Shown here: positions 1 through 64,000 of the stretch, one piece after another | Layout of the letters: each line of letters starts with the position of its first letter | How positions within the stretch are numbered: the stretch's first letter is position 1 | Virus record (IMG/VR): IMGVR_UViG_3300037755_000581 | Location: 2,984-66,983 of that record | Direction: 5' to 3' (one strand) | DNA length: 64,000 bases | From: a virus | Taxonomy: Duplodnaviria > Caudoviricetes | The notes under the pieces: model-generated | Database searches by the model: none | What the model saw: the letters and a program-made list of their open reading frames with translations, nothing else | What the model was told of the DNA's origin: nothing | Position numbers and translations under genes: made by a program

Positions 1-2013
1 GAGGAAGGCCCGCCATCACCGGCTTCGGACATCGTCACGATCCCGACCGCCGGCGATGTGTTGGTCGGAGGGTTCGATACACCCCCGTCGACAAAACGAA
101 ACATCACGCACATGCGAATCTATCGCGCGACCACGGGCTCGGACCAAACCGTGTTCCAGTTCGTCGCGGAGATCGCGGATCCGTTTGATGACTACAACGA
201 TACCATTTTGGATATCGACCTCGGCGAACTGCTGCAGACCGAGTCGTGGGAGCCGCCTCCCGAAGACATGATTGGTATCAAGGCGCTCCCGAACGGCGGA
301 ATGGCTGGATTCTTCGGTAAGACAGTGTGCTTAGCCGAGCCGTACTTCCCGCACGCGTGGCCGCCCGAGTATCAGATCGCAGTGGACCACGACGTCGTCG
401 GTCTCGGAATCGTACCGAACGGCGTGGCCATTTTGACAAAAGGCCCGGTCTACATCGCAGCCGGCGACCACCCGCGTGCTATGTCACTTCGTCACTTCAC
501 CGACTCACAATCGTGTTTGTCGAAGCGCAGTATCGCGAACACGATGGACGGCGTGCTGTATTCCGCCCCCGACGGCTTGGCGTTCGTCGGCTCGAGCGGC
601 TTCAAACTGGTGACTGAGGACTACGTTGCTAAACGCGAATGGCAGGCTTCTTTCGCCCCGACCAGCATAAAGGGCTTTTGGCACGATCAGAAATATTTCG
701 GTTTTCAGACAACCGGCGGCTTCGTGTTCGACCCGAATGATCCCTCCATTGGCCTGAGCACGATTGATGTGACGGTGACCGGCGGGTTCTTAGATTCTGA
801 GAACGACGTGCTGTACGTGTTCGGCGGCGATTCTAACGACGGAGCTGAGACGCGGCTGGTGGCGGTCGCCCAGTCCGGTACAAACCGTGTGATGTACAGC
901 GACGATGGCATCACTTGGGCTGCCGCCGCCGCCGCTTCGGCATCAATTTGGCAGGCTGTAGCTTACGGCGCCGATTTGTTTGTTGCGGTCGGGAATAACG
1001 TCGTCATGACGAGCCCGGACGGGATCACTTGGACAACCCGAACTGCCCCAACTGAGATCTGGCGAGCGGTTACATATTCGCTCGCTTTGAACTTGTTTGT
1101 GGCGGCCGGGGGATCTGGCTCTTCCGTGATTATGACCAGCCCGGACGGAATTACTTGGACATCCCGGACAGTGCCCGCGGTTAGTACTCTGCAAGGCGTC
1201 ATGTGGAACGACAGGCTTGGCCTGTTCGTCGCGGGAGGCAGCACTGACGTCGTTACGAGCCCGGACGGTATCACGTGGACGCAGCGCACCACGGCGCAGT
1301 CCACTGGCGCGGGCGGAGATAACGGATCGATTGTGATGCTGATGCACCCCGACGGCGACATCATAAGTTACAGCGCGGACGCAATTACTTGGTTAACCAC
1401 TGATGTCGGCGCTAATACGAACTGCTTGGGCGCCACGTTCGGCGCGGGGTTGTTCGTTCTTACGTTCAGCAGTGGCGCCGCGAACCGAGTCTGGACGAGC
1501 CCCGACGCGATCACTTGGACTGGCCGTACCGCCCCCGCGCAATCGTGGTCGGAAGTCGTATATTCGCCGGTTCTGGAGCTCTTTGTTGCGGTAGCAACCA
1601 CTGGTACGGGCAACCGTGTCATGACGAGCCCGGACGGTATCACGTGGACATCTCGCACAACCCCCGAGGACAACACGTGGAACGGCGTCGGGGTTAGAGA
1701 GCCACTTAGTCTAATCTCCGAATGGGACGCAGCGGCCACACAGTTAACGGCCACTTGGAAATCCGGCCGCGTGGTTTGCCCGCACCCGATGAATCCGTCA
1801 GCTGCACGCGTGCTCGCTGAGGAGTATCCAGTCACGTTCATCTTGTACAACGATCAGGGCGATCTGGTGACCACTCGCACGGTTACAACCCCCGAAGTGT
1901 TTCGGTTGCCTGGCGGCTACCTCACCGATTGGTTCGAAGTGGAAGTTCAGACAGATACCGAAGTGACCTCGATCCAGATCGCGGAAACAGTCGGTGAGTT
2001 GTTGGCGGGCTAG
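1..2013 (+). CDS. Tail nozzle / tail tubular B-like virion stabilisation protein, 5'-truncated, with an internal repeat insertion
   Basis: Frame 1 is open from base 1 (EEGPPSPASDIV...). AEPYFPHAWP, SQSCLSKRSI, YSAPDGL and C-terminal WKSG...FRLPGGY...FEVEV resemble podovirus tail-tube B/P22 gp10-like proteins; lies upstream of the fibre and ejection genes. Confidence 0.7.
   Translation, partial: EEGPPSPASDIVTIPTAGDVLVGGFDTPPSTKRNITHMRIYRATTGSDQTVFQFVAEIADPFDDYNDTILDIDLGELLQTESWEPPPEDMIGIKALPNGGMAGFFGKTVCLAEPYFPHAWPPEYQIAVDHDVVGLGIVPNGVAILTKGPVYIAAGDHPRAMSLRHFTDSQSCLSKRSIANTMDGVLYSAPDGLAFVGSSGFKLVTEDYVAKREWQASFAPTSIKGFWHDQKYFGFQTTGGFVFDPNDPSIGLSTIDVTVTGGFLDSENDVLYVFGGDSNDGAETRLVAVAQSGTNRVMYSDDGITWAAAAAASASIWQAVAYGADLFVAVGNNVVMTSPDGITWTTRTAPTEIWRAVTYSLALNLFVAAGGSGSSVIMTSPDGITWTSRTVPAVSTLQGVMWNDRLGLFVAGGSTDVVTSPDGITWTQRTTAQSTGAGGDNGSIVMLMHPDGDIISYSADAITWLTTDVGANTNCLGATFGAGLFVLTFSSGAANRVWTSPDAITWTGRTAPAQSWSEVVYSPVLELFVAVATTGTGNRVMTSPDGITWTSRTTPEDNTWNGVGVREPLSLISEWDAAATQLTATWKSGRVVCPHPMNPSAARVLAEEYPVTFILYNDQGDLVTTRTVTTPEVFRLPGGYLTDWFEVEVQTDTEVTSIQIAETVGELLAG
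841..1700 (+). repeat. Seven ~43-aa BNR/Asp-box-like repeats (xSPDGITWT), probable 7-bladed beta-propeller
   Basis: YSDDGITW, TSPDGITW (four times), YSADAITW, TSPDAITW; near-identical DNA units such as gtcatgacgagcccggacgg(g/t)atcac. Confidence 0.85.
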
Positions 2014-2015
2014 TC

Positions 2016-3338
2016 ATGGCGACGAACCCAAACCCGGCGCACCGCCGGAATATTAGACCTGGCCTCTCGGTGCCGGCCGGCCTCGACCCCGAGCTAGAAA
2101 AGTTCCTGAGCGGCGTCAAGGAGCACCTGCAAGGCGCCGACGGAACGAGAGGGCAACCCCAAGAGCGGTTCGTTACGCTTCGCGACCTGAAGGATATCGG
2201 CCTCGTCAACATCGGCGTGAAGAACGGACGCGGCGTCATCACGGGGATTAACTCCGACGTTACCAGTCTGACCGCGGCCGCGTCGTCTAGTCTCGCAACC
2301 TTGAATGACGTCGACACGTCGGCCGCGCAAGATGGGGACGCGCTGCAGTACAACGCCGGCGCGGGCGAATGGGTTCCGTTTGATCCGGTCGAGTTAGCAC
2401 AGGACGCTGTCGGCTCGATCCTCGTGGACTCGGCCGAGATTGACTTCACCTACGACGACCTGACGGCCTCGATCACAGCGGCGATCATCGACGCAAGTAT
2501 CGCCTACGCGCGCATCGCGGATGCCTCAGCGCTCAGTGTGCTCGGTCGCTCGGCGGATAGCTCCGGCGTGCTCGCCGACATCCAGGCCGGCACTGACGAC
2601 CAAGTGCTCCGGCGTTCGGGTTCGGCCATTGGGTTTGGTGCTCTGAACTTAGCATCAAGTGACGCGGTGACGGGCGACTTGGCCTTCGCCAATATCGCGC
2701 AGCTCGCCGGGTTCTCCGTCGCCGGACGCTCGGTCACGGGCACCGGCGACATTGCCGCGATCACGGCCGGCACTGACGACCGCCTGCTGCGGCAGACTGC
2801 CGGCGCCCTGAACTTCGGCCAGCTCACCGCGGGCATGTTCCCGAACACTGTGGTGCCAGATGCCGCGCTGTCGAGCAACGTGCCGCTGCTCAATGTGGCT
2901 AACGTGTTCACCGCAGCACAAAGAGTGTCGCTTAATGGCGCTGGCTTGACGCTGCGCGGCACTTCAGTTACCAACTCCAACATCGCCTACCTGGCGATCG
3001 AGCTTTCCGACGGAACCCTCTACGGATATTTCGGCGACGGCTCTGGCAGCACAAACGCCATCGACCTTTACGGCGCTAACGGGTTTCGATTCGCGACTGA
3101 CGCGGGCGATTTAGCGAGCATCGAGTTCAATGGCGTGACCGCTGATCTGTTCGCGAGAACGAACGTTCAGAACACGTTTACGGACCCCCAGATATTCCCT
3201 GCCGGCACCACTGCCGCCCCAAGCATTCAGCTGCCTCACGGCACTGCGCCATCATCTCCGGTCGATGGCGACATCTGGACGACAACCGTCGGCCTCTTCG
3301 TACAAATTAACGGCACTACAGTAGGACCACTAACGTGA
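2016..3338 (+). CDS. Tail fibre/spike protein
   Basis: 440 aa, G/A/S/T-rich, with an internal duplication (AGTDDQVLRRSG / AGTDDRLLRQTA) and the C-terminal GTAPSSPVDGDIW motif seen in phage tail proteins. Confidence 0.65.
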   Translation: MATNPNPAHRRNIRPGLSVPAGLDPELEKFLSGVKEHLQGADGTRGQPQERFVTLRDLKDIGLVNIGVKNGRGVITGINSDVTSLTAAASSSLATLNDVDTSAAQDGDALQYNAGAGEWVPFDPVELAQDAVGSILVDSAEIDFTYDDLTASITAAIIDASIAYARIADASALSVLGRSADSSGVLADIQAGTDDQVLRRSGSAIGFGALNLASSDAVTGDLAFANIAQLAGFSVAGRSVTGTGDIAAITAGTDDRLLRQTAGALNFGQLTAGMFPNTVVPDAALSSNVPLLNVANVFTAAQRVSLNGAGLTLRGTSVTNSNIAYLAIELSDGTLYGYFGDGSGSTNAIDLYGANGFRFATDAGDLASIEFNGVTADLFARTNVQNTFTDPQIFPAGTTAAPSIQLPHGTAPSSPVDGDIWTTTVGLFVQINGTTVGPLT

Positions 3339-3523
3339 CAATCGACGACTTCAAGAACCTCCTGGCCCTCATCTCCAGCGACCGGCTCGCACTCAGAGGA
3401 AACGAAGTGCAAACCGTTGCCAGGCTTCAGGCGAAGCTCGCACAGCTCATTCAGCCGCCTTCTGACGTGCCCAAACCCACTGGCGAATGCGGGAATCGTG
3501 AGACAATACCGGACCCCGTATAG
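3335..3523 (+). CDS. Small protein, possible fibre chaperone
   Basis: 62 aa, GTGA overlap with the fibre stop codon, helical. Confidence 0.45.
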   Translation: MTIDDFKNLLALISSDRLALRGNEVQTVARLQAKLAQLIQPPSDVPKPTGECGNRETIPDPV

Positions 3524-3535
3524 GAGCCCAGCCCG

Positions 3536-4018
3536 GTGTCACCCAGCGCGCTTGCCAAGCTCGAGCCAGCCACCGAATTCGGTGGCGTAGAGGCGGCGTT
3601 TGCCCGCCGCTCGGCGATCATTAGGCTCGGCGAGGGGATGCTTGCGGCGCCAGAGGCGCAGGTGGAGATCCCGACCGTCCATTACCACGCCGAGGGCGTA
3701 TACGCCCGCGAAGTGTTTATCTCCGCGGGGACGGCACTCGTGGGTAAGATCCACAAGACCGAGCACATCAATGTTGTGTCAATGGGGAAGATTGTTGTCG
3801 TGACTGAAGAGGGCCGAAAAATCATATCCGCCCCCTTTACGTTCGTGGCCCCGCCCGGGACCATGCGGGCCGGGTTTGCTTTGCAGGACACCGTGTGGAC
3901 CACGTTCCACCCGGCCTCGACCCGGGATCTTGTGCAGCTCGAGGACGAGTTGATCGCACAGTCCTATGAAGAGTTCCTGGCGCTTACGGCCGCGCCCATC
4001 AAGGAGCTCGACTTGTGA
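3536..4018 (+). CDS. Cupin-like conserved phage protein
   Basis: HYHAEGVYARE...GKIHKTEH...DTVWTTFH pattern, typical of a cupin-fold protein found next to podovirus tail genes. Confidence 0.6.
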   Translation: MSPSALAKLEPATEFGGVEAAFARRSAIIRLGEGMLAAPEAQVEIPTVHYHAEGVYAREVFISAGTALVGKIHKTEHINVVSMGKIVVVTEEGRKIISAPFTFVAPPGTMRAGFALQDTVWTTFHPASTRDLVQLEDELIAQSYEEFLALTAAPIKELDL

Positions 4019-4674
4019 GCTGGGTAATGGTTGGAGTGACCGCGGCGAACTTCTTGTCCGGCATGGACAAGAAAAAGAAGGCCAAGGAAGAGCTGAAGAA
4101 GCGGAATCAGCCGACAGCCGAAGAAAGGGAGCTGCTCTCGGAAGCGACTCGTATTGCAGAAGACCCGTCGACACAGGCCGCGACTCGGATTGACCAGCAG
4201 CGGAATCGCGAGCTCATAAGCGGCCGCGAAGGCACGCGAAAGACTACGCTCGGCACGGCAGCCTCCGACGTGTCGCAGGCTTTTAGGGGTCCGACGACGA
4301 ACCAGAACCAAGCAGTGACTAACGCAATCACGCGCGGCAGGGGACTCACGCGGGTACTTGGCGCGACCTCTCAAGAGTTCGACAACCAGCTTATGCACGA
4401 CCGCGTCTCCGCGGTGCAGCGCTCGCAAACGCGGCGCTCCGCCGGATTCTCGGCGCTCGCGCAAGCCGCGAACATACGCGCCGGCGTCAACCAGTCCAAC
4501 AACGCACTGTCAGACACACTGCGCGGATTGCGGCAGAATACGCTCGGCACGGCTGCCGGGATTGGCGCCGGAATATACGCCAACAGAAACGAACTCGGTA
4601 TCGGACGTGGCGGGCGCATCAACCCCAATTCCGTAGTCAACGACAACCGCATGGATACGTCGGCATACGTATGA
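4015..4674 (+). CDS. Putative internal virion (ejection/pilot) protein
   Basis: 219 aa, Q/N/A/R-rich helical, glycine-rich termini, coupled to neighbouring genes; position before large ejection genes. Confidence 0.5.
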   Translation: MSWVMVGVTAANFLSGMDKKKKAKEELKKRNQPTAEERELLSEATRIAEDPSTQAATRIDQQRNRELISGREGTRKTTLGTAASDVSQAFRGPTTNQNQAVTNAITRGRGLTRVLGATSQEFDNQLMHDRVSAVQRSQTRRSAGFSALAQAANIRAGVNQSNNALSDTLRGLRQNTLGTAAGIGAGIYANRNELGIGRGGRINPNSVVNDNRMDTSAYV

Positions 4675-5216
4675 GCCTATCAACGGTCGCAATGAGCTCC
4701 CTCGATCGACTCGGGCAAACCGGGCGCGGGCTGCTCTCGAGTTTCAATCGCGACGGCGCCAACACCCTGCAAGACATGATCCTCTCGGCGGCCGATCCGT
4801 CGCGCGCCGATGTTTCCACCAGTCTGGACCAGGCCAGTGCAGGGTCAGATCGATCGTTTGACGCCGCGACCGGTACGTTGGGGCGGCAAACACGCGCCCT
4901 GGGCACGGCGCAGAACGCGGGCCAGGAAGCGTCTACGAACCGGCGCATCGGATTGGCACGCGCCCTGTCCGCGGTCGACTCGCGCAACCGAACGGTCGGC
5001 GCGATCCGTCAGCGCCGCGATATGGCCATGTCGACAGCCGGCAGCCTGCGCGACGTACTGGCGAGTCAGCAGCTCGACGTCCTCTCCAACGCTGCCCAAA
5101 TGCAGGGCGCACGAATCCACAACACCAACGCCGCCCGCGCTGGTATCGCAGCGGACAGCGCCGCGACTACGGGACAGTCGCTTGGCATGCTGGGTTCCAT
5201 GTTCGGGGGCAAATAA
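4671..5216 (+). CDS. Putative internal virion (ejection) protein
   Basis: 181 aa, A/Q/S-rich, ends GMLGSMFGGK; ATGA-coupled. Confidence 0.5.
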   Translation: MSLSTVAMSSLDRLGQTGRGLLSSFNRDGANTLQDMILSAADPSRADVSTSLDQASAGSDRSFDAATGTLGRQTRALGTAQNAGQEASTNRRIGLARALSAVDSRNRTVGAIRQRRDMAMSTAGSLRDVLASQQLDVLSNAAQMQGARIHNTNAARAGIAADSAATTGQSLGMLGSMFGGK

Positions 5217-7237
5217 TGGCAACAGATTTTTCTTCGGGGCTGTTGTCTGGGTTCCAGTTTATGGAATCGATCGCCGACCGCCGCGAACGCCGTCGTCAAG
5301 CGGACGAGCAGATCGGCCTCCAGCGCGCAGCTGATTCTCGCGCCGAGGCGGCGTTCACGACCCAGCAAGAAATTATTTCCGATACTCGGCTACGGCAACG
5401 GCAAACCGACTCGGCTTCTACTGCGCTCGCCCGCGCGCAAAGCCGCGGCATAGATAATCTCGAACCCTACGAGCTCGCCGAGCTCGAGGAACAGGCTGCG
5501 TTCAATCCGAACATCGCCGGCGCACTCCAAGAGATGCGAATGGGCAAGCGTGACACCGCCGCGATCCAAGACATCGCCGGTATGGCCCGTAGGCCGCAAT
5601 CGTTAGGCGATGTTGCAATGGCCGCGCAGCAACCGGCGCCGACGCCCGTCGACGACGGCTCGCTCAGTCCCGAGCAACTTGTTACCCAAGGCGCTGGCGA
5701 GGAACTCCCTCCGGGCCAGCCCGGGGGCACGCGCACGGTCCACAATACGTATTTGAAAGGGCTAATTCCGGGCATTCAGATCCCTGATGAAATGCTTGAC
5801 CCGCAACGGCGCACCGTCGAGCTGCCGGCGCAGATGATCGATGATCTCGAGGCCGCGAAAGACCTACCGATGGTGGAGCGCCAGCAGATCGTCGACCGCG
5901 CGCGAGCGGTGTTGGGCGACGGAAATTTCAGCGCAACCGTGCAGGCCGCTAAGGCCGCCACCGCGGCTGCCCGCGACACCGTTGCCTCTTACCGCGGCTT
6001 CGTGGACCCCACCGACGAGACGGGCGCCGACCTGCGCCGCATGGCAGTGGAAGATCCGATGGCCGCCGCGCAAGAGTTTGCCGACGACTTCAATACACTG
6101 AAAGAGACTGACCCGAACACGCTGGCGATTGTCGAGCGGGAAATGATGCCCGTCGTGAATCGCGCCACGGGGATCGCGGCGGCCCGCGTCCGGGCGCTGC
6201 CGGTACAAGACGGGCGCGTGACGGTTAACGCCGAATCGCGTGCCGCGATGGGCAGCCTCAACCGCATGCTCTCGCTGCAGCAGAACATGAGCGACGGCTT
6301 CAAGGGCGAACTGCAGGCGCAGATTCGCCGTGGCTCGATGCCGGTTGGCAATGCCGAGCTCGGCGCGCAAGTGGCGGCCACCGTCGCGGCCGGACCCCGC
6401 CCTGGGATGCCGGAGACCGGAGATCAGCTCCGTTCGAATTTGGCGATGGCCCGCCGCGCAGTGAACTCGGTTGCTGATGGCGCCCGCAACTTGTCGACTC
6501 GGCAGGTGGAGTCGCTCGCGTGGCTCACGAAGCGCGGCTACATCTCGCCGGACGGTTTCGAGCAATTCCTCAGCACGGGCACGTTTCAGAAGCCCAGCGA
6601 CGCGGATTTCTTTTCGCACAACCCGGACAATATCTTGTACGCCCCAGACGGGACGGTGCTCTACATGCCGCCGAAGCCGCAGGCGAAGCCGGAGGACGTC
6701 AGCGCGTGGGCGCCCGAGCAGCAGACGGTGATCGACCAGCGGTTTGCCCCGCCGCCCAACGCGACTCCGGAGCAGGTCGAGCACGCTCGACGGCTCAAGG
6801 AAAGCTTCTACATCACTATGGGCCAGAACCCGGAGAAGCTCTGGGGGGCTGGGATAAATGTGGACGACTACCGCCAGATGGGCCGCGACGACGTCGCCCT
6901 CATGACCGAGCGGTACATGCTGATGCAGGACGCGCGCTCGGAGTGGGATAGCAGCTGGCTGCACGGCGCCGGGCCCGTCGGTTGGTTCCGTAAAGGATTT
7001 GACGAGCAGGGTGTGGACGTCACGAATTTCGACGAGCTCGCGAAGAAGTTCGACATCGAGGTCCCGCCGCTGCCGTTGCCCAAGCCGCAGGTTGACGCGG
7101 CCCGCATGTCGCTCGCCGCGAGTGACGACGAGACGGACCGGATCATGGCGCGAATCATGAGTGATATCGAGCTCGGCGACGCTATCATTCAGAGCAAAGA
7201 GGCGCAGGGTCCGCCCGCTCCGTTGACCACCGAGTAA
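5216..7237 (+). CDS. Putative ejection protein
   Basis: 673 aa; N-terminus FSSGLLSGFQ followed by a coiled-coil, typical of podovirus ejection proteins. Confidence 0.5.
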   Translation: MATDFSSGLLSGFQFMESIADRRERRRQADEQIGLQRAADSRAEAAFTTQQEIISDTRLRQRQTDSASTALARAQSRGIDNLEPYELAELEEQAAFNPNIAGALQEMRMGKRDTAAIQDIAGMARRPQSLGDVAMAAQQPAPTPVDDGSLSPEQLVTQGAGEELPPGQPGGTRTVHNTYLKGLIPGIQIPDEMLDPQRRTVELPAQMIDDLEAAKDLPMVERQQIVDRARAVLGDGNFSATVQAAKAATAAARDTVASYRGFVDPTDETGADLRRMAVEDPMAAAQEFADDFNTLKETDPNTLAIVEREMMPVVNRATGIAAARVRALPVQDGRVTVNAESRAAMGSLNRMLSLQQNMSDGFKGELQAQIRRGSMPVGNAELGAQVAATVAAGPRPGMPETGDQLRSNLAMARRAVNSVADGARNLSTRQVESLAWLTKRGYISPDGFEQFLSTGTFQKPSDADFFSHNPDNILYAPDGTVLYMPPKPQAKPEDVSAWAPEQQTVIDQRFAPPPNATPEQVEHARRLKESFYITMGQNPEKLWGAGINVDDYRQMGRDDVALMTERYMLMQDARSEWDSSWLHGAGPVGWFRKGFDEQGVDVTNFDELAKKFDIEVPPLPLPKPQVDAARMSLAASDDETDRIMARIMSDIELGDAIIQSKEAQGPPAPLTTE

Positions 7238-7280
7238 CGGTCGGCTACCGTTACCGCGGTGTTTGGATGGAGGTAACCGA

Positions 7281-7592
7281 ATGTTTCGAAGATGGCTACT
7301 CGTCCTTGCCGCCGTATTGGGGTTGGCACTACTGGCCTCGGCTTGGCAAGAAATCAGATATCAGGGGGCAGTTGGTGTGGTTTCGAAAGAGTTGGATTTT
7401 TGTCGCAAGGCGCTCGAGGTCCCCGACGGCCGCGTAGCCCTTGGCTGCTACGCCCCGACGCATGCTTCGGCGAGAGCAGATTCAATCCGGATCCGCCGAG
7501 GTAATACAAACGGAGTGACGGCAATAGTAGCTCTGGCGCTGGCGTTCTGCTCTGTCGGGCGGTTCATCTACAAAGGGACCTGGTTGAAATAG
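7281..7592 (+). CDS. Two-TM membrane protein (moron-like)
   Basis: GGAGGT ribosome-binding site before ATG 7281; two hydrophobic helices flank a loop with two Cys; more AT-rich than its neighbours. Confidence 0.55.
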   Translation: MFRRWLLVLAAVLGLALLASAWQEIRYQGAVGVVSKELDFCRKALEVPDGRVALGCYAPTHASARADSIRIRRGNTNGVTAIVALALAFCSVGRFIYKGTWLK

Positions 7593-7594
7593 CG

Positions 7595-10500
7595 ATGCCG
7601 ATCGATCTGGCTCAATTTACCGAAGTCGCTTCGGTTGACTCGCCGTTGCCACAAGCGCCGCGAGGTCAACGCGTTGACTTGGCGACGTTTACCGAGACCG
7701 AGCGGGGCAAACCCGTCGGCCCCCAAACGCTCGGCCAAGAATTCGGGCGCGGTGTCCAGAGCGGCACGGTCCAGATGAAGGCATCGCTGTTCGGGCTCGC
7801 TGACATCGCCGGCTCCGTGCTTGGTTCGCAAGGGCTCCGAGATTACGCTCTCGCCGGCTTAGCGGACGCTCAAGAAGACGCCGAGCGTCTCGCGCCCACG
7901 ATTGGGCAGTTCTCCGATATCGACGGCTCCGGCGAATTCTTCACGTGGGCCGCCGGGGCGATCGGCCAACAGGTCCCCGTGCTCGCCACCATGATCGGTT
8001 CCGGTGGCCTCGGCGGTGCTGTCGCGCAGGCGAGCTTGAAGACGGCGCTCCGGTTCGGCCTCCGCGCCGGGGCTCGTAGGTCGCTGATCGGCCAGTTCGG
8101 GCGTGTCTCCGCTCGCGAGCTCGACCGGGCCGTCCTGAAGCAGCTCGACGACCCCGCCACGCAGCGGCTTCTTCGGCAGTCGTTCTCCCGCGGAGCCGGT
8201 GCCGGCGCGGCTGGCTCGAGCTTCGGTATTCAAGCTGGCGACCTGCAGAATCAGTTGACCGAGGCCGGCATTGACGCACCCCTGACGGCAATCACCGGCG
8301 GTGCCGTAGCCGCGGCGCTCGACGCCGCGCCCGTTGTGTTCCTGATGGGCCGGCTGTTCCCGGGCGTGGATCGCGCGTTGAGCAAGGCCTTCATCGCCGA
8401 CATCGCCAAGACGACCGGGCTACAGGGCGCGCTCGAGGGCGGCACAGAGGCCGCGCAAGAATTAGTGACGCTGGCGTCTCGTGCCTACCACGACCCGTCG
8501 ATCGACATCACGTCGCCCGCCAACCGCCTACAGGTACTGAACGCCGCCGCCGCTGGGGCCCTCGTCGGCGCGCTCACGGGCGGAGCTGGCGAGACGGTAT
8601 CTGCGGCCCCTAGGGCCAGCAGGGGCGCGGCACGCCGCGCTCAGCTCGGCGCCAGCCGGCTGACCGAGTATGCGAAGACCCGGGTCGAGCTCGCGCGCAG
8701 CACCGCGCAGGTGGCCGCCGGTGAGCAAGATGCCCTCGTTCCCGGCGTGCAGGAGCTACGGCAGGCCGCCTCGAGCTTCCTATCCGAGCAGGTGGCGCCC
8801 GCCCTCTCAGGTGCTGGCGAGCGGCTACGTGCCGGAGTTGACGCCACCAAGGTCGCGATCGGCAGCGTCGACCTCGGAGTCGACCTCGCGGGCATCGCTT
8901 CCTCGCTGGACGAGAAGATCCGTATCCGAGTTGCTCCGGTACTGAATAGCGTGCTCGCCGCCATGCACCAACAGATCGACGCGATCCGCGGGCAGGTGGC
9001 ACAGTTGCCCCTCGCGGAACGAGCCGCGGCATTACAGGCCGGTCTCGAGAAGATCAAACAGGGTGTCAGCGGCTTCATCGAGCAACGTCTCAAGCCGCTC
9101 GTGAAGGGGGCGGAAGATGATCTGGCTAGCGAAGTTCGGACAAAGAATTACGACGATGAGGATCTGGATATTGAATCGCCAGATCCAGATGAGATGCGTG
9201 ATCCTCAAGACCTTACCCGCGTTACGCTGGGTCAGGCGCAGAAACGTACGAGAACTCGTGGTGGCGTCACTGTGTCTTCCACTGTTCGCACTCGTGATGA
9301 CGATGCTGTTGCTTTCACTTCTCGGGGCGCTGCTGATCAGGCTGTTCGTGAAGTTCGCGAGTCTTTCCCGAACCTCCCCGAAGACGCGATCGACGTCGAG
9401 CAGCGAGGAGACGGATTCGTTGTAGCAATTCGTGACATCGGAGCGGCCGAGGAAGTCTTCGAGCAACTCCGGTTCGCCGACGGCCTCACAGACGCCCGCG
9501 AAGCCTCGCGTGCGAACCCAGACCAGTCTCGCAGGATCGAAGTCAAACGCCCTGGCGCCGCGGGCTTTACGCGGCTCGATCTGCCGACACTCGTCTTGGC
9601 CGGGCAAGATATGGTGGAGCGGGGCGGCACGAAGCTACCGGAGAACCGCTCCAAGGCGGCGTTGCGGGGGCTCGACGCGATCCTCGGCCGCCTGATAGAC
9701 CAGGGGTACGAGTTCAAGGGCGGTATCAACGCCCTCCGGGGCAAGATGCTGTTTGAGGGCATGCCGGTCGGCGAAGCTCGGCGTCGGTCTCAATTTGCCC
9801 CCGAACAGGATCCAGAGGCCCGCGAGGCGCAGCTGCAGATCGAGGCGGGCGCCGTAGAGCCACCGGCCGCGGATACCCCCGTCTTCGACGCCGGTGGCCG
9901 CGTAGATCCCGATCGTGGACTCGGGCGGCAAGAGAACGTCACCGAGACCGAGGCAGCCGCCAATGAGGCCACTAAGCGCGCACCACGCGTCGGCCGTCGG
10001 GCTATGGAGAATTGGTATGATGCCCGCGAGGGCGTCCGCGTCGGTATTGGTGCCGTACCAGAAAAAACACAGAACGAGATTGCCGACCTCGTCCGGGAGT
10101 TGCTCGGCATCGCGGGACTACGTAACCGTGTGTTCGTCGTGGACCGCGCTGGCGCCCAGACGCTCGTGGAGCACGGCCATCCGCTTTCCTCTGCGCTCGT
10201 TGATTGGCAGACGACGAAATCGCTTGGTCGTATCGCGATGCTCGGCGACGACGCGGTGATTTACCTGTCAGACGATGTCCTTATCGATAAGAAGGGCGGC
10301 TCCGTCGACGCCGCGAAAGCGAAGACTTTCGTTGTCCTCGCCCATGAGATCGGCCACTTGGTCGAAAACGTCTACTACAAACGCCTGTCGCCGGAGCTCA
10401 AGGAGCAGCTCTATAACGGCTTCTTGAAGTGGGTGAAAGAGAATCCCGACCGCAAGCACTCGCTCTCGTTCGACGAATTCATGGCGAACCAATTTACTTC

Positions 10501-13015
10501 GTGGGCGATTAGGGACCGCGCTCCGTCGGATGCCGTCGAGACGTTCTTCGATACTGTCGTTCAGGCCCTGCGGAAGATTTATGATTACATCCGCAGCCGT
10601 TACACGCTCGACGACACGTTCGCCGAGTTTATGCGCGGAATTCATGACCAGGCGCGCGGCGCGAATACGCTCAATCCGTTCGCCGTGCATTTCCAAAGCC
10701 AAGGAATCGTCGGGCGCGTGTACTTCAAACCTACCGAGGCAAGTGCTGACGTCGTCAATCTCGACGACTACCGCCCACTAACTCGGATCGAAGAAGCGGA
10801 GGCCGCTGTTGCGGAGGCCGCGGCCGGCCGGAAAGAGATCATCAATAAACGCGCCGCTATCCGCGGCCGCCACGCGGGGCTGGCCGAGGAAAACGATTTC
10901 ACTGCGCAGCGTATGGAGCGCGAGCTCGCTCCGTTGGACCGGGAGCTCGAGGCAAACGACCAGGAGCTGGCGGCCGCCCGTGCCGAGCTTGAGGCCGCCA
11001 AGGCCGAGATTGTTGACGAGGGGTTCGATATCGAGCTTGAGCCTATGAAGGCGGGGCTTCGGGCAAAGGTGAATAAGCTGCTCAATGAGTATCCCGGCAT
11101 GAAGCAGGCCGGCGTCCGCACACTAGAGATGATGCAGCACCTGCACGACCAGTTGACCTCGAGCGTGAACGGCGTACTGCGGCGTATGCAGTTGCCCGCC
11201 GCGAATGAGCTGGCGGATCTCTTCAATAGAACGCCCGGTGCGGCGACGACCAGCCCTACCTACTTCAACGCGCTCCAGCTTCAGCGGGCCGTGTTTTCGC
11301 GGCAGTTCAATCTTGCGCTGAAACAAATGAGCCAGGCCGATAAGGCTGTGGCCGTCAAGGACTTGATCGCCGGTAAGCGGGTAGAGGCGATTTCGGGCGT
11401 CTTCGAGCGCCTCTACGATTATATGATCGCCGCCGGCCTTCCTGTTAAGCGCATCTCCGACTACTGGCCGAGAATATGGGACGTCGAGGCCGCGGCAAAG
11501 AACGCTCCGGCGATCTCGGCCAAGTTGCAAGAGCTCGGGCTTACACAACAACAGGCTGATCTGGTCATCAACCACATGACCGGCACTGGTAGCGAAGTCG
11601 ACCAGAAGAACTTCGAAGATCCGTTGACGGAGCTGCCGTACCAAGCGTTCCTACAAGAGCGAGCAGCTGTGCTGGATGACCCGTACTTCCAACAGTTTCA
11701 ATCCCGCGATCTCGACCGGACCATCGAGCGCTATTTGCAGGCAGTAATCAAGAGATCTGAGTTCAATAGGTATCTCGGCAGCGATGCCAGGACAACTGAC
11801 CCCGACGGCGAGTGGGACCCCCGCGGCAAGCTCAATCAATTGCTAGCGAGGGCCAAGGCACAGGGGGCGACTCCGGAACAGCTCAAACAAATGGTTCACG
11901 CTGTGGATGTGATGCTCGGTCGCTACGGCCGAGATTTCCCGGCGTCTGTCCGGCACAGTTTTTCGTGGCTGATGACCTATCAAAATGTCCGGCTCTTGCT
12001 TTTCTCGACGCTTGCAAGCTTGCCCGATGTGGTTGGCCCGGCGATCAGAACCGGAGAGTTTCGTTCCGCATTTAAGTCACTGCGCGATAACTTTCGAGAA
12101 ATCGTTAGCAAAGAGTCTGACCTTAGCGAGATGGCGCGAGCTTTCGGAGTGGTTAGTGACGAATTTAATAAGAGCGTCCTAACCGAACATTTCGAAACTC
12201 ATTGGATGCCGGAACGGGCCCGCCGGATAAATGAGGCCTGGTTTCGCGCAGTCGGCCTCGAAAGGTGGACCGGCTTCGTGCGTACAGCCGCGCTCGCTGT
12301 TGGACGCGATGCCATTAAACGATGGGCCGGCGAGAACAACACTAATATGCTATCGGAGCTCGGGCTCACTCCAGAAGTCGTCCGGTCTTGGATCGTCCGC
12401 GGCGAGCCAGTGTTCGGCTCCGCGGGCTATGACTCGAGTAACGCTGGCGATCAGAAAATTGCCGAAGCGCTGATCACGATGGTCAACGAGAGCATCATGC
12501 GTCCCAACCCCTCGCAACGTCCGGCGTGGATGAGTCACCCGGGCTGGATGTTAGTCGGGCACCTGAAGTCGTTCTTGTACGCGATGTCGGACACCGTACT
12601 TCGCCGCATGTATTACAATATGCAGCAAGCCGGGACCCCTTACCAAAAAGCGATGATAGTTGCGGGGCCAGCTTTCGCCATGCTCGCGTTGACCGCACTC
12701 GGCCTCGAGCTTCGAGAGGCGATTCAATACACTTTGTTCGGCAAGACTCCGCGCACCGACAAAATGAACGGGCTCGATTACGTCTCGGAGCTCACGCTGC
12801 GATCCGGTCTACTGGGTGTGTCTCAACTAGCGGTGGACTTTTCGGAAGCGGATCAAAGAGGTCAACTTGGAGTGGTCGCGATTTCCGGACCAACTCTGTC
12901 ACATTTGAACGAGCTGCTGAGTGACCCTCTGTCGCAGAGCTTGCCCCGTTCGCTTCCAATAGCCGCTTCACTTCCCGCAGTAAGAGAAGCGATTCGCGAC
13001 GTGACTCCTCTGTAA
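7595..13015 (+). CDS. Large internal virion/ejection protein with a zincin-like HExxH motif
   Basis: 1806 aa; A/G-rich N-terminus, LAHEIGH motif, helical C-terminus; last gene of the ejection block. Confidence 0.6.
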   Translation: MPIDLAQFTEVASVDSPLPQAPRGQRVDLATFTETERGKPVGPQTLGQEFGRGVQSGTVQMKASLFGLADIAGSVLGSQGLRDYALAGLADAQEDAERLAPTIGQFSDIDGSGEFFTWAAGAIGQQVPVLATMIGSGGLGGAVAQASLKTALRFGLRAGARRSLIGQFGRVSARELDRAVLKQLDDPATQRLLRQSFSRGAGAGAAGSSFGIQAGDLQNQLTEAGIDAPLTAITGGAVAAALDAAPVVFLMGRLFPGVDRALSKAFIADIAKTTGLQGALEGGTEAAQELVTLASRAYHDPSIDITSPANRLQVLNAAAAGALVGALTGGAGETVSAAPRASRGAARRAQLGASRLTEYAKTRVELARSTAQVAAGEQDALVPGVQELRQAASSFLSEQVAPALSGAGERLRAGVDATKVAIGSVDLGVDLAGIASSLDEKIRIRVAPVLNSVLAAMHQQIDAIRGQVAQLPLAERAAALQAGLEKIKQGVSGFIEQRLKPLVKGAEDDLASEVRTKNYDDEDLDIESPDPDEMRDPQDLTRVTLGQAQKRTRTRGGVTVSSTVRTRDDDAVAFTSRGAADQAVREVRESFPNLPEDAIDVEQRGDGFVVAIRDIGAAEEVFEQLRFADGLTDAREASRANPDQSRRIEVKRPGAAGFTRLDLPTLVLAGQDMVERGGTKLPENRSKAALRGLDAILGRLIDQGYEFKGGINALRGKMLFEGMPVGEARRRSQFAPEQDPEAREAQLQIEAGAVEPPAADTPVFDAGGRVDPDRGLGRQENVTETEAAANEATKRAPRVGRRAMENWYDAREGVRVGIGAVPEKTQNEIADLVRELLGIAGLRNRVFVVDRAGAQTLVEHGHPLSSALVDWQTTKSLGRIAMLGDDAVIYLSDDVLIDKKGGSVDAAKAKTFVVLAHEIGHLVENVYYKRLSPELKEQLYNGFLKWVKENPDRKHSLSFDEFMANQFTSWAIRDRAPSDAVETFFDTVVQALRKIYDYIRSRYTLDDTFAEFMRGIHDQARGANTLNPFAVHFQSQGIVGRVYFKPTEASADVVNLDDYRPLTRIEEAEAAVAEAAAGRKEIINKRAAIRGRHAGLAEENDFTAQRMERELAPLDRELEANDQELAAARAELEAAKAEIVDEGFDIELEPMKAGLRAKVNKLLNEYPGMKQAGVRTLEMMQHLHDQLTSSVNGVLRRMQLPAANELADLFNRTPGAATTSPTYFNALQLQRAVFSRQFNLALKQMSQADKAVAVKDLIAGKRVEAISGVFERLYDYMIAAGLPVKRISDYWPRIWDVEAAAKNAPAISAKLQELGLTQQQADLVINHMTGTGSEVDQKNFEDPLTELPYQAFLQERAAVLDDPYFQQFQSRDLDRTIERYLQAVIKRSEFNRYLGSDARTTDPDGEWDPRGKLNQLLARAKAQGATPEQLKQMVHAVDVMLGRYGRDFPASVRHSFSWLMTYQNVRLLLFSTLASLPDVVGPAIRTGEFRSAFKSLRDNFREIVSKESDLSEMARAFGVVSDEFNKSVLTEHFETHWMPERARRINEAWFRAVGLERWTGFVRTAALAVGRDAIKRWAGENNTNMLSELGLTPEVVRSWIVRGEPVFGSAGYDSSNAGDQKIAEALITMVNESIMRPNPSQRPAWMSHPGWMLVGHLKSFLYAMSDTVLRRMYYNMQQAGTPYQKAMIVAGPAFAMLALTALGLELREAIQYTLFGKTPRTDKMNGLDYVSELTLRSGLLGVSQLAVDFSEADQRGQLGVVAISGPTLSHLNELLSDPLSQSLPRSLPIAASLPAVREAIRDVTPL

Positions 13016-13559
13016 AGGTGTCGTACTTCGCAAGGTATTTTGCGCCACGAAGTGCACCGGCAAGGGTGTCGCCGGCGTGGCCCAACGATAAGTTACAGCC
13101 ATTGCAAGGCCAGCCTCGAAACTCTCCAGTCTCGTGGTTATGGTCCAAGCACAGGGTTCCGACTTCGCTTACATGCCGCCCGCAGATTTCGCAGTTGTCG
13201 GGTTGTGGCCTGCTCGGGTCTGGCAGGCCTCGACGGCGGCGGATGAGGCTGTAATTTGTTTTGTTCCAGCGCCGGGCTTTTTCGCGGATTTTTGTGATGT
13301 TGGTTTTATAGTATTGCCGGCTGTATTCCCTGACGTGCTCTCGATTGGCCGCGCGGAATTTGCGGCCGTATTCTCGCCCCCGGCCGGGGTTAGCCGCCCG
13401 CCATCGCCGCCCGCGCTCTAAGCTGGTTTTCTCGGAGCAACCGGTGCAATGGCCGTTATTAGCGTGCCGCTCGGCAACATGCCCGTGCTTGCAAGGCTTG
13501 CCAGTGAAGTAGCGTTTGAGTCCCTGCGCCTTCGCCTCGGCGCGAGTGATGATCTCCAT
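12792..13559 (-). CDS. Endonuclease VII-family HNH (homing) endonuclease
   Basis: RYFTGKPCKHGH...CEIC...LDHNHETGEFRGWPCNGCN; perfect TATAAT on the - strand at 13598-13603. Confidence 0.8.
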   Translation of the reverse strand: MEIITRAEAKAQGLKRYFTGKPCKHGHVAERHANNGHCTGCSEKTSLERGRRWRAANPGRGREYGRKFRAANREHVREYSRQYYKTNITKIREKARRWNKTNYSLIRRRRGLPDPSRPQPDNCEICGRHVSEVGTLCLDHNHETGEFRGWPCNGCNLSLGHAGDTLAGALRGAKYLAKYDTFTEESRRESLLLLREVKRLLEANGASSATEGHSAARSNVTELVRKSRPLQVDLFDPLPKSPPLVETHPVDRIAA

Positions 13560-13659
13560 CCTTGGAGTCCTCTTGTTATTGTTATCTGGACCCGGGAATT
13601 ATAAAAGAACCTCGTTGAATCTCCGGTGGGTTTGGCACTGTCCGCGGTAAAATCACTGA

Positions 13660-13881
13660 GTGGAATACACCTTCGATATGTGGACCGCCGGCGTAGCGCT
13701 TATCAGCGCGGGCGGCGCGTGGGGCGGCTCCATCGCCGCCCTGCGTGGGACCAAGGAAAAGGTCGCAGAGACTGCGGAAGCCCTCAAAGAACACACGTTG
13801 CTCGACCACACCATGCAGCTCGAGACCGTGCAGCGGCTCGCGCGCATCGAGGCCCTACTCGTCGAGATCAAAGCCCAATAA
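13660..13881 (+). CDS. Putative holin
   Basis: 73 aa, one N-terminal TM helix plus a coiled coil; TAATG overlap with the endolysin gene. Confidence 0.5.
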   Translation: MEYTFDMWTAGVALISAGGAWGGSIAALRGTKEKVAETAEALKEHTLLDHTMQLETVQRLARIEALLVEIKAQ

Positions 13882-14372
13882 TGAGCATCAATGCCGCGCA
13901 GCTGCGCGAACACGTTATCCGGCCGACGCTCAAGCATCTGGACCTCTGGTCGCAGGCCGCCGAGAACCTCGTCCTCGGCACGATCCTCACGGAGTCCCGA
14001 GGGGAGTATCTGAAGCAGGTGGGCACCGGACCCGCGCTCGGATTGATTCAGATGGAACCGGCTACCCACGACGACATTTGGAACAACCACCTCAAGTACC
14101 AACCAGTGCTCTCCGCCAAGCTTCGCGAGCTCGAGACCCCCGCCGCCCTGACCAAGGGCGCCCTCGAGCTGATAGGTAACCTCTACTACGCGGCCGCGAT
14201 GTGCCGGGTCTTCTACCGACGGCTCCCCGACCCGCTGCCCGCCGCGGACGACCCCGAGGGCATGGCCCGGCTGTGGAAGAAGCGCTACAACACACCCCTG
14301 GGCGCTGGGACAGTCGAGAAGGCCTTACCGTACTTCCGGCAGGCCTGCGCCGACGTTTACGGTCTGCGCTAA
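13881..14372 (+). CDS. Endolysin (lysozyme-like/transglycosylase)
   Basis: Start at ATG 13881 (MSINAAQLRE...); GTILTES, ALGLIQMEPAT, NLYYAAAMCR, WKKRYNT motifs. Confidence 0.75.
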   Translation: MSINAAQLREHVIRPTLKHLDLWSQAAENLVLGTILTESRGEYLKQVGTGPALGLIQMEPATHDDIWNNHLKYQPVLSAKLRELETPAALTKGALELIGNLYYAAAMCRVFYRRLPDPLPAADDPEGMARLWKKRYNTPLGAGTVEKALPYFRQACADVYGLR

Positions 14373-14400
14373 ATTCATAGGGTGCTGGGTATCCGTACAG

Positions 14401-14406
14401 TATAAT
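14401..14406 (+). promoter_or_regulatory. Possible -10 element
   Basis: Perfect TATAAT in the intergenic gap 50 nt before ATG 14457; no clear -35. Confidence 0.4.
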
Positions 14407-14456
14407 CCGCCTGACTCTGACCCCCATTCCATTGAAGAAGTCGAAGAGGACTGAAC

Positions 14457-14897
14457 ATGACCAAGAGTGAATTCGAGCGTCGCCTTGTCGACGCACTTGA
14501 GACGCTGTCCGGCGACGCCGGCGCCGCGTTTACCGAGACTTACCTTTTCCAAGCCCAGGACTTCGGCGCGGGTGACGCGGCGGAAGTAATCCAGGGTCCG
14601 TCTGGCAAGACGGGCATCGTGCGCGCGGTCACGGTATTCAACGTGTCGGAAGCGTTCACGATCGTCACGACCTCGGCTCGAGTCGACGTCGGCGACGGCT
14701 CAGATGCCAACGGCTACGCGTTCTCGAACGACATTCCCGCCGTCGCGATCGCGGGCTCACACAGCCCCGCCATCAGCGCGGGTGTCCTCGGCAACGAGCT
14801 CCCCGGCGGCGCAGCCGTCACACTGACGTTCGTGGCCCCCACGGGCGGCACCCCGGCCGGTATCGCGGACGTTCAAGTCACGATCACCTGGAAGTAA
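14457..14897 (+). CDS. Beta-sandwich protein, possible virion accessory/decoration
   Basis: 146 aa, beta-rich; pattern resembles the decoration protein at 63148-63600. Confidence 0.4.
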   Translation: MTKSEFERRLVDALETLSGDAGAAFTETYLFQAQDFGAGDAAEVIQGPSGKTGIVRAVTVFNVSEAFTIVTTSARVDVGDGSDANGYAFSNDIPAVAIAGSHSPAISAGVLGNELPGGAAVTLTFVAPTGGTPAGIADVQVTITWK

Positions 14898-14903
14898 TTC
14901 CCC

Positions 14904-15221
14904 GTGCTAGCCTCTGGCTTCACGCGGCTCCTGCAACTGATCTCCGGCGCGCGCCGGAGATCAGTCGTGATCGACCTATCCACCGACGACCCGACGGTCA
15001 TCCCGGGCCCGGTCGTGCTCGCGGGCGTCTATGTCACCGTCGTCATGTCGGCCCACACTGTTGCGCTCAGTGACGACGCCGTGAACAAGGTCATCCTCCC
15101 GGCCTCGACGACGGCCAACACAAGCTTCGATGCCCTGGGCATGAAGTTCGAGACCGACCTGACGATTACGCCGAACGCGAGCTCGACAGGAATCATCGTC
15201 GTCACCTACGACGAGCTCTAA
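14904..15221 (+). CDS. Hypothetical beta-rich protein
   Basis: 105 aa, V/T-rich, GC3-biased codons. Confidence 0.45.
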   Translation: MLASGFTRLLQLISGARRRSVVIDLSTDDPTVIPGPVVLAGVYVTVVMSAHTVALSDDAVNKVILPASTTANTSFDALGMKFETDLTITPNASSTGIIVVTYDEL

Positions 15222-15231
15222 GAGAACAACA

Positions 15232-15465
15232 ATGGCCGAACCCACCAAGTCTTTGTTTGAACGTCTGCAAGAGCGCCGTGCCGCTCTCGAGGCGGGCGAT
15301 GCCGCTGGCGGGGCCGCTCGAGCCGTTCCCGCGCCGGCAGCGCGGCCGGCCCCGAAGCCGATGAAGTCCAAGGCCGCGAACGCCCTGACGCAGCGCCCCA
15401 ACGAATCGTCGGCCGCCTTCCGGCGCCGGCAAATGAGCGCCGCGATCGCTGCTGGCGAGTTCTAA
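15232..15465 (+). CDS. Hypothetical protein
   Basis: 77 aa, A/P/K-rich; tight spacing with neighbours. Confidence 0.5.
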   Translation: MAEPTKSLFERLQERRAALEAGDAAGGAARAVPAPAARPAPKPMKSKAANALTQRPNESSAAFRRRQMSAAIAAGEF

Positions 15466-15467
15466 CC

Positions 15468-15848
15468 GTGCTGTCCCGGATCCTCGGGATCGGCCTGGTG
15501 CTGAGCCTCGCCGCGAATGCTGGCACTGCCGCTCTCTACTACCGAGCTAAGGCCGAGACCCAATCGACCGTGGCCGCTGTGGCCGCCGGTGCCAACGAGC
15601 GGCTCACTCAGTCACTTAGTCACCAAGCCACTGCGTTCGAAGAGCGTGTGGCCGAGCTTACCCGCCGCTTGGAACTTAGTAACGAAGTGACTAAGGACGC
15701 ACAGGAGCGGGCCTACAACGCAACTGCAGAACTTCGCACCTTCCGGGAATTACTGCGCTCGGAGAGTACTGCCGACCCTGCGTACGCGGAGTGGGCCGCG
15801 GCCGAGCTCCCCGCCGGCGTGGCTGAGCGCCTGCGAGGGCTCCAATGA
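15468..15848 (+). CDS. Inner-membrane spanin (Rz-like)
   Basis: N-terminal TM helix, periplasmic coiled coil, C-terminal WAAAELPAGV typical of i-spanins. Confidence 0.7.
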   Translation: MLSRILGIGLVLSLAANAGTAALYYRAKAETQSTVAAVAAGANERLTQSLSHQATAFEERVAELTRRLELSNEVTKDAQERAYNATAELRTFRELLRSESTADPAYAEWAAAELPAGVAERLRGLQ

Positions 15849-15976
15849 GAAAGCCGCAGATTCGCCGGAGCGACATGTTTACGTGGCGCCCGGTCCACAA
15901 TGAATTAGGTACTGCTTGGTTGTGGTGGTTCTTCCAGAAAGGAGGGAACCGTGGCTGGTGGACGCGTTGGATTTAA
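15845..15976 (+). CDS. 43-aa Trp-rich cationic peptide (not in the ORF track)
   Basis: ATGA-coupled to the i-spanin gene; MRKPQIRRSDMFTWRPVHNELGTAWLWWFFQKGGNRGWWTRWI. Confidence 0.4.
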   Translation: MRKPQIRRSDMFTWRPVHNELGTAWLWWFFQKGGNRGWWTRWI

Positions 15977-16718
15977 GTACGGAGAGCGGTACTCGCCAGC
16001 GCCGTTCCAACTGTCGGTAGCCGCCTCCCAAGTCACCGGTTGGCGGTGGCGCCGTATTTTCGGCATGAATCCCGACATCGATACTGGGCAGGAAGACGTG
16101 TGGGCCGCCGGGGGCACCCGTTTGCTCCCTACCGCGGCGGCCACGTGTTCGGTCGTGTCGACGAGCGCCAATGACGATGGTGACCCGGTCGGAACTGGAG
16201 CGCGCACGGTAACGATAGAGGGGTTGGACGCGAACTATGACGAGATAACCGAAACAGTAACGATGAACGGCGTCGGCGCTGTGACCACAGTGCAGAGCTT
16301 CCTGCGAGTGAACACGGCTTCAGTCGCGACGGCGGGGTCTGCGGAAACGAACGTCGGAAACATCTCTATCAGTATCGGCGGCAATATTCAGGCTTACATC
16401 GAAGACACTGAGGGGCACGCGCACTTGGCGCTCTATACCGTGCCGCGGAACCATACTTGGTTTGTCACAGAGTACATTTTGACGACGGGGCGGCAAAGCG
16501 CCACCGCCGACCTCCAGTTTTTGGGCCAGGTCAAGCACGGTGGAGTTTGGCACTCGATCGAAGATCACTTCCTGTACCAATCCGTTTACATCAACTCAGG
16601 GTTCGTGCAGGTAATAGAGGAAACGCAAGAGTTTCGAGTCCGGGCTGCGTCTAACACTGACAGCCTCGTGGGGGCGGCGTGCGTCGCTGGCTACCTCGTA
16701 AACAACGATCATTTATGA
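15951..16718 (+). CDS. Conserved phage protein, probable virion beta-sandwich
   Basis: 255 aa; AAAGGAGG ribosome-binding site; FGMNPDIDTGQEDVW...GTGARTVTIEGLDA pattern. Confidence 0.55.
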   Translation: MAGGRVGFKYGERYSPAPFQLSVAASQVTGWRWRRIFGMNPDIDTGQEDVWAAGGTRLLPTAAATCSVVSTSANDDGDPVGTGARTVTIEGLDANYDEITETVTMNGVGAVTTVQSFLRVNTASVATAGSAETNVGNISISIGGNIQAYIEDTEGHAHLALYTVPRNHTWFVTEYILTTGRQSATADLQFLGQVKHGGVWHSIEDHFLYQSVYINSGFVQVIEETQEFRVRAASNTDSLVGAACVAGYLVNNDHL

Positions 16719-16796
16719 ACATAGAACTTACCAAAGTAGCCGTGCTGGTGACATCTATGTTACTGGTGGGTCGCTCCGCGGCCCCTGGGAGCGCCG

Positions 16797-17063
16797 ATGA
16801 TAGGTCATAGGCTATTGGCCGCCACTGCCGCGATAGGCTTTGGCCTATCGGGCTGCGCCAAGCCACTCGTGGTGACTGAACCAATAGAGGTTCAGATCGT
16901 CCGGTATGAACCGGTTCCGGTTCCCGAGGTTCTCCTAACCCCGTGCAGAGTCACCCTGAGTGACTTAAACACCAACCAGGATCTCGAGCTCGCGCTCGCT
17001 GACGCGCTGCTCGAACTCCGAAGATGCTCCGCGGATAAGGACGCAATCCGGGAGCTCGAGTGA
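16797..17063 (+). CDS. Outer-membrane spanin lipoprotein (Rz1-like)
   Basis: Signal peptide with lipobox LSGC, Pro-rich linker (EPVPVPEVLLTPC), C-terminal helix with CSADK. Confidence 0.75.
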   Translation: MIGHRLLAATAAIGFGLSGCAKPLVVTEPIEVQIVRYEPVPVPEVLLTPCRVTLSDLNTNQDLELALADALLELRRCSADKDAIRELE

Positions 17064-17359
17064 TCCCAAAGACATTCCAACTCGGCGGGCGCACCTGGCG
17101 CGTCAAGCGTGGCGTCAAGTCGAAGAGATGGTACGGCCTAACGCAGTCGCACAACTGCGTCATTAAACTGTCGACCTTGAACAAGACTCCGGAGGCGGAG
17201 CTGCATACGTTCTACCACGAGCTGGTTCACGCGGTCGGCTTTACCATGGGATGGAATCTCCTGATCAACGACGAGACGAAGGTCGATGCGATGGGTGGCC
17301 TGTTCGCGCAGGCTATGAAGACGGCTACCGGCGTGTCCGCCAAGCGCACGAAAAACTAA
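17060..17359 (+). CDS. HExxH metallopeptidase-like protein
   Basis: 99 aa, FYHELVHAV motif. Confidence 0.5.
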   Translation: MIPKTFQLGGRTWRVKRGVKSKRWYGLTQSHNCVIKLSTLNKTPEAELHTFYHELVHAVGFTMGWNLLINDETKVDAMGGLFAQAMKTATGVSAKRTKN

Positions 17360-17397
17360 GACTCGCGCTACATAAAAAGCTAGTTTGTAGCGGACGG

Positions 17398-17452
17398 ATC
17401 GTTAACTGGAACGGCCTAACTGCCTGAAAAGGTTCGACAGTATCGTTAACTG
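17398..17452. repeat. Direct repeat ATCGTTAACTG (two copies), candidate integrase arm-type sites
   Basis: Copies at 17398-17408 and 17442-17452; partial TAACTG at 17417-17422; immediately left of the att core. Confidence 0.55.
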
Positions 17453-17458
17453 ACCAAC

Positions 17459-17506
17459 GGACTTTTAATCCATTGGTCGCTGGTTCGATCCCAGCACGGC
17501 CCACCA
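17459..17506 (+). mobile_element. attP: attP core: 3' 48 bp of a tRNA-Lys(UUU)
   Basis: GGACTTTTAATCCATTGGTCGCTGGTTCGATCCCAGCACGGCCCACCA = anticodon loop, T arm, 3' acceptor strand and CCA; no 5' acceptor strand or D arm upstream; 232 bp from the integrase stop. Confidence 0.85.
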
Positions 17507-17548
17507 GTCTCGGGGGGCACGTTGTCCGCTAGATTGGAGGCGTGTCCG

Positions 17549-17737
17549 CTATCGGCGGCGACGTTCGATCTCTAGCGCTCGGCGTTTCTGTTTGTCTTTG
17601 GTCAGGGAGGACATGTGCTCCCTGATCTCGAGCAGCCGGGCGTCCAGCCGCTGGCGCTCTTCTTCGAGCATCTTCTGCTCGTAGCACAGATATTCTAGCA
17701 GCCGGGTGCGGTAGGTTTTTTCGGTGTTTGCTTCCAT
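17549..17737 (-). CDS. Hypothetical coiled-coil protein
   Basis: 62 aa, directly after the integrase stop codon. Confidence 0.45.
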   Translation of the reverse strand: MEANTEKTYRTRLLEYLCYEQKMLEEERQRLDARLLEIREHMSSLTKDKQKRRALEIERRRR

Positions 17738-18751
17738 TCACTCGATAGCGCCGTGGCTCCCCAGCTCAGCAGGCTCGTCAGGATCATTACGGAGCGTATG
17801 CAACCAGTTGGTGGGTTCGACAACCTTAGCGCGGCGATAGAGTGCTAGCAACCCGTGCCCACCGGTTTTGTGATCAGATTCGCCCTTGGCACGAATGTCG
17901 TGGAAGTGGAACGACTCCCCGGTCTTCAGGCCGAGCTTCTTGCGCAGGCGGCGCATAGCGCTCGCCATGGCCCATTTGGTCACTGGGTCACCGGACCCAT
18001 TGGTGAACAGTCGTTCGGCGCCCGGAGCGCGAGTCGCGGCCCGCCGAACGAAGAAACGAAGATCGTCGTTCCAGCGGATGATCTTGACCTTGCCGGTCTT
18101 CGACTCCTCGATCACGATCCCTTCGTCGTGGATCACGGAGCGCGGAAGGGCTCGCGCCTCGCCCGGGCGGAGCTCCATGAGGTAGACGCCGGCGATCACA
18201 TCCTGGAGCCACTCAGGAGCAGCGGCGAAGTGACTGAGGAACTCGGGGTGGCGAGGGTAGCGATCGCGGGGCTTGACCTTGTTGCGGCGGATGCCGCGGG
18301 TGGGATCGACCTTGCAGCGGCCGTTGCGAATGCCGTACTGGAAAACCGTGGACAGGCAGGCGGCCTCCTTGTTGGCTACCGAGGGGGCTTTGCGGACCCC
18401 CGCCTTGGGGTCACCCCTGCGGCGCTTCTCGAGCAGCTGGGCAACCTGGCCGGGCGTGAGCTCGTCTGGCTCCATGTGACCAAACTTCGGGCGCAGGGTT
18501 CGCTTGATGTAGCCGCGGTAGTCAGTCTTGGTGTTCTCGGCGAGCTCATCCACCCCGAAAAGAAGGTAGTCGTCGAAGAGATCCGATAGGAGGCGGCCGC
18601 CGGGCTTCTTAGCTTTGGCGAGCGCTTCGTAGAGCGCGGACTCGCCGTCGGCGATACGGGAGAGTTTCTTGGATTTGCGACGGGCATCGACATAGCCAAG
18701 GTCGAGGTGGTAGGCGCCGTGGCGCTCGAATACCCCTTTAGGTAGTTGCAT
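17738..18751 (-). CDS. int: Tyrosine recombinase/integrase
   Basis: LRPGE (R), KTGK (K), FHDIR (HxxR), GH and LY near the C-terminus; adjacent attP and excisionase. Confidence 0.85.
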   Translation of the reverse strand: MQLPKGVFERHGAYHLDLGYVDARRKSKKLSRIADGESALYEALAKAKKPGGRLLSDLFDDYLLFGVDELAENTKTDYRGYIKRTLRPKFGHMEPDELTPGQVAQLLEKRRRGDPKAGVRKAPSVANKEAACLSTVFQYGIRNGRCKVDPTRGIRRNKVKPRDRYPRHPEFLSHFAAAPEWLQDVIAGVYLMELRPGEARALPRSVIHDEGIVIEESKTGKVKIIRWNDDLRFFVRRAATRAPGAERLFTNGSGDPVTKWAMASAMRRLRKKLGLKTGESFHFHDIRAKGESDHKTGGHGLLALYRRAKVVEPTNWLHTLRNDPDEPAELGSHGAIE

Positions 18752-18944
18752 CCCAGCGTGGCTCCGCCTTCTGCTTGCTTGCTCGGCCGATCAGTGTAGC
18801 AGTGATCGCGTCGACGGTGGTAAAGGGCGCCCCATTCAATCGACGAAAAGGGATGCCGGCGCTCTTGAGGTGTCTGATCAGAGCTGCTCTACTAGAAAGT
18901 TTTGCGAGCTTCAGAAGCTCGTCTTCGTTTACGATCGGCCCCAC
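18738..18944 (-). CDS. Excisionase-like small DNA-binding protein (DUF4224-like)
   Basis: 68 aa; ELLKLAKLSSRAALIRHLKSAGIPFRR...PFTT; overlaps the integrase start. Confidence 0.6.
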   Translation of the reverse strand: MGPIVNEDELLKLAKLSSRAALIRHLKSAGIPFRRLNGAPFTTVDAITATLIGRASKQKAEPRWDATT

Positions 18945-18973
18945 GGTCCCTCCGAAGGTAAAAAATTAAGGCC

Positions 18974-20607
18974 TCAGGGTTCCCGAGACAAACGATCAAC
19001 AGCCCACTTCGCCAGCTCGCTCTTTGTCCTCGCCTTGGCCGCCGGGACTCCGAGCGTCCAGGCTAGAGCCTTGCAGTAGCAACGAAGCTCTTGCATCCGC
19101 ATCGAGGTCTCAAGCCACCAAACAACAGAGCCGCCGTGTGTGGCTGCGCGCTCCCGCGAACGCTTGAACTCGTCGAGTAGCGTCTCTGCGCGGCGCGATA
19201 GTGTATCTGCGCTGATTTCAGTCACACGCCTAACTCCGAGAAAGTGATTCAATTAGCGCGGCCTTCGTGGCGAATACGTCATGAACGTCAGCGCGGATGC
19301 CTTCGTTGCCGCCCCAGCCGGCGCCCACCACGCTATCGACAAGGCGGTAGTGCGTCTCCGTGCCTTGCTTCCAATAGCCCATGCTCTCGATCACGGCAAA
19401 CACACGCAGCTCCCGTGGCTTGCTGCCGAGCATCACCCACACCTTGTCGTAGACTTTAAACACGCCTACCTCCGAAACTCGATGCCATAGCGCACGGCGA
19501 GATAGCCCGCGTAGATGAACACGCCGACTCCGTACCAGATCGGCGCAAGCGCGATGATTTGCAGCAACGTGTTCACGATGAGGGCTCCAGAGACTTTGCC
19601 TCTTTGCATTTCGGGCACAGGGCGGGCACGCCGCCGCTCCCACCATTGCCGAAATCGTCTAAACATCGTGTGCTTACCTTTGACCATCGACGTATTTCAA
19701 AAAAGCGTCGTACTTGTTTTTTGCAATCACGACGGCTATGTAGCGTTCGCCCTTCCAAATGCCGTACTCGCGCTCTTTAGCATCGGATTCGACGGTGCCG
19801 ATGATCTGAACCAAGTCGTATTCTTTGAGAAGCTTTTCCCTAGTCATTAATTTTTACCTCCGGGTATGTTTCTGGTCATTAAAGATCGTCTCCGGATTCA
19901 GTTGCGGTGTGACCCGCTCCCAGCGCTCAAAGATCTTTTCGAGCTCGTTTTGAGCGCCGGGCCACAGTCCGTCCCAAGGTCTATCGCGCATTACGTCGGC
20001 CCACACCGTGCTATCTTTGACTTGGTCCCACCATTCATCGACGCTCATTCGCCGGCTCCTTCTTGATCCAGTGATTGTAAATGCCTTGACCCCATGCTGC
20101 GCCGTAAACGAATGCGAGGCCAACGATCCCCCATTGCTCGTTTACGATCCCGGTATAGAACCAGAACGGCTCCGCGGCGAAGCCGCAGATCGGCGCCCAG
20201 CGGCGGACCTTCTCGGGCCGCTGGTTCGTCAGGGTCACGGCGGCAACGCCGAGGCCGAAGATCGCGATCTGGTCAATCATCTGAGTAGCTGCAATCGCAC
20301 CGGCCGGCGCGATTATGTACAGCACAATCGGCAGTGTGCTGGTTGCGGTCGGGGCATCGGTCTTCGTGGTTTGGATCGGACCACATCAAGCGCATGTCCT
20401 CGTAGCAATACTTGCACGGATGCTCGTGGTTGCTCATGCCGTAACCGTCGGCCCCGCCGACGCGAGTGGATCGCGTCTCATTCGTGCGGTCCAACGTGCG
20501 AGGTTGCATTCGTTCCGAATCGTAATTTGTTCCTCGCGAGTGGGCCAGTTCTCGATGATGGTGTCGCACCAAGAGATACTTATCTTCATCGGTATCGGCT
20601 CGTTCAT
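18974..20607 (-). other. Run of small coupled hypothetical genes (18974-19252, 19230-19463, 19466-19687, 19854-20123, 20035-20280 membrane protein, 20273-20437 Cys/His-rich, 20434-20607)
   Basis: Same strand, ATGA/GTGA overlaps and ribosome-binding sites; functions not recognised. Confidence 0.5.
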
Positions 20608-20912
20608 GTCGCGGCTTCGAGCTTCTTGATCGCGTCCGACAGCCGCTGAACCACGTGCGACTTTCTACGTTCGGCCGCGTCGTTCCAAAGAACCATGTCG
20701 ACTTCGTTACGAAAGCCTAGGGCTTTCATCGAGCCGCGTACCAGGCGCTCGAGGCGCCCGAATTCGCGGTAAGGGTCGCTGCCACTAAACCGCAAAGCAC
20801 CCGCCAAGCAATAGCAGGCGTTGTCGGCGCCGTAGCTGACGTAGACGCCCTGAGTCCACCCTTTGCGGATAAGGGTGCGGGTCTTCTTCAGTGTGTCGAG
20901 TAACTTGCTCAT
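20604..20912 (-). CDS. Small early protein, CxxG family
   Basis: Start MSKLLDTL; WTQG...CYCLAGAL...WND motif. Confidence 0.55.
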   Translation of the reverse strand: MSKLLDTLKKTRTLIRKGWTQGVYVSYGADNACYCLAGALRFSGSDPYREFGRLERLVRGSMKALGFRNEVDMVLWNDAAERRKSHVVQRLSDAIKKLEAAT

Positions 20913-21172
20913 TTGATCTCCTTGAGGAAGTCTTTCGCTTCCTTCGTGATGGTCCATCCGCGGCCGATTCGTAACAGCCCGCGCACTGCGCGACTTAGCT
21001 TATAGTCCATAGTCTCGAAGTGCTTTGTTGCCTCGGCATTCGGCACCTTGAGCAGGCGCACGTTGTATTCGTCGAGCACTACGATCGGAGTGTATTTGTG
21101 ACCCGGTGACTTAGTGACTCCGTGGACGATGTCGTACTCTCGCCGATAGCGGACAACGCGATAGTCACTCAT
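20909..21172 (-). CDS. Hypothetical protein
   Basis: 87 aa, coupled on both sides. Confidence 0.55.
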   Translation of the reverse strand: MSDYRVVRYRREYDIVHGVTKSPGHKYTPIVVLDEYNVRLLKVPNAEATKHFETMDYKLSRAVRGLLRIGRGWTITKEAKDFLKEIK

Positions 21173-21579
21173 ACAACCGGCTCCGGAGGGGCAAGTGACT
21201 TAGCGACCCAGTTACGGACCCAGAGCCACCGCTTCTCTGGTGTATACGCGAAGTACCAACCGTCGTCATTCATGAACTCGATCTCTTTGACGAGCGCCGG
21301 GGCGATGCCGAATGTCTCTCCGATCTGGTCGGCGTTCTCGGCGTTGAGCTCGCTCATGTCGATGCCGCGAGCAACTCCTACGGAACCGATCGCGCAGACT
21401 TCGCCCTGATGTTCGAGCTCGTCGGTAATGAGGCGCTTTACGGGCATCGCGTCGAGGACTGTGAGCATCTCGCGCAGGAACGCCTGGCCTCGTTTGCCGC
21501 GGATAGCGCTTGCCACTGCGCCGCGCCACATGATGAGGCCCCAGCCGCCGCAGTCGTCGCTGTATCCTGACCGGCTCAT
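21169..21579 (-). CDS. Conserved phage protein (MSRSGYSDD type)
   Basis: GKRGQAFLRE...VCAIGSVG...EIEFMND...RWLWVRNWV. Confidence 0.6.
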   Translation of the reverse strand: MSRSGYSDDCGGWGLIMWRGAVASAIRGKRGQAFLREMLTVLDAMPVKRLITDELEHQGEVCAIGSVGVARGIDMSELNAENADQIGETFGIAPALVKEIEFMNDDGWYFAYTPEKRWLWVRNWVAKSLAPPEPVV

Positions 21580-21878
21580 AGGTCGAGCTTCCAACGCAGC
21601 CACTTCATCACGTGGTCCCATCGCTCTTTGGGCGTAGCTGTCGGGGGGACGGAATCATTGACCGTGGCGATCTGATCGACGAGCCACGTGTTCACGGACC
21701 CGGTGTTGTCTGTCCAAAAGCACCCCATTGCGCAGTGCTTGCCCTCGCCGTCATGGAGTTTCCCGTGAGCCAGAGAACGGCGCCGAGCCACGGCTTTGTA
21801 AATTCGACGCAGAGCAGTGTAGTCATCGAAGAGGGCCGCCCATGATCCATCTTTGCATTCTGGTCGTAATCTGCTCAT
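21576..21878 (-). CDS. Small early protein, CxxG family
   Basis: HCAMGCFW...VND motif. Confidence 0.5.
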   Translation of the reverse strand: MSRLRPECKDGSWAALFDDYTALRRIYKAVARRRSLAHGKLHDGEGKHCAMGCFWTDNTGSVNTWLVDQIATVNDSVPPTATPKERWDHVMKWLRWKLDL

Positions 21879-21888
21879 TGTTCCGTCC

Positions 21889-22569
21889 TTAGAACGTGCT
21901 GAAGGAAATGTTCTCGGTCGAGAGGCCGAGCTGCTTGTAGCCGGCCTGCACGATCAGTGCTTGGCTGACAGCGTCACTAAGTGCATTGTGCTTAGTGCCT
22001 GATGCGAATTTCGGAATGGAATCTGGTCCGTTCGGCCACGCTAAGTCCTTCAGTGTTCGCACGTCGCGGTACTGGAAGAACTTGAACGGGAAGACCTCGC
22101 CAACTTGGCGGCACGCGTGCTCGAGGATCGTGCAGTCGAAGTTCGGGCTGTTCGCCCAGATCGTCGTGGCAATCGGATACTGCGAATGGCCGGCGAAGAA
22201 CTTGTCGTCACCCTTGACCCAGCGATGCACGGCGTACTGCCGCAGCTCTTCGAGGGCGGTCTTGAGCGATACGATCTCGCCGGTGACGAGTTCCTTGATG
22301 GCTTTGTCGTCCTGCTCGAACCACCACTTGATGGTGTCGGGGTCGACGGTGCCGTGTGTGAGCGCGTCGTTCATTGAGACGCGTCGGAGGAGACCGCGTC
22401 GCTCGAGCGCGCCGACGTCGTCCTGCTTACGCGGGTCGAAGAGCACGGCGCCGATCGTCAGCACCGCTGAGCGCGGGCACGTGCCGAGTGTTTCTATGTC
22501 GGCCATCAGATGGGTGTTGGTCGGCGTAAGCTCGGCCTTCGTGGCCGGCGGGGCGAAGATGGCACTCAT
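21889..22569 (-). CDS. DEDD 3'-5' exonuclease (RNase AS / exonuclease VIII-like)
   Basis: LMADIETLG, WANSPNFD, RDVRT, HNALSDA. Confidence 0.8.
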   Translation of the reverse strand: MSAIFAPPATKAELTPTNTHLMADIETLGTCPRSAVLTIGAVLFDPRKQDDVGALERRGLLRRVSMNDALTHGTVDPDTIKWWFEQDDKAIKELVTGEIVSLKTALEELRQYAVHRWVKGDDKFFAGHSQYPIATTIWANSPNFDCTILEHACRQVGEVFPFKFFQYRDVRTLKDLAWPNGPDSIPKFASGTKHNALSDAVSQALIVQAGYKQLGLSTENISFSTF

Positions 22570-22802
22570 TGGTAAGCCCCCTTTGCGCAGATTTCGATCC
22601 AGTATTGGCAGCGCTCTTGAGTTGCGGCTTGGCCCTGGTTGCCACCAAACGCAGACTCCCAGCGGAAGCCGTTGTTGATGGGGATAATCTTGCCGAGGTA
22701 GACCTTCGGCTCACGCATCGTGCTCAGTGCGATCGACTTGTCGCGCACGTCGAAAACCAAAATGTCTGTACTTTCCGGGGTTTCTTTACTGAGTCTGATC
22801 AT
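22566..22802 (-). CDS. Hypothetical protein
   Basis: 78 aa between the polymerase and exonuclease genes. Confidence 0.5.
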   Translation of the reverse strand: MIRLSKETPESTDILVFDVRDKSIALSTMREPKVYLGKIIPINNGFRWESAFGGNQGQAATQERCQYWIEICAKGAYQ

Positions 22803-22807
22803 GGTTC

Positions 22808-24733
22808 CTACTTCGAATAAAAGGTGGCATAAGCACCTTCCGCGTTGAGCGGGATGTTCGTGTACGGGAGATTCGTGCGGAACGTCTCGACCGCGAATGC
22901 CAGCGCCTCGGCGGCTTCTTCCTTACGGGCGAGGAAGCCGCCTTCATCGTGTGTCGATAGCACCCATCGGTAGCGTTGAGCAACCGTGCTGCACTGCGTT
23001 GCGACGATATCGCGGGCAATCTTCTGGGCGAGGTTCTCGGTGAACAATCCGCCGTAGATCTTCTTCCAGACGTACTTGCCCTTCTTCTGCGACTTGTAGA
23101 CGTAGTCACCTTCGTCGCAGGTGAGCTCGGCATAACGCAGGAAGGTACCGTTGGGGAAGATCACCTTGCCGACTGCCGGGTCGAGCGTAACCATCCCGTC
23201 CATGAACTCGCGGCGTTCGTCACCGTGCGTTAGGTACTCGATCATGCTGTCCGCGTACTGCCAGAACCCGCCATCGGTCTTCCGGAGCATCGGATCGTAG
23301 ACGCCGCAGATCTTGTCGTTCGCGCCGCGGTAGATCTTCACGGCGCGATCAGCGAACTCGAGCGTGATCGGCATTGCGCGGCCGCGGGCGCCGGTTACGA
23401 TCTCGTTGTGGAACTTCGGAGCCCCCATGCCGTAGCCGAGGCCGAGCACCATGGTCTTGCCCATGAACCGCTCGTCGCTGTCTTTGTCGTAGGGTCCGCC
23501 GCCAAACACCAGCATCGCCATGTGGTTGTATGGGTCTTCGCCGTTCAGGAACATCTGAAGCAAATCTTCCTGGCCAGCAATCGAGGCGAGCGTACGGCAC
23601 TCGATTTGCGCGCTGTCGACGACGACGATGACGTAGCCCGGCGGCGCAATGAGTGACTTACGGAGCTTACTCTTACGGTTCCACGCCTGGATGTTGACCC
23701 GATCACCGCCGGCCCAGCGCATCGTATGCGCGCGCGAGTAGTGCAACGCGACGGGGAAGAACTCGGTCCCCGTGGTGCCGGTCCTGATAACGCGCGTCGT
23801 ACGAGTGATGATCGTAGGCGACTTTACTTCCTGCCGAGCCAGGACGAGGTTGCGCACACTCTCGTCGGTGTGGCTCTTGAGCTTCGCGAATTCCTTGTCG
23901 GTCTTCGCGAACGCATATGTGAGTTTGCCAGTCTTCTTGCTGACCTTCTGCGGGATCCAGCCGAGCTTGCCCTTGAGCACGGAGGCAAACGTGCCGTTGC
24001 TACCAATCTGCTTGTCAGTGAGCCCCGTGGCCGCGATCAGTGTTGCGCGCTTCTCTTCCGCCTCGGCGAGCGCCTCGTGGGCCATCTTGAGGTCAACGCG
24101 TAAAACTGGGTTAGCATACATCATGATCGTGTGATTCATGATTTGGTGCTCGGCCTGTGGCAGGCTCGGGGCCAGCGCGTTGTACAGCGGCTCCGTGAGC
24201 GCGATGTCGTGGTTGCAGTAAGCGGCGAGCGCGGTCCACTGTTCTTCAGTCAGGTCCTTCGCCCGTAGCCCTTTGAACTTGTGGAGCTCGTCGAGTTTCT
24301 GGCCGATGCCGAACATCCGAGCGAGCGTATCAAGGCCGACTTGGACCGAGCCTTGGAACAGAGCTTCGGCGCAAGCCATCGTGCAGAAGTACGCGCCGGG
24401 GACGACGCCGAATTTTTCGAAGTTGATGATCCCTTCAAGCATCGCGTTGTGCGCGACGACACGGGTGTTCTTCCAGTCAACGTCGCCGTAGACGTTCTTG
24501 AGCTCGCCCGCGCGATAGAACCGCGGCTTCGGCTCGTCTTCCCACTTCAGTGAGGCGCCGAATAAATCGAACGCTGGATGCCGAATCAGGTCGGTCATCG
24601 AGAGTTTCGTATTGCGCAGCGAGAGATTCAACGTCTTCGGCTTTTTGGGCTTGCCGCGCTTGTTGAGCTCAACCGGACCGTCGATCTCGACGGGCCCGTA
24701 AAAAAATTCATAGTCTTGGAACAGCGTGCGCAT
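22808..24733 (-). CDS. polA: Family A DNA polymerase (Leu762 variant)
   Basis: Likely start ATG 24733 (TGATG overlap); exonuclease QDYE/AHNAMLE, motif A DSAQIE, motif B RFMGKTMVLGLGYG, motif C HDE. Confidence 0.9.
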   Translation of the reverse strand: MRTLFQDYEFFYGPVEIDGPVELNKRGKPKKPKTLNLSLRNTKLSMTDLIRHPAFDLFGASLKWEDEPKPRFYRAGELKNVYGDVDWKNTRVVAHNAMLEGIINFEKFGVVPGAYFCTMACAEALFQGSVQVGLDTLARMFGIGQKLDELHKFKGLRAKDLTEEQWTALAAYCNHDIALTEPLYNALAPSLPQAEHQIMNHTIMMYANPVLRVDLKMAHEALAEAEEKRATLIAATGLTDKQIGSNGTFASVLKGKLGWIPQKVSKKTGKLTYAFAKTDKEFAKLKSHTDESVRNLVLARQEVKSPTIITRTTRVIRTGTTGTEFFPVALHYSRAHTMRWAGGDRVNIQAWNRKSKLRKSLIAPPGYVIVVVDSAQIECRTLASIAGQEDLLQMFLNGEDPYNHMAMLVFGGGPYDKDSDERFMGKTMVLGLGYGMGAPKFHNEIVTGARGRAMPITLEFADRAVKIYRGANDKICGVYDPMLRKTDGGFWQYADSMIEYLTHGDERREFMDGMVTLDPAVGKVIFPNGTFLRYAELTCDEGDYVYKSQKKGKYVWKKIYGGLFTENLAQKIARDIVATQCSTVAQRYRWVLSTHDEGGFLARKEEAAEALAFAVETFRTNLPYTNIPLNAEGAYATFYSK

Positions 24734-25035
24734 CACGCCTCTGCGTAGATAAGTTCTTTGGGTATGCCGAACTTGTGCTCGACCCAATAGGCCAGAACTT
24801 GTTTGTGGCTGTGAATCGCGTTGACCTCTTGGCTGCGCGGACAATCTTTGGTACGCGCCGCGTTCCTGATCACGCGTCCGTCTGGCAAGATCAAAGTGAT
24901 TGCCGTTCCGACGTCTGCGCCCCTGTCGAACCGCCGCGTCTGCCACGAAAATACCGGCCGGGCCCTTGTTGGGCCCGGCAATATGAGGGCTACGGCGGCA
25001 CCTAGTGATACTGTGATGAAGCCGCGTCTATTCAT
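24733..25035 (-). CDS. 100-aa protein with a twin-arginine signal
   Basis: MNRRGFITVSLGAAVALILPGPTRA; ATGA-coupled to the HD gene. Confidence 0.5.
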   Translation of the reverse strand: MNRRGFITVSLGAAVALILPGPTRARPVFSWQTRRFDRGADVGTAITLILPDGRVIRNAARTKDCPRSQEVNAIHSHKQVLAYWVEHKFGIPKELIYAEA

Positions 25036-25649
25036 TTCGCCACCTTGAAGTTCTTCCAGACTGTCATTGGCCGGTTGAAGTGGTACAGCCAGTTCTCTTT
25101 CGCTGCCCGCCAATCGAGAGGTGCCAACAACAAGAGGAACTTCTCTCGTTGTGACAGCGCAATCTTCCGGAGCCCCGTAGGGTCGTCGAACGTCGTGCCA
25201 CGATGCGGCAGGAGATCGTAGCCCTCCATGAATAGTGCGAGCTTGTCAGCAAGCTCGCAGTCCTTCGACTTCTCGAACGGAAGGCCGGCCCAAACGCGAA
25301 TGCGGCCGCACAGATCCTTCTCGAGCTTAGTGTAATCCGGCAGCATCTTTTTGATTGGTGTCGGCATATCGAGCACGAAGCTCTCGCTGGCGTCGTGCAT
25401 GAGGCCTTCGAACGGGTTACCGCCGTTGTAGTCCATGATGTGCGATACAAGCACGGCGTGCTGTGCGACGGAATAGAAGTCGCGGCACTGGCCGCCAAAG
25501 CGGCACGTGAGGGCGCCGCTATGGGCGATTGTCACCGGATTGAACGTCGTCTCCGTTTCCGGATAGAAGACCGAACCATCGGAGAGCTCGATGTATTTAT
25601 GCGGCTCGGGAGCTGACGGGGTCGAAATCGGTTTCGGCGTTGCTGTCAT
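25032..25649 (-). CDS. HD-domain 5'-deoxynucleotidase (YfbR-like)
   Basis: RFGG...YSVAQH...LMHDASE...ADK. Confidence 0.8.
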   Translation of the reverse strand: MTATPKPISTPSAPEPHKYIELSDGSVFYPETETTFNPVTIAHSGALTCRFGGQCRDFYSVAQHAVLVSHIMDYNGGNPFEGLMHDASESFVLDMPTPIKKMLPDYTKLEKDLCGRIRVWAGLPFEKSKDCELADKLALFMEGYDLLPHRGTTFDDPTGLRKIALSQREKFLLLLAPLDWRAAKENWLYHFNRPMTVWKNFKVAK

Positions 25650-25824
25650 GGGTGTTGATCTCTTGGATGGATAGGAGATACGGCGGAGCCATCTCTCCGT
25701 CTGGGCGTTTTACGGAGGTGTAGCGGTCTCGTTCGTTTTTCGCGATGAGTTCTGCCGCAGCCAAGTCGTCAGTCTCGATTGGCAGGAGAACGGGGACCAT
25801 GATGATCGCGTGGTACTCCTTCAT
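25597..25824 (-). CDS. Hypothetical protein
   Basis: 75 aa, coupled to the kinase gene. Confidence 0.5.
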   Translation of the reverse strand: MKEYHAIIMVPVLLPIETDDLAAAELIAKNERDRYTSVKRPDGEMAPPYLLSIQEINTHDSNAETDFDPVSSRAA

Positions 25825-26378
25825 AGCGAGTGACCCGCTATGAGCTTCGCATGGATCTCACTGTAGATCTGTGCTTCGAAGTCTTCTTGCGCGCCGTGAT
25901 TGACGAGCGTGAAGTCGATCAGGGACGAGCGGATGCCGGCTTCGCTAACGTGGGAAGCGATCGCGGGCGCATCGGTGCGGACGATCTCAATCACTAAGCC
26001 ACCGCGTTGCTGGATCCAGTGCGCCTCGTTCTCGAAGCGAACGTCGGTGATGACGACGCGTGACGGGCTGAATCTATGCAGCTCGTTGAGCCGTGATTCC
26101 ACGACGTCGATCCAAAAGTTGCTGCTGATTTGGTCACGACCCCATTCGGTGCCGAGTGTCTGAGCAAGTAGGCGCGGGGAGTATTGCCGGCCCGGGAGAT
26201 TCCGTTCCTTCCACTCGCGGTCCTCCCACTTCTCGAGTGGCCAGTAGAACATGGCGCTCAGGGCCGCTTTGATGGGATCTGCAAAACTGAAGCGTTCGAA
26301 GCCGAGATGATCGACGAGGACCGCACCGGCGGTGTCTTTGCCGACGCCAGCTTTTCCACAAAGTCCTACTAGAAACAT
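25821..26378 (-). CDS. Deoxynucleoside monophosphate kinase
   Basis: GLCGKAGVGKDT P-loop, SFADPIK, RLLAQTLGTEWGR, VITDVRFENEA, HVSE. Confidence 0.85.
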   Translation of the reverse strand: MFLVGLCGKAGVGKDTAGAVLVDHLGFERFSFADPIKAALSAMFYWPLEKWEDREWKERNLPGRQYSPRLLAQTLGTEWGRDQISSNFWIDVVESRLNELHRFSPSRVVITDVRFENEAHWIQQRGGLVIEIVRTDAPAIASHVSEAGIRSSLIDFTLVNHGAQEDFEAQIYSEIHAKLIAGHSL

Positions 26379-26418
26379 CCGTGTTTCCTTTCTTGTTATG
26401 GCCAGAATTCTAAGAGCG

Positions 26419-26656
26419 GGCCCGTCCCGGACCCACTGTGTTTTTCACCAGTAGTTTACGGATACCGCCGCGAGCGATGGTCCCCTTCACCTTTCGGTTG
26501 GGCCCGGCCACGCCGGAAGCGGTTGGAACGCCACCGCTTGCCGTTACCGGTTATTCCCTGCGCTTCGAAGGTTGAGGCCGGAGCACACCTGCCATCGCCC
26601 CCTCCGGTCGTTTGCCTTGCAGCTGCCGCGCCAGTCTGCAAACTTCGCGACGGGCC
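26419..26656 (-). ncRNA. Candidate structured ncRNA (~240 nt) with a closing helix and a pseudoknot
   Basis: Fills a ~290-bp intergenic gap; helices listed in findings. Confidence 0.5.
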
Positions 26657-26666
26657 GTTGACAAAA

Positions 26667-27832
26667 CTATTCGATTCTCGGCTCTCCGACGACAACGTAG
26701 TCTCTCGACACGAAGTCGAAGAACGTCATCGCGGCGTCGTTGCGAGCCTGGACCTCGGCATCTGTGAGCTCGAGGTAGTACATGTCGATCTCTTCGGGCG
26801 ACGATTCGTCGCCGTCGAAGTACTCTTTAGCATCTGCGTCCGTGAACCACTCGGCCTCGTACTCGGTGTCGCTGTTGGGGCCGAGCATGGGGCGGAATTT
26901 GATGTAGGCCATCAGCGTTTCCTCCGCTTCAAGAATTTTGCCCAACGCTCGTCGTCCTGTGTGCAGCAGCAGATAAGCGCTTCGCGGGCGAACTCGTCGC
27001 CATGAGCGGCCTCTTTGCACGCCTGCCGGACGGCGTCATGGTCGTCGTCGTACATACCGGCTTCGTCGTCTCTTTGAATCACGAGGCCGTAACCAGATAT
27101 GAACACGTCCCAGCCGCGAATCTCTTCATCTTCGTCGCTCATAGTTCGTGATGCTCGCTCTTCGTTTCCCAGATGTGATGGTCGTAGTCAATGACAATTC
27201 GACCGTCTGCGTAGAATTCGACGGTGCCTTCGCCGAGGTCGTGTTCCCAGCCCGGAATCGCTGCGGCAAGGAAGCGGTACGTGGCAGCCTCGAACCAATC
27301 GGCTAGATTTCGCCCTTCCGAGGTGCAAGCGCTGGCAAATTGTGTAGAGAGGTGGGCGTGTTTGCCGAAGGCCATCGGGGTCTCGACCCAGCCCTTGCCT
27401 TCGCCATCACCGGTGTAGTCGACGTTGACCTCGATAATGTTGAGCTCTTCAAAGCACGGGGCTATCTTCTCGCGGAACTCCGCTTTGATCTGCTCGATTG
27501 ACGCGATGGGCGAGATTGCTGACCATTTGATCACTGCTAAATTTGCGTCCATCTTTCCTCCGACAGTTGAGTTGTATATACGTGATCAACGCGATTGGCT
27601 TTGGTCGTTCGTAGATTACAAGCGCTTTTGTTTCCTGTACGAAGCTCGCGATCGCTCGCGACTTCGCGTTCACGAAGTGGCAGGCGTTGCCGTACGAATC
27701 CTTGTACTGGTTCACGACGGGGTCTCTGCCTACATTCTGCTTCGTGGTAGCGACGATCTCCCATTCGATCCCAAGACGGGTTAGCAGGGCTTCGGCATCT
27801 AATACGGAATTGACTGGGTGAATTTTGTTCAC
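26667..27832 (-). other. Four small early genes (26667-26912, 26912-27142, 27139-27552 DUF6878-like, 27449-27832)
   Basis: Coupled starts and stops, acidic compositions; VNVDYTGDGEG motif in 27139-27552. Confidence 0.5.
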
Positions 27833-27993
27833 TATCCATCCTTGGAGGTGTGAATCTTGTTATGCGGCGGATGGCCCAATTAGCCGGGCTATGTCCTATC
27901 GGTCTGCCCCGCCGGCGTCACACACATCGGGTCTGTTTCTCGCTGACGCCGCCGCTCGCCTGCTGGAGGTTTCCGGGGAGACCAGGAACCGCC

Positions 27994-28986
27994 TCAATGA
28001 GGCGGCGTTAGTTTCAACTGGGTGAGCCGCTGGGCCTTCTCTAAGGCCTGGCGCTTGAGTACGGCTGACTGACCGAACCACGCGCTGTTCACGCGGCTGC
28101 CGGCGTCGTGGGCGCGGCGAATGTGGTCGGTGAAGTAGGTGACCGCGTTCAGCAGCCCCCAAATCGTACCGTCTGCGCTGGGTAGCTTCGCGCCTGGCGC
28201 GTTCTCGCGACCCTGCATGAGCTTACGCAGCATGTAGTTGTTGTCGATCGCGAACTGCGGATCTTCCTCTTCCTCACCAATCAGCTCCATGAAGTAGAGG
28301 ACGGCCTCGAGTTCGCTGACGTGCACCTGCGACATTTCCTTGATGGCCGTCGTGAACCCGGTCCAACTCGCATCGAGCAAACCGAGATCGGTGCGAACGG
28401 TCGCGGGGTCGAAGTCCTGACTGTGTAGGACGCGCACGACGTGCTGGTTGCCTCCGTCTTCGAGCGACCATGTCAGTGTGTTGTTGCAGACGACGCGGAT
28501 CGACGTGAGCTGCGCCGTAGTGGCGAACTTGCCGTCGTACGATGTCGCGAGCAGGAGGTAGCCGTCGACCTTGTCGCCGCCGTCCAGAACGAAGTCTCGG
28601 CCGAGACGAGCAAGGCCCCAGACGCGGCGGCCATTTGCGAGGGCACCGGCGGTCTCGAGCTCGAAGCCCTGTCGCTCGGTGAGGTCGCGGAAGAACTCGA
28701 TGATCTGTCGCGGCTGGACGACTTTGTACTTTTGACTCACCATTGACAGCGTTGTATTGGTGTCGCTGCGCACGAGTGCCTTGGCTTGTGGGATATGGAC
28801 CTGCTCGCCGTCGGTGTCGAGGAAGTATGCTGGGCGTCCCATCACTTCGTAGTCGAGGCCGGCGGCTTCGATCCACTCGTCGATCGTCATGCCGGGTTGC
28901 ATGATCTCGCCGTAGCCGTGCCACGGCACTTCGCCGCGAAAAGCGATCGCGGCTTTGCCCTTCGAGAAATCCAATTCATGACTCAC
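27994..28986 (-). CDS. DUF932/DUF945-family phage-plasmid protein
   Basis: PWHGYG, YKVVQP, ETAGALANGRRVW, YLLLATSYDG, RVVCNNTL, TIWGLLNAVT. Confidence 0.85.
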   Translation of the reverse strand: MSHELDFSKGKAAIAFRGEVPWHGYGEIMQPGMTIDEWIEAAGLDYEVMGRPAYFLDTDGEQVHIPQAKALVRSDTNTTLSMVSQKYKVVQPRQIIEFFRDLTERQGFELETAGALANGRRVWGLARLGRDFVLDGGDKVDGYLLLATSYDGKFATTAQLTSIRVVCNNTLTWSLEDGGNQHVVRVLHSQDFDPATVRTDLGLLDASWTGFTTAIKEMSQVHVSELEAVLYFMELIGEEEEDPQFAIDNNYMLRKLMQGRENAPGAKLPSADGTIWGLLNAVTYFTDHIRRAHDAGSRVNSAWFGQSAVLKRQALEKAQRLTQLKLTPPH

Positions 28987-29443
28987 AGTTTTTCTCCAGA
29001 GTTTAGTCGTTCACAAAGTATGTCGATTTCGCTGTTGTTCAGCGGCTCGAACTTGCCGCCGTTGGTAGCAATGTCAGCAAGATACGGGTCACCGTCGTCT
29101 CCGATGGCCGAGCCGTCTTGCCAGAGCCGAAGTGCAGCAAGGATCGTCGCGAGTTGGCGCTTTGTGATGTGGGGCACAATCACTCGGGTTACTCCTTGCG
29201 GATCTGTTCGAGCATGTGTTCTTTCTCCTGCTCGAGCACTTTGAGATCGATTTCGAAAAATTCCGCGAGGAGCTTTTCCGTGCTAGTGCGGACCGGGATC
29301 AACCGGTCATTACTGAAGACGTACTCCCCGAGAAGGATCTCCTTTTCGGATAGAAACTCTAGGAACTCGCCGCACGCTTGGCTGAGCGGTTGGATTGCTT
29401 TGAGTCTTTCGTGCTGCGGGTATTTAGAGCTGCTTGTATCCAA
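28983..29443 (-). other. Two small hypothetical genes (28983-29183, 29189-29443)
   Basis: GGAG ribosome-binding sites and coupled spacing. Confidence 0.45.
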
Positions 29444-30210
29444 GATGAGATCTCCTGTAAAACAAATCCGTTGGTTTCTTTCTTCGCGAGGCCCTTTGCC
29501 TTCAGCACGCCGAAAGAGTTGGGCGGGTTCACGAACCGCAAATCGTGCTCGTCCATATCGACGGCGCCGAGCTCGAGGTAGCGATCCTTCAATGCTTGGT
29601 CCTTGACGACGGCTACTAGCGGGGCACCGTTCTCGAACGCGCGTTGGCACTGCTTTGTGTAGAACGGAGACGCTTCGCTGTAGGACACCGTCAAGTGGTA
29701 GTTCCCGGGCATCTCAGGCCACGACAACCGCGCGGGCAATTTTGTGTAATCGTAGAACTGGATGTCCGGGAACAAATCGAATATGGCCTTGCCCGATTCT
29801 GTGTCGCGTTCCCGTTCCCAGAGGATGTCACTGGTGCCGTTCAATCGAACGACGGGAATGAGTCCGACGCGCTTCGCACGCCGGCGCAGCAAGAAAATTT
29901 CGTTGGTCAACATGTCCCAGAATGTGACCTTGTCTTCGATCCACAACTTCGTACGCCGGATGCGTGCGTGGTGGATCGCGTTGTCCGGTAGCTCGATGCC
30001 GCCGGGACTTATGAAAGTGCCGTTCACTGGCATGCTGGCGCGGCCCGCGGTGTTCAGGCATGTCTTCCAACAACCTGCGAGCTCCGCGGTGGGGCACACG
30101 TTATAGCCGGAGATCTTGTACGGCGCGAGATACATCACGCCCGTCAGATATCCGTGCTTCTGACCCTTCACAGTTTTCGCGTTCGAGTCGATGTTCAGTA
30201 GCTTCGTCAT
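29359..30210 (-). CDS. GP88-like protein with a Cx7Cx3C cluster
   Basis: CPTAELAGCWKTC, RLNGTSD, QFYDYTK, NYHLTVSYSE, HDLRF. Confidence 0.7.
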   Translation of the reverse strand: MTKLLNIDSNAKTVKGQKHGYLTGVMYLAPYKISGYNVCPTAELAGCWKTCLNTAGRASMPVNGTFISPGGIELPDNAIHHARIRRTKLWIEDKVTFWDMLTNEIFLLRRRAKRVGLIPVVRLNGTSDILWERERDTESGKAIFDLFPDIQFYDYTKLPARLSWPEMPGNYHLTVSYSEASPFYTKQCQRAFENGAPLVAVVKDQALKDRYLELGAVDMDEHDLRFVNPPNSFGVLKAKGLAKKETNGFVLQEISSWIQAALNTRSTKDSKQSNRSAKRAASS

Positions 30211-30281
30211 TTTTATTGTTCTTCAAAAAGACGAGGCCTGGCGCTTCTTGGCTGACCAGGCCTCAAGGTGGCGGGCTCTTC

Positions 30282-30503
30282 TTATAGTTGTGGTAGGCCC
30301 TGCTTCTTATTATCCAAGAGTTCTTTGGTCAGCTCTGCGGCGCCTCGCGATGGGTAATCGCCAATGCAGACGTAAAAGTCATTCGCTTCTCCATCCACCC
30401 TGCCAAAGAGACTGAAGTAATCGGCGTCCTCGTCGCGTGCGGCGAGCGCTGCCGTCTCTCCAAAATCTTTGACCGGGTAGATCTCAAATTCAGTGATCGT
30501 CAC
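30282..30503 (-). CDS. Hypothetical protein
   Basis: 73 aa, coupled to the nuclease gene. Confidence 0.5.
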   Translation of the reverse strand: MTITEFEIYPVKDFGETAALAARDEDADYFSLFGRVDGEANDFYVCIGDYPSRGAAELTKELLDNKKQGLPQL

Positions 30504-30913
30504 GGTAATATTGGTCCTTCAACCGGTCCGAGTAGCTCAATGAGCTCCGCGGCCAAGTCTTTTTTGTTCTTCATCCGTGAGCGGAATTCTTCCCGCGTGA
30601 TGGGCTTCATCCATTCAAGCCCGGGTAGAAACAGGTGCCCTTCCGGGCTGAACACGATCATTCCGACGTTCCGCCCTTCGGCATGACGGCCGGCGAGCCA
30701 CATTTGCTGCAGGCTGCTGGTGATGTCCGTGTTCATCAGATCGACAAGTGGCGGCAACGTGTCGAATTTCTTGTGTTCGTTCCACAGATCGGATCTACTA
30801 CCACTGTAGTAGCAATCCGGTATGCCTTTGGCATAGGCAACATTCAGCTTGAGGGCATACACCGAGCGGTGTAGCTCTTTACGTAAGTCAGCTGTGTACT
30901 TACTCTCTCTCAA
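30500..30913 (-). CDS. VRR-NUC / PD-(D/E)xK resolvase-like nuclease
   Basis: GIPDC...WNEHK...LQQMWL. Confidence 0.7.
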   Translation of the reverse strand: MRESKYTADLRKELHRSVYALKLNVAYAKGIPDCYYSGSRSDLWNEHKKFDTLPPLVDLMNTDITSSLQQMWLAGRHAEGRNVGMIVFSPEGHLFLPGLEWMKPITREEFRSRMKNKKDLAAELIELLGPVEGPILP

Positions 30914-30919
30914 GCTAAA

Positions 30920-30993
30920 TGGTAGCGGCGAGCGGGACTCGAACCCGCAGTTTTCCCGTTGTCTGGTTGCGTCTACGTTCCGCCATCGCCGCC
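30920..30993 (-). ncRNA. tRNA-like RNA with an 8-bp acceptor stem and no anticodon arm
   Basis: GGCGGCGA-TG-GCGGAACGTAGACGC-20 nt-GCGGG TTCGAGT CCCGC-TCGCCGCT-A-CCA. Confidence 0.7.
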
Positions 30994-31000
30994 GTGATCG

Positions 31001-31723
31001 TTACGCCGCCTTCGCCGCGTTGCGGAACTCGATCGGCCGGTCGACGACCTCTTGGTGGCGTTGCCGCAGAGCCCACACCTGGTTCACTTGGGCATGCTTG
31101 TCGAGCATCTTGAACACGAGCGACGGGTACGTCTCGTTCGGGTCGAACGACACGTGCGTCACGACTTGCATCAGGTCCAGCTGGTGATAGCTCGCGAGGT
31201 CCGTCACGTAGGCGTTGAAGCCCTTGAGGCCCGTCGGGCTGATGTACAGCGTCATCGGCTGTACTTCCTTGCCTTCGAGGATGTCTGCCGCAGCGAACAC
31301 CATGAGGCGGATCTGGTTCTTGCAGGCTTTGCCGCGGCCGGTGGCCGCCGACTTCCACTGGTTCTTCGGGCACACCTTGCAGTTCTCGCCGTGGGGCTTG
31401 GCGATGTTGGCGTGGGCCACCAGCTGGCCCGAGTCGGGGTTGAACGAGCCCACCGCGAAGCAGTCCGGATCCTGCGGGTTGTTCGCGTTGTAGACACCGG
31501 GGTAGTGCGCTAGCACGTGCCGCCAGTCGCCGATGATGACCTGTAGCTCGGTGCCGGTCTTGCCGTCGGGCAGCGTGAACACCTTGCCTTTGGTCGCGAT
31601 CTTGTTCGACGGTGGGGCGCCAACGCGATTCTGGAGACCGGCGAGCTGCCTCTTCAGCTGCTCTTCGATGTTGACGATCTGGGTACCGGGATTCGGGCCG
31701 GCTTCTTCGTTTTTCTTGGCCAT
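31001..31723 (-). CDS. Probable ssDNA-binding protein
   Basis: 240 aa; NPQDPDCFAV, CKVCPKNQWKS...GKACKN, LYISPTGLK; located in the replication module. Confidence 0.6.
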   Translation of the reverse strand: MAKKNEEAGPNPGTQIVNIEEQLKRQLAGLQNRVGAPPSNKIATKGKVFTLPDGKTGTELQVIIGDWRHVLAHYPGVYNANNPQDPDCFAVGSFNPDSGQLVAHANIAKPHGENCKVCPKNQWKSAATGRGKACKNQIRLMVFAAADILEGKEVQPMTLYISPTGLKGFNAYVTDLASYHQLDLMQVVTHVSFDPNETYPSLVFKMLDKHAQVNQVWALRQRHQEVVDRPIEFRNAAKAA

Positions 31724-31731
31724 GATTTTCC

Positions 31732-32133
31732 TTAGTTGCTTTGGAGATATCTCACGGCGTTCAGCACGCCGGCTAGGTCGTCACCTAGACTTCCTATGCC
31801 TAGATTGCATCTATGGCATAACCACCCACGAAACCGGCCGGTTTCGTGGTCGTGATCCGCGTGCCAGCCTTGTTGCCCCGGCGGGCCCTTGCAGCATTCG
31901 CACTTAATCGGTTCCGGGCGTGTCGGGGGACTAGCGCCGGCGGCTTTTCGTTGCCAGGCTCGTTGTACCGCTCTACGCTTCTCGGGATTGTCTTTCATCC
32001 AAGTCTTTTTGCACTGAATGCAAGCAGAATCGCCGGTATAGCGTTCGGAAATATGCCCGTGCGGGCAAGGTTTTCCGGTGGCGTACCGTTTGGTACCCAA
32101 CACTAGGGCTTCTTTTCGCGTCCTTGCGAACAT
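31732..32133 (-). CDS. Endonuclease VII-family HNH endonuclease
   Basis: RYATGKPCPHGH...CECC...DHDHETGRFRGWLCHRCN. Confidence 0.8.
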   Translation of the reverse strand: MFARTRKEALVLGTKRYATGKPCPHGHISERYTGDSACIQCKKTWMKDNPEKRRAVQRAWQRKAAGASPPTRPEPIKCECCKGPPGQQGWHADHDHETGRFRGWLCHRCNLGIGSLGDDLAGVLNAVRYLQSN

Positions 32134-32152
32134 AAAACTCGTCGTGGGCGGA

Positions 32153-32599
32153 CTATCTGCGCCTTAAGCTGATCTTTCGTTGAACGTACGGGATAATTCC
32201 TGGGACATCGATGCCACTGTCCTGCAGTTCGCGGTAGGCCGAAGACGAGACACGCCACTGCAACATGTGCGGCGCGTCGTTGTCTTTCATGTATTGCCAG
32301 AGGTCTTCCATGCTCTCGAGCTGGGGGAGCGTCTCTTCGGTGATCGTCGCCGTGGCGAGATCGCTGCCGATGCGCTTCATACCCTGCTCGTCGCCGATCT
32401 GGATCAGTCGCGCTTCAAATGCGCGCCAGGCCTCCACGAGTTCCTTGTCGCGCTTGCTGAGGCGGCCGCGTTCGTCGCGGATCTCGATCAGCTCTGCGAT
32501 GATCTGGCCGGGAGTCAGTGCCAGCTGCTCTTCTGACAGCTTCAGGGCCTCAACGGCTTCTTGGGAGCCAATCAGGTCTTCTTTGAGTACTGCGCTCAT
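32153..32599 (-). CDS. Conserved replication-module coiled-coil protein
   Basis: 148 aa; LQWRVSSSAYREL...PG pattern, located between helicase and SSB. Confidence 0.5.
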   Translation of the reverse strand: MSAVLKEDLIGSQEAVEALKLSEEQLALTPGQIIAELIEIRDERGRLSKRDKELVEAWRAFEARLIQIGDEQGMKRIGSDLATATITEETLPQLESMEDLWQYMKDNDAPHMLQWRVSSSAYRELQDSGIDVPGIIPYVQRKISLRRR

Positions 32600-33990
32600 G
32601 CTGCGATTCTCACTTCTCTGTTGTTTTGTACGAGATCGAGCAGGATCTGCATCGAGTTCAACTTGCCGTCGAGCTTCGAATACACGGTCTCGTCGATCGT
32701 CCCTCGCGCCACCACGTGGAGCGTTTCTGTCTCACTCGTTTGGGTAGCACGGACAATCCGGTGAAAGACCTGCTTGTAGTGCTCGGCGTTGTATGTCGGG
32801 GATACGAAGATCGTCGTCTTGGCGCGTGTCAGCGTCAGGCCGTGCCCGGCGCTTTGCGGGTGAACGATCAGTCCTCGAAGCTTCCCAGCCTGAAGGTCCG
32901 CCACGTGCTGTGACCGCTGACGATCGCTATGGACCGAGCCGTCGATGAAGGCCATAGGGAAACCGCGCTTCTGGGCCGCCTCCATGAGCGTCTCGCGCTG
33001 GTGGCGCCACTGGAACACGATGATGCAGGGATCTCTCCGAGCATCGACCAGATCCATGACGAGTTCGGCTCGGCCATCGTCGAGGGCTGCGTATTCATGC
33101 TCGTCTCCTGTGTAAACGGCACCGGAGGCCATCTGCAGCAGCTTCTGATTCAGGCTCGCCGCGTGGACCGCGGTGATGATCTTGCCTTCCTCCGTCATTG
33201 TGAAGGCGTGATCGAGCATCTCCTGGTACTGCGCGCGGACCTTGGGTGGCAGATCGAACACGATTGCGTGTGTGTGGTTCCCGGGAACGCCCGAGAGTTT
33301 GTGACGGATCGTGATGTCCCGTAGCTGATCGAAGACCGCTTCTTCGGCGCCCGGTCTGTCTGTCCACTTGACCATCTGGGGTTGCGGGCCGATCTGAACG
33401 GGCTCCTGGACAACCTGACGGAACTTCCAGAACGATGTTCCGAGCCGCTCGCCCTCGTCGAGGAGCAGCGTTTGGTGCCAGAGCTCTGTCACGGAGTTGG
33501 GGTTCGGCGTTCCAGTGAGTACTTCACGGAACTCGAAGATCTTTGATGCGTGACGAGCGGATTTCGATCGTTGTGAGTTGTGGTGTTTGAATGCGGTGGA
33601 CTCGTCGATGATAAGTGAGTCGAACTTGTCCCAGAATTTTGCCGGCAAGATTGCCTTCTTACCGAACAGGGATTTCACCGCGTCGTGGTTAGTGATGTAG
33701 ACGTCGGCATCGAGCTTGAACGCAGCTTCTCGATTAGACGCATAAGCAACGCTGTAACGTAGTCCTGGAAAGAACGAATCAATATCGTTACCCCAGGCTG
33801 GTTGGAGAATGCTTTTTGGAGCCAGGACCAAAAGCTTTTTTCCGTTGCAGTGATTGAGGCGTTCAACATATGCCTCCAAGTGAGCTCGTGTTTTTCCAGT
33901 TCCGGGGTCGGACATGTCGAATACACGAGGTCGCTCCTTCATGAAAGTAACGGTCTCCGCTTGCTGCGGAAACAGCGGGGGGATTTCCAT
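32596..33990 (-). CDS. SNF2/DEAD-like superfamily 2 helicase
   Basis: DPGTGKT, IIDEST, LTGTPNPN, SAGHGLTL. Confidence 0.9.
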   Translation of the reverse strand: MEIPPLFPQQAETVTFMKERPRVFDMSDPGTGKTRAHLEAYVERLNHCNGKKLLVLAPKSILQPAWGNDIDSFFPGLRYSVAYASNREAAFKLDADVYITNHDAVKSLFGKKAILPAKFWDKFDSLIIDESTAFKHHNSQRSKSARHASKIFEFREVLTGTPNPNSVTELWHQTLLLDEGERLGTSFWKFRQVVQEPVQIGPQPQMVKWTDRPGAEEAVFDQLRDITIRHKLSGVPGNHTHAIVFDLPPKVRAQYQEMLDHAFTMTEEGKIITAVHAASLNQKLLQMASGAVYTGDEHEYAALDDGRAELVMDLVDARRDPCIIVFQWRHQRETLMEAAQKRGFPMAFIDGSVHSDRQRSQHVADLQAGKLRGLIVHPQSAGHGLTLTRAKTTIFVSPTYNAEHYKQVFHRIVRATQTSETETLHVVARGTIDETVYSKLDGKLNSMQILLDLVQNNREVRIAA

Positions 33991-34008
33991 GCGGTTTTGT
34001 TCTTCTTG

Positions 34009-34338
34009 TTATTTACAGGTGCAGTAGTACTGTCGTCCGAAGATCTCGCACACTAGGAGGAGGTTTTCGGTACAGCGGTAATCTTCGTAGCGGCCGTCGC
34101 CTTTGCGGCCTTTTGCTTCGATGCCGGGCTCGAGCCAGATCGTTCGGGAGTAGCTAGTCGGTCGGATCGAAGAGTCTTGGATCTGCCGAATCGACTCGCA
34201 GCCTGATGCCAGTAAACACGCGCCCAGTGCAACTGATAGTAATGCTATCTCCGGGCGGGTCGAGCATTTGTCCAGCAAAGTGAGCCAGGCCCACAGTGAT
34301 TTCGTGGCCCTGCTCTCGAGCGATTTTGATCGTGTCAT
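34009..34338 (-). CDS. Possible Cys-rich lipoprotein (start uncertain)
   Basis: ALLSVALGACLLASGC lipobox-like segment; overlaps 34154-34411 in another frame. Confidence 0.35.
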   Translation of the reverse strand: MTRSKSLESRATKSLWAWLTLLDKCSTRPEIALLSVALGACLLASGCESIRQIQDSSIRPTSYSRTIWLEPGIEAKGRKGDGRYEDYRCTENLLLVCEIFGRQYYCTCK

Positions 34339-34411
34339 TCAGCTCTTCCGTGAGCTCTTCGATCCGCTCCACGAGCCAGCGTAGAGGGACGGGAGATTTG
34401 GTATTAGGCAT
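34154..34411 (-). CDS. Hypothetical protein
   Basis: Likely start MPNTKS at 34411; the longer ORF in the track runs through the tRNA-like element. Confidence 0.5.
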   Translation of the reverse strand: MPNTKSPVPLRWLVERIEELTEELNDTIKIAREQGHEITVGLAHFAGQMLDPPGDSITISCTGRVFTGIRLRVDSADPRLFDPTD

Positions 34412-34455
34412 AATTGTAGGCTCCGTCAAATCCTTGTCACGGGTTTTGGTACAAG

Positions 34456-34536
34456 TGGTGGAGGGGTACGGATTCGAACCGTGATTCGCAGTGCCACCGA
34501 GCGTCCTCGGGCCCACAGCACCATGCCAGCCCACCC
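34456..34536 (-). ncRNA. tRNA-like RNA with G3.U70, A73 and CCA
   Basis: GGGTGGG...CACGG TTCGAAT CCGTA CCCCTCC A CCA; non-canonical D and anticodon regions. Confidence 0.6.
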
Positions 34537-34542
34537 ATAAGC

Positions 34543-34643
34543 CACTTAGTCACTGCGCGTCCGAGTTAACCGCTCGGTTGGCCTTTCTGCGCTGTGATCT
34601 TCTCGCCTAAAGCGAGGCAGCGCAGTCGCGCAGTGACTAAGTG
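34543..34643. repeat. 101-bp element with 17-bp perfect inverted ends and internal hairpins
   Basis: CACTTAGTCACTGCGCG (34543-59) pairs with 34627-43; inner stems CCGAG/CTCGG, CTGCGCTG/CAGCGCAG, CTCGC/GCGAG. Confidence 0.85.
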
Positions 34644-34645
34644 AC

Positions 34646-36373
34646 TCAGAGCTTGATGTTGAACACATACTCTTCGGTAGCGTCCCAGTCGATCTCGTAG
34701 TACGCGTCCTCGCCAGGATCGATGTCGTGGGCTTTTCGAATTGCTTCTTCCTCAGTCTCCGCTTCCACGATCACATCGCGATATGCCGGAATGCTGAAGA
34801 ACACTTTGTACTTTGCCATGGCGTACTCAGAATTCCTTCCCGCGTTGTCCCCGGAACCGCTCCACGAGCGTTTCTCGCAGGATTCGAACTTCTTCGAGCT
34901 CGTCGGCTTCGACTTCTTCACTGAGGTTCTCGTATCCGACGATCAGATCATCTAAGTAATAGATGACGTCGGCGGCTTCGCTGTCTGAGAGGATTAGCAT
35001 TCGATGACTCCGCGGCCTTCTTCGAGCAGCTTGGCCATTTTGTTCCAGCAGTGTTGGTCGAGGGGGTCCAACTCATGCCAACTGCTTACGCCGATGTCGA
35101 AGTAGTCGTTCGCGTCGACGTAAACCTGATAGAGCTCTTCACCGTTCATTTCGTGACTCCGTGATTAAGTGACTCAATCTTCTGATTCGTCGTCCTTGTT
35201 CGAGGCGTCTTCGTCGCATATGATCACGTCGCGTCCTTCGCGCTCGGCCGTTATGGCGGAGTCGTTCACGTGTAGGATGCCCTCGAGGTAGGCTTGAGCC
35301 TCGACTTCGGTCTTGAATGAACGGCGGTAAACTTTCATGTCTCGGTCTCGTACTCGTTCATGAATAACATCGGGACTCCGTTAGTTCGCGAGCTTGGCGA
35401 ATCAGGCCAGAAAGCGTGTCAACGGCGTCGTCACCACTCATTCCGTCGTCGTTGGTGCGCTCGTCGTATTCCTCGGCTGTTTCCATGCGTGCGATTTGAT
35501 CGATGAATTTTCTGAGCGCCGGGGCAGCGGCGATCAAATTCGCGTTCGCCGTTGCCTGATCGACGCTATCTGCGGCTTCGGTCTCTATGCCGGCTTCGAA
35601 TACCCGGGCGATGCCAAGAGCGCCGCGTTCCGCTGTTGATTTCGTGTGGATGGTGAGATTAGTTCGGTCCCAAGGTCCGGGCGTGTGCTTGGTCATTTAG
35701 TAGTACTCCATCGCGTGACATGTGGTCCAATCGGACCCCGTAGCCAGCAGCTCGAGGCGCGTTACACAGTCGACAGTTCGAAGCTCGTGTGTGCGGGTGT
35801 TTCGCATGAGCCATGACTTGACGCTCGAATAGCGAGTGATTCCGGATGATGTCCACAGCATTCGGTGACTCCGTTACTCTGCCGTTTCGTAATCGCCGCA
35901 ACAGTGCGGGTCGATATCATAAAAAGCATCGATGTCATCCTCGCCAGGCTCCTTAGCCCATTGCGGCGTAAGTCGCTCGAGACGCGCGAGGAAGTCTATC
36001 GGCACACCAGTAAGCATTTCGACTTCGTGGAACTCGTCCCAACAGGAATCGTATTCGTCCCCGAGCACCAAGAACTTGTCGGTCCGCGTGTCGAAGTACG
36101 CGAATCGGTAACCCGTGCCTTGGCCACGGAGGTCAATGAAGCGGATCATAGGCGCTCGCAGCGGCTCTCGATGATATCGATGCCGAGCAAAAAGCCGGGG
36201 TCCAGGAGCATTTGTAGGCATACCGCGCTGTCGAGGTATCCGTTCGGGCGAAAGTGTTCGAATGCCTCTTCTCCGCTCATGCCCTCTTCGAGAGCACGGT
36301 TAAAGGCGGCGCTGTATAGCGCTTCTTGGTCGACGACTTCGGCGTCCAACGTGAAAGCGTAGTAGCGATTCAT
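34646..36373 (-). other. Cluster of small acidic early genes (34646-34819; starts at 35000, 35149 and 35861; 35358-35696 MTKHTPGPW family; 35874-36149; 36146-36373)
   Basis: Several are preceded by the GGAGTCAC start motif; MTKHTPGPW N-terminus is a common phage family. Confidence 0.55.
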
Positions 36374-36401
36374 TCGGTGACTCCGTTGCGTAGTGACTTA
36401 G

Positions 36402-36935
36402 TTACTGACGTTTCAAATAAGCAATGGCCCGTTCGAGCCCTTCGACCGTATCGCCGAGTTTGCCGATGCCGGTATTGCAGTTGTCGCAGAGCCAACCGCG
36501 AAACTTTCCGGTTTCGTGGTTGTGGTCTAAGCACAATGCCCGTTTGTTGGGTAGCTTTTGGCACAGCTCGCATTGGGGTGGAGCCGGGTATAAGGGGCTA
36601 GGCAATCCTAGGCGTTGGCGGGCTTTTGCCAATTCGGTTTCTTTGTTCGTGTGCCGATAAGCGCGTCGGCTAGTGTTTGCTTGCATACGATTATTTTTGC
36701 CCCAGTTTCTAGCTCTGTTTTTAATGTTGCTTCCGTCGCGAATGTATTGTTTACGAGCTCGACAACGCGCGCAATCTACACAGCGTGTGTCAGTTGTGTA
36801 TCGGACGGATATGTGACCGCGGATACACGGGGCGCCGGTGAAATACCGAGCCAGGCCGGCCTGCTTTGCTTCAGACCTCGATACCAAATTCACAAGATCC
36901 GTCTCCGCGGGTTGGTGACCAAGGACAGTAGGCAC
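36402..36935 (-). CDS. Endonuclease VII-family HNH endonuclease
   Basis: RYFTGAPCIRGH...CELC...LDHNHETGKFRGWLCDNCN. Confidence 0.8.
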   Translation of the reverse strand: MPTVLGHQPAETDLVNLVSRSEAKQAGLARYFTGAPCIRGHISVRYTTDTRCVDCARCRARKQYIRDGSNIKNRARNWGKNNRMQANTSRRAYRHTNKETELAKARQRLGLPSPLYPAPPQCELCQKLPNKRALCLDHNHETGKFRGWLCDNCNTGIGKLGDTVEGLERAIAYLKRQ

Positions 36936-37611
36936 AATTAATTCGATTCGGCTTCGGCGGGAACACTATGGCCTCGGTCATCGCTTTCACTCGTCGATCG
37001 ATACTTGGCAAGAACGCCATTGCTTGTTCTCTGCTGTACGTCTTCGGGAGTGATCGCTTGCCGTGATCGACGTATTCGAATTGCGTCCGAACGGCTTGAA
37101 GCGTTGGATATCGCATGAAGGACGTAACGGTGTAGATCTGGCCCTGTTGGCCGTGCTTCACTTCGTTGCCTTCTTTTTTCCCCGACTTGTAATCTGTGAG
37201 CTCGGCCGCGGTCTTCTCGGCGTCGAGCCACACGAATCGGTCGACTTTAACGCGGCCCCAGACATCGGCGCCGAAGTAGTCTGTCGGTTGCCACTCGCGA
37301 TCGATGCCCCAGTTCTCTTCGAGGATCACCCGCTCGGGGTTCTCCTGCATCAGGGTGCGGGTGTCTTCGAATAGCTTTGCGCTCTTTCTGAGCTCCTTGG
37401 GGAGCTCCTTGATGTCGCCGCGGACGAACTGCTCGGCCTTCTCGTGGATCTCTTTGCCGCGATTCTTGGCGTCTTCGCCCTTCGCCGCGTCGGTACCTTT
37501 CTCGAAGGTCGGACGGGGGCGCTTCTCGACGTACTCGAGGTAGGCACGCCATTGGCATCGCTCGTAGACCTCGAGTTTCGAGAACGACCACGTCGGGATT
37601 AGTCCGCTCAC
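36871..37611 (-). CDS. Cas4-like PD-(D/E)xK exonuclease
   Basis: GTG start after GGAG; WSFSKL..YERC, RGKEIH, VKVD, DYKSG, CAYCPW...C. Confidence 0.8.
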   Translation of the reverse strand: MSGLIPTWSFSKLEVYERCQWRAYLEYVEKRPRPTFEKGTDAAKGEDAKNRGKEIHEKAEQFVRGDIKELPKELRKSAKLFEDTRTLMQENPERVILEENWGIDREWQPTDYFGADVWGRVKVDRFVWLDAEKTAAELTDYKSGKKEGNEVKHGQQGQIYTVTSFMRYPTLQAVRTQFEYVDHGKRSLPKTYSREQAMAFLPSIDRRVKAMTEAIVFPPKPNRINCAYCPWSPTRGDGSCEFGIEV

Positions 37612-38301
37612 AGTGTCTCCGGGCCCCAGAGCCGCACTTCGTGGACGACTTGGACCCAAGCATACGCGTCTGCGGCCGAGAGAGCCTCCCAAGGATCGAC
37701 GGAGATGTTTTGGTCAGCCATGGCTTCGCGCCAGACTTCGTAAGCTTCTTTCGCGTCTTCGGGGGTTGTCATGCCCGCTCCACGTAGAGCCACTCTTTGC
37801 CGTAGTCGGGGTGCATGAACAGTGTTGCGCGTAACTTCGTTGGCTTCATCTTAGTCGCCTTGTCGCTGAGTTTGCGCCAGTATTTGAACTCAATCGTCTC
37901 GACGTCGGCGGCCGCGGTGGCCAGTGCCTTGTCGATCTTCGTGCCGAGGTAGTTGAACATGTTGATGAGGAGCCGGGCGGCGAGCAGCTGCCCTTCCTCG
38001 TCTGTCACGCCGGCGGAATGGAACTCGTCTTTATAGAGCTCCGGTTCGATCCAAGTTGGAAAGGGCCACCCAATAGTCTTGGTTACCCAATTGACGTCTT
38101 CGCCTTCGGGTGTTCGTTTCTTGGGGCCAGCCACTACTCCTCCTCGTCTTCGTCTTCCTCGTCGACTTCGTCTTCCGATGCTTCGAGGCGCATTTTGCAG
38201 TCGTCGATGATATTGCCGAGGAGCTCGCGCCACTCGCTGCGCTTCAGCGGCGTGCCTTCGGTGTCGATGTAGTCCATTACGTTTTGGAGAGCTTCGTCCA
38301 T
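37608..38301 (-). other. Three small genes (37608-37772, 37769-38134, 38131-38301)
   Basis: Coupled overlaps and GGAGG ribosome-binding sites. Confidence 0.5.
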
Positions 38302-38310
38302 GATGGTCTC

Positions 38311-40659
38311 TTATTTTCTAGTGCCCATTGCAAGTACGACGCGGTCGACGCCGTCGATGGCTTGGGCTTTTACGCCACCGATGAGATGTTTGTATCCGCT
38401 CAGGGCTGCAGCGGCGCCTTTCCATTCAACCATGACGGCGGACTTCAGATGCTCGCCGATCATCATGTCTTCGGGCTTCGGGACGCCGCGCTTGCGCAGC
38501 ATCACGGAAAACTTCGTGACGGGGAGGGCGTTGCCCGAGAGCAGGCGGTAGACGCTCTGCAGCTCGGCCATCGTAACAGGCGTGGCCTTGCCTGTGTTCA
38601 CGAATGGGGCCCAACGCTTGATTGCTGTCTCGGCCCCGAGCCCGGTTTCCGTGCCGGCTGTGTCGAGCATACGTACGAAGAATTGGAAGTCGCCCTGCAT
38701 GAGGGCATCGATGAACATGTCGATCGAGTCGCGGGCGGCTTCGCGCATCTCGTCCTTCGCCTCGTTCTCGAGCGGCGTAGTGGCGATGATTTCGTCGACT
38801 TCGTACGCCAGCAGGAAACGAGCGAATTCAGAGAGTTCCTCGGGGATTCGTTCCTTTACTTCCTCGTGCGTAAGATCGATCTTATGGAGCTGGCGAGGCG
38901 CGACAGTGAAGCGCCGGTCGTTGTCTTCGACGGGTGCCGCGTCGGGTTTGTTCGACGCGAGAATGAAGTTGGTGTGGCTCTCGATGACTTTGCCGCCGGC
39001 GTACGCGACGCGGAGGCGGAGGTTGGGCTCGGTGATCCAGTGGTAGAGCTTGTTGCGGAAGGCGTCGTCGGCTTCGGATTCATCGAGCATTACCACCAGT
39101 GTGCGGCCTAGGTATTCGTTGAAGCGGTCTTGGAGGATTTCATTTTGCTGGACTTCTTGGCAAGAGTCGCCTCCCAGGAGCGGCTTGATAATTTCGTTGA
39201 AAAGGACGCCCTTGCCTGTGCCCTTTGTTCCGTGAAGTACAACTGCGACACGGGATTTGGTCCGCCGCTGAAAAATAAATGCAAGCCAGTTAACGAGCCA
39301 GGCTTTAGTCTTTTCGTCATGATTCACCACGTGACTGATGACTTTGTCAATTGTTGACGGGATGCGGGCGCCCTTGTCGGGCTCGAGCGTCATGTACTCT
39401 GTCTTTTGGAAGAGGTTAACGCGTTTACCTGCCCGGTCGACGGTGTACGTTTCGGTTGGATCGAAACGCAGCATGTACTGCGGCACTGGGTCGGGGACCG
39501 CGGCGGTATATTCGGCTTCGCACCAGTCCTTCAGGTTGGTGCGTTTGATCGGATAGAGTTCGAGGTACTCGTCCTCGATCGGGTCGTACTTGCCACAGTA
39601 GTAGAGGTCGGCAATCTTGTCGCGAAAGACGAGCATCTCTTCCGGGGCACATTGGTCTTTGATTTCTTTCCAGAACTCCGGCGCGCATTGCTTCAGGATG
39701 CGGCTCGGCTCGTCTTTGAACGAGTGAATGTACTTCGGCTTCTTGGGATTAACCCAGTAGGCGCCGGAGTCGCCGCCGTTGATGTTTAGGTGGAAGAATC
39801 CGTTGGAGAACCACCAATCCGTAACTTCGATCGGATCCGCGTCCAGAAGGACGTCGAAGCCTCCCGCCGAACTCGTTCGGAGAGACAGTTTAGGCAGTTG
39901 CTTACCATCTCGTAGGGTCTGGATTTTTGCTCGCTCGCGCTGGCGTATGCCTTCTCTTCCGGGGTGAGAGAAAGCGAAACCAACGTCCCCGACTGATTTG
40001 CGAACCAGTTGAATCCGCTTGCCCGTGAGGGGGTCTTCAAAGTTGGTGCAAACAGGCGGCGCGATATAGACATACTTATCGTTGCCAGCGACAGTAACAT
40101 CCAAAGGCCAACGCAGCGCAGAATGGTTCCCATTTTGAAGCTCCAGTGCTGCCTCGAGTACGGGGTTCTCGAGGTTGATTGTGCGAAGCCAGTTCTTGAG
40201 GTCGTTCGGAGCTACCTCGTCTTTCAAGACGAAGAAGACGTGCGCGGAGAGGCCCTTATTGACGATGCCGCTCGATGCAGAGTATTGCACGATGTACGAC
40301 ACGTTGTGGAAGGCGTCCGGGAGGACGCGTTGGACGAATTCCTCGGCCGACCCAATTGCGGGTAGCCCGTCGATGTCGAAGAGTACCCACTTCGTGGGCT
40401 TGTCCGTCAGTGTGTGATTAGCTCGCGACTCGCCGTGGAGTTCGCGGTCGAGCTCGCCCTTCTGTAGGGCCTGGTTGAACCCTGCTGCTACGGAGAGCGC
40501 GGAATGGAACTCGTCGATAGTTTGGACTTCGATAATGGCGGAGTCGACCTCATAGAGGTGGCTCGGATATGCGGTCTTTTCGTACTGTCCTTGCGCGTTG
40601 AGTGTGAAAGATTTGGTGAGAGGCGTCCCATCGGTCGCCTTCAAGAAGTGGAGGAACAT
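38311..40659 (-). CDS. Primase-helicase (N-terminal primase-like domain, C-terminal SF3/DUF5906 ATPase)
   Basis: WVLFDIDG, SAHVFF, GTKGTGKG Walker A, VMLDES, NFILASN, NDRRF. Confidence 0.85.
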   Translation of the reverse strand: MFLHFLKATDGTPLTKSFTLNAQGQYEKTAYPSHLYEVDSAIIEVQTIDEFHSALSVAAGFNQALQKGELDRELHGESRANHTLTDKPTKWVLFDIDGLPAIGSAEEFVQRVLPDAFHNVSYIVQYSASSGIVNKGLSAHVFFVLKDEVAPNDLKNWLRTINLENPVLEAALELQNGNHSALRWPLDVTVAGNDKYVYIAPPVCTNFEDPLTGKRIQLVRKSVGDVGFAFSHPGREGIRQRERAKIQTLRDGKQLPKLSLRTSSAGGFDVLLDADPIEVTDWWFSNGFFHLNINGGDSGAYWVNPKKPKYIHSFKDEPSRILKQCAPEFWKEIKDQCAPEEMLVFRDKIADLYYCGKYDPIEDEYLELYPIKRTNLKDWCEAEYTAAVPDPVPQYMLRFDPTETYTVDRAGKRVNLFQKTEYMTLEPDKGARIPSTIDKVISHVVNHDEKTKAWLVNWLAFIFQRRTKSRVAVVLHGTKGTGKGVLFNEIIKPLLGGDSCQEVQQNEILQDRFNEYLGRTLVVMLDESEADDAFRNKLYHWITEPNLRLRVAYAGGKVIESHTNFILASNKPDAAPVEDNDRRFTVAPRQLHKIDLTHEEVKERIPEELSEFARFLLAYEVDEIIATTPLENEAKDEMREAARDSIDMFIDALMQGDFQFFVRMLDTAGTETGLGAETAIKRWAPFVNTGKATPVTMAELQSVYRLLSGNALPVTKFSVMLRKRGVPKPEDMMIGEHLKSAVMVEWKGAAAALSGYKHLIGGVKAQAIDGVDRVVLAMGTRK

Positions 40660-40680
40660 CCTTGTCCGCCTTGGTCTTTG

Positions 40681-41320
40681 TTATTCGCCCGGCGATTGAT
40701 CCGGGATGGGCATCTTACCCTTGGGTGGGGGAGGCGTCCATCCTTCTATCGTAAAAGGTTGGGATGGAGGATCGGCGCGCTTCTTCAATCCGAAGAACTC
40801 GCGAATGACTGGGCGACCTTTGATGTGCGGCACCTTGCTGCCGCGGGGCAACAGGGTTCCGTCTCTGCGAAGCATGAAAATTAGACGGAGTATGGCGACG
40901 GCAATGAGCTCGCCGGCAAAAAGAAGAATTGTTCTGTTGAAGATCATTGACACCCCTTGTGGTTATTATTTGATCTTGGGGTAGAAAGTGTGCGGAGCCC
41001 TGGTATTCCCGCACGCCCCCGCGAGGACGAAAGTACTGCCCAGCGCTCCGCTTGCCGCAGTACAGGAATGCAATTTAGTTTGGCTGGTGCTCGAGTGCCG
41101 GCAAGCCGATATTCTGCATGCCGTTGAAAAATTCCACGCTGCGCGTCTGCGCGGTTTTTGTGACGTGTTTCGTCACGGTGTCGAGAAGCCGGTGAGTGAC
41201 TTCTTGCGGAAGGACCAAGTTTATTTGTGATCCGTCGTCGTTCTGCAATGTAACGGAGCCGTGGTAGGGGTTGTCGGCGTGCCAGGATTGGTGGCTAATT
41301 GAGAGACTTGTGATTTTCAT
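40681..41320 (-). other. Two hypothetical genes (40681-40953 with a TM helix; 41075-41320)
   Basis: ORF track, ribosome-binding sites present. Confidence 0.45.
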
Positions 41321-41691
41321 AGGTTTCCTTCGATCCAGTCTGCAATTTCGTCGAAATTCTTGGCTTCGGTATCGTTCATTTCGATTAGATCGTCCTGATT
41401 GAAACCAGTAAGACCGAGTTCCTCGAGCATGCGGTGTGATAAGGTTGCGGTGCTCTCTTCCCGGCCGTCTGGGCCAGCAAATTCGGACGCGGGCTCGTCA
41501 TCTGGATAGGCGTGCGTTGTCAAAAAGCCGACGATGCCGTCGGGCGAGTGTTCAGCAGCTTCGTGGCCGGCGATCTCGCAGAGGACGCCGAGGCAACAAT
41601 ATGCGCCGTTGGATTTGAGATATGACTGACCTTGTTGGTACTGGCCGCTGCGAAGCGCGGTAATCCATTTGTCTCGAAGTTGACGTTCCAT
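41317..41691 (-). CDS. Small early protein, CxxG family
   Basis: WITALRSGQYQQG...YCCLGVLCE...MND...FDEIADWIE. Confidence 0.65.
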   Translation of the reverse strand: MERQLRDKWITALRSGQYQQGQSYLKSNGAYCCLGVLCEIAGHEAAEHSPDGIVGFLTTHAYPDDEPASEFAGPDGREESTATLSHRMLEELGLTGFNQDDLIEMNDTEAKNFDEIADWIEGNL

Positions 41692-41700
41692 GTGTGTTCC

Positions 41701-42273
41701 TTATGCGGCCACGGCCGTCGGTGTGAATGCTTCTTCCCATCGCTCGAGAATCTTCAGTGCGGTTTCCGTTTGCTCTCGCGCAATTTTGAGTAGCAGTGGG
41801 TCTCCGCAAAGGAGGGACTCTTCAAGCAGCGTTTGTTTCTCTTTCAGGTAGACAGCGGCGAAGGCCCGGTCGCCCCACACAATGCTGCGCGTGTTGTCGA
41901 TCAGATCGGCGAGCTTGATTGTCTGGCTTGCCGCACAAACAGCGGAGAGGCGACCAGCCTCGTAGGCCTTGCGGCGATCTCGGTTCCAACCGGGATGTAG
42001 GTGGTCCCTTTTGGTGAGGTCGTCGACGTAGCTCGATGTTGCGAAGCCAAACTTGCTGCGTATCTCGGCGAGGGCGATACCGCAGTCTTCGACCACGTCG
42101 TGAAGGAGAGCGGCCATAACCATAGTTTCGGTGCTTCCGGCGACATGAAGCACCGTTGTTGCGACTGAAACCGGGTGAACGATATACGGTTCGCCGGTGT
42201 ATTTGCGCATTTGTCCTGCGTGAGCGTCGCGGGCAAATGTGTAAGCGTCGGGATAAAGCTCGGTAATATTCAT
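41701..42273 (-). CDS. RelA/SpoT-type HD hydrolase (small alarmone hydrolase/Mesh1-like)
   Basis: FARDAHAGQMRK, EPYIVHP, AALLHDVVED, IKLADLIDN. Confidence 0.85.
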   Translation of the reverse strand: MNITELYPDAYTFARDAHAGQMRKYTGEPYIVHPVSVATTVLHVAGSTETMVMAALLHDVVEDCGIALAEIRSKFGFATSSYVDDLTKRDHLHPGWNRDRRKAYEAGRLSAVCAASQTIKLADLIDNTRSIVWGDRAFAAVYLKEKQTLLEESLLCGDPLLLKIAREQTETALKILERWEEAFTPTAVAA

Positions 42274-42776
42274 AGAGAGACCTTCTGAAGAGCGGCGAGC
42301 GCGTCTTGCGTCCATACGAGCTGTTCCGCAAGCTCGGTTTCAATACGATGATTTTCGATGAGCAGCCGGTCGAGTTGAACTATTAGCGAGTCGGGCGTTT
42401 GCCGTGTGCGCTCGATTGGGAATTGGATGACGTTACTCGTGTAGCTTCTCGGGTTTCTCGGCGGCCGCGTAGTTCTTCGCGGACCTTGAGGCGAAGGGCG
42501 GCGGGAATTTCCGCCTGCTGCCGGTGCGCGTTGGGTTCGTCGTGGGCTTGGCCGCGCGGGATCTCATGCATGTTGACGCACGCGGCGCCGGTGAGCGAGC
42601 GAGCGTGTTCACGTTGGATCCATTCGTCGGACCCGCGCAAGAATGGCCCGGTTTTGGCTATGGCGTGTGCTGTTTCGTTGTTCATAAAGAACTCCTGCAT
42701 TCCTGTGCCGCCCGCAATTGGGCGAGCTTCCGTTTGCAATCCCTTGCTACCTAGACAGTGCAGGGGTCCTATTCCG

Positions 42777-43178
42777 TCAGTTGAGTTTCCTGTTTATCCT
42801 GTTGAGTTCGGCCTGTAGCGCGGTTCGGTCGTTGTCTTCGAGCTTGTGGACTTCGCCACAGCCTGGACATTCGCTTCCGCTGATAGCGGCTGCTAGTACT
42901 GCTCGTTTACTGGGGAGTGCGGGCGTGACCTTGAGGCCATCGGCGAGTGTCTCGAGCCACACGTTGGTCAGCCGTTCGAGCTCTTGAGGGTCGCCGGCGG
43001 CTTCGATGGCCAAAGTTTGGGCGGCGAATGCAATGGCTAATGCGGTGACCGAGAGTTCCGCAACCCGTGGGTCGACAGCGCGGGCGGCGAAATCTTGAGT
43101 GAGGCGTTCGATTTCGGCTGCCGAGGCCATAAGGGTTACCAAGCGCTCGAGTTTGACGAGATCGTTGTCTATTGTCAT
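42777..43178 (-). CDS. Hypothetical protein with a C-terminal CPGCGEVH zinc knuckle
   Basis: Start MTIDND after AAGGAAGG. Confidence 0.5.
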   Translation of the reverse strand: MTIDNDLVKLERLVTLMASAAEIERLTQDFAARAVDPRVAELSVTALAIAFAAQTLAIEAAGDPQELERLTNVWLETLADGLKVTPALPSKRAVLAAAISGSECPGCGEVHKLEDNDRTALQAELNRINRKLN

Positions 43179-43180
43179 TG

Positions 43181-43711
43181 TTATGGTTTCCTTCCTTGGT
43201 GCCACGGCGCGTTTTGATGAACGTGGTCGACGGAATACGTGACGGTCGATACCGCGATTGCCGCTTCGGTAGCGCCGGCTCCCCAGTGTTCGCTCATCCA
43301 GTCTTTGACGACCTTGCCTGCTTCGGCCGGAGTAATGGGCTCCTCGTCGAAATCCCGGTCGCTGTAGTCTTCGGCGCCGTTGTACTCGAGATCCAATTCC
43401 TGCGTGCAATATTCGGGAGAAAATGGGCCATCGAGCATATCGTTGATGCCCCAGAACGACGAATCCTTATGGCGCAAGTCGAACCGAGTATCGTACAAGT
43501 TGTTTGAATCCAAGCTGAATCCTCGCACTATAAACCACGGATGCAGAATTGCGTGGCCTGCCATGCAGGCAGTTGTTCCGCATTCGTTGGTGGATTTTTT
43601 CTCGCCCCAGTAGTTCATGTTGAACCGGCTGTCGTTGGGAATGCTCATTACGAGCGTGTACATTGCCGCCCAACGCTCGAGAAATTTTGGATCTGTGTTC
43701 TGTGTGTTCAT
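43181..43711 (-). CDS. Early protein, CGTxxCxAGH family
   Basis: FNMNYWG...CGTTACMAGHA..HPWF..RGF. Confidence 0.6.
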   Translation of the reverse strand: MNTQNTDPKFLERWAAMYTLVMSIPNDSRFNMNYWGEKKSTNECGTTACMAGHAILHPWFIVRGFSLDSNNLYDTRFDLRHKDSSFWGINDMLDGPFSPEYCTQELDLEYNGAEDYSDRDFDEEPITPAEAGKVVKDWMSEHWGAGATEAAIAVSTVTYSVDHVHQNAPWHQGRKP

Positions 43712-43837
43712 AGTGACTCCGTAATTTTCACAATGTAGAGATTCCCTCGCCAACGGTAGCCGATCACTCTTGTGTTCGTGCCGTTGTGCCAGTCAATTCC
43801 TTCGACGCGTGTGCCGAAGACGCGGGCGAGCCAGAAT

Positions 43838-44107
43838 TTAAGCTGCATTTTCAAGCCACTTGATGTGCGCTCGGACTTCGCGGATGACTGTGCTAACTGG
43901 GCGCGTGTGCGAATCGAAGAAAATATCTCTAGCGCCTTCGTGTCCGAAGAACCCGGAGACATTAAAGTCCTCATCATCGAGCATCGGTTCGGCGTAGTCG
44001 TCGAAATTGAGCTTGAATCCGCGGCGGCGAAACCACGGGTCAAGTCCGCAGTGGCCGGCGGCGCAGGTAACTGTGCCACATTTGGTCTCGTAGCCCCAGT
44101 GGCCCAT
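43838..44107 (-). CDS. Early protein, CGTxxCxAGH family (paralogue)
   Basis: MGHWG...CGTVTCAAGHCGLDPWFRRRGF. Confidence 0.55.
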   Translation of the reverse strand: MGHWGYETKCGTVTCAAGHCGLDPWFRRRGFKLNFDDYAEPMLDDEDFNVSGFFGHEGARDIFFDSHTRPVSTVIREVRAHIKWLENAA

Positions 44108-44361
44108 ACTTCAATTCTTCCTCCGCTGATGTGGTGTCAGGGCGTGTAACACGCGGAGGACGTTTTGCCAGCGCTCGATGAGCTGCTTTTTAGTTGCCAT
44201 AAATTACTCCAAAATGAGCCAGAGCATGAGGGCTGCGTCGATCAGTGCCAGCGCCGCACACAGCAGTAGCAATGGACGAAAAGTTCGGTACGGGTGATCC
44301 AGATCCGATATGCGCCGGCTCATGCCCAGGCGCCGCTCTGCGATAGCTTCTAAGTTAGGAG

Positions 44362-44751
44362 TCATTCGAGCACTGCTGTGCTGAGTCCGCGGGCTTTGGC
44401 AATTTCTTTGAGCCTTTTGATCCACGCGGTTGTGCCGTGAGCGAGATCGTAGTCGTGCGCGGATTGAAGGTTGGAAAGAAGTCCGATGTGATCGTATGAC
44501 AGCCCTGCTACGTTCATCTCTTCCGGGAACCGTTCGAAGAGGCCATTCACATCGGTTTCGTTATCGCCATTATGGTTGTCCATTTCTAAATTATAGAGAT
44601 GGTCCGGAATGAGGCAGCCGACAGCGCAACGAAGTGCCGGGTCTTCGGGGTGTCGGTAATAACACTTTCTGTCAGTGAGGGATCGGCTAGCCACGCCCTG
44701 CTTCAGTAAGAACGCGGTGGACTGGTCGAAGATCTGTTGAGCGGTAAGCAT
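44362..44751 (-). CDS. Early protein, CAxGCxIPD family
   Basis: LLKQG...CYYR...CAVGCLIPD...LQSAHD. Confidence 0.65.
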   Translation of the reverse strand: MLTAQQIFDQSTAFLLKQGVASRSLTDRKCYYRHPEDPALRCAVGCLIPDHLYNLEMDNHNGDNETDVNGLFERFPEEMNVAGLSYDHIGLLSNLQSAHDYDLAHGTTAWIKRLKEIAKARGLSTAVLE

Positions 44752-44761
44752 AGTGACTCCT

Positions 44762-45013
44762 TTAACGAAATACGTACGGCTGCCTTTCCATGTCAGGAGG
44801 GTAGTAGCCGTTGTTGCGGTCTGAATTTTCTTTGAGTCCCGCGGCTTTGAGTTCCTTATAGAGCTCGGTTGTGAGTTGCCGGCGGGGACCGGTGCCGCCA
44901 GCAACATAGGTGATATCGATGAGCAGTTGGGCTATATCTGCGCTCATTTCGAGTCTGTAAGTTGGCGGAGGTAACACAGGGGGTTCGGGTGGCAGAACGA
45001 TGACTTTGATCAT
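44762..45013 (-). CDS. Hypothetical protein
   Basis: 83 aa, GGAGTCAC start motif. Confidence 0.55.
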   Translation of the reverse strand: MIKVIVLPPEPPVLPPPTYRLEMSADIAQLLIDITYVAGGTGPRRQLTTELYKELKAAGLKENSDRNNGYYPPDMERQPYVFR

Positions 45014-45247
45014 GGTGACTCCTAGTAGAAAGTGGTGAGCTTCTTGCCGTTTGCTGTCAGAGTGATTTGGTAACCGTCGAACTCGGCATATATGCCGTCG
45101 CCAAAATAGGCTTGCGTTTTCATGTCAATGCCCAAATTACGCGAACAATGAGCGCGAACGCTGCGACGGTTACGAGCAGGACGAGCACGGTTAGTACGGC
45201 GAGCGGTGCCAGTACGAATGACGTTACGGCGTTTATCAGTTGGTGTT

Positions 45248-45628
45248 TCATAGTGATTTCGTGTCTAGGATCTCGTCACTAAGTGACCAAATGACTGCGA
45301 TTCCGCGCATATGTTCTCTCCACTCTTTGATGCTGTAGCGTCTAAGGGTGCGATCGTGCGCGAGTTGTAACTTGTCGATCAGTCTGGTATCGACGTTTAT
45401 GAGTCCGAGTTGCTCTCGGAACAGTTTCTCTTGGAGCAGATGTGTGGCAGGTCTGCCTTCTATGATGGGATCATAGAGCTCATCCGGAATGATGCAACCG
45501 AATGCACATTGTTCTCCGTCAAGTGCGCGATATCTGCAGAGGCCGTCGTTATTAATCGCGGCCCTGCCTTGTTTCAGCAGGTGAGCGGCGACTCGGTTGA
45601 AGACTTGTTGGTTGGTGAGTTGGTTCAT
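45248..45628 (-). CDS. Early protein, CAxGCxIPD family (paralogue)
   Basis: LLKQG...CRYR...CAFGCIIPD...LQLAHD. Confidence 0.65.
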   Translation of the reverse strand: MNQLTNQQVFNRVAAHLLKQGRAAINNDGLCRYRALDGEQCAFGCIIPDELYDPIIEGRPATHLLQEKLFREQLGLINVDTRLIDKLQLAHDRTLRRYSIKEWREHMRGIAVIWSLSDEILDTKSL

Positions 45629-45986
45629 GGCTTAGTGACTCCGTGATTGAAGAGTGACGCACAGCGGTCTTGAGCCCGGCTCGTAGGGCACAGCGGTGCA
45701 AGGCTTGGGTGTTACCGATACGGTGTAGATCATGATGCCGAGTACGAGCCATGTTCCGATTGTGAGGAGGCCAAGAAGAAGCTTGATGAGGGTCTTCATG
45801 ACTTGAGGAACCTTTCAAGTTCGTACTGCAACTCTTCGCGAGCCCGAATATCAACGTAGCTACTACCAAGGTGTTTGCCCATCTCACGGGCAATGATCCA
45901 TGTGATGTGGGAGGCAGAATTTTCGATTGCTTTGTGCATTTCGGTACGAGCGTAATCGAGATCTAAGGACATGGTGACTCCGTGAC

Positions 45987-46217
45987 TTAGAGCTTAGGAA
46001 GAAGACGATTCGTTTCTTCGTCGTACTGGATCTTGCTCAAGTAGATGAGCGCGCAAGCTGCGCGGAATGTTGGGCCCGAAGTCACTAAGTTACAAGGAAC
46101 TGATTTCAGGAGCTCGAGTTCGATGCGGTTTAAAGTTGTTCGGCCGCTGAGGAGACGTCGTCCTCGGACGCGTAGTGACTCGGGATTAAGTGACTCAGTG
46201 GGCATGAGATTTACCAA
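45987..46217 (-). CDS. Hypothetical protein
   Basis: 76 aa; its N-terminus is encoded by motif repeats. Confidence 0.4.
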   Translation of the reverse strand: MVNLMPTESLNPESLRVRGRRLLSGRTTLNRIELELLKSVPCNLVTSGPTFRAACALIYLSKIQYDEETNRLLPKL

Positions 46218-46246
46218 TAATGATGAAAAGACGTTCTGTCAAATCG

Positions 46247-46393
46247 CTAAGTACATTGATTTTAGGGGGCCTACGCTATTCTTTCTCCTGGAAAAGGTAT
46301 TAAGGGGTGTGGGGGGAAAACATTACGCGGGGGTGGTTAAGAGACTTTTCCAAGGGCGAAATAGCGTAGGCCCCCTAAAATCAATGTACTTAG
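46247..46393. repeat. 147-bp element with 34-bp perfect inverted repeats and a G-rich core
   Basis: CTAAGTACATTGATTTTAGGGGGCCTACGCTATT (46247-80) is the exact reverse complement of 46360-93. Confidence 0.9.
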
Positions 46394-46920
46394 AAATCGA
46401 ACCCTTCGCGCTTGCGCCATTCGGGTCCACGGCCATCGAGGCGAATGAAGCACGGCCGGCAATAGCGAAAAATACTACCAGGCGGGAGTACAACGTCTCT
46501 CGCGGGGAATTCGTGGCGGCAGTTGCTATTGAGTTGTCGTCCAGGTCCAGATTTTCCCCAGTTGTCGCAACGAATCATTGGCTCTGTTTCGTCGTTCGGG
46601 ATCCCGAGCTTGGTGCGACACCGGCCGCAGTATTTGACACGTGAGATTATCGGCGTGTTGCAGTCCCAACATGTGTTAACCATGCCACCCCATGGTGCGA
46701 CGCGTTGTTCCCGGCGCCGGCGGGTTTCGACGTAGTCTTGTGGAAAGCACCATACGTTGTTGGTGTGCAGTATTTCGGGGAACTTTTTGAGTGCGACGCG
46801 TTGCGCGTCGTTTGGTACGATTCCACTTCCATCTTTACGGTTGAAGCGCCACGCGTGTTCGAGACACCAATGGCTGCCGGGAAATGGTTTGAGCTCGCAG
46901 TTAAGGTGTAGGCACTTCAT
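46390..46920 (-). CDS. Cys/His-rich zinc-binding hypothetical protein
   Basis: SHWCLEHAWR, CWDC..CGRC, further Cys pairs. Confidence 0.55.
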   Translation of the reverse strand: MKCLHLNCELKPFPGSHWCLEHAWRFNRKDGSGIVPNDAQRVALKKFPEILHTNNVWCFPQDYVETRRRREQRVAPWGGMVNTCWDCNTPIISRVKYCGRCRTKLGIPNDETEPMIRCDNWGKSGPGRQLNSNCRHEFPARDVVLPPGSIFRYCRPCFIRLDGRGPEWRKREGFDF

Positions 46921-47141
46921 CGGCGTTTTTTGATGAAGCTCAGCGGGAAGTAGAGCCGGTTGCTGAGTGCTTCTGGGAAGCGCTTCATGGCTTCTCGTTG
47001 TGCGTCGTTGGGCAAGAAGTGTGATGGTCGCATTCCGCGCTTAGCCGCTCGCCATGCGTGCTCGAGGCAAAAATGACTCCGCTCTTCGTTGCTGGTCCAC
47101 GGTTCTGCTTTGCAACGGATCCAAATACATTGAGGGGTCAT
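46917..47141 (-). CDS. Paralogue of the N-terminal domain of 46390-46920
   Basis: SHFCLEHAWR...PNDAQREAMKRFPE. Confidence 0.6.
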   Translation of the reverse strand: MTPQCIWIRCKAEPWTSNEERSHFCLEHAWRAAKRGMRPSHFLPNDAQREAMKRFPEALSNRLYFPLSFIKKRR

Positions 47142-47157
47142 TGGTTTTTCCTTAGGG

Positions 47158-47181
47158 AAAAAACCCCGGCTTTCGCCGGGG
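47158..47181 (-). terminator. Rho-independent terminator
   Basis: CCCCGGC GAAA GCCGGGG TTTTTT on the - strand. Confidence 0.8.
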
Positions 47182-47257
47182 CCACAACATGCTGCATCGT
47201 TGGGGGGTTAAAAACGATGGCAGCTGCTTGTTTTTGCCCACGTCGAGCTTCCAACGG

Positions 47258-47291
47258 AAAAAGGGGAGACAACCCGAAGGCTGCCTCCCCT
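47258..47291 (-). terminator. Rho-independent terminator
   Basis: AGGGGAG..CC TTCG GG..CTCCCCT TTTT on the - strand. Confidence 0.65.
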
Positions 47292-47346
47292 GATAGCAAA
47301 CGTCAGAGCCTACTCAGAGCTTCACGTTTGCAAACCGCTCCGAAAC

Positions 47347-48129
47347 TTAGAAACGCCGAGCCAGTGCGACGGTCGCTTGCGCGCTCGCCTTCTGCTGCTC
47401 GGTGAGCTGCACCGGCGTCAAGAGCTTGTCGCCCTCGAAGCTGGCGGACTCGTAGATGACGCGCTTCGCGGCACGCGAGAAGCCATCGGCGTCCGGTGCC
47501 TCGGTCCCGAGTACGTCGCGCGCGATCGCGTAGCCGACGCCAGCTTGGCGAGCGAAGCCTTCGAGACGCGATTCTTTCTCCGTGTAGGACGGGTGGGAGT
47601 TCGCGTCTTGTCCGCGTGCGTGCGAGCGAGCGGCCCAGTTCTCGAGCTCGAACTGCGTGGTCGCAGCGTACACCGCGTTGCGCGTGGCACGATCGACCAG
47701 GAAGCGCTTGAACGCTTCGCCGTCCTTCTCGTTCATTGCGGTCAGCGTGTGCAGCAGCTCACGGCTGTGTTCGACCGCGTCGGCAACCAACGAAGCTTCG
47801 TCGGTCTTGTCACGCTCACCGCCCGGGTAGACGAGTCCGTAGCCGAACTCGGCGGCGGCCAACGCCTTCACCTGAACGTAGGCGATAAATGCCGGGATGG
47901 GTGAGAGGTAGAACTTACCGCCGGCCGAGCGCTTCCAGAAGTACTTCTCGGCGAGGTACTGCGGCAGGTTGGGCGACGACGCCGCCAACTGCTCCGTACG
48001 ATTCTCGTCGACGGCGTCCGGCACGTCGCTTGTTGAGCGCGGGCTTGCCATTGCGGCAACCATTGGCTCCTGCGACGGGATGTGGATTTCGCGCGGGTCG
48101 AGAGCCGAACCATTGCTTTGAGCGTTCAT
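47347..48129 (-). CDS. Hypothetical protein
   Basis: 260 aa, strong GC3 bias, GAGGAG ribosome-binding site. Confidence 0.7.
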   Translation of the reverse strand: MNAQSNGSALDPREIHIPSQEPMVAAMASPRSTSDVPDAVDENRTEQLAASSPNLPQYLAEKYFWKRSAGGKFYLSPIPAFIAYVQVKALAAAEFGYGLVYPGGERDKTDEASLVADAVEHSRELLHTLTAMNEKDGEAFKRFLVDRATRNAVYAATTQFELENWAARSHARGQDANSHPSYTEKESRLEGFARQAGVGYAIARDVLGTEAPDADGFSRAAKRVIYESASFEGDKLLTPVQLTEQQKASAQATVALARRF

Positions 48130-48531
48130 GAGTAACTCCTCGTTAACTCGATTGTTGAAACTACTGACACAAACTGCGTAGCGAGATCACCGAAGCGGGA
48201 GGTCGTCTAAATCCGAGTCGGCGACGTAACCGTGCTCGTCTTCGAGACGACACAAGATGTCGAGAGGATCGCTACCGCCACCTAAGTGTTCGAGCATTTC
48301 ACGCTCTACGCTTGGGAGGCTGATGCTGGATCCACGAAAGTCATTCGAGATTGGTAGACCGAAGTCACCAGGTGCTTTCATTGTGTGCGCGCCCCCTTCG
48401 ACCAACCCTTACGGGCTGGTTTGGGATCGCTACCAGGCCACGGAGTGCCGCCGCCTTCGTGGCCGAACTCCTTCGTTCGGCGTTTCGGACCAAGCCATTG
48501 AGAATTGCGTCCACACATAAGACCCCCAGGT

Positions 48532-48879
48532 CTAGTAATTGACGATTGCGAGAGGCAAGCCATGCTGGGTAGCGATATTGATCGTGTATTTCGTGCCTCG
48601 AGACTGGCCGTCCCAGAAGCAGATGCACGCGTTAGCGATCTTGGCCATCTCTTCGTTGCGCCGGTAGCCAGCGCTTTTGCCGAAGCGATTCCAATCAGCG
48701 GGCATTTCGATGAGAGCGATGTTGTGCTCTGTTGCGTAGAGCATGCCAATTGAGTCGGCACCTCGAGCCATGCCACAAATCACAACGGCGATTGGGTTGA
48801 TGGCGTTGATCTTGTCGACTTCGCGCCAGAGAAGTGGGACGTCGTTGAAATCACGTCTGCCAGCAATGATGAGCTTCAT
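48532..48879 (-). CDS. SLOG-family (DUF2493/YspA-like) protein
   Basis: IIAGRRDF, ICGMARGADSIG, ADWNRFGKSAGYRRN, FWDGQSRGT. Confidence 0.8.
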   Translation of the reverse strand: MKLIIAGRRDFNDVPLLWREVDKINAINPIAVVICGMARGADSIGMLYATEHNIALIEMPADWNRFGKSAGYRRNEEMAKIANACICFWDGQSRGTKYTINIATQHGLPLAIVNY

Positions 48880-48994
48880 CGATACCACCATTCGAGCGCC
48901 CAGATTGGGTCGTGGTCGCCCCAGTTGTACCAGAACATGCGTTGCAGATAGTTGTGCTCGTGCACGACGAAGTGCTTGCCGTCAATCATGAGGA

Positions 48995-49455
48995 TCATGT
49001 TGAACTCCCACCGATACACGGATCGGCTTGAACAATCGCATCCCATTCAGCGTTCATGGTGCCGAGGAGATCGGCGATGGCCCGCAGTATGTGTTCGGAC
49101 CAATAGCCACCATTGAGTTCAGGATAGAACACGTAGTAGCCGTCGACCTCACAGAGGATTTCGCCGAGCTTCACGCCATTCTCGTAGTAGAGATTGCTAC
49201 CAGTGAGAGTGATCATGCTGCCACCTTTGCGCGTTGTTGCTTGAACCAATAGCGAAGGCCTCGCAAGAAGATGCTGACGAACAGCGCAGCGAGCACGCCC
49301 GTCATCATTCCGGCATATGTGCCGTGGAACATCCAAGTGAGACCAACGAATGAACCGATATCTACGATCAGCCCGATGCGGGCGATACGGTGAAAACCGA
49401 TCCACATGAAGAGGAAGATCACGGAGAGAGCCGTGCCTACTGCTGCTTCAAACAT
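48995..49455 (-). other. Two small genes (48995-49216; 49213-49455 multi-TM membrane protein)
   Basis: ATGA overlap; hydrophobic profile. Confidence 0.5.
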
Positions 49456-49941
49456 TGGAATGTCCCTCGGTGTAGAGGTTGAAGTCGGTACTGAGTTTGG
49501 CCCAACGAGTTAGAATGTCGCTCTCTACACGGCGAGTGTTGTTGAGTGCGAGCTCACTCAGTGTTTGCTGTAGCGAGAGTCCGCGACTCCAGTTGTCGTC
49601 GATGATTTGCTCGGCAGTTGTGCCAAGCGCATGTTTAAGGGTCATGTGATGTCTCCAATGAATGTGTAGCAAGAACCACTTGGTTACATGCAAGCGCCGG
49701 AGCGGTCTTGAGCGTAGGCGCCGTGCGATGGGCTTAAATGTGAAACTCGTCACATAGCCCAGTGTTCTAGGTATGCTCAATGATCGTTACGCGGATTGTT
49801 GAGACTGTGACGCAAACCATTCCTGGTAGCGTTCACGTCGAGCGGCGAATAGCTTCGCTTTGAGCTTGCATTCGGCTTCGTGTGAAACGAGTCGGACAAC
49901 AGGCATGGATGAGATACGTTTGTGCTTCATGGTAAGTCTTC

Positions 49942-50038
49942 CTATCTCTACATATGTAGAGATACATCACTACAACTGTAGAGATAGATCAGCGGGTTGG
50001 CCAGACAGTCCATAACCATTTGGTTATGGACCATCTGG
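49942..50038. promoter_or_regulatory. Palindrome cluster at the head of the leftward operon
   Basis: TATCTCTACATATGTAGAGATA (49943-64) plus a third half-site at 49977-87; GTCCATAACCA-TT-TGGTTATGGAC (50008-31). Confidence 0.7.
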
Positions 50039-50048
50039 GCGGGACAGG

Positions 50049-50116
50049 GACTGAGTCACTACGTCACTGAGCTCTTCGAGCTGAGTACGTAGTCACTCAG
50101 TCACTAAGTGACTACG
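50049..50116. repeat. Array of 8-bp (C/G)ACTNAGT units
   Basis: GACTGAGT CACTACGT CACTGAGC ... CACTCAGT CACTAAGT GACTACGC. Confidence 0.85.
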
Positions 50117-50278
50117 CTCCGCGTCCCAAGCGAGCGCGTGACTCACAGTCCACGCCGCGTAGTCGAGCGGCTCACCGACGTCGAAGTCGATGATCGGCTC
50201 GAGATAGACATTGAGCTCTACGAAGAGGGGATCGCCGGGGATATCAACAAGCAGGTATTGCATTGCATTCTCCTTGGG

Positions 50279-50497
50279 TTAGCTGAGGGCGATGCGAACG
50301 TAAACGTTGCGGGCGACCTTGCGCCCGCACCCGACGCACACGGAGTAGCGCGTGGCACCATGCATCAGCATCGGGCACGGCCATTCACGCTCGATGTAGC
50401 GCTCCACCGCGCTAGCGATGAGCTCGATGGGCATATCTTCCGGGGCGTCCAGCACCTGATAGACATCAGGGCGGGCAGTCTTCGCGAGGGTTAACAT
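50279..50497 (-). CDS. Hypothetical protein, first leftward gene
   Basis: 72 aa, AAGGAG ribosome-binding site, CPM.H..CVGC motif. Confidence 0.5.
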   Translation of the reverse strand: MLTLAKTARPDVYQVLDAPEDMPIELIASAVERYIEREWPCPMLMHGATRYSVCVGCGRKVARNVYVRIALS

Positions 50498-50740
50498 AGC
50501 GGTTGCTCCTTCGTCACTACGTGACTAAGTACTAAGGGCTAAGGACGCAGTGACTCAGTGGCAAGCGCCGCAGGCGCTCTTGAATTTGAGGCGCTGGAAG
50601 GTTCCTTAGACGAAAAACGAAACGAATCCTCTTCGGCCCGGAATCGCAAAAGGGGTCGAGGACTCGCGATCTTGACCGGGGGAGAGGAACACCGCACGAA
50701 CCTCTTTGAGTTCCTAAAATATAGGACCCTTAATTTTTTG

Positions 50741-50749
50741 TGATATAAT
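50741..50749 (+). promoter_or_regulatory. Extended -10 promoter (TGnTATAAT)
   Basis: TGATATAAT ends 7 nt before ATG 50757, so the mRNA is probably leaderless. Confidence 0.6.
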
Positions 50750-50756
50750 TCTGCAC

Positions 50757-51242
50757 ATGGAACTACAACAAGAAGCCCGATGTGAGGATTGTAACGCCCC
50801 CGTTAACCTGCCCCGCCGAGGGCGTCAGCCGAAACGCTGCCCGCCTTGCGCAGAAGAGCGCAACCGCGTTCGGTCCCGGAACCGAGCGCGCGCGGCGGAC
50901 TATGCCGTCGGCACGGACGCGTGGCGTATCTCAGCGGCCAATAACGTTATGGCCCGCGCCCGACGCGAGAAAGTTCCTTGCGACCCGGCGGCCGTGATGG
51001 ACACGCTCCGTGCGATGGCCACAACCTGCCCGATATTTGGCACCCCGTTCGAAGTCCGCCGCGGCCAGTGCGGCCCGTCCGCCGCTTCGCCGACAGTCGA
51101 CCGTTTCGTTCCGGCGAAAGGCTACATCCGGGGCAACATGGCCGTGATCTCATGGCGGGCCAACCGACTCAAATGCGACGGCACTCCGGCAGAACTCATG
51201 GCCGTTGCGGCGTGGATGGCTGTACACCCGTACAGTACTTGA
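50757..51242 (+). CDS. HNH-like endonuclease with an N-terminal zinc finger
   Basis: CEDC..CPPC, CPIFG, SPTVDRFVPAKGYIRGN...AN. Confidence 0.7.
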   Translation: MELQQEARCEDCNAPVNLPRRGRQPKRCPPCAEERNRVRSRNRARAADYAVGTDAWRISAANNVMARARREKVPCDPAAVMDTLRAMATTCPIFGTPFEVRRGQCGPSAASPTVDRFVPAKGYIRGNMAVISWRANRLKCDGTPAELMAVAAWMAVHPYST

Positions 51243-51298
51243 TCCTTGGGTAGCCGCCCGGCAAAGTAAGGGCGTCCGCAATCCCAAGGAACCTACCA

Positions 51299-52060
51299 AT
51301 GTCCGACTCGACCGACCTCGTAACCCGCGCCGCCGATGCCCTTTCGATTGTCCCGAGCACCATGGTGACGGCCGCCAAGCAGCGCGCCGCTGGCGCCATC
51401 GAGAACTGCTGGAAGGCCTACCACGACGAAGACACCGGGCTGAAGCTGCGCGAGCAGCAGGCGGCCGTGGCCGGCGCCAAGGCCTCGAGCTACATCTTCG
51501 GCCTGGCCCAGTTCGCCGCCGAGGTGTGCCCTAAGAGATACCGCCCCGACGACGTGTTCACGGCGCTGTGCGCGTACGCGGAGGCCAAGCTCAAGGAGAA
51601 GCACGACGTCGACAACCTGAAGGAGGCGCTACCGTGCTGGGCCACGTTCAAGTCCAACATCGTGGGCGGCATGCGCGCCGGCTTGGATCCGCAGGAGTTC
51701 CCAACAGAATGGGAGTTCCGGAAGGCCGGCATGGAGGCCCGCATCTCCGTGATCGACACCAGGAACGCCGTGGCCGACCACCGCCTAGTCACTGAGTCAC
51801 CTAGTGACCAAGTGACTAAGTTGCCGACGCATCTCCGCATCGAACCCGTCAGGAAATTCATGCGCAGCACGTCGATCGCGAGCTCGCTGAAGCTCGTACT
51901 CGCTCAGTTGCTCGCGTCTGCGGACTACGTGAAGAAGGGCAAGGAGGCCGAGGCCGAGGCAATTCTGTCGGAAGCCAGCACGAAGTTGCTCGCCCTCGTC
52001 GACAAGCGCCGGGTCAAGGACGAGGCCACGCGCCTCGCGCTGGCGCCCCCGGAGAAGTGA
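51299..52060 (+). CDS. Hypothetical helical protein
   Basis: 253 aa, strong GC3 bias, AAGGA ribosome-binding site. Confidence 0.7.
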   Translation: MSDSTDLVTRAADALSIVPSTMVTAAKQRAAGAIENCWKAYHDEDTGLKLREQQAAVAGAKASSYIFGLAQFAAEVCPKRYRPDDVFTALCAYAEAKLKEKHDVDNLKEALPCWATFKSNIVGGMRAGLDPQEFPTEWEFRKAGMEARISVIDTRNAVADHRLVTESPSDQVTKLPTHLRIEPVRKFMRSTSIASSLKLVLAQLLASADYVKKGKEAEAEAILSEASTKLLALVDKRRVKDEATRLALAPPEK

Positions 52061-52077
52061 GGTCAACGCGTTGACCT
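52059..52077. promoter_or_regulatory. Operator-like palindrome AGGTCAACGCGTTGACCT (copies also at 7662-7678 and 63664-63681)
   Basis: 17-bp GAGGTCAACGCGTTGAC is identical at three sites. Confidence 0.7.
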
Positions 52078-52083
52078 GGACCC

Positions 52084-52129
52084 CAGCCCTCTCACGACTA
52101 GGTATATATACCTAGTCGTGAGAGGGCTG
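52084..52129. repeat. Perfect 46-bp palindrome without a spacer
   Basis: CAGCCCTCTCACGACTAGGTATA|TATACCTAGTCGTGAGAGGGCTG. Confidence 0.95.
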
Positions 52130-52183
52130 ACTTGTGCTGAAACCATAGGGGAAAGTTGCAGGCCGCAGTAAGCTTCGCGGCGA

Positions 52184-52660
52184 ATGGACTCAACCAGGCG
52201 CTGCAAGGACTGCTCGCGTGAGAAGAAGGTTGGCGAATTCTACGTCAGCCAGGTCGTGACTCTCCGCTCTGGGGAGTCTTCGACTTACTATTCGTCTCGC
52301 TGCCGGCCGTGCCACGGCAAACGAACGCGAACCGCCGAACGCAAAGTCAGGGACTTGAACCTGATGCGGATCTGGCGGTATCTCGAGACACACCCGTGCC
52401 TCGAATGCGGCGAGGATAATCCGGTCGTTCTGTCGTTTGACCACCGTGATCGGTCGCAGAAGACCGCATCGTTGGCCGACATGATGAAGAGACCGTGGAC
52501 CGTGATTGCCAAAGAGCTCGAGAACTGCGACGTGCGGTGTATGAACCATCACACGATCAAAACAGCCGCTGAGCTAAATTGGTTCCGGGCCCCCGAACTG
52601 CGCGACTACGTTCTGTCCTGGCCCGAAAACAAAAACACATACAGGAAATACGCGGCATGA
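52184..52660 (+). CDS. HNH endonuclease-like protein
   Basis: CKDC..CRPC, CLECGE...FDH...CDVRCMNHH. Confidence 0.65.
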   Translation: MDSTRRCKDCSREKKVGEFYVSQVVTLRSGESSTYYSSRCRPCHGKRTRTAERKVRDLNLMRIWRYLETHPCLECGEDNPVVLSFDHRDRSQKTASLADMMKRPWTVIAKELENCDVRCMNHHTIKTAAELNWFRAPELRDYVLSWPENKNTYRKYAA

Positions 52661-52938
52661 CCCCCAGACAAGAAGTCTACGCAGCGCTCGATTCAGAGCG
52701 CGATTATCAGGACAGCAGATGGGGGGCAACGCTCTCCGCAAACCGCGTACCCGGCCCCGGGCAGGAAGGAGGGGATCGCTCTCTCGACGAGTTCGTCCTC
52801 TACATGAAGGGCTACGTCGACGACGCAGTCGCCAAGGCTAGCCACTTCGTCGACAAGGTCGCGGTTCTGGACATCATCCGCAAGGTCACAGCGCTCGGCG
52901 TCGCTTGCATGGAACAACACGGAGCACCCCGCCGATGA
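52657..52938 (+). CDS. MazG-like all-alpha nucleotide pyrophosphatase-type protein
   Basis: SERDYQDSRWG...LDEF...IRKVTALGVACMEQHG. Confidence 0.5.
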   Translation: MTPRQEVYAALDSERDYQDSRWGATLSANRVPGPGQEGGDRSLDEFVLYMKGYVDDAVAKASHFVDKVAVLDIIRKVTALGVACMEQHGAPRR

Positions 52939-53144
52939 GCGATCGATTTCGTTTGCAGTACGTCCCGCTCGAGGTCGCCAACGCCGCCGCCATTCGCCAG
53001 GTGAAGTTGTTCGCCGACGACCTCGCCGAGTACCTCGAGGCTTTCGGCACTCCGAGCCGAGAGCTCAGTCTCTCAGTGACGAAGCTCGAGGAGGCTGTCT
53101 TCTGGGCGACGAAGCACTTCTCCGCTCCGGAGCGGCAATCATGA
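52935..53144 (+). CDS. Acb2/Tad1-like hairpin protein
   Basis: 69 aa from ATG 52935; PSRELSLSVTKLEEAVFWA. Confidence 0.6.
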   Translation: MSDRFRLQYVPLEVANAAAIRQVKLFADDLAEYLEAFGTPSRELSLSVTKLEEAVFWATKHFSAPERQS

Positions 53145-53530
53145 AGTTCCTCTGGGGCGACAAGGACGGCGGACCCGAGTCGAAGGTCTACGTCTGGGGG
53201 CTCGAGATCAAAAGCTTGTTTTCCGTGCTGGCGCTCAAGTTCGAGCTCGGGTCACGTGAGGCGTACCACTCGCACGCGTTCAACGCAATCTCGTGGGTGC
53301 TGAAGGGCGGACTGAACGAACACATGCTCGACGGGCCGACGAACTACTACGGCGCCTCGCGCACGCCAGTCGTCACCCGCCGCGCCACGTTCCACAAGGT
53401 GATGGGCCTCGGCAATCCGAGCTGGGTACTCACGTTCCGCGGTCCTTGGGCCAACACGTGGCTCGAGTTCCTGCCGAAGGCTAAGCGGTTCATCACACTA
53501 ACGCACGGCCGCAAGGAGATCTCCCAATGA
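53141..53530 (+). CDS. Cupin-fold protein
   Basis: YHSHAFNAISWVLKGG..E...FHKV...WVLTFRGP. Confidence 0.6.
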   Translation: MKFLWGDKDGGPESKVYVWGLEIKSLFSVLALKFELGSREAYHSHAFNAISWVLKGGLNEHMLDGPTNYYGASRTPVVTRRATFHKVMGLGNPSWVLTFRGPWANTWLEFLPKAKRFITLTHGRKEISQ

Positions 53531-53859
53531 TCGACCTCCTGATCTACAACCCGGTCACCGCGTTCTACGTGTGCTGGGTCTGTTACGTGATGACGATCGT
53601 GGCGAAGAAGCTCCGCAACGAGAAGAAGCTCACGCCGATTCTTTGGCTCTTCTTCAGCCCGTTCCTACTCGGCGTCGCCGTCCTCGACGTCGGACTGCAG
53701 ATAACCGCCGCATGGCTGCTAGGTGTTCCTCGCGAGTGGACACTATCGAAGCGTTTCGAGCGCTATCGGACGAGCGGCACCGCGAACCGGTGGCAGTTGT
53801 TCGTCGCGAACAACGTCTGTGGCAGTCTGCTGAATCCGTTCGAAGACGAGCACTGCTAA
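53527..53859 (+). CDS. Membrane protein
   Basis: Two hydrophobic segments; TLSKRFERY...LLNPF...HC motif. Confidence 0.55.
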   Translation: MIDLLIYNPVTAFYVCWVCYVMTIVAKKLRNEKKLTPILWLFFSPFLLGVAVLDVGLQITAAWLLGVPREWTLSKRFERYRTSGTANRWQLFVANNVCGSLLNPFEDEHC

Positions 53860-53883
53860 CCACTGAGGTTATACACAGCAGCA

Positions 53884-53892
53884 TGGTACAAT
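53884..53892 (+). promoter_or_regulatory. Possible extended -10 promoter
   Basis: TGGTACAAT in an intergenic gap; a similar TGGTATTCT lies at 57387-95 before the portal gene. Confidence 0.45.
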
Positions 53893-53927
53893 CCGCTCGC
53901 GTTGCATCTAGAGAAGGACCACAACCA

Positions 53928-55079
53928 ATGATCGGTAGTTTGATCGGCGCTTTCGTACGCCTCACGCAGCTCCAGAAGCTCGCCCAGAACGCAAAGGTGC
54001 AGGCGTATTACGCCACGGCGAAGGCCTGGTATAAGGCGCAGCCGCGCAAGATCCAGCTGGCCGTGGCCGCCGGCGTTGTTGTCGCGCTCGGCGTGGCATT
54101 CTTCGCGTGAAGTTTTTCTCCGGCGCCGGCATAATGAAGCGAAAACACGGCATCGCAGTTTTCTGCACGCTCTTCGGCGCGTTCGTCGCAATCAAATCCG
54201 GCGCGTCTCTCACCGAGTGGACGGTATTCGCGGCCGCCATGGTAGGAACATTCGGCGCGGCAGACGTCGCCGATAAAAAGCTCAACGGAGGCACGTACGA
54301 TGAACAGTCTAGCGACGGACGATCCCCGCCGAGCAATTGACCCCGAGCTCACCGTCGGCCAGATGTGCATGGCGGCGCTCGAAGATATGCTCACCGAGAA
54401 ATCTGACGAGCGGGTGGTCACAGTGCTGGCCGACGGCGGCGTCTATTTCTACCACGTGAAGTGTGTTGGCTATAAGCCGCCGTACCAGGCGCTTGACCCC
54501 GCCGCCGGCGAACTCAATTGGATGGGCCAGAGGCAGAACTAATGGACCTTTTCAGCAGACTTTGGGCGCTGGTCGCCGGGGCAGTGATCATCGCGGTGGC
54601 GGGTGTCAGCCTCGCCCCGACCCCGCATTCGGAAGCGCCGCAGATCACGGCCGCCATCGGCGTGATCTCCCCGTGCGGCATCTACGCCGTCATCACGATT
54701 CAGAGTGATGGCTCCGCTGTCGTGTACGACTCCACGAACGAGGCGCCCCCGAGCGTAGAAAAGACCGTTACTGAACTCAAACAAGAACAGCGGCACGCCA
54801 TCATCGTGCCGTGCCCCGCCGGAGTGAATTTTGGCCAAGAAAAAGAAGCAGCCTATACCGAAGCCCCGCACCGCCGAGGACACGACGCTCTCTGAGCTGC
54901 TCGAGCTCACGGCTCCCCCGCGGAACGGTACGACAGGCGTACACCTGACTGCCGCGCACCCTGCTTACATCCTGACGATTCAGGGCCCGGAGGCGCTGCA
55001 CATGGTAAGGCTCATCTTAGACTTTGTGGAGGCGCTCAAAGAGCGCGAACGAGAGAAGCTTGGCGACGCAAAGCGGTAA
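53928..55079 (+). other. Five small genes, three membrane-associated (53928-54110, 54107-54340 holin-like, 54300-54542, 54542-54895 signal-anchored, 54831-55079)
   Basis: Coupled overlaps and hydrophobic helices. Confidence 0.5.
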
Positions 55080-55602
55080 AGAACTGGCGAAGTATCTCGA
55101 GCCGTTGACGCAGATCCAACGGATCTACACTGAGTCGCGCCTAAAGGGGATGTCGAAAGTCGCCTCGGCGACCGCGGCCGGCATCACCGCGCCACACAAG
55201 AACGCCGGACGGATCGAAGAGAGCGCAGCCGTGAAGGAAGCCCTCCGCGTAGGTCGCGAGTTGCTCGCGACCGAGATCATGTTCACTCGGAAGAAGGCTC
55301 ACGAGCTCCTGATGGAAGCACACGCCAACTCGGCGACAGCCACCGAGCAGATCTTCGCCATCCGCGAAATGATTAAGTTGCACGGCGTCGCGGCGCCTGA
55401 AGTGAAAGAGCTACGTCACCAAGTCACTGGGAAACTAGAACACGAAGAGGTTAAGCGACTAAGTGACTCCGACCTCTTGCGCCTCGCCCGCCTGCCCGAC
55501 AACAAAATCCCTCAGATACTCGAGGGTGAATTCTCGATAGTGGACAATGGACGATCAGAAGCCCTCGCCGCCCCCAGCACCGACGAAGAAACCGCGCCGT
55601 AA
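55060..55602 (+). CDS. terS: Terminase small subunit
   Basis: Likely TTG start; helical HTH-like N-terminus, AIREMIKLHG; directly upstream of and overlapping terL. Confidence 0.65.
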   Translation: MATQSGKELAKYLEPLTQIQRIYTESRLKGMSKVASATAAGITAPHKNAGRIEESAAVKEALRVGRELLATEIMFTRKKAHELLMEAHANSATATEQIFAIREMIKLHGVAAPEVKELRHQVTGKLEHEEVKRLSDSDLLRLARLPDNKIPQILEGEFSIVDNGRSEALAAPSTDEETAP

Positions 55603-57361
55603 GCTTCGTAAGTACCGCACCGTCGAGGAGCAGGTAGCTGACCGGAAGGCCGCAAAGGGGGCGGCCCGGAAAGCCGCGCGCGAGAGGAAGGCGGCCACGT
55701 ACCACCGCAACTACAACCGCGAGTACGCCCGCAAGAAACGCCGCGGGCTCGGTAAGGAAGAAATAGAGCGTATCCGTACGGAGGGCTTGGCCAAGGCCGC
55801 CGCGACGCGAATCCATACTCAGCAAGAGGCCGCGCAGGCAGAGCTCGCACGCCGCGAGCTCGCACGCCGCTTCCTGTTGCCGTTCATTCACCGCTTCGAC
55901 CATAAGTACCAGGCCGGCTGGTTCCACAAAGAGCTGTGCCTGAATCTCCAACAGTTCCTGCAGGACGTCATCGAGCAGAAGTCGCCCCGCATGATGCTGT
56001 TCGTGCCGCCGCGCCACGGGAAATCGATCACGGTTTCCGAGAAGTTTTCGGCGTGGGCCCACGGCAAGTACCCCGAGCTCGAGTTCATCCAGGCCTCGTA
56101 CGCTGAAACGCTGCAGACGGACTTCAGCAAGAAGATCCAGGAGATCATGACGGATCCGGAGTACCAGCTCCTGTTCCCGGGCGTCACGATCCCGAAGAAC
56201 CACCAGGCCGTCGCGCGTTGGCACATCGCGCTCGACGGCAAGCTCACCGGTGGCGGGCACCTCGCGGCCGGCGTGGGCGGGCCGCTCACCGGCCGCGGCG
56301 CCCACGTCGCCCTCATCGACGACCCCATTAAGAACGCCGAAGAAGCGGACTCCGAGACTATCCGGAATAGCATCTACAGCTGGTACTCGTCGACGTTCCG
56401 CACCCGGCTTGCCCCCGGCGGCGGCATTCTGATCGTGCAGACGCGTTGGCACGACGACGACTTGTCTGGGCGCCTGCTGCGCTACATGACTGATGCCGAG
56501 AAAGAATTCAAGATGGGCAGCGTGTGGCCAGAGGACGCCGATCGCTGGCAGGTGTTCAGCTACCCAGCCGTCGCCACGCACGACGAGAAGTACCGCAAGG
56601 TCGGGCAGGCACTGCACGAAGAGCGGTTCACGCTCAAGATGCTCAACAACACGAAGCGAGCGCTCGAGCCCCGCCACTGGTCGGCGCTGTACCAGCAGAA
56701 CCCGGTTGCAGAGGAGGGGCAGTACTTCACTCGCGAAATGCTGCGTGTCTACCAGACTAAGCACCGCCCGCCGCTCGCGCAGCTCGACATCTACTGCACC
56801 GGCGACTTGGCCATTTCACAGAGGGAGACGGCCGACTGGTCCGTTTTCGTCGTCGCCGGTCTCGACAAGGACGACAACTTGTGGATTCTCGACGTCCGCC
56901 GCGACCGCATGGACACGGACCAGATCATCAACACGATCTTCGACATCCACAAGACGTGGAAGCCGCTGCGTTTCGGCATCGAGAAGGACAAGGTCCTCCA
57001 GGCGATCGGGTCGCAGATCAACCGAAGGATCCAGAAGGACCGAGTCTACGGCCTCATCATCGAAGAGCTCCAGCCGCTCCGCGACAAGCGCACCCGCGCG
57101 CGTCCGCTCCAGGGCCGCATGAAGCAGGGCAAGGTGCTGATCCCTGCCGAGGCGCTCTGGATCGAGCAGTGGCAGAACGAGTTCCTGCGTTTCGACCACG
57201 GCGTGAACGACGACTGCGTCGACGCCGGCGCGTGGCTTGCGCAGATGCTTAAAGACGTGACGTTCCGCCTGCGTAAGAAGGACCGCAAGAAGAAGAGCTG
57301 GAAGACGAAGCTCAAGGCCCACATCACCAACCGCCGCGGCGGCTCAGCAATGGCTGCGTAA
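55547..57361 (+). CDS. terL: Terminase large subunit
   Basis: PPRHGKS Walker A, LIDDP Walker B, VQTRW, GDLA, HGVNDDCVDA nuclease motif. Confidence 0.92.
   Translation: MDDQKPSPPPAPTKKPRRKLRKYRTVEEQVADRKAAKGAARKAARERKAATYHRNYNREYARKKRRGLGKEEIERIRTEGLAKAAATRIHTQQEAAQAELARRELARRFLLPFIHRFDHKYQAGWFHKELCLNLQQFLQDVIEQKSPRMMLFVPPRHGKSITVSEKFSAWAHGKYPELEFIQASYAETLQTDFSKKIQEIMTDPEYQLLFPGVTIPKNHQAVARWHIALDGKLTGGGHLAAGVGGPLTGRGAHVALIDDPIKNAEEADSETIRNSIYSWYSSTFRTRLAPGGGILIVQTRWHDDDLSGRLLRYMTDAEKEFKMGSVWPEDADRWQVFSYPAVATHDEKYRKVGQALHEERFTLKMLNNTKRALEPRHWSALYQQNPVAEEGQYFTREMLRVYQTKHRPPLAQLDIYCTGDLAISQRETADWSVFVVAGLDKDDNLWILDVRRDRMDTDQIINTIFDIHKTWKPLRFGIEKDKVLQAIGSQINRRIQKDRVYGLIIEELQPLRDKRTRARPLQGRMKQGKVLIPAEALWIEQWQNEFLRFDHGVNDDCVDAGAWLAQMLKDVTFRLRKKDRKKKSWKTKLKAHITNRRGGSAMAA
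55841..55870 (+). repeat. Perfect 15-bp tandem duplication in terL (ELARRELARR)
   Basis: GAGCTCGCACGCCGC twice. Confidence 0.85.
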
Positions 57362-57482
57362 AGCATGTACGAATATACAGTAGTTGTGGTATTCTCCGCC
57401 CTGCTCGGTCCCCGCGGAGGCCGAGCCATTTCGTGCAGTCCGTGTAAACCCGGCACATCGCTCCCCCAAAAGGTTTACACGC

Positions 57483-59759
57483 GTGGCTGACGCCTTCATC
57501 GCTCGTTTGTACGCGGACGATCGCGCCCGCTTCGGCGGCGAGAAATCATCCGACCCCACTCCGAAATCCAAGCTCCCGAAAGAGGACAAGGACCGGCGGG
57601 CGGCGAAGGAAAACTTCGACGCCTACGTCCGCTCTCGTGATTCAGGACATCTGGACTGGGTGAAGATGGCACGCAAGTGCGATGCCTACTACAGCGGCGA
57701 CCAGTGGGAACAGTCCGTCGCGTCTGACCTCGACTCGCAGAATCGCCCGCACCTGACCATCAACCAGGTCAAGTCGACGATCAACAGCATCAAAGGCGAG
57801 TACATAAAGAGCCAGCAGGAGATTTCGTTCCAGCCGCGCGGCAAAGGCGCGACGACCGAAGTCGCCGCGGCGCTCTCGAACGTCATCAAGCAGATACAGT
57901 ACAACAACAAAAGCCGGTGGAACGAGACGACTGTCCTCGAGGACGGCCTGATCGAGGACCGCGGCTATTTTGATATCCGCATCGACTTCGAAGATTCCAT
58001 CTTTGGAGAAATCCGAGAGGTCGTACGCGACCCCCGGGACGTGCTGCTTGACCCCGGCGCCAAGGAGTACGACCCGGCGACATGGAAGGAGGTGATCACA
58101 ACCCGGTGGCTCACGCCGGACGAGATCGAAGCTATGTGGGGGCGCGAGAAAGCAGATCAGCTCCGCAACCGCGAATTCCATACCCGTTTCGGGCACGACT
58201 CCGTCCAGTTCGACGTCCCGACGCAGACGTTCGGCGGCCTCGACACCGTCGGCCAATTCGTGCCCGACACGCACGAGGACTCCCTAACAGTCGCCCGCGT
58301 TCGCATCATCGAACGACAACATAGACGCCTCACGCGGTGTAAATACTTCGTCGACCCCGTCGAGGGCGACATGCGCGAGTGCCCCGAGAATTGGGAAGAT
58401 GAGAGGTGCGCCGGTCACGCCGCGAAGTTCGGCCTCGACGTGCTCGAGCGGCCGTCGCTGAAGATCCGTTGGACGGTCAGTGCGGACGACGTGCTGCTTG
58501 AAGACGACTGGAGCATGTACCGCCGCTTTACTATCATTCCGTACTTCCCGTACTTCCGCCGCGGCAAGCCGACGGGCCTCGTCCGCGATTTGCTATCGCC
58601 ACAGGACATGCTGAACAAGATCAGCTCGCAGGAGCTTCACGTCGTGAACACGACGGCGAATTCGGGCTGGGTGTTCGAGTCGGGCTCGCTCGTGAACATG
58701 GACGCCGACGACTTAGAGCAAGTCGGCGCGAAGACCGGCCTCGTGCTCGAGTACATGAAGGGCTCGACCCCGCCGGAGAAGATCCTCCCGAACCAGGTGC
58801 CGACCGGGCTTTCGAACATCGCCACGAAAGCACAAATCTATTTCAGACAGGTCTCGGGTATCCCCGAGACGTTCATGGGGCAGGCGTCCCGCGAAGTGTC
58901 CGGCGTTACCATCAAGGAACAGAACCAGGCCGCTACGACCCCGATGGAGGTCGTGTTCGATAACCTCGCGAAGACGCGCCAGTACCGCGCGGACTTCATG
59001 CTCGAGCTCATCCAGGCCTGGTACACCGAGACCCGGCTGATCCAGGTGACGGAGCTCGACACCGACGGGCGGCAGCAGACGAACGAGGTCACCGTCAACC
59101 AAGTCGAAGAGACTTTCGACCCGAACACCCAGGAGACAGTCGAGAGCCAGGTGCTCAACGACCTTACCCTCGGCGAATACACTGTTGTCGTGGCGTCCGT
59201 CCCGCACGCCGAGACGATGCAGGACACGATCTTCTCGCAGGTCCTCCAGATGCGCGAGGCCGGCGTCGCGATTCCCGACTTCGTGCTGATCGAGAACTCA
59301 CGCTTGCCGAACCGCAACGAAGTCGCGGAGCTCATGAAGAAGATTCAGGGCATGGCGGAGCCGACTCCGGAAGAGGTCGAGCGCCAGCAGATGATGGAGA
59401 TGCTGCAGTTGCAGTCGATGCAGGCGACCGTTCGTGGGCTCATGGCCAAGGCCACCCTCGACGAGGCGCAGGCGCAGAAGTTCCTCGCCGAGGCCGAGGC
59501 GGCCATGCAGGGTCCGCTGCTCGAAATGCAAGCCCGGGGCGCAGAGCTGCGCGTGCAGATGGAAGCCCAGGACAAGGAGCTCCAGACCAAGATCGCGGAG
59601 CTGCAGACCCGCATCGCGATCTCGCGCGAGAAGAACGACGCCGCGCGGTTCGCTGTTCAAGTAGAAACACTCGGCAAGCGCACCGCCGCTGCTTTGAAGT
59701 ACGACTCTGATTTACGAAAGATATCCAAAATGAGTTCAAAGGGCAGTGGCAAAAAATAA
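57483..59759 (+). CDS. Portal protein (P22-like podovirus type)
   Basis: Likely GTG start at 57483; YYSGDQW, RPHLTINQ, GRGYF-like DRGYF, GLVRDLLSPQ..LN, coiled-coil C-terminal barrel. Confidence 0.85.
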   Translation: MADAFIARLYADDRARFGGEKSSDPTPKSKLPKEDKDRRAAKENFDAYVRSRDSGHLDWVKMARKCDAYYSGDQWEQSVASDLDSQNRPHLTINQVKSTINSIKGEYIKSQQEISFQPRGKGATTEVAAALSNVIKQIQYNNKSRWNETTVLEDGLIEDRGYFDIRIDFEDSIFGEIREVVRDPRDVLLDPGAKEYDPATWKEVITTRWLTPDEIEAMWGREKADQLRNREFHTRFGHDSVQFDVPTQTFGGLDTVGQFVPDTHEDSLTVARVRIIERQHRRLTRCKYFVDPVEGDMRECPENWEDERCAGHAAKFGLDVLERPSLKIRWTVSADDVLLEDDWSMYRRFTIIPYFPYFRRGKPTGLVRDLLSPQDMLNKISSQELHVVNTTANSGWVFESGSLVNMDADDLEQVGAKTGLVLEYMKGSTPPEKILPNQVPTGLSNIATKAQIYFRQVSGIPETFMGQASREVSGVTIKEQNQAATTPMEVVFDNLAKTRQYRADFMLELIQAWYTETRLIQVTELDTDGRQQTNEVTVNQVEETFDPNTQETVESQVLNDLTLGEYTVVVASVPHAETMQDTIFSQVLQMREAGVAIPDFVLIENSRLPNRNEVAELMKKIQGMAEPTPEEVERQQMMEMLQLQSMQATVRGLMAKATLDEAQAQKFLAEAEAAMQGPLLEMQARGAELRVQMEAQDKELQTKIAELQTRIAISREKNDAARFAVQVETLGKRTAAALKYDSDLRKISKMSSKGSGKK

Positions 59760-60243
59760 GAGCAACACCGTGCCCGCGAAACGAGAGTACAGCCGCAAGT
59801 ACAGTCGCAAGTACTACGTGGCCAACCGGGACAAAGCACTGGCCGCTTCTCGCCGCTGGCGGGAAGCCAACCCCGAGCGGCAACGCGCTGCGGTCCGCAA
59901 GTGGGATAAGGCCAACCCAGAAAAGAAGCGCGCCGCGGCCCGCCGCTGGCGAGGGCTACCGGAACCCACACGCCCGTGCCCCGAACTATGCGAGTGCTGC
60001 AACCGCGCCCCGGCTACTCATTTGGACCACGACCACACGACGGGCGAATTCCGCGGGTGGCTCTGTAACTCCTGTAACCTGGCAATCGGGAGACTAGGCG
60101 ATACCGTAACCGGTGTAAGGCAAGCACTGGACTACGTGGTACGTAATACCCCAGCTGTTTTTTGCCAAAATGAGCAAGAATCCGAAGAGCTAGTGATAGA
60201 CTTCACGTTCGCTATGGACTCGCTGGCCTTACCAGCGCCGTAA
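59746..60243 (+). CDS. Endonuclease VII-family HNH endonuclease
   Basis: CECC...LDHDHTTGEFRGWLCNSCN; lacks the N-terminal PCxxGH domain. Confidence 0.8.
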   Translation: MAKNKSNTVPAKREYSRKYSRKYYVANRDKALAASRRWREANPERQRAAVRKWDKANPEKKRAAARRWRGLPEPTRPCPELCECCNRAPATHLDHDHTTGEFRGWLCNSCNLAIGRLGDTVTGVRQALDYVVRNTPAVFCQNEQESEELVIDFTFAMDSLALPAP

Positions 60244-60283
60244 TTAAAAACCCGCCCCAAGGGCGTAAAACGAAAGGACTCAA

Positions 60284-61438
60284 ATGCCCCCCGCCAAGGA
60301 CGACGGCGACGCCAATCTAGGCGCCGCGCTTTCCGGTGACGTTTCACTCGCCGGTTCCACCAAAGAACAAATTACTGCCATGGGCGGAGAAGTCGACGAC
60401 GAGCTCGACAGCTTCAAATCCACGCCCGCGGATCGCGGCGACTCCGTCGATCCTCCGGCTGCTAAGGCCGCGGAAGACGAAGAGGATCCCGCCAAGAAAG
60501 ACGCCAAAGACGAAGACAAGGAAGAGCCTGAGGCCAAGGAAGGCGAGGGCGAGGAAGACAAAGAGGATCCGGCCAAGAAAGCGGCCAAGGCCGACGACAA
60601 GGAAGATCCCGAGGCCAAGGAAGGCGAGGGCGAGGAAGACGAAGAGGATTCGGACAAGAAAGACGCCAAAGACGAAGACAAGGCCGCCAAGAAGCCGGCC
60701 AAGGGTGACGAGCCCCGCATCCCCAAGTCCCGCTTCGACGAGGTCAACGCCCGCCGCAAGGCCGCGGAAGACGAGCTCGCCCAGCTGAAAGCGAACGCTA
60801 AGGCGAAGGACGAGGGCACCGAGAAGAAGTTCGACTTCAAGAAAGCCGAGCGCGAATACCTCGAGCTTGCGCTCGACGGCAAGATCGACCTCGCGATGGC
60901 TAAGCGCGAAGAGATCGATTCCGCGAAGGAAGCGGTTTGGGAGTCCAAACAGGCGGAGAGCGCCAAGTCCACCGTCGCCGAGAGCGACGTTCAGAAGGAA
61001 CTGAAGGCGCTCGTGGCAAAGTTCGAAGGCGAGTACGACGCCTTGGACTCCAAGCACGAGGACTTCTCCGAAGACCTGGCCGACGAGGTGCAGTCGATGT
61101 TCCTCGGCTATCTGGAGAACCGGAGGGATCTAACAACCGGCGAGGCCTTCAAGCTAGCTGTCGGCAACGTCGTTAAGATCTACGAGCTCGAGAAGCGCGG
61201 CACTACGTCGCCCGGCGAAGTCGTCGACGAGGAAAAGAATAACGTCCGGCTCAAAGACAAGAAGGACGTCAAGAAGAAAGTCGAAGCTGCCAAGAAGGCC
61301 CCAAAGGACCCCGCCGGCGCCGGCGTCTCGGGCGCCGACAAGGGCGAGGCAGCGATCGACATCGAGCAGATGACGGACGACGAGTTCAACGCCCTCCCCG
61401 AGAGCACGAAGGCGCGCATGCGCGGCGACACGCTCTAG
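60284..61438 (+). CDS. Scaffolding protein
   Basis: Highly acidic/Lys-rich; IPKSRFDEVN..RK motif; between portal and capsid genes. Confidence 0.75.
   Translation: MPPAKDDGDANLGAALSGDVSLAGSTKEQITAMGGEVDDELDSFKSTPADRGDSVDPPAAKAAEDEEDPAKKDAKDEDKEEPEAKEGEGEEDKEDPAKKAAKADDKEDPEAKEGEGEEDEEDSDKKDAKDEDKAAKKPAKGDEPRIPKSRFDEVNARRKAAEDELAQLKANAKAKDEGTEKKFDFKKAEREYLELALDGKIDLAMAKREEIDSAKEAVWESKQAESAKSTVAESDVQKELKALVAKFEGEYDALDSKHEDFSEDLADEVQSMFLGYLENRRDLTTGEAFKLAVGNVVKIYELEKRGTTSPGEVVDEEKNNVRLKDKKDVKKKVEAAKKAPKDPAGAGVSGADKGEAAIDIEQMTDDEFNALPESTKARMRGDTL
60530..60640 (+). repeat. 27-codon duplication within the scaffold gene
   Basis: Identical 30-mer at 60530-59 and 60611-40. Confidence 0.85.
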
Positions 61439-61902
61439 TGATCCCCGCGACTAAGCAGGAAGCCCTGCGAACAGGGGCGACTCGCTACTTGGGTCGCCCC
61501 TGTAAACAGGGGCATTCCGGGGTCAAGTATACGAACGGAAGCAGCTGCGTCGAATGCCTAAAACTCAGAAACCGCGGCTGGAAGGCCCGCAACCCCGGTA
61601 AGGTGAAACAGAGCAACCGCCGCGCTGGTTGGACCAGGGCAGGACTGCCTGTCCCGACGAGGCCGGAGCCCAAGGCTTGCGAGCTTTGCGGCCGCCCGCC
61701 GAACAGCCACGGGGTACTACACCTGGACCACGACCACAAAACTGGCAAGTTTCGCGGCTGGCTATGCCACAGCTGTAATGTCGGACTCGGCCACTTTCGC
61801 GACGACGTAACACTGCTCGAGTCGGCCGCCCACCCGGTATCTGTGCGCAATCCATTGACAGATCTGCGGCACTGTGCAAACATCCAGTATCGTCACGGCT
61901 AG
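61438..61902 (+). CDS. Endonuclease VII-family HNH endonuclease
   Basis: RYLGRPCKQGH...CELC...LDHDHKTGKFRGWLCHSCN. Confidence 0.8.
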   Translation: MIPATKQEALRTGATRYLGRPCKQGHSGVKYTNGSSCVECLKLRNRGWKARNPGKVKQSNRRAGWTRAGLPVPTRPEPKACELCGRPPNSHGVLHLDHDHKTGKFRGWLCHSCNVGLGHFRDDVTLLESAAHPVSVRNPLTDLRHCANIQYRHG

Positions 61903-62022
61903 ACGAAAACACAGCCCGGGGTCAGCCCCGTACACAGCTGCTCATCGCACGCCTGCGCGTAACTAGGGCAAAGAAGTGGACCCCTTCGGGGGCAACAACC
62001 TAGTTCACCGCAGGAGCCCAAA

Positions 62023-63132
62023 GTGGCCAAGACGAACTTTAATTTACTTACGGACGACCAGAAAACCGTCTGGTCGCGAGATATCTGGAAGCAAGCGAGG
62101 AATTTCGCGTTCGTTTCCAAGTTCGCGGGCAAGGGCCCGAACTCTATGATTCAGCGCATCACCGAGCTCACCAAGAGTGAGAAGGGTACGCGCGCGGTTA
62201 TCACACTGGTTGCCGACCTCGAAGAGGACGGCGTCGCCGGTGACGACCAGCTGGAAGGTAACGAGGAAGCGATCCGCGCGTATGACCAGGTCATCCGCAT
62301 CGACCAGCTTCGTCAGGCCAACCGGCACAAGGGTCGCCTCGCCGACCAGAAGTCGGTGGTCAACTTCCGCGAGCAATCGCGCGACGTGTTGGGCTACTGG
62401 CTCGCCGATCGGCTCGACCAGCTCGGTTTCTTGACGGCCTCGGGTGTTGCGTACACCGAGAAGACGAACGGCCAGAACCGCACGGACAGCAACCTCGCTG
62501 CCCTCGAGTTCGCCGACGACGTCACCGCTCCTTCCACGAATCGCCACTTCCGTTGGGACGCCACGACTGGCTTGGAAGCCGGCTCGACGTCCGCCGTCGC
62601 CGCCGACGACACGCCCACCTGGGCGATGCTCGTCGAAGCGAAGGCCCGCGCGAAGGAACTCTTCATCCGGGGCATCAAGGGCCCGGGCGGCATGGAGTTC
62701 TACCACGTGTTCATGACGCCGCGCGGCATGGCCAAGCTGCGCCAGGACGCGGACTACCTCGCCAACGTGCGTAACGCCGGTGTGCGCGGCTCGAGCAACG
62801 AGCTCTTCAAGGGCACGGACACCGTCATGGTCGACGGCCTGTTCATCCACGAGTACCGCCACGTGTACAACACGCTCGGCGCTACGTCCGGTACGGACAA
62901 GTGGGGCGCGGGTGAGACGATCGACGGTCAGCGCGTACTGTTCTGCGGCGCGCAGGCGCTCGGCATGGCCGACATCGGCGCTCCGGAGTATGTCGAGAAG
63001 GGCTTCGACTACGACAACCAGCAAGGTATCTCGGTCGGCAAGATCTTCGGCTTCAAGAAGCCCGTCTTCCGCGCCGTGACGACCGCGACGGACGAAGACC
63101 ACGGTCTACTCGTCCTCGACACGGCCATCTAA
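62023..63132 (+). CDS. Major capsid protein (N4-gp56/DUF4043 type)
   Basis: KTVWSRDIW...IQRITELTKSEKG...GVAGD..LEGNEE...FCGAQAL...FDYDN. Confidence 0.85.
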   Translation: MAKTNFNLLTDDQKTVWSRDIWKQARNFAFVSKFAGKGPNSMIQRITELTKSEKGTRAVITLVADLEEDGVAGDDQLEGNEEAIRAYDQVIRIDQLRQANRHKGRLADQKSVVNFREQSRDVLGYWLADRLDQLGFLTASGVAYTEKTNGQNRTDSNLAALEFADDVTAPSTNRHFRWDATTGLEAGSTSAVAADDTPTWAMLVEAKARAKELFIRGIKGPGGMEFYHVFMTPRGMAKLRQDADYLANVRNAGVRGSSNELFKGTDTVMVDGLFIHEYRHVYNTLGATSGTDKWGAGETIDGQRVLFCGAQALGMADIGAPEYVEKGFDYDNQQGISVGKIFGFKKPVFRAVTTATDEDHGLLVLDTAI

Positions 63133-63147
63133 GGGAGCCACACCAAC

Positions 63148-63600
63148 ATGCTCGACTCAACTGCAAATTACTCCGGCCGCCAGTACGAACTTTGCGCCGT
63201 CATCGATTTCGACTTCTCGACGTTCGTCGAAGACGAGGTCACGCAAGTGTTCGCCCTTCCGTCCGGCGCGGTGATCACGGCCGTCGTGCTCCAGGTCCGA
63301 ACGGCCTGGGACAACACGACCCCGACGTTCAACGTGGGGCGCTATATCGCGTCGCCGACGGATCCGGATGACTTTATCGATGGCGTGGCGCTCGGCACAG
63401 GCGACGAGACCTTCCAGGTCAGCGTCTATGACGCGGCCACGGAAGCGGCGATGGACGCCGGCGACGTCAACCACGTCGACGTCCCGAACGACTCGATCGC
63501 GGTGCTTTACGCCGCCGCGTCAGGCGCGGCCACGGCCGGAGCAGCCACGCTTCTCGTGAAGTACGTGGTTCGCGGGCGCGACCAGGAAAACCAGGGCTAA
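63148..63600 (+). CDS. Capsid decoration/cement protein
   Basis: FALPSGAVITAVVLQVRTAW jelly-roll pattern, directly after the major capsid gene. Confidence 0.65.
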   Translation: MLDSTANYSGRQYELCAVIDFDFSTFVEDEVTQVFALPSGAVITAVVLQVRTAWDNTTPTFNVGRYIASPTDPDDFIDGVALGTGDETFQVSVYDAATEAAMDAGDVNHVDVPNDSIAVLYAAASGAATAGAATLLVKYVVRGRDQENQG

Positions 63601-63617
63601 TTTCGGTGGTAGGCCTC

Positions 63618-63650
63618 AGCGGCTCCTCTTCGGGGGAGCCGCTTTTCTAT
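63618..63650 (+). terminator. Rho-independent terminator
   Basis: AGCGGCTCCTC TTCG GGGGAGCCGCT TTTCTATT. Confidence 0.8.
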
Positions 63651-63713
63651 TTGACCGCCGAGCGAGGTCAACGCGTTGACCCGACTCTCCCATAACAACA
63701 AAGGAATCCTACC

Positions 63714-64000
63714 GTGACCGAAACAACCTACAAAGAAGTTCTCTCCCTGAAGCGCGTGCGCCTCGCGTCGACACGCGGCCACATCATCATCGTCGACCCG
63801 AACGAGCCGACGCGCATCCCAAAAGCTTTGTTCCTAGAAGCGGCCAAGAACGGCTGCGTCGATTATAATCCGCAGATGATCGAGGCCTTTAAGCAGGCGA
63901 TGGCAAATGCCGCCGCCGCCGAGGCCTCCGGCGCGCCCAGCAAGAAGGAAAGCGTCGACCTGATGAGGGTCGCGAGGGACGCGGTTCGCCAGGTGATGCT
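63714..64000 (+). CDS. Hypothetical protein, 3'-truncated
   Basis: GTG after AAAGGA; open to the window end (MTETTYKEVLSLKRVRL...). Confidence 0.6.
   Translation, partial: MTETTYKEVLSLKRVRLASTRGHIIIVDPNEPTRIPKALFLEAAKNGCVDYNPQMIEAFKQAMANAAAAEASGAPSKKESVDLMRVARDAVRQVM

Follow-up and report, generated by a model that had tools for sequence, protein, structure and literature searches.

A phage genome (Duplodnaviria; Caudoviricetes) assembled from a metagenome carries arrays of the palindrome AGTSACT (S = C or G) repeated at a step of 8 bp, and these arrays are periodic and non-random, show purifying selection at the DNA level and are conserved in a clade of relatives. We propose, with a probability of about 0.5, that they form an operator or roadblock network for a cooperative DNA-binding protein. 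The arrays would be cis-acting protein-binding sites on double-stranded DNA, in which one symmetric dimer reads each 7-bp palindrome (A)GTSAC(T) and dimers on adjacent units, 8 bp apart, touch each other, so that runs of 2-8 units would be coated cooperatively. The binder might be phage- or host-encoded, and the arrays would shut down early transcription or set its timing, and would serve as roadblocks, either in the immunity system of this integrase-carrying phage, in which no repressor is recognisable, or in the early-to-late switch. A polymerising DNA-binding system, already suggested in the initial annotation of this DNA, is the most economical reading of a palindromic unit with a fixed 8-bp step and mixed orientation. 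As a DNA target that is precisely delimited and conserved in the clade, the arrays could serve as bait to recover the regulator, maybe a member of a new DNA-binding family.

Genome and setting

The circular assembly (G000) is 66,983 bp and its ends overlap by 127 bp. The window, i.e., the 64,000-nt stretch of DNA to which all coordinates below refer, corresponds to bases 2984-66983 of G000; the statistics were run on the whole genome. The source sediment metagenome is the sole sequencing run with this DNA and was kept as contigs. The large terminase subunit (TerL) is of the Terminase_6 type, with 41% identity to its closest counterpart among approximately 50,000 phage genomes, the portal is P22-like, and the lineage is without a cultured close relative. 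The gene set is that of an integrase-carrying phage and not of the plasmid-prophage type, and the integrase suggests a temperate lifestyle. Three genes are referred to repeatedly:

17738-18751 (-), tyrosine integrase, at the distal end of a long leftward operon
47347-48129 (-), acidic 260-aa protein, last gene of the first leftward operon
51299-52060 (+), all-helical protein of 253 aa, its linker containing an array

Motif statistics and unit structure

In the whole genome AGTSACT occurs in 32 copies, against 5.6 +/- 2.4 (maximum 15) expected from first-order Markov simulations, and the extended form AGTSACTNAGT in 10 copies against 0.05 expected. Pairs of GTSAC were found 17 times at a distance of 8 bp (0.22 expected) and six times at 16 bp (0.34 expected), while every other distance up to 48 bp gave at most four occurrences; AGTCACT ranks among the top over-represented 7-mers (z = 11.5). 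The motif is also in excess over a codon-preserving shuffle: when synonymous codons were shuffled and intergenic DNA was left untouched, AGTSACT dropped from 32 to 19.6 +/- 1.9 copies and the 8-bp pairs from 17 to 7.2 +/- 1.4, and therefore the intragenic copies exceed the need of the encoded proteins.

The unit is symmetric, since with its centre set as C, A is found at -1 in 65 and T at +1 in 70 of 109 units; the base at the spacer centre is free. Degenerate units (GCCAC, GTAAC, GCGAC, and ATCAC) occur among the arrays. Both orientations are found on the sense strand (GTCAC 68 vs GTGAC 41), which favours recognition of duplex DNA over RNA. There are 20 arrays with at least two units, dispersed over more than 50 kb and for the most part in the early region, unlike iterons or centromeres, which are gathered at one locus.

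Arrays in the divergent region and inside genes

All sites listed in the initial annotation are present at the coordinates given there, and three of them differ in layout from its description, as indicated below. Arrays are given without strand.

50049-50116, two sub-arrays of 2 + 3 perfect units with 37 bp between them
50510-50560, array of about six units, some degenerate, in the early/late divergent region
51787-51821, four units, two GTCAC followed by two GTGAC, within the 253-aa gene
55411-55470, two unit pairs in 8-bp register, inner units 32 bp apart, inside the putative terS gene
15605-15696, one three- to four-unit array and one two-unit array, inside the i-spanin gene 15468-15848(+)
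21097-21212, one three-unit array and one two-unit array (one unit degenerate)

The 50049-50116 array overlaps the 3' end of a 56-aa early gene, 50093-50263(-), and sits just upstream of a hairpin with a 12-bp stem; it had been described as one register, but the 37-bp gap places its sub-arrays out of mutual register. The 50510-50560 array immediately precedes the first leftward gene (start 50497) on the 5' side, and the last unit of the array is followed by GGAG and ATG. With three arrays in 50049-50560 and four units at 51787-51821, the density does peak at the early/late divergence as had been noted; the start of the second early operon is likewise among the densest places. The 51787-51821 array encodes part of a disordered, length-variable linker. 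At 21097-21212 the three units are inside the gene of an 87-aa basic protein, 20909-21172(-), and the pair is upstream of the gene start. The spanin call for gene 15468-15848 was upheld, the product being Rz-like.

The array in terS raises the question of DNA packaging. The arrays could be pac sites whose units are bound by TerS oligomers, packaging starting at the terS array, as was one option in the initial annotation. Phages with a Terminase_6 TerL and a P22-like portal, the combination found here, usually package by headful, beginning at a pac site within terS or close to it, and the 2+2-unit array inside the putative terS is conserved. A pac signal, however, is normally unique per genome, whereas about 20 arrays of the same unit are spread genome-wide, most of them at the starts of early genes or in the divergent regulatory region, so that this option fits the terS array only. 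TerS boxes are usually helically phased, which the 8-bp step does not match, and gene 55024-55602 is assigned as terS by its position upstream of TerL, with no family hit to go with it. We consider the pac explanation very unlikely.

Arrays in the second early operon and at gene starts

The second group of arrays lies between 34540 and 46199.

46080-46199, single unit at 46080-90 and two units 15 bp apart at 46174-99
45973-45991, two units directly 5' of a 58-aa early gene (start 45972)
45629-45655, start-associated array 5' of a 126-aa gene (start 45628)
45274-45296, array of three units where genes 45248-45628(-) and 45120-45251(-) meet
43712-45021 (-), three lone start-associated units, GGAGTCAC(T/C)-ATG, at gene starts 43711, 44751, and 45013
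36376-36406, array 5' of a 75-aa gene (start 36373), sense GTCACtacGCAACggaGTCACcgaATG, with one more unit before
35152-35176, array 5' of a 51-aa gene (start 35149), sense GTCACttaATCACggaGTCACgaaATG
34540-34648, a pair of two-unit arrays, inverted, on either side of about 70 bp

The units in 46080-46199 are bounded by a 147-bp inverted-repeat element on one side and by the gene that heads the second leftward operon on the other. The site at 46083-90, taken earlier as tandem, is a single unit, and the units at 46174 and 46189, taken as in 8-bp register within 46172-99, are 15 bp and not 16 bp apart. The arrays at 34540-34648 adjoin a tRNA-like element noted in the initial annotation.

Several early genes have a Shine-Dalgarno sequence that is fused to the last unit. 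The fusion always reads GGAGTCAC, which is found at gene starts 35149, 36373, 43711, 44751, 45013, 45628, and 45972. At 45973-45991 the sense strand of the proximal unit reads GGAGTCACC-ATG, and at 45629-45655 the sense sequence is GTCAC..ATCACGGAGTCAC-taagcc-ATG. A subset of genes thus has a motif that includes the ribosome binding site (RBS) at a distance of 3-8 nt from the start codon, and at least nine early genes carry (AC)GGAGTCAC at this distance upstream of the start. These sites could act at the RNA level, where translation would be controlled by a multimeric RNA-binding protein on the GUCAC units near the Shine-Dalgarno sequence of early mRNAs, or by a phage small RNA that pairs with these units. 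Control of the TRAP or RegA type offers possible analogues, and so do the start-associated sequences of Cluster K mycobacteriophages, whose function is not known (PMC3203893). The sense form GTCAC prevails near start codons (approximately 17 to 3, hand count), and the three-unit module GTCAC-taa-ATCAC-gRg-GTCAC-ATG recurs in two related contigs, L018 and L021. Against RNA as the sole target, both orientations are common over all units, an 8-unit array in the related contig L022 is nearly all GTGAC on the sense strand, a perfect palindrome would be superfluous for an RNA reader, and arrays are also found inside late genes on the other strand. We regard control at the RNA level as unlikely in place of DNA binding; the Shine-Dalgarno-fused GGAGTCAC, which a purely transcriptional model does not need, hints at an added role in RNA.

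The regulatory function of the network is proposed because of where the arrays are placed. They occupy the early/late divergent region and the head of the second early operon, lie immediately 5' of many small early genes, with the RBS fused to the last unit, and recur at a few conserved intragenic sites in late genes. We infer protein binding, dimers at an 8-bp step and transcriptional control as the outcome.

Conservation in related contigs

Five independent metagenomic contigs with 49-80% protein identity were fetched as relatives. Array conservation was seen in every relative, in L018-L020 and L021-L023 and, weakly, in L026, and extends to intergenic DNA that no longer aligns. The same array positions are kept inside the putative terS and in the disordered linker that the 253-aa gene encodes; the left unit pair of the terS array does not vary among L018-L020, and L022/L023 contain the sequence of this pair as well. 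Identity is 97-100% in array cores, compared to 77% overall and 75-84% for isolated GTSAC sites. Third-codon positions within arrays are conserved in 15/15 and 21/22 cases vs 62% elsewhere (Fisher p ~1e-3). Selection on the DNA itself, as claimed in the initial annotation, is borne out by the synonymous shuffle, by this third-codon conservation and by the arrays kept where the flanks no longer align, and the array in the disordered linker would be a regulatory DNA code overlaid on coding sequence. The motif is absent from KPP25 and phiA008, two distant relatives with the same genome layout.

The number of units is less constant. It varies through indels inside the disordered linker of the 253-aa protein, and in the near-identical contigs L022 and L023 one array differs in unit number by 16 bp. 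Such slippage-like changes, together with the arrays that flank many small accessory early genes, a set that is not the same from one relative to the next, could point to a repeat without a protein-binding function, either self-propagating and microsatellite-like or made of microhomology cassettes that shuffle small early genes, for which the repeated early-promoter cassettes of T4-type phages are the nearest parallel. Slippage does not explain a palindromic unit, however, and the palindromic core and synonymous sites are strictly kept over the whole range of protein identity, as is the array position inside terS. This explanation is highly improbable.

Candidate binding proteins

In the approximately 80 phage proteins scanned against Pfam or PHROGs, no helix-turn-helix (HTH) or ribbon-helix-helix domain was found, small divergent ribbon-helix-helix proteins being easily missed in such scans, and no transcription factor was detectable among them. 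Sigma-70-like promoters were not recognisable next to the arrays. A homologue of the acidic 260-aa protein is present in every motif-bearing relative fetched, a phyletic pattern that makes this protein a weak candidate for the binder. The 253-aa protein, suggested earlier as a possible binder, is apparently missing from the syntenic position in L022/L023 (fetched 11 kb), where the arrays are still present, and its model has no DNA-binding fold; the models of two motif-conserved candidate proteins, one of them acidic, are helical, without a PDB match.

Genome organisation was weighed as another use of the sites, which would be centromere-like or nucleoid-structuring (bound by ParG-, omega-, or ParB-like proteins), replication iterons, or targets of a DNA-coating anti-defence protein. 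The array anatomy matches the parH and OF arrays of ParG (PMC3130281), and the sites are dispersed and in part intragenic. On the other hand, no partition ATPase, ParB or initiator gene adjoins any array, the ParA/ParB families are absent from the Pfam scans of the phage proteins, the phage has an integrase and not a plasmid-prophage gene set, and the arrays lack the single-locus clustering of iterons or centromeres. A role of this kind is improbable; for the anti-defence protein taken by itself, an option of the initial annotation, the evidence points neither way. Replication-origin iterons were rejected as a counterpart, the arrays being dispersed over more than 50 kb and not clustered beside an initiator gene.

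Within the operator network that we prefer, a bolder version is conceivable but doubtful: a clade of uncultured temperate phages may have replaced CI/Cro-type control with a protein that polymerises in 8-bp steps on the arrays. This regulator might be the conserved 260-aa family or a small protein missed by the scans. With the RBS of many early genes fused to the last unit, transcription and translation initiation would both be gated at these sites throughout the early region.

Comparison with known systems

Among phages, the stoperators of Cluster A mycobacteriophages (L5 gp71 type) comprise at least 20 sites dispersed through a temperate phage genome, including sites in coding DNA, that silence lytic genes and block elongation as well as initiation (PMC9283540). 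The stoperator option of the initial annotation holds for the many dispersed and partly intragenic sites in a phage with an integrase and temperate-type genes, but not for the site anatomy: a stoperator is a single asymmetric 13-bp site, transcription-oriented and bound by a monomeric two-domain repressor, whereas the sites described here are palindromic, tandem and of mixed orientation. No HTH family, as in a gp71-like immunity repressor, was found among the scanned ORFs, a subset of all. The Cluster K start-associated sequences are a conserved motif that includes the RBS and stands, in a subset of genes, a few bases ahead of the start codon (PMC3203893), and in this they resemble our start units. 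Their sequence is different, and the phage start unit is the last member of an 8-bp array family that also occurs far from starts; neither the Cluster K consensus nor its extended inverted-repeat partner was found, and the upstream partners are further 8-bp units.

ParG, the ribbon-helix-helix protein of plasmid TP228, binds its OF operator and parH at ACTC boxes with 4-bp spacers and an 8-bp period, one dimer per box on direct and inverted boxes, with an affinity that grows with box number and with cooperative coating (PMC3130281). The phage arrays share the 8-bp period and the direct and inverted units. They differ in having the palindrome AGTSACT in place of ACTC boxes with AT-rich spacers, and in their small size, with 2-4 units per array and as many as 8 in a relative, and their spread over about 20 loci instead of one locus beside parFG; neither a ribbon-helix-helix protein nor a ParA-type ATPase was found in the phage. 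The omega repressor of pSM19035, a plasmid copy-number and partition regulator, polymerises cooperatively on direct or inverted 7-bp heptads (WATCACW) at several promoters. Its core ATCAC is close to GTCAC and occurs in the phage as a variant unit, but its step is 7 bp, not 8 bp. MetJ, a host metabolic repressor with a co-repressor, binds tandem 8-bp metboxes (AGACGTCT), 2-5 units per operator, one dimer per unit with dimer-dimer contacts. The phage unit is likewise an 8-bp palindrome with dyads at unit centres and junctions, i.e., "doubly palindromic" in the words of the initial annotation, although the sequences differ and metbox dyads fall between base pairs whereas those of the phage coincide with a base (S and N). 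The layout of ribbon-helix-helix operator arrays, short units in fixed head-to-tail register, is found in the phage and its relatives. By analogy, the phage arrays would fit operator-like arrays with an 8-bp step in the manner of MetJ and ParG, and they would be a rare natural case in which such cooperative sites are spread genome-wide instead of being confined to a single operator.

Genome organization

The two ends of phage assembly G000 overlap exactly by 127 bp (positions 1-127 of the record = 66857-66983), and the assembly is therefore a complete, circular phage genome of approximately 66.9 kb (true length about 66,856 bp, record start arbitrary) with a G+C content of 59%. The only public run containing the phage DNA is one sediment metagenome, stored as contigs and probably its source; no RNA run is listed for it. 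Among cultured phages, megablast detected no close relative, and searches of phages with TerL, capsid and primase gave distant matches only (identity ≤41%), the nearest cultured phages being Aeromonas phiA008 and the Pseudomonas KPP25/phiR18 group (39-41% TerL identity); no TerL-related loci were found in IMG/VR or GTDB genomes. The late and structural genes are transcribed rightward from about 50.7 kb and, past the record junction, as far as about 17.4 kb. The stretch between 50.5 kb and a tyrosine integrase gene is taken up by two long leftward operons, made up mostly of small genes without assigned function. The features referred to below are (window coordinates):

55024-55602, rightward, ORF in the terS position (named by position only), in the late set with a Terminase_6-type TerL and a P22-type portal
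15468-15848, rightward, Rz-like i-spanin gene
17738-18751, leftward, tyrosine integrase gene, at the distal end of the leftward operons
51299-52060, rightward, gene for a 253-aa protein
47347-48129, leftward, gene for a 260-aa protein, at the end of the first leftward operon

Three other elements were noted. The most over-represented k-mers in the whole window are GAGCTC (178 vs 59 expected), CTCGAG, and CGAGCTCG (54 vs 8.7 expected); the same bias is present in L021, a contig of a relative, and may come from Glu-Leu/Leu-Glu codon pairs or from another DNA-level signal. A tRNA is scored by Rfam at 30924-30992(-) with 39 bits and ARAGORN calls zero tRNAs in the window, consistent with the earlier description of a tRNA-like element without anticodon arm. 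Acb2/Tad1 is a family of anti-CBASS/Thoeris sponges; the 69-aa protein encoded at 52935-53144 has homologues in relatives L018-L020 that carry a precomputed Pfam Acb2/Tad1 hairpin match, and the phage's own protein matches only PHROGs of unknown function.

Statistics and anatomy of the GTSAC arrays

The initial annotation listed runs of a palindromic unit, (A)GTSAC(T) (S = C or G), repeated in 8-bp steps. All of the listed sites are present, but as tandem, in-register runs three entries need correcting: 46083-90 contains one unit only, the units at 46174 and 46189 are spaced by 15 bp, and 50049-50116 consists of two sub-arrays that are mutually out of register. A position-weight scan found 20 arrays with at least two in-register units. 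The genome contains 32 copies of AGTSACT, vs 5.6 ± 2.4 in first-order Markov simulations, and 10 and 8 copies of the two-unit forms, vs 0.05-0.1 expected. Successive GTSAC cores lie exactly 8 bp apart in 17 cases (0.22 expected) and 16 bp apart in six (0.34 expected); each of the other distances up to 48 bp is found at most four times. When synonymous codons were shuffled within each gene and intergenic DNA was kept as is, a control proposed in the initial annotation, the AGTSACT count fell from 32 to 19.6 and the 8-bp count from 17 to 7.2, indicating that coding for the proteins does not by itself account for the intragenic copies.

To define the unit, 109 array units from the phage and four relatives were pooled and oriented by the central base. 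The GTSAC core is preceded by A in 65 of the 109 units and followed by T in 70, and the base midway between cores is unconstrained; the unit is thus truly palindromic over 7 bp, with one spacer base added. Runs are doubly palindromic, as originally described, with dyads on S and also on N. Orientation on the sense strand is mixed (GTCAC 68, GTGAC 41).

Location of the arrays

The arrays are densest at the early/late divergence (50049-50116, 50510-50560 and 51787-51821), as had been noticed from the sequence. The second densest region, 45.2-46.2 kb, is the beginning of the second leftward operon; two strong terminators (47291-47162), a 147-bp inverted-repeat element and HNH-like ORFs lie upstream of it. 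Early-operon arrays sit in short junctions immediately 5' of genes, and the late-gene arrays are intragenic (spanin gene, 253-aa gene, terS). Recognition by the terminase at pac sites, one option in the initial annotation, fits the terS array and accounts for none of the others. For roles as centromere, iteron or DNA-coating sites, the neighbor genes or the clustering to be expected are missing. Scanning the surroundings of the arrays for sigma-70 promoters gave a single site, vs 3.4 expected by chance.

Seven genes have the last unit fused to their ribosome-binding site in the form GGAGTCAC(T/C), 1-6 nt before the ATG, and a three-unit module, GTCAC-tta-ATCAC-gga-GTCAC-ATG, is common to the phage and to relatives L018 and L021. 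This fusion to the Shine-Dalgarno sequence suggested that the arrays act at the RNA level, which is hard to reconcile with a palindrome in mixed orientation; an RNA-level role may be an added layer.

Several other structures lie near the arrays. A long inverted repeat (46241-46398), whose arms of about 34 bp flank G-runs, is located between the HNH-like ORFs and the arrays heading the second early operon. On the leftward transcript, the 50049-50116 arrays are directly followed by a perfect 12-bp-stem hairpin without U-tract (49995-50035, GGTCCATAACCA..TGGTTATGGAC). An extended -10 element (TGATATAAT, 50741-50759) ends 7 nt before the ATG of a rightward HNH endonuclease gene at 50757, and would produce a leaderless HNH transcript; in the phage, the HNH gene separates the divergent region from the 253-aa gene, a place where L018-L020 lack it.

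Conservation in relatives

Metagenomic homologues of the 253-aa and 260-aa proteins were used to retrieve seven partial contigs of relatives. Five of these are independent: L018, L019 (near-identical to L020), L021, L022 (near-identical to L023, from a different data set) and L026. The arrays proved to be conserved: all of L018-L023 carry 8-bp-step GTSAC arrays, with 7-14 such spacings per 11-15 kb, and L026, the most distant relative, has few units and one 8-bp spacing. The distant relatives KPP25 and phiA008, whose genomes are laid out like that of the phage, show no motif enrichment and no 8-bp spacing.

Arrays are kept in the divergent intergenic region, which is otherwise unalignable among relatives, and occur at the same positions inside terS and the 253-aa gene. 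In regions aligned by blastn, array cores are 97-100% identical vs 77% overall, and isolated GTSAC pentamers (75-84%) are no better than background. Third-codon positions within arrays are conserved in 15/15 cases in L018 and 21/22 in L019, vs 62% elsewhere (Fisher p about 1e-3 and 6e-4, respectively). The number of units varies by indels, as it would in a functionless slippage repeat, a reading that the conservation of synonymous sites contradicts. The 253-aa gene, for example, has 4 units in the window, 2+1 in L018 and 3+2 in L019, in a stretch encoding a disordered, length-variable linker (residues 153-182, pLDDT <50). The array at 7531-7587 of L022 contains eight units and its counterpart in L023 (7547-7587) six, a difference of exactly 16 bp, which points to slippage two units at a time and perhaps to a functional super-unit of 16 bp (GTGACTGAGTGACGCA).

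Candidate binding proteins

Pfam and PHROG scans of approximately 80 proteins revealed neither a helix-turn-helix nor a ribbon-helix-helix domain, nor any annotated regulator. The first leftward genes (72, 56 and 65 aa), which adjoin the divergent arrays, are unlikely to encode the binder because they are not conserved in relatives. Neither the 253-aa nor the 260-aa protein has a Pfam or PHROG match or a homologue in the phage collection, and the leads from the ESM Atlas all stayed below 0.85. Their AF2 models (pLDDT 76 and 80, respectively) have no Foldseek match in the PDB, and VIA-align returned only coiled-coil-like matches (Z ≤5.6). The 253-aa protein, the binder favored in the initial annotation and modeled as all-helical, has no homologue in the 11 kb retrieved of L022/L023, where the arrays are kept. 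The 260-aa protein has a homologue in every motif-bearing relative retrieved, which makes it a weak candidate by phyletic pattern; it is acidic (pI 5.5), and its confident model resembles generic helical bundles only. Its family was found at 5 loci in JGI metagenomes and not in IMG/VR. Further candidates, conserved across the clade, are the ORFs at 48187-48297, 54831-55079 and 42383-42685, the putative terS, and the small basic proteins encoded at 20909-21172 and 18738-18944. It is possible that the array-binding factor is encoded by the host.

In another contig, L025, a different repeat, TGTAGGAG/CTCCTACA, is present at 1520-1780 in eight copies and both orientations, one pair at 8-bp spacing, downstream of a 35%-identical 260-aa homologue and its terminator. 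Co-variation of repeat and homologue was rejected as evidence because L025 keeps a GTGAC pair and L026, whose homologue is also 35% identical, keeps GTGAC arrays.

Occurrence in other viruses

Wider occurrence is a lead only. Searching IMG/VR for exact runs of three perfect units gave a raw count of 15 stretches, in viral contigs that are unrelated and of lower GC. In contigs L001, L002 and L012, a sigma-70-like promoter is directly followed by 3-4 perfect AGTSACTN units. Contigs L006/L007/L013 and L011 have such units just ahead of a ribosome-binding site, and the gene after the L006 array looks, judged by sequence alone, like a tail-sheath gene. A blastp comparison of the proteins near these arrays with those of the phage revealed none in common.

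Comparison with known systems

A literature search by motif string gave primer matches only. The arrays are a real, selected and clade-conserved family of cis-elements with the anatomy of cooperative 8-bp-step operators. By analogy, a palindrome at a fixed 8-bp step, in mixed orientation and in runs of 2-8 units, is the signature expected of one symmetric dimer per unit, each touching the dimers on adjacent units. MetJ binds tandem 8-bp metboxes and omega binds 7-bp heptads with an ATCAC core, and both are precedents for such an arrangement. A further, documented precedent is ParG, which binds ACTC boxes with 4-bp spacers, direct and inverted, as one dimer per box, with an affinity that goes up with box number (PMC3130281). 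From the unit anatomy, these precedents and the distribution of the arrays, we propose, with a probability of roughly one half, that the arrays are operators or roadblocks for a cooperative DNA-binding protein controlling the early genes; the predicted binder would act either as a repressor for immunity or as a timing factor in the lytic cycle. The initial annotation also considered a stoperator-like network: like the stoperators of Cluster A mycobacteriophages, the arrays are dispersed and partly intragenic, in a phage that carries an integrase, but stoperators are asymmetric, oriented and monomer-bound (PMC9283540), and the palindromic, mixed-orientation arrays are therefore not a member of that system.
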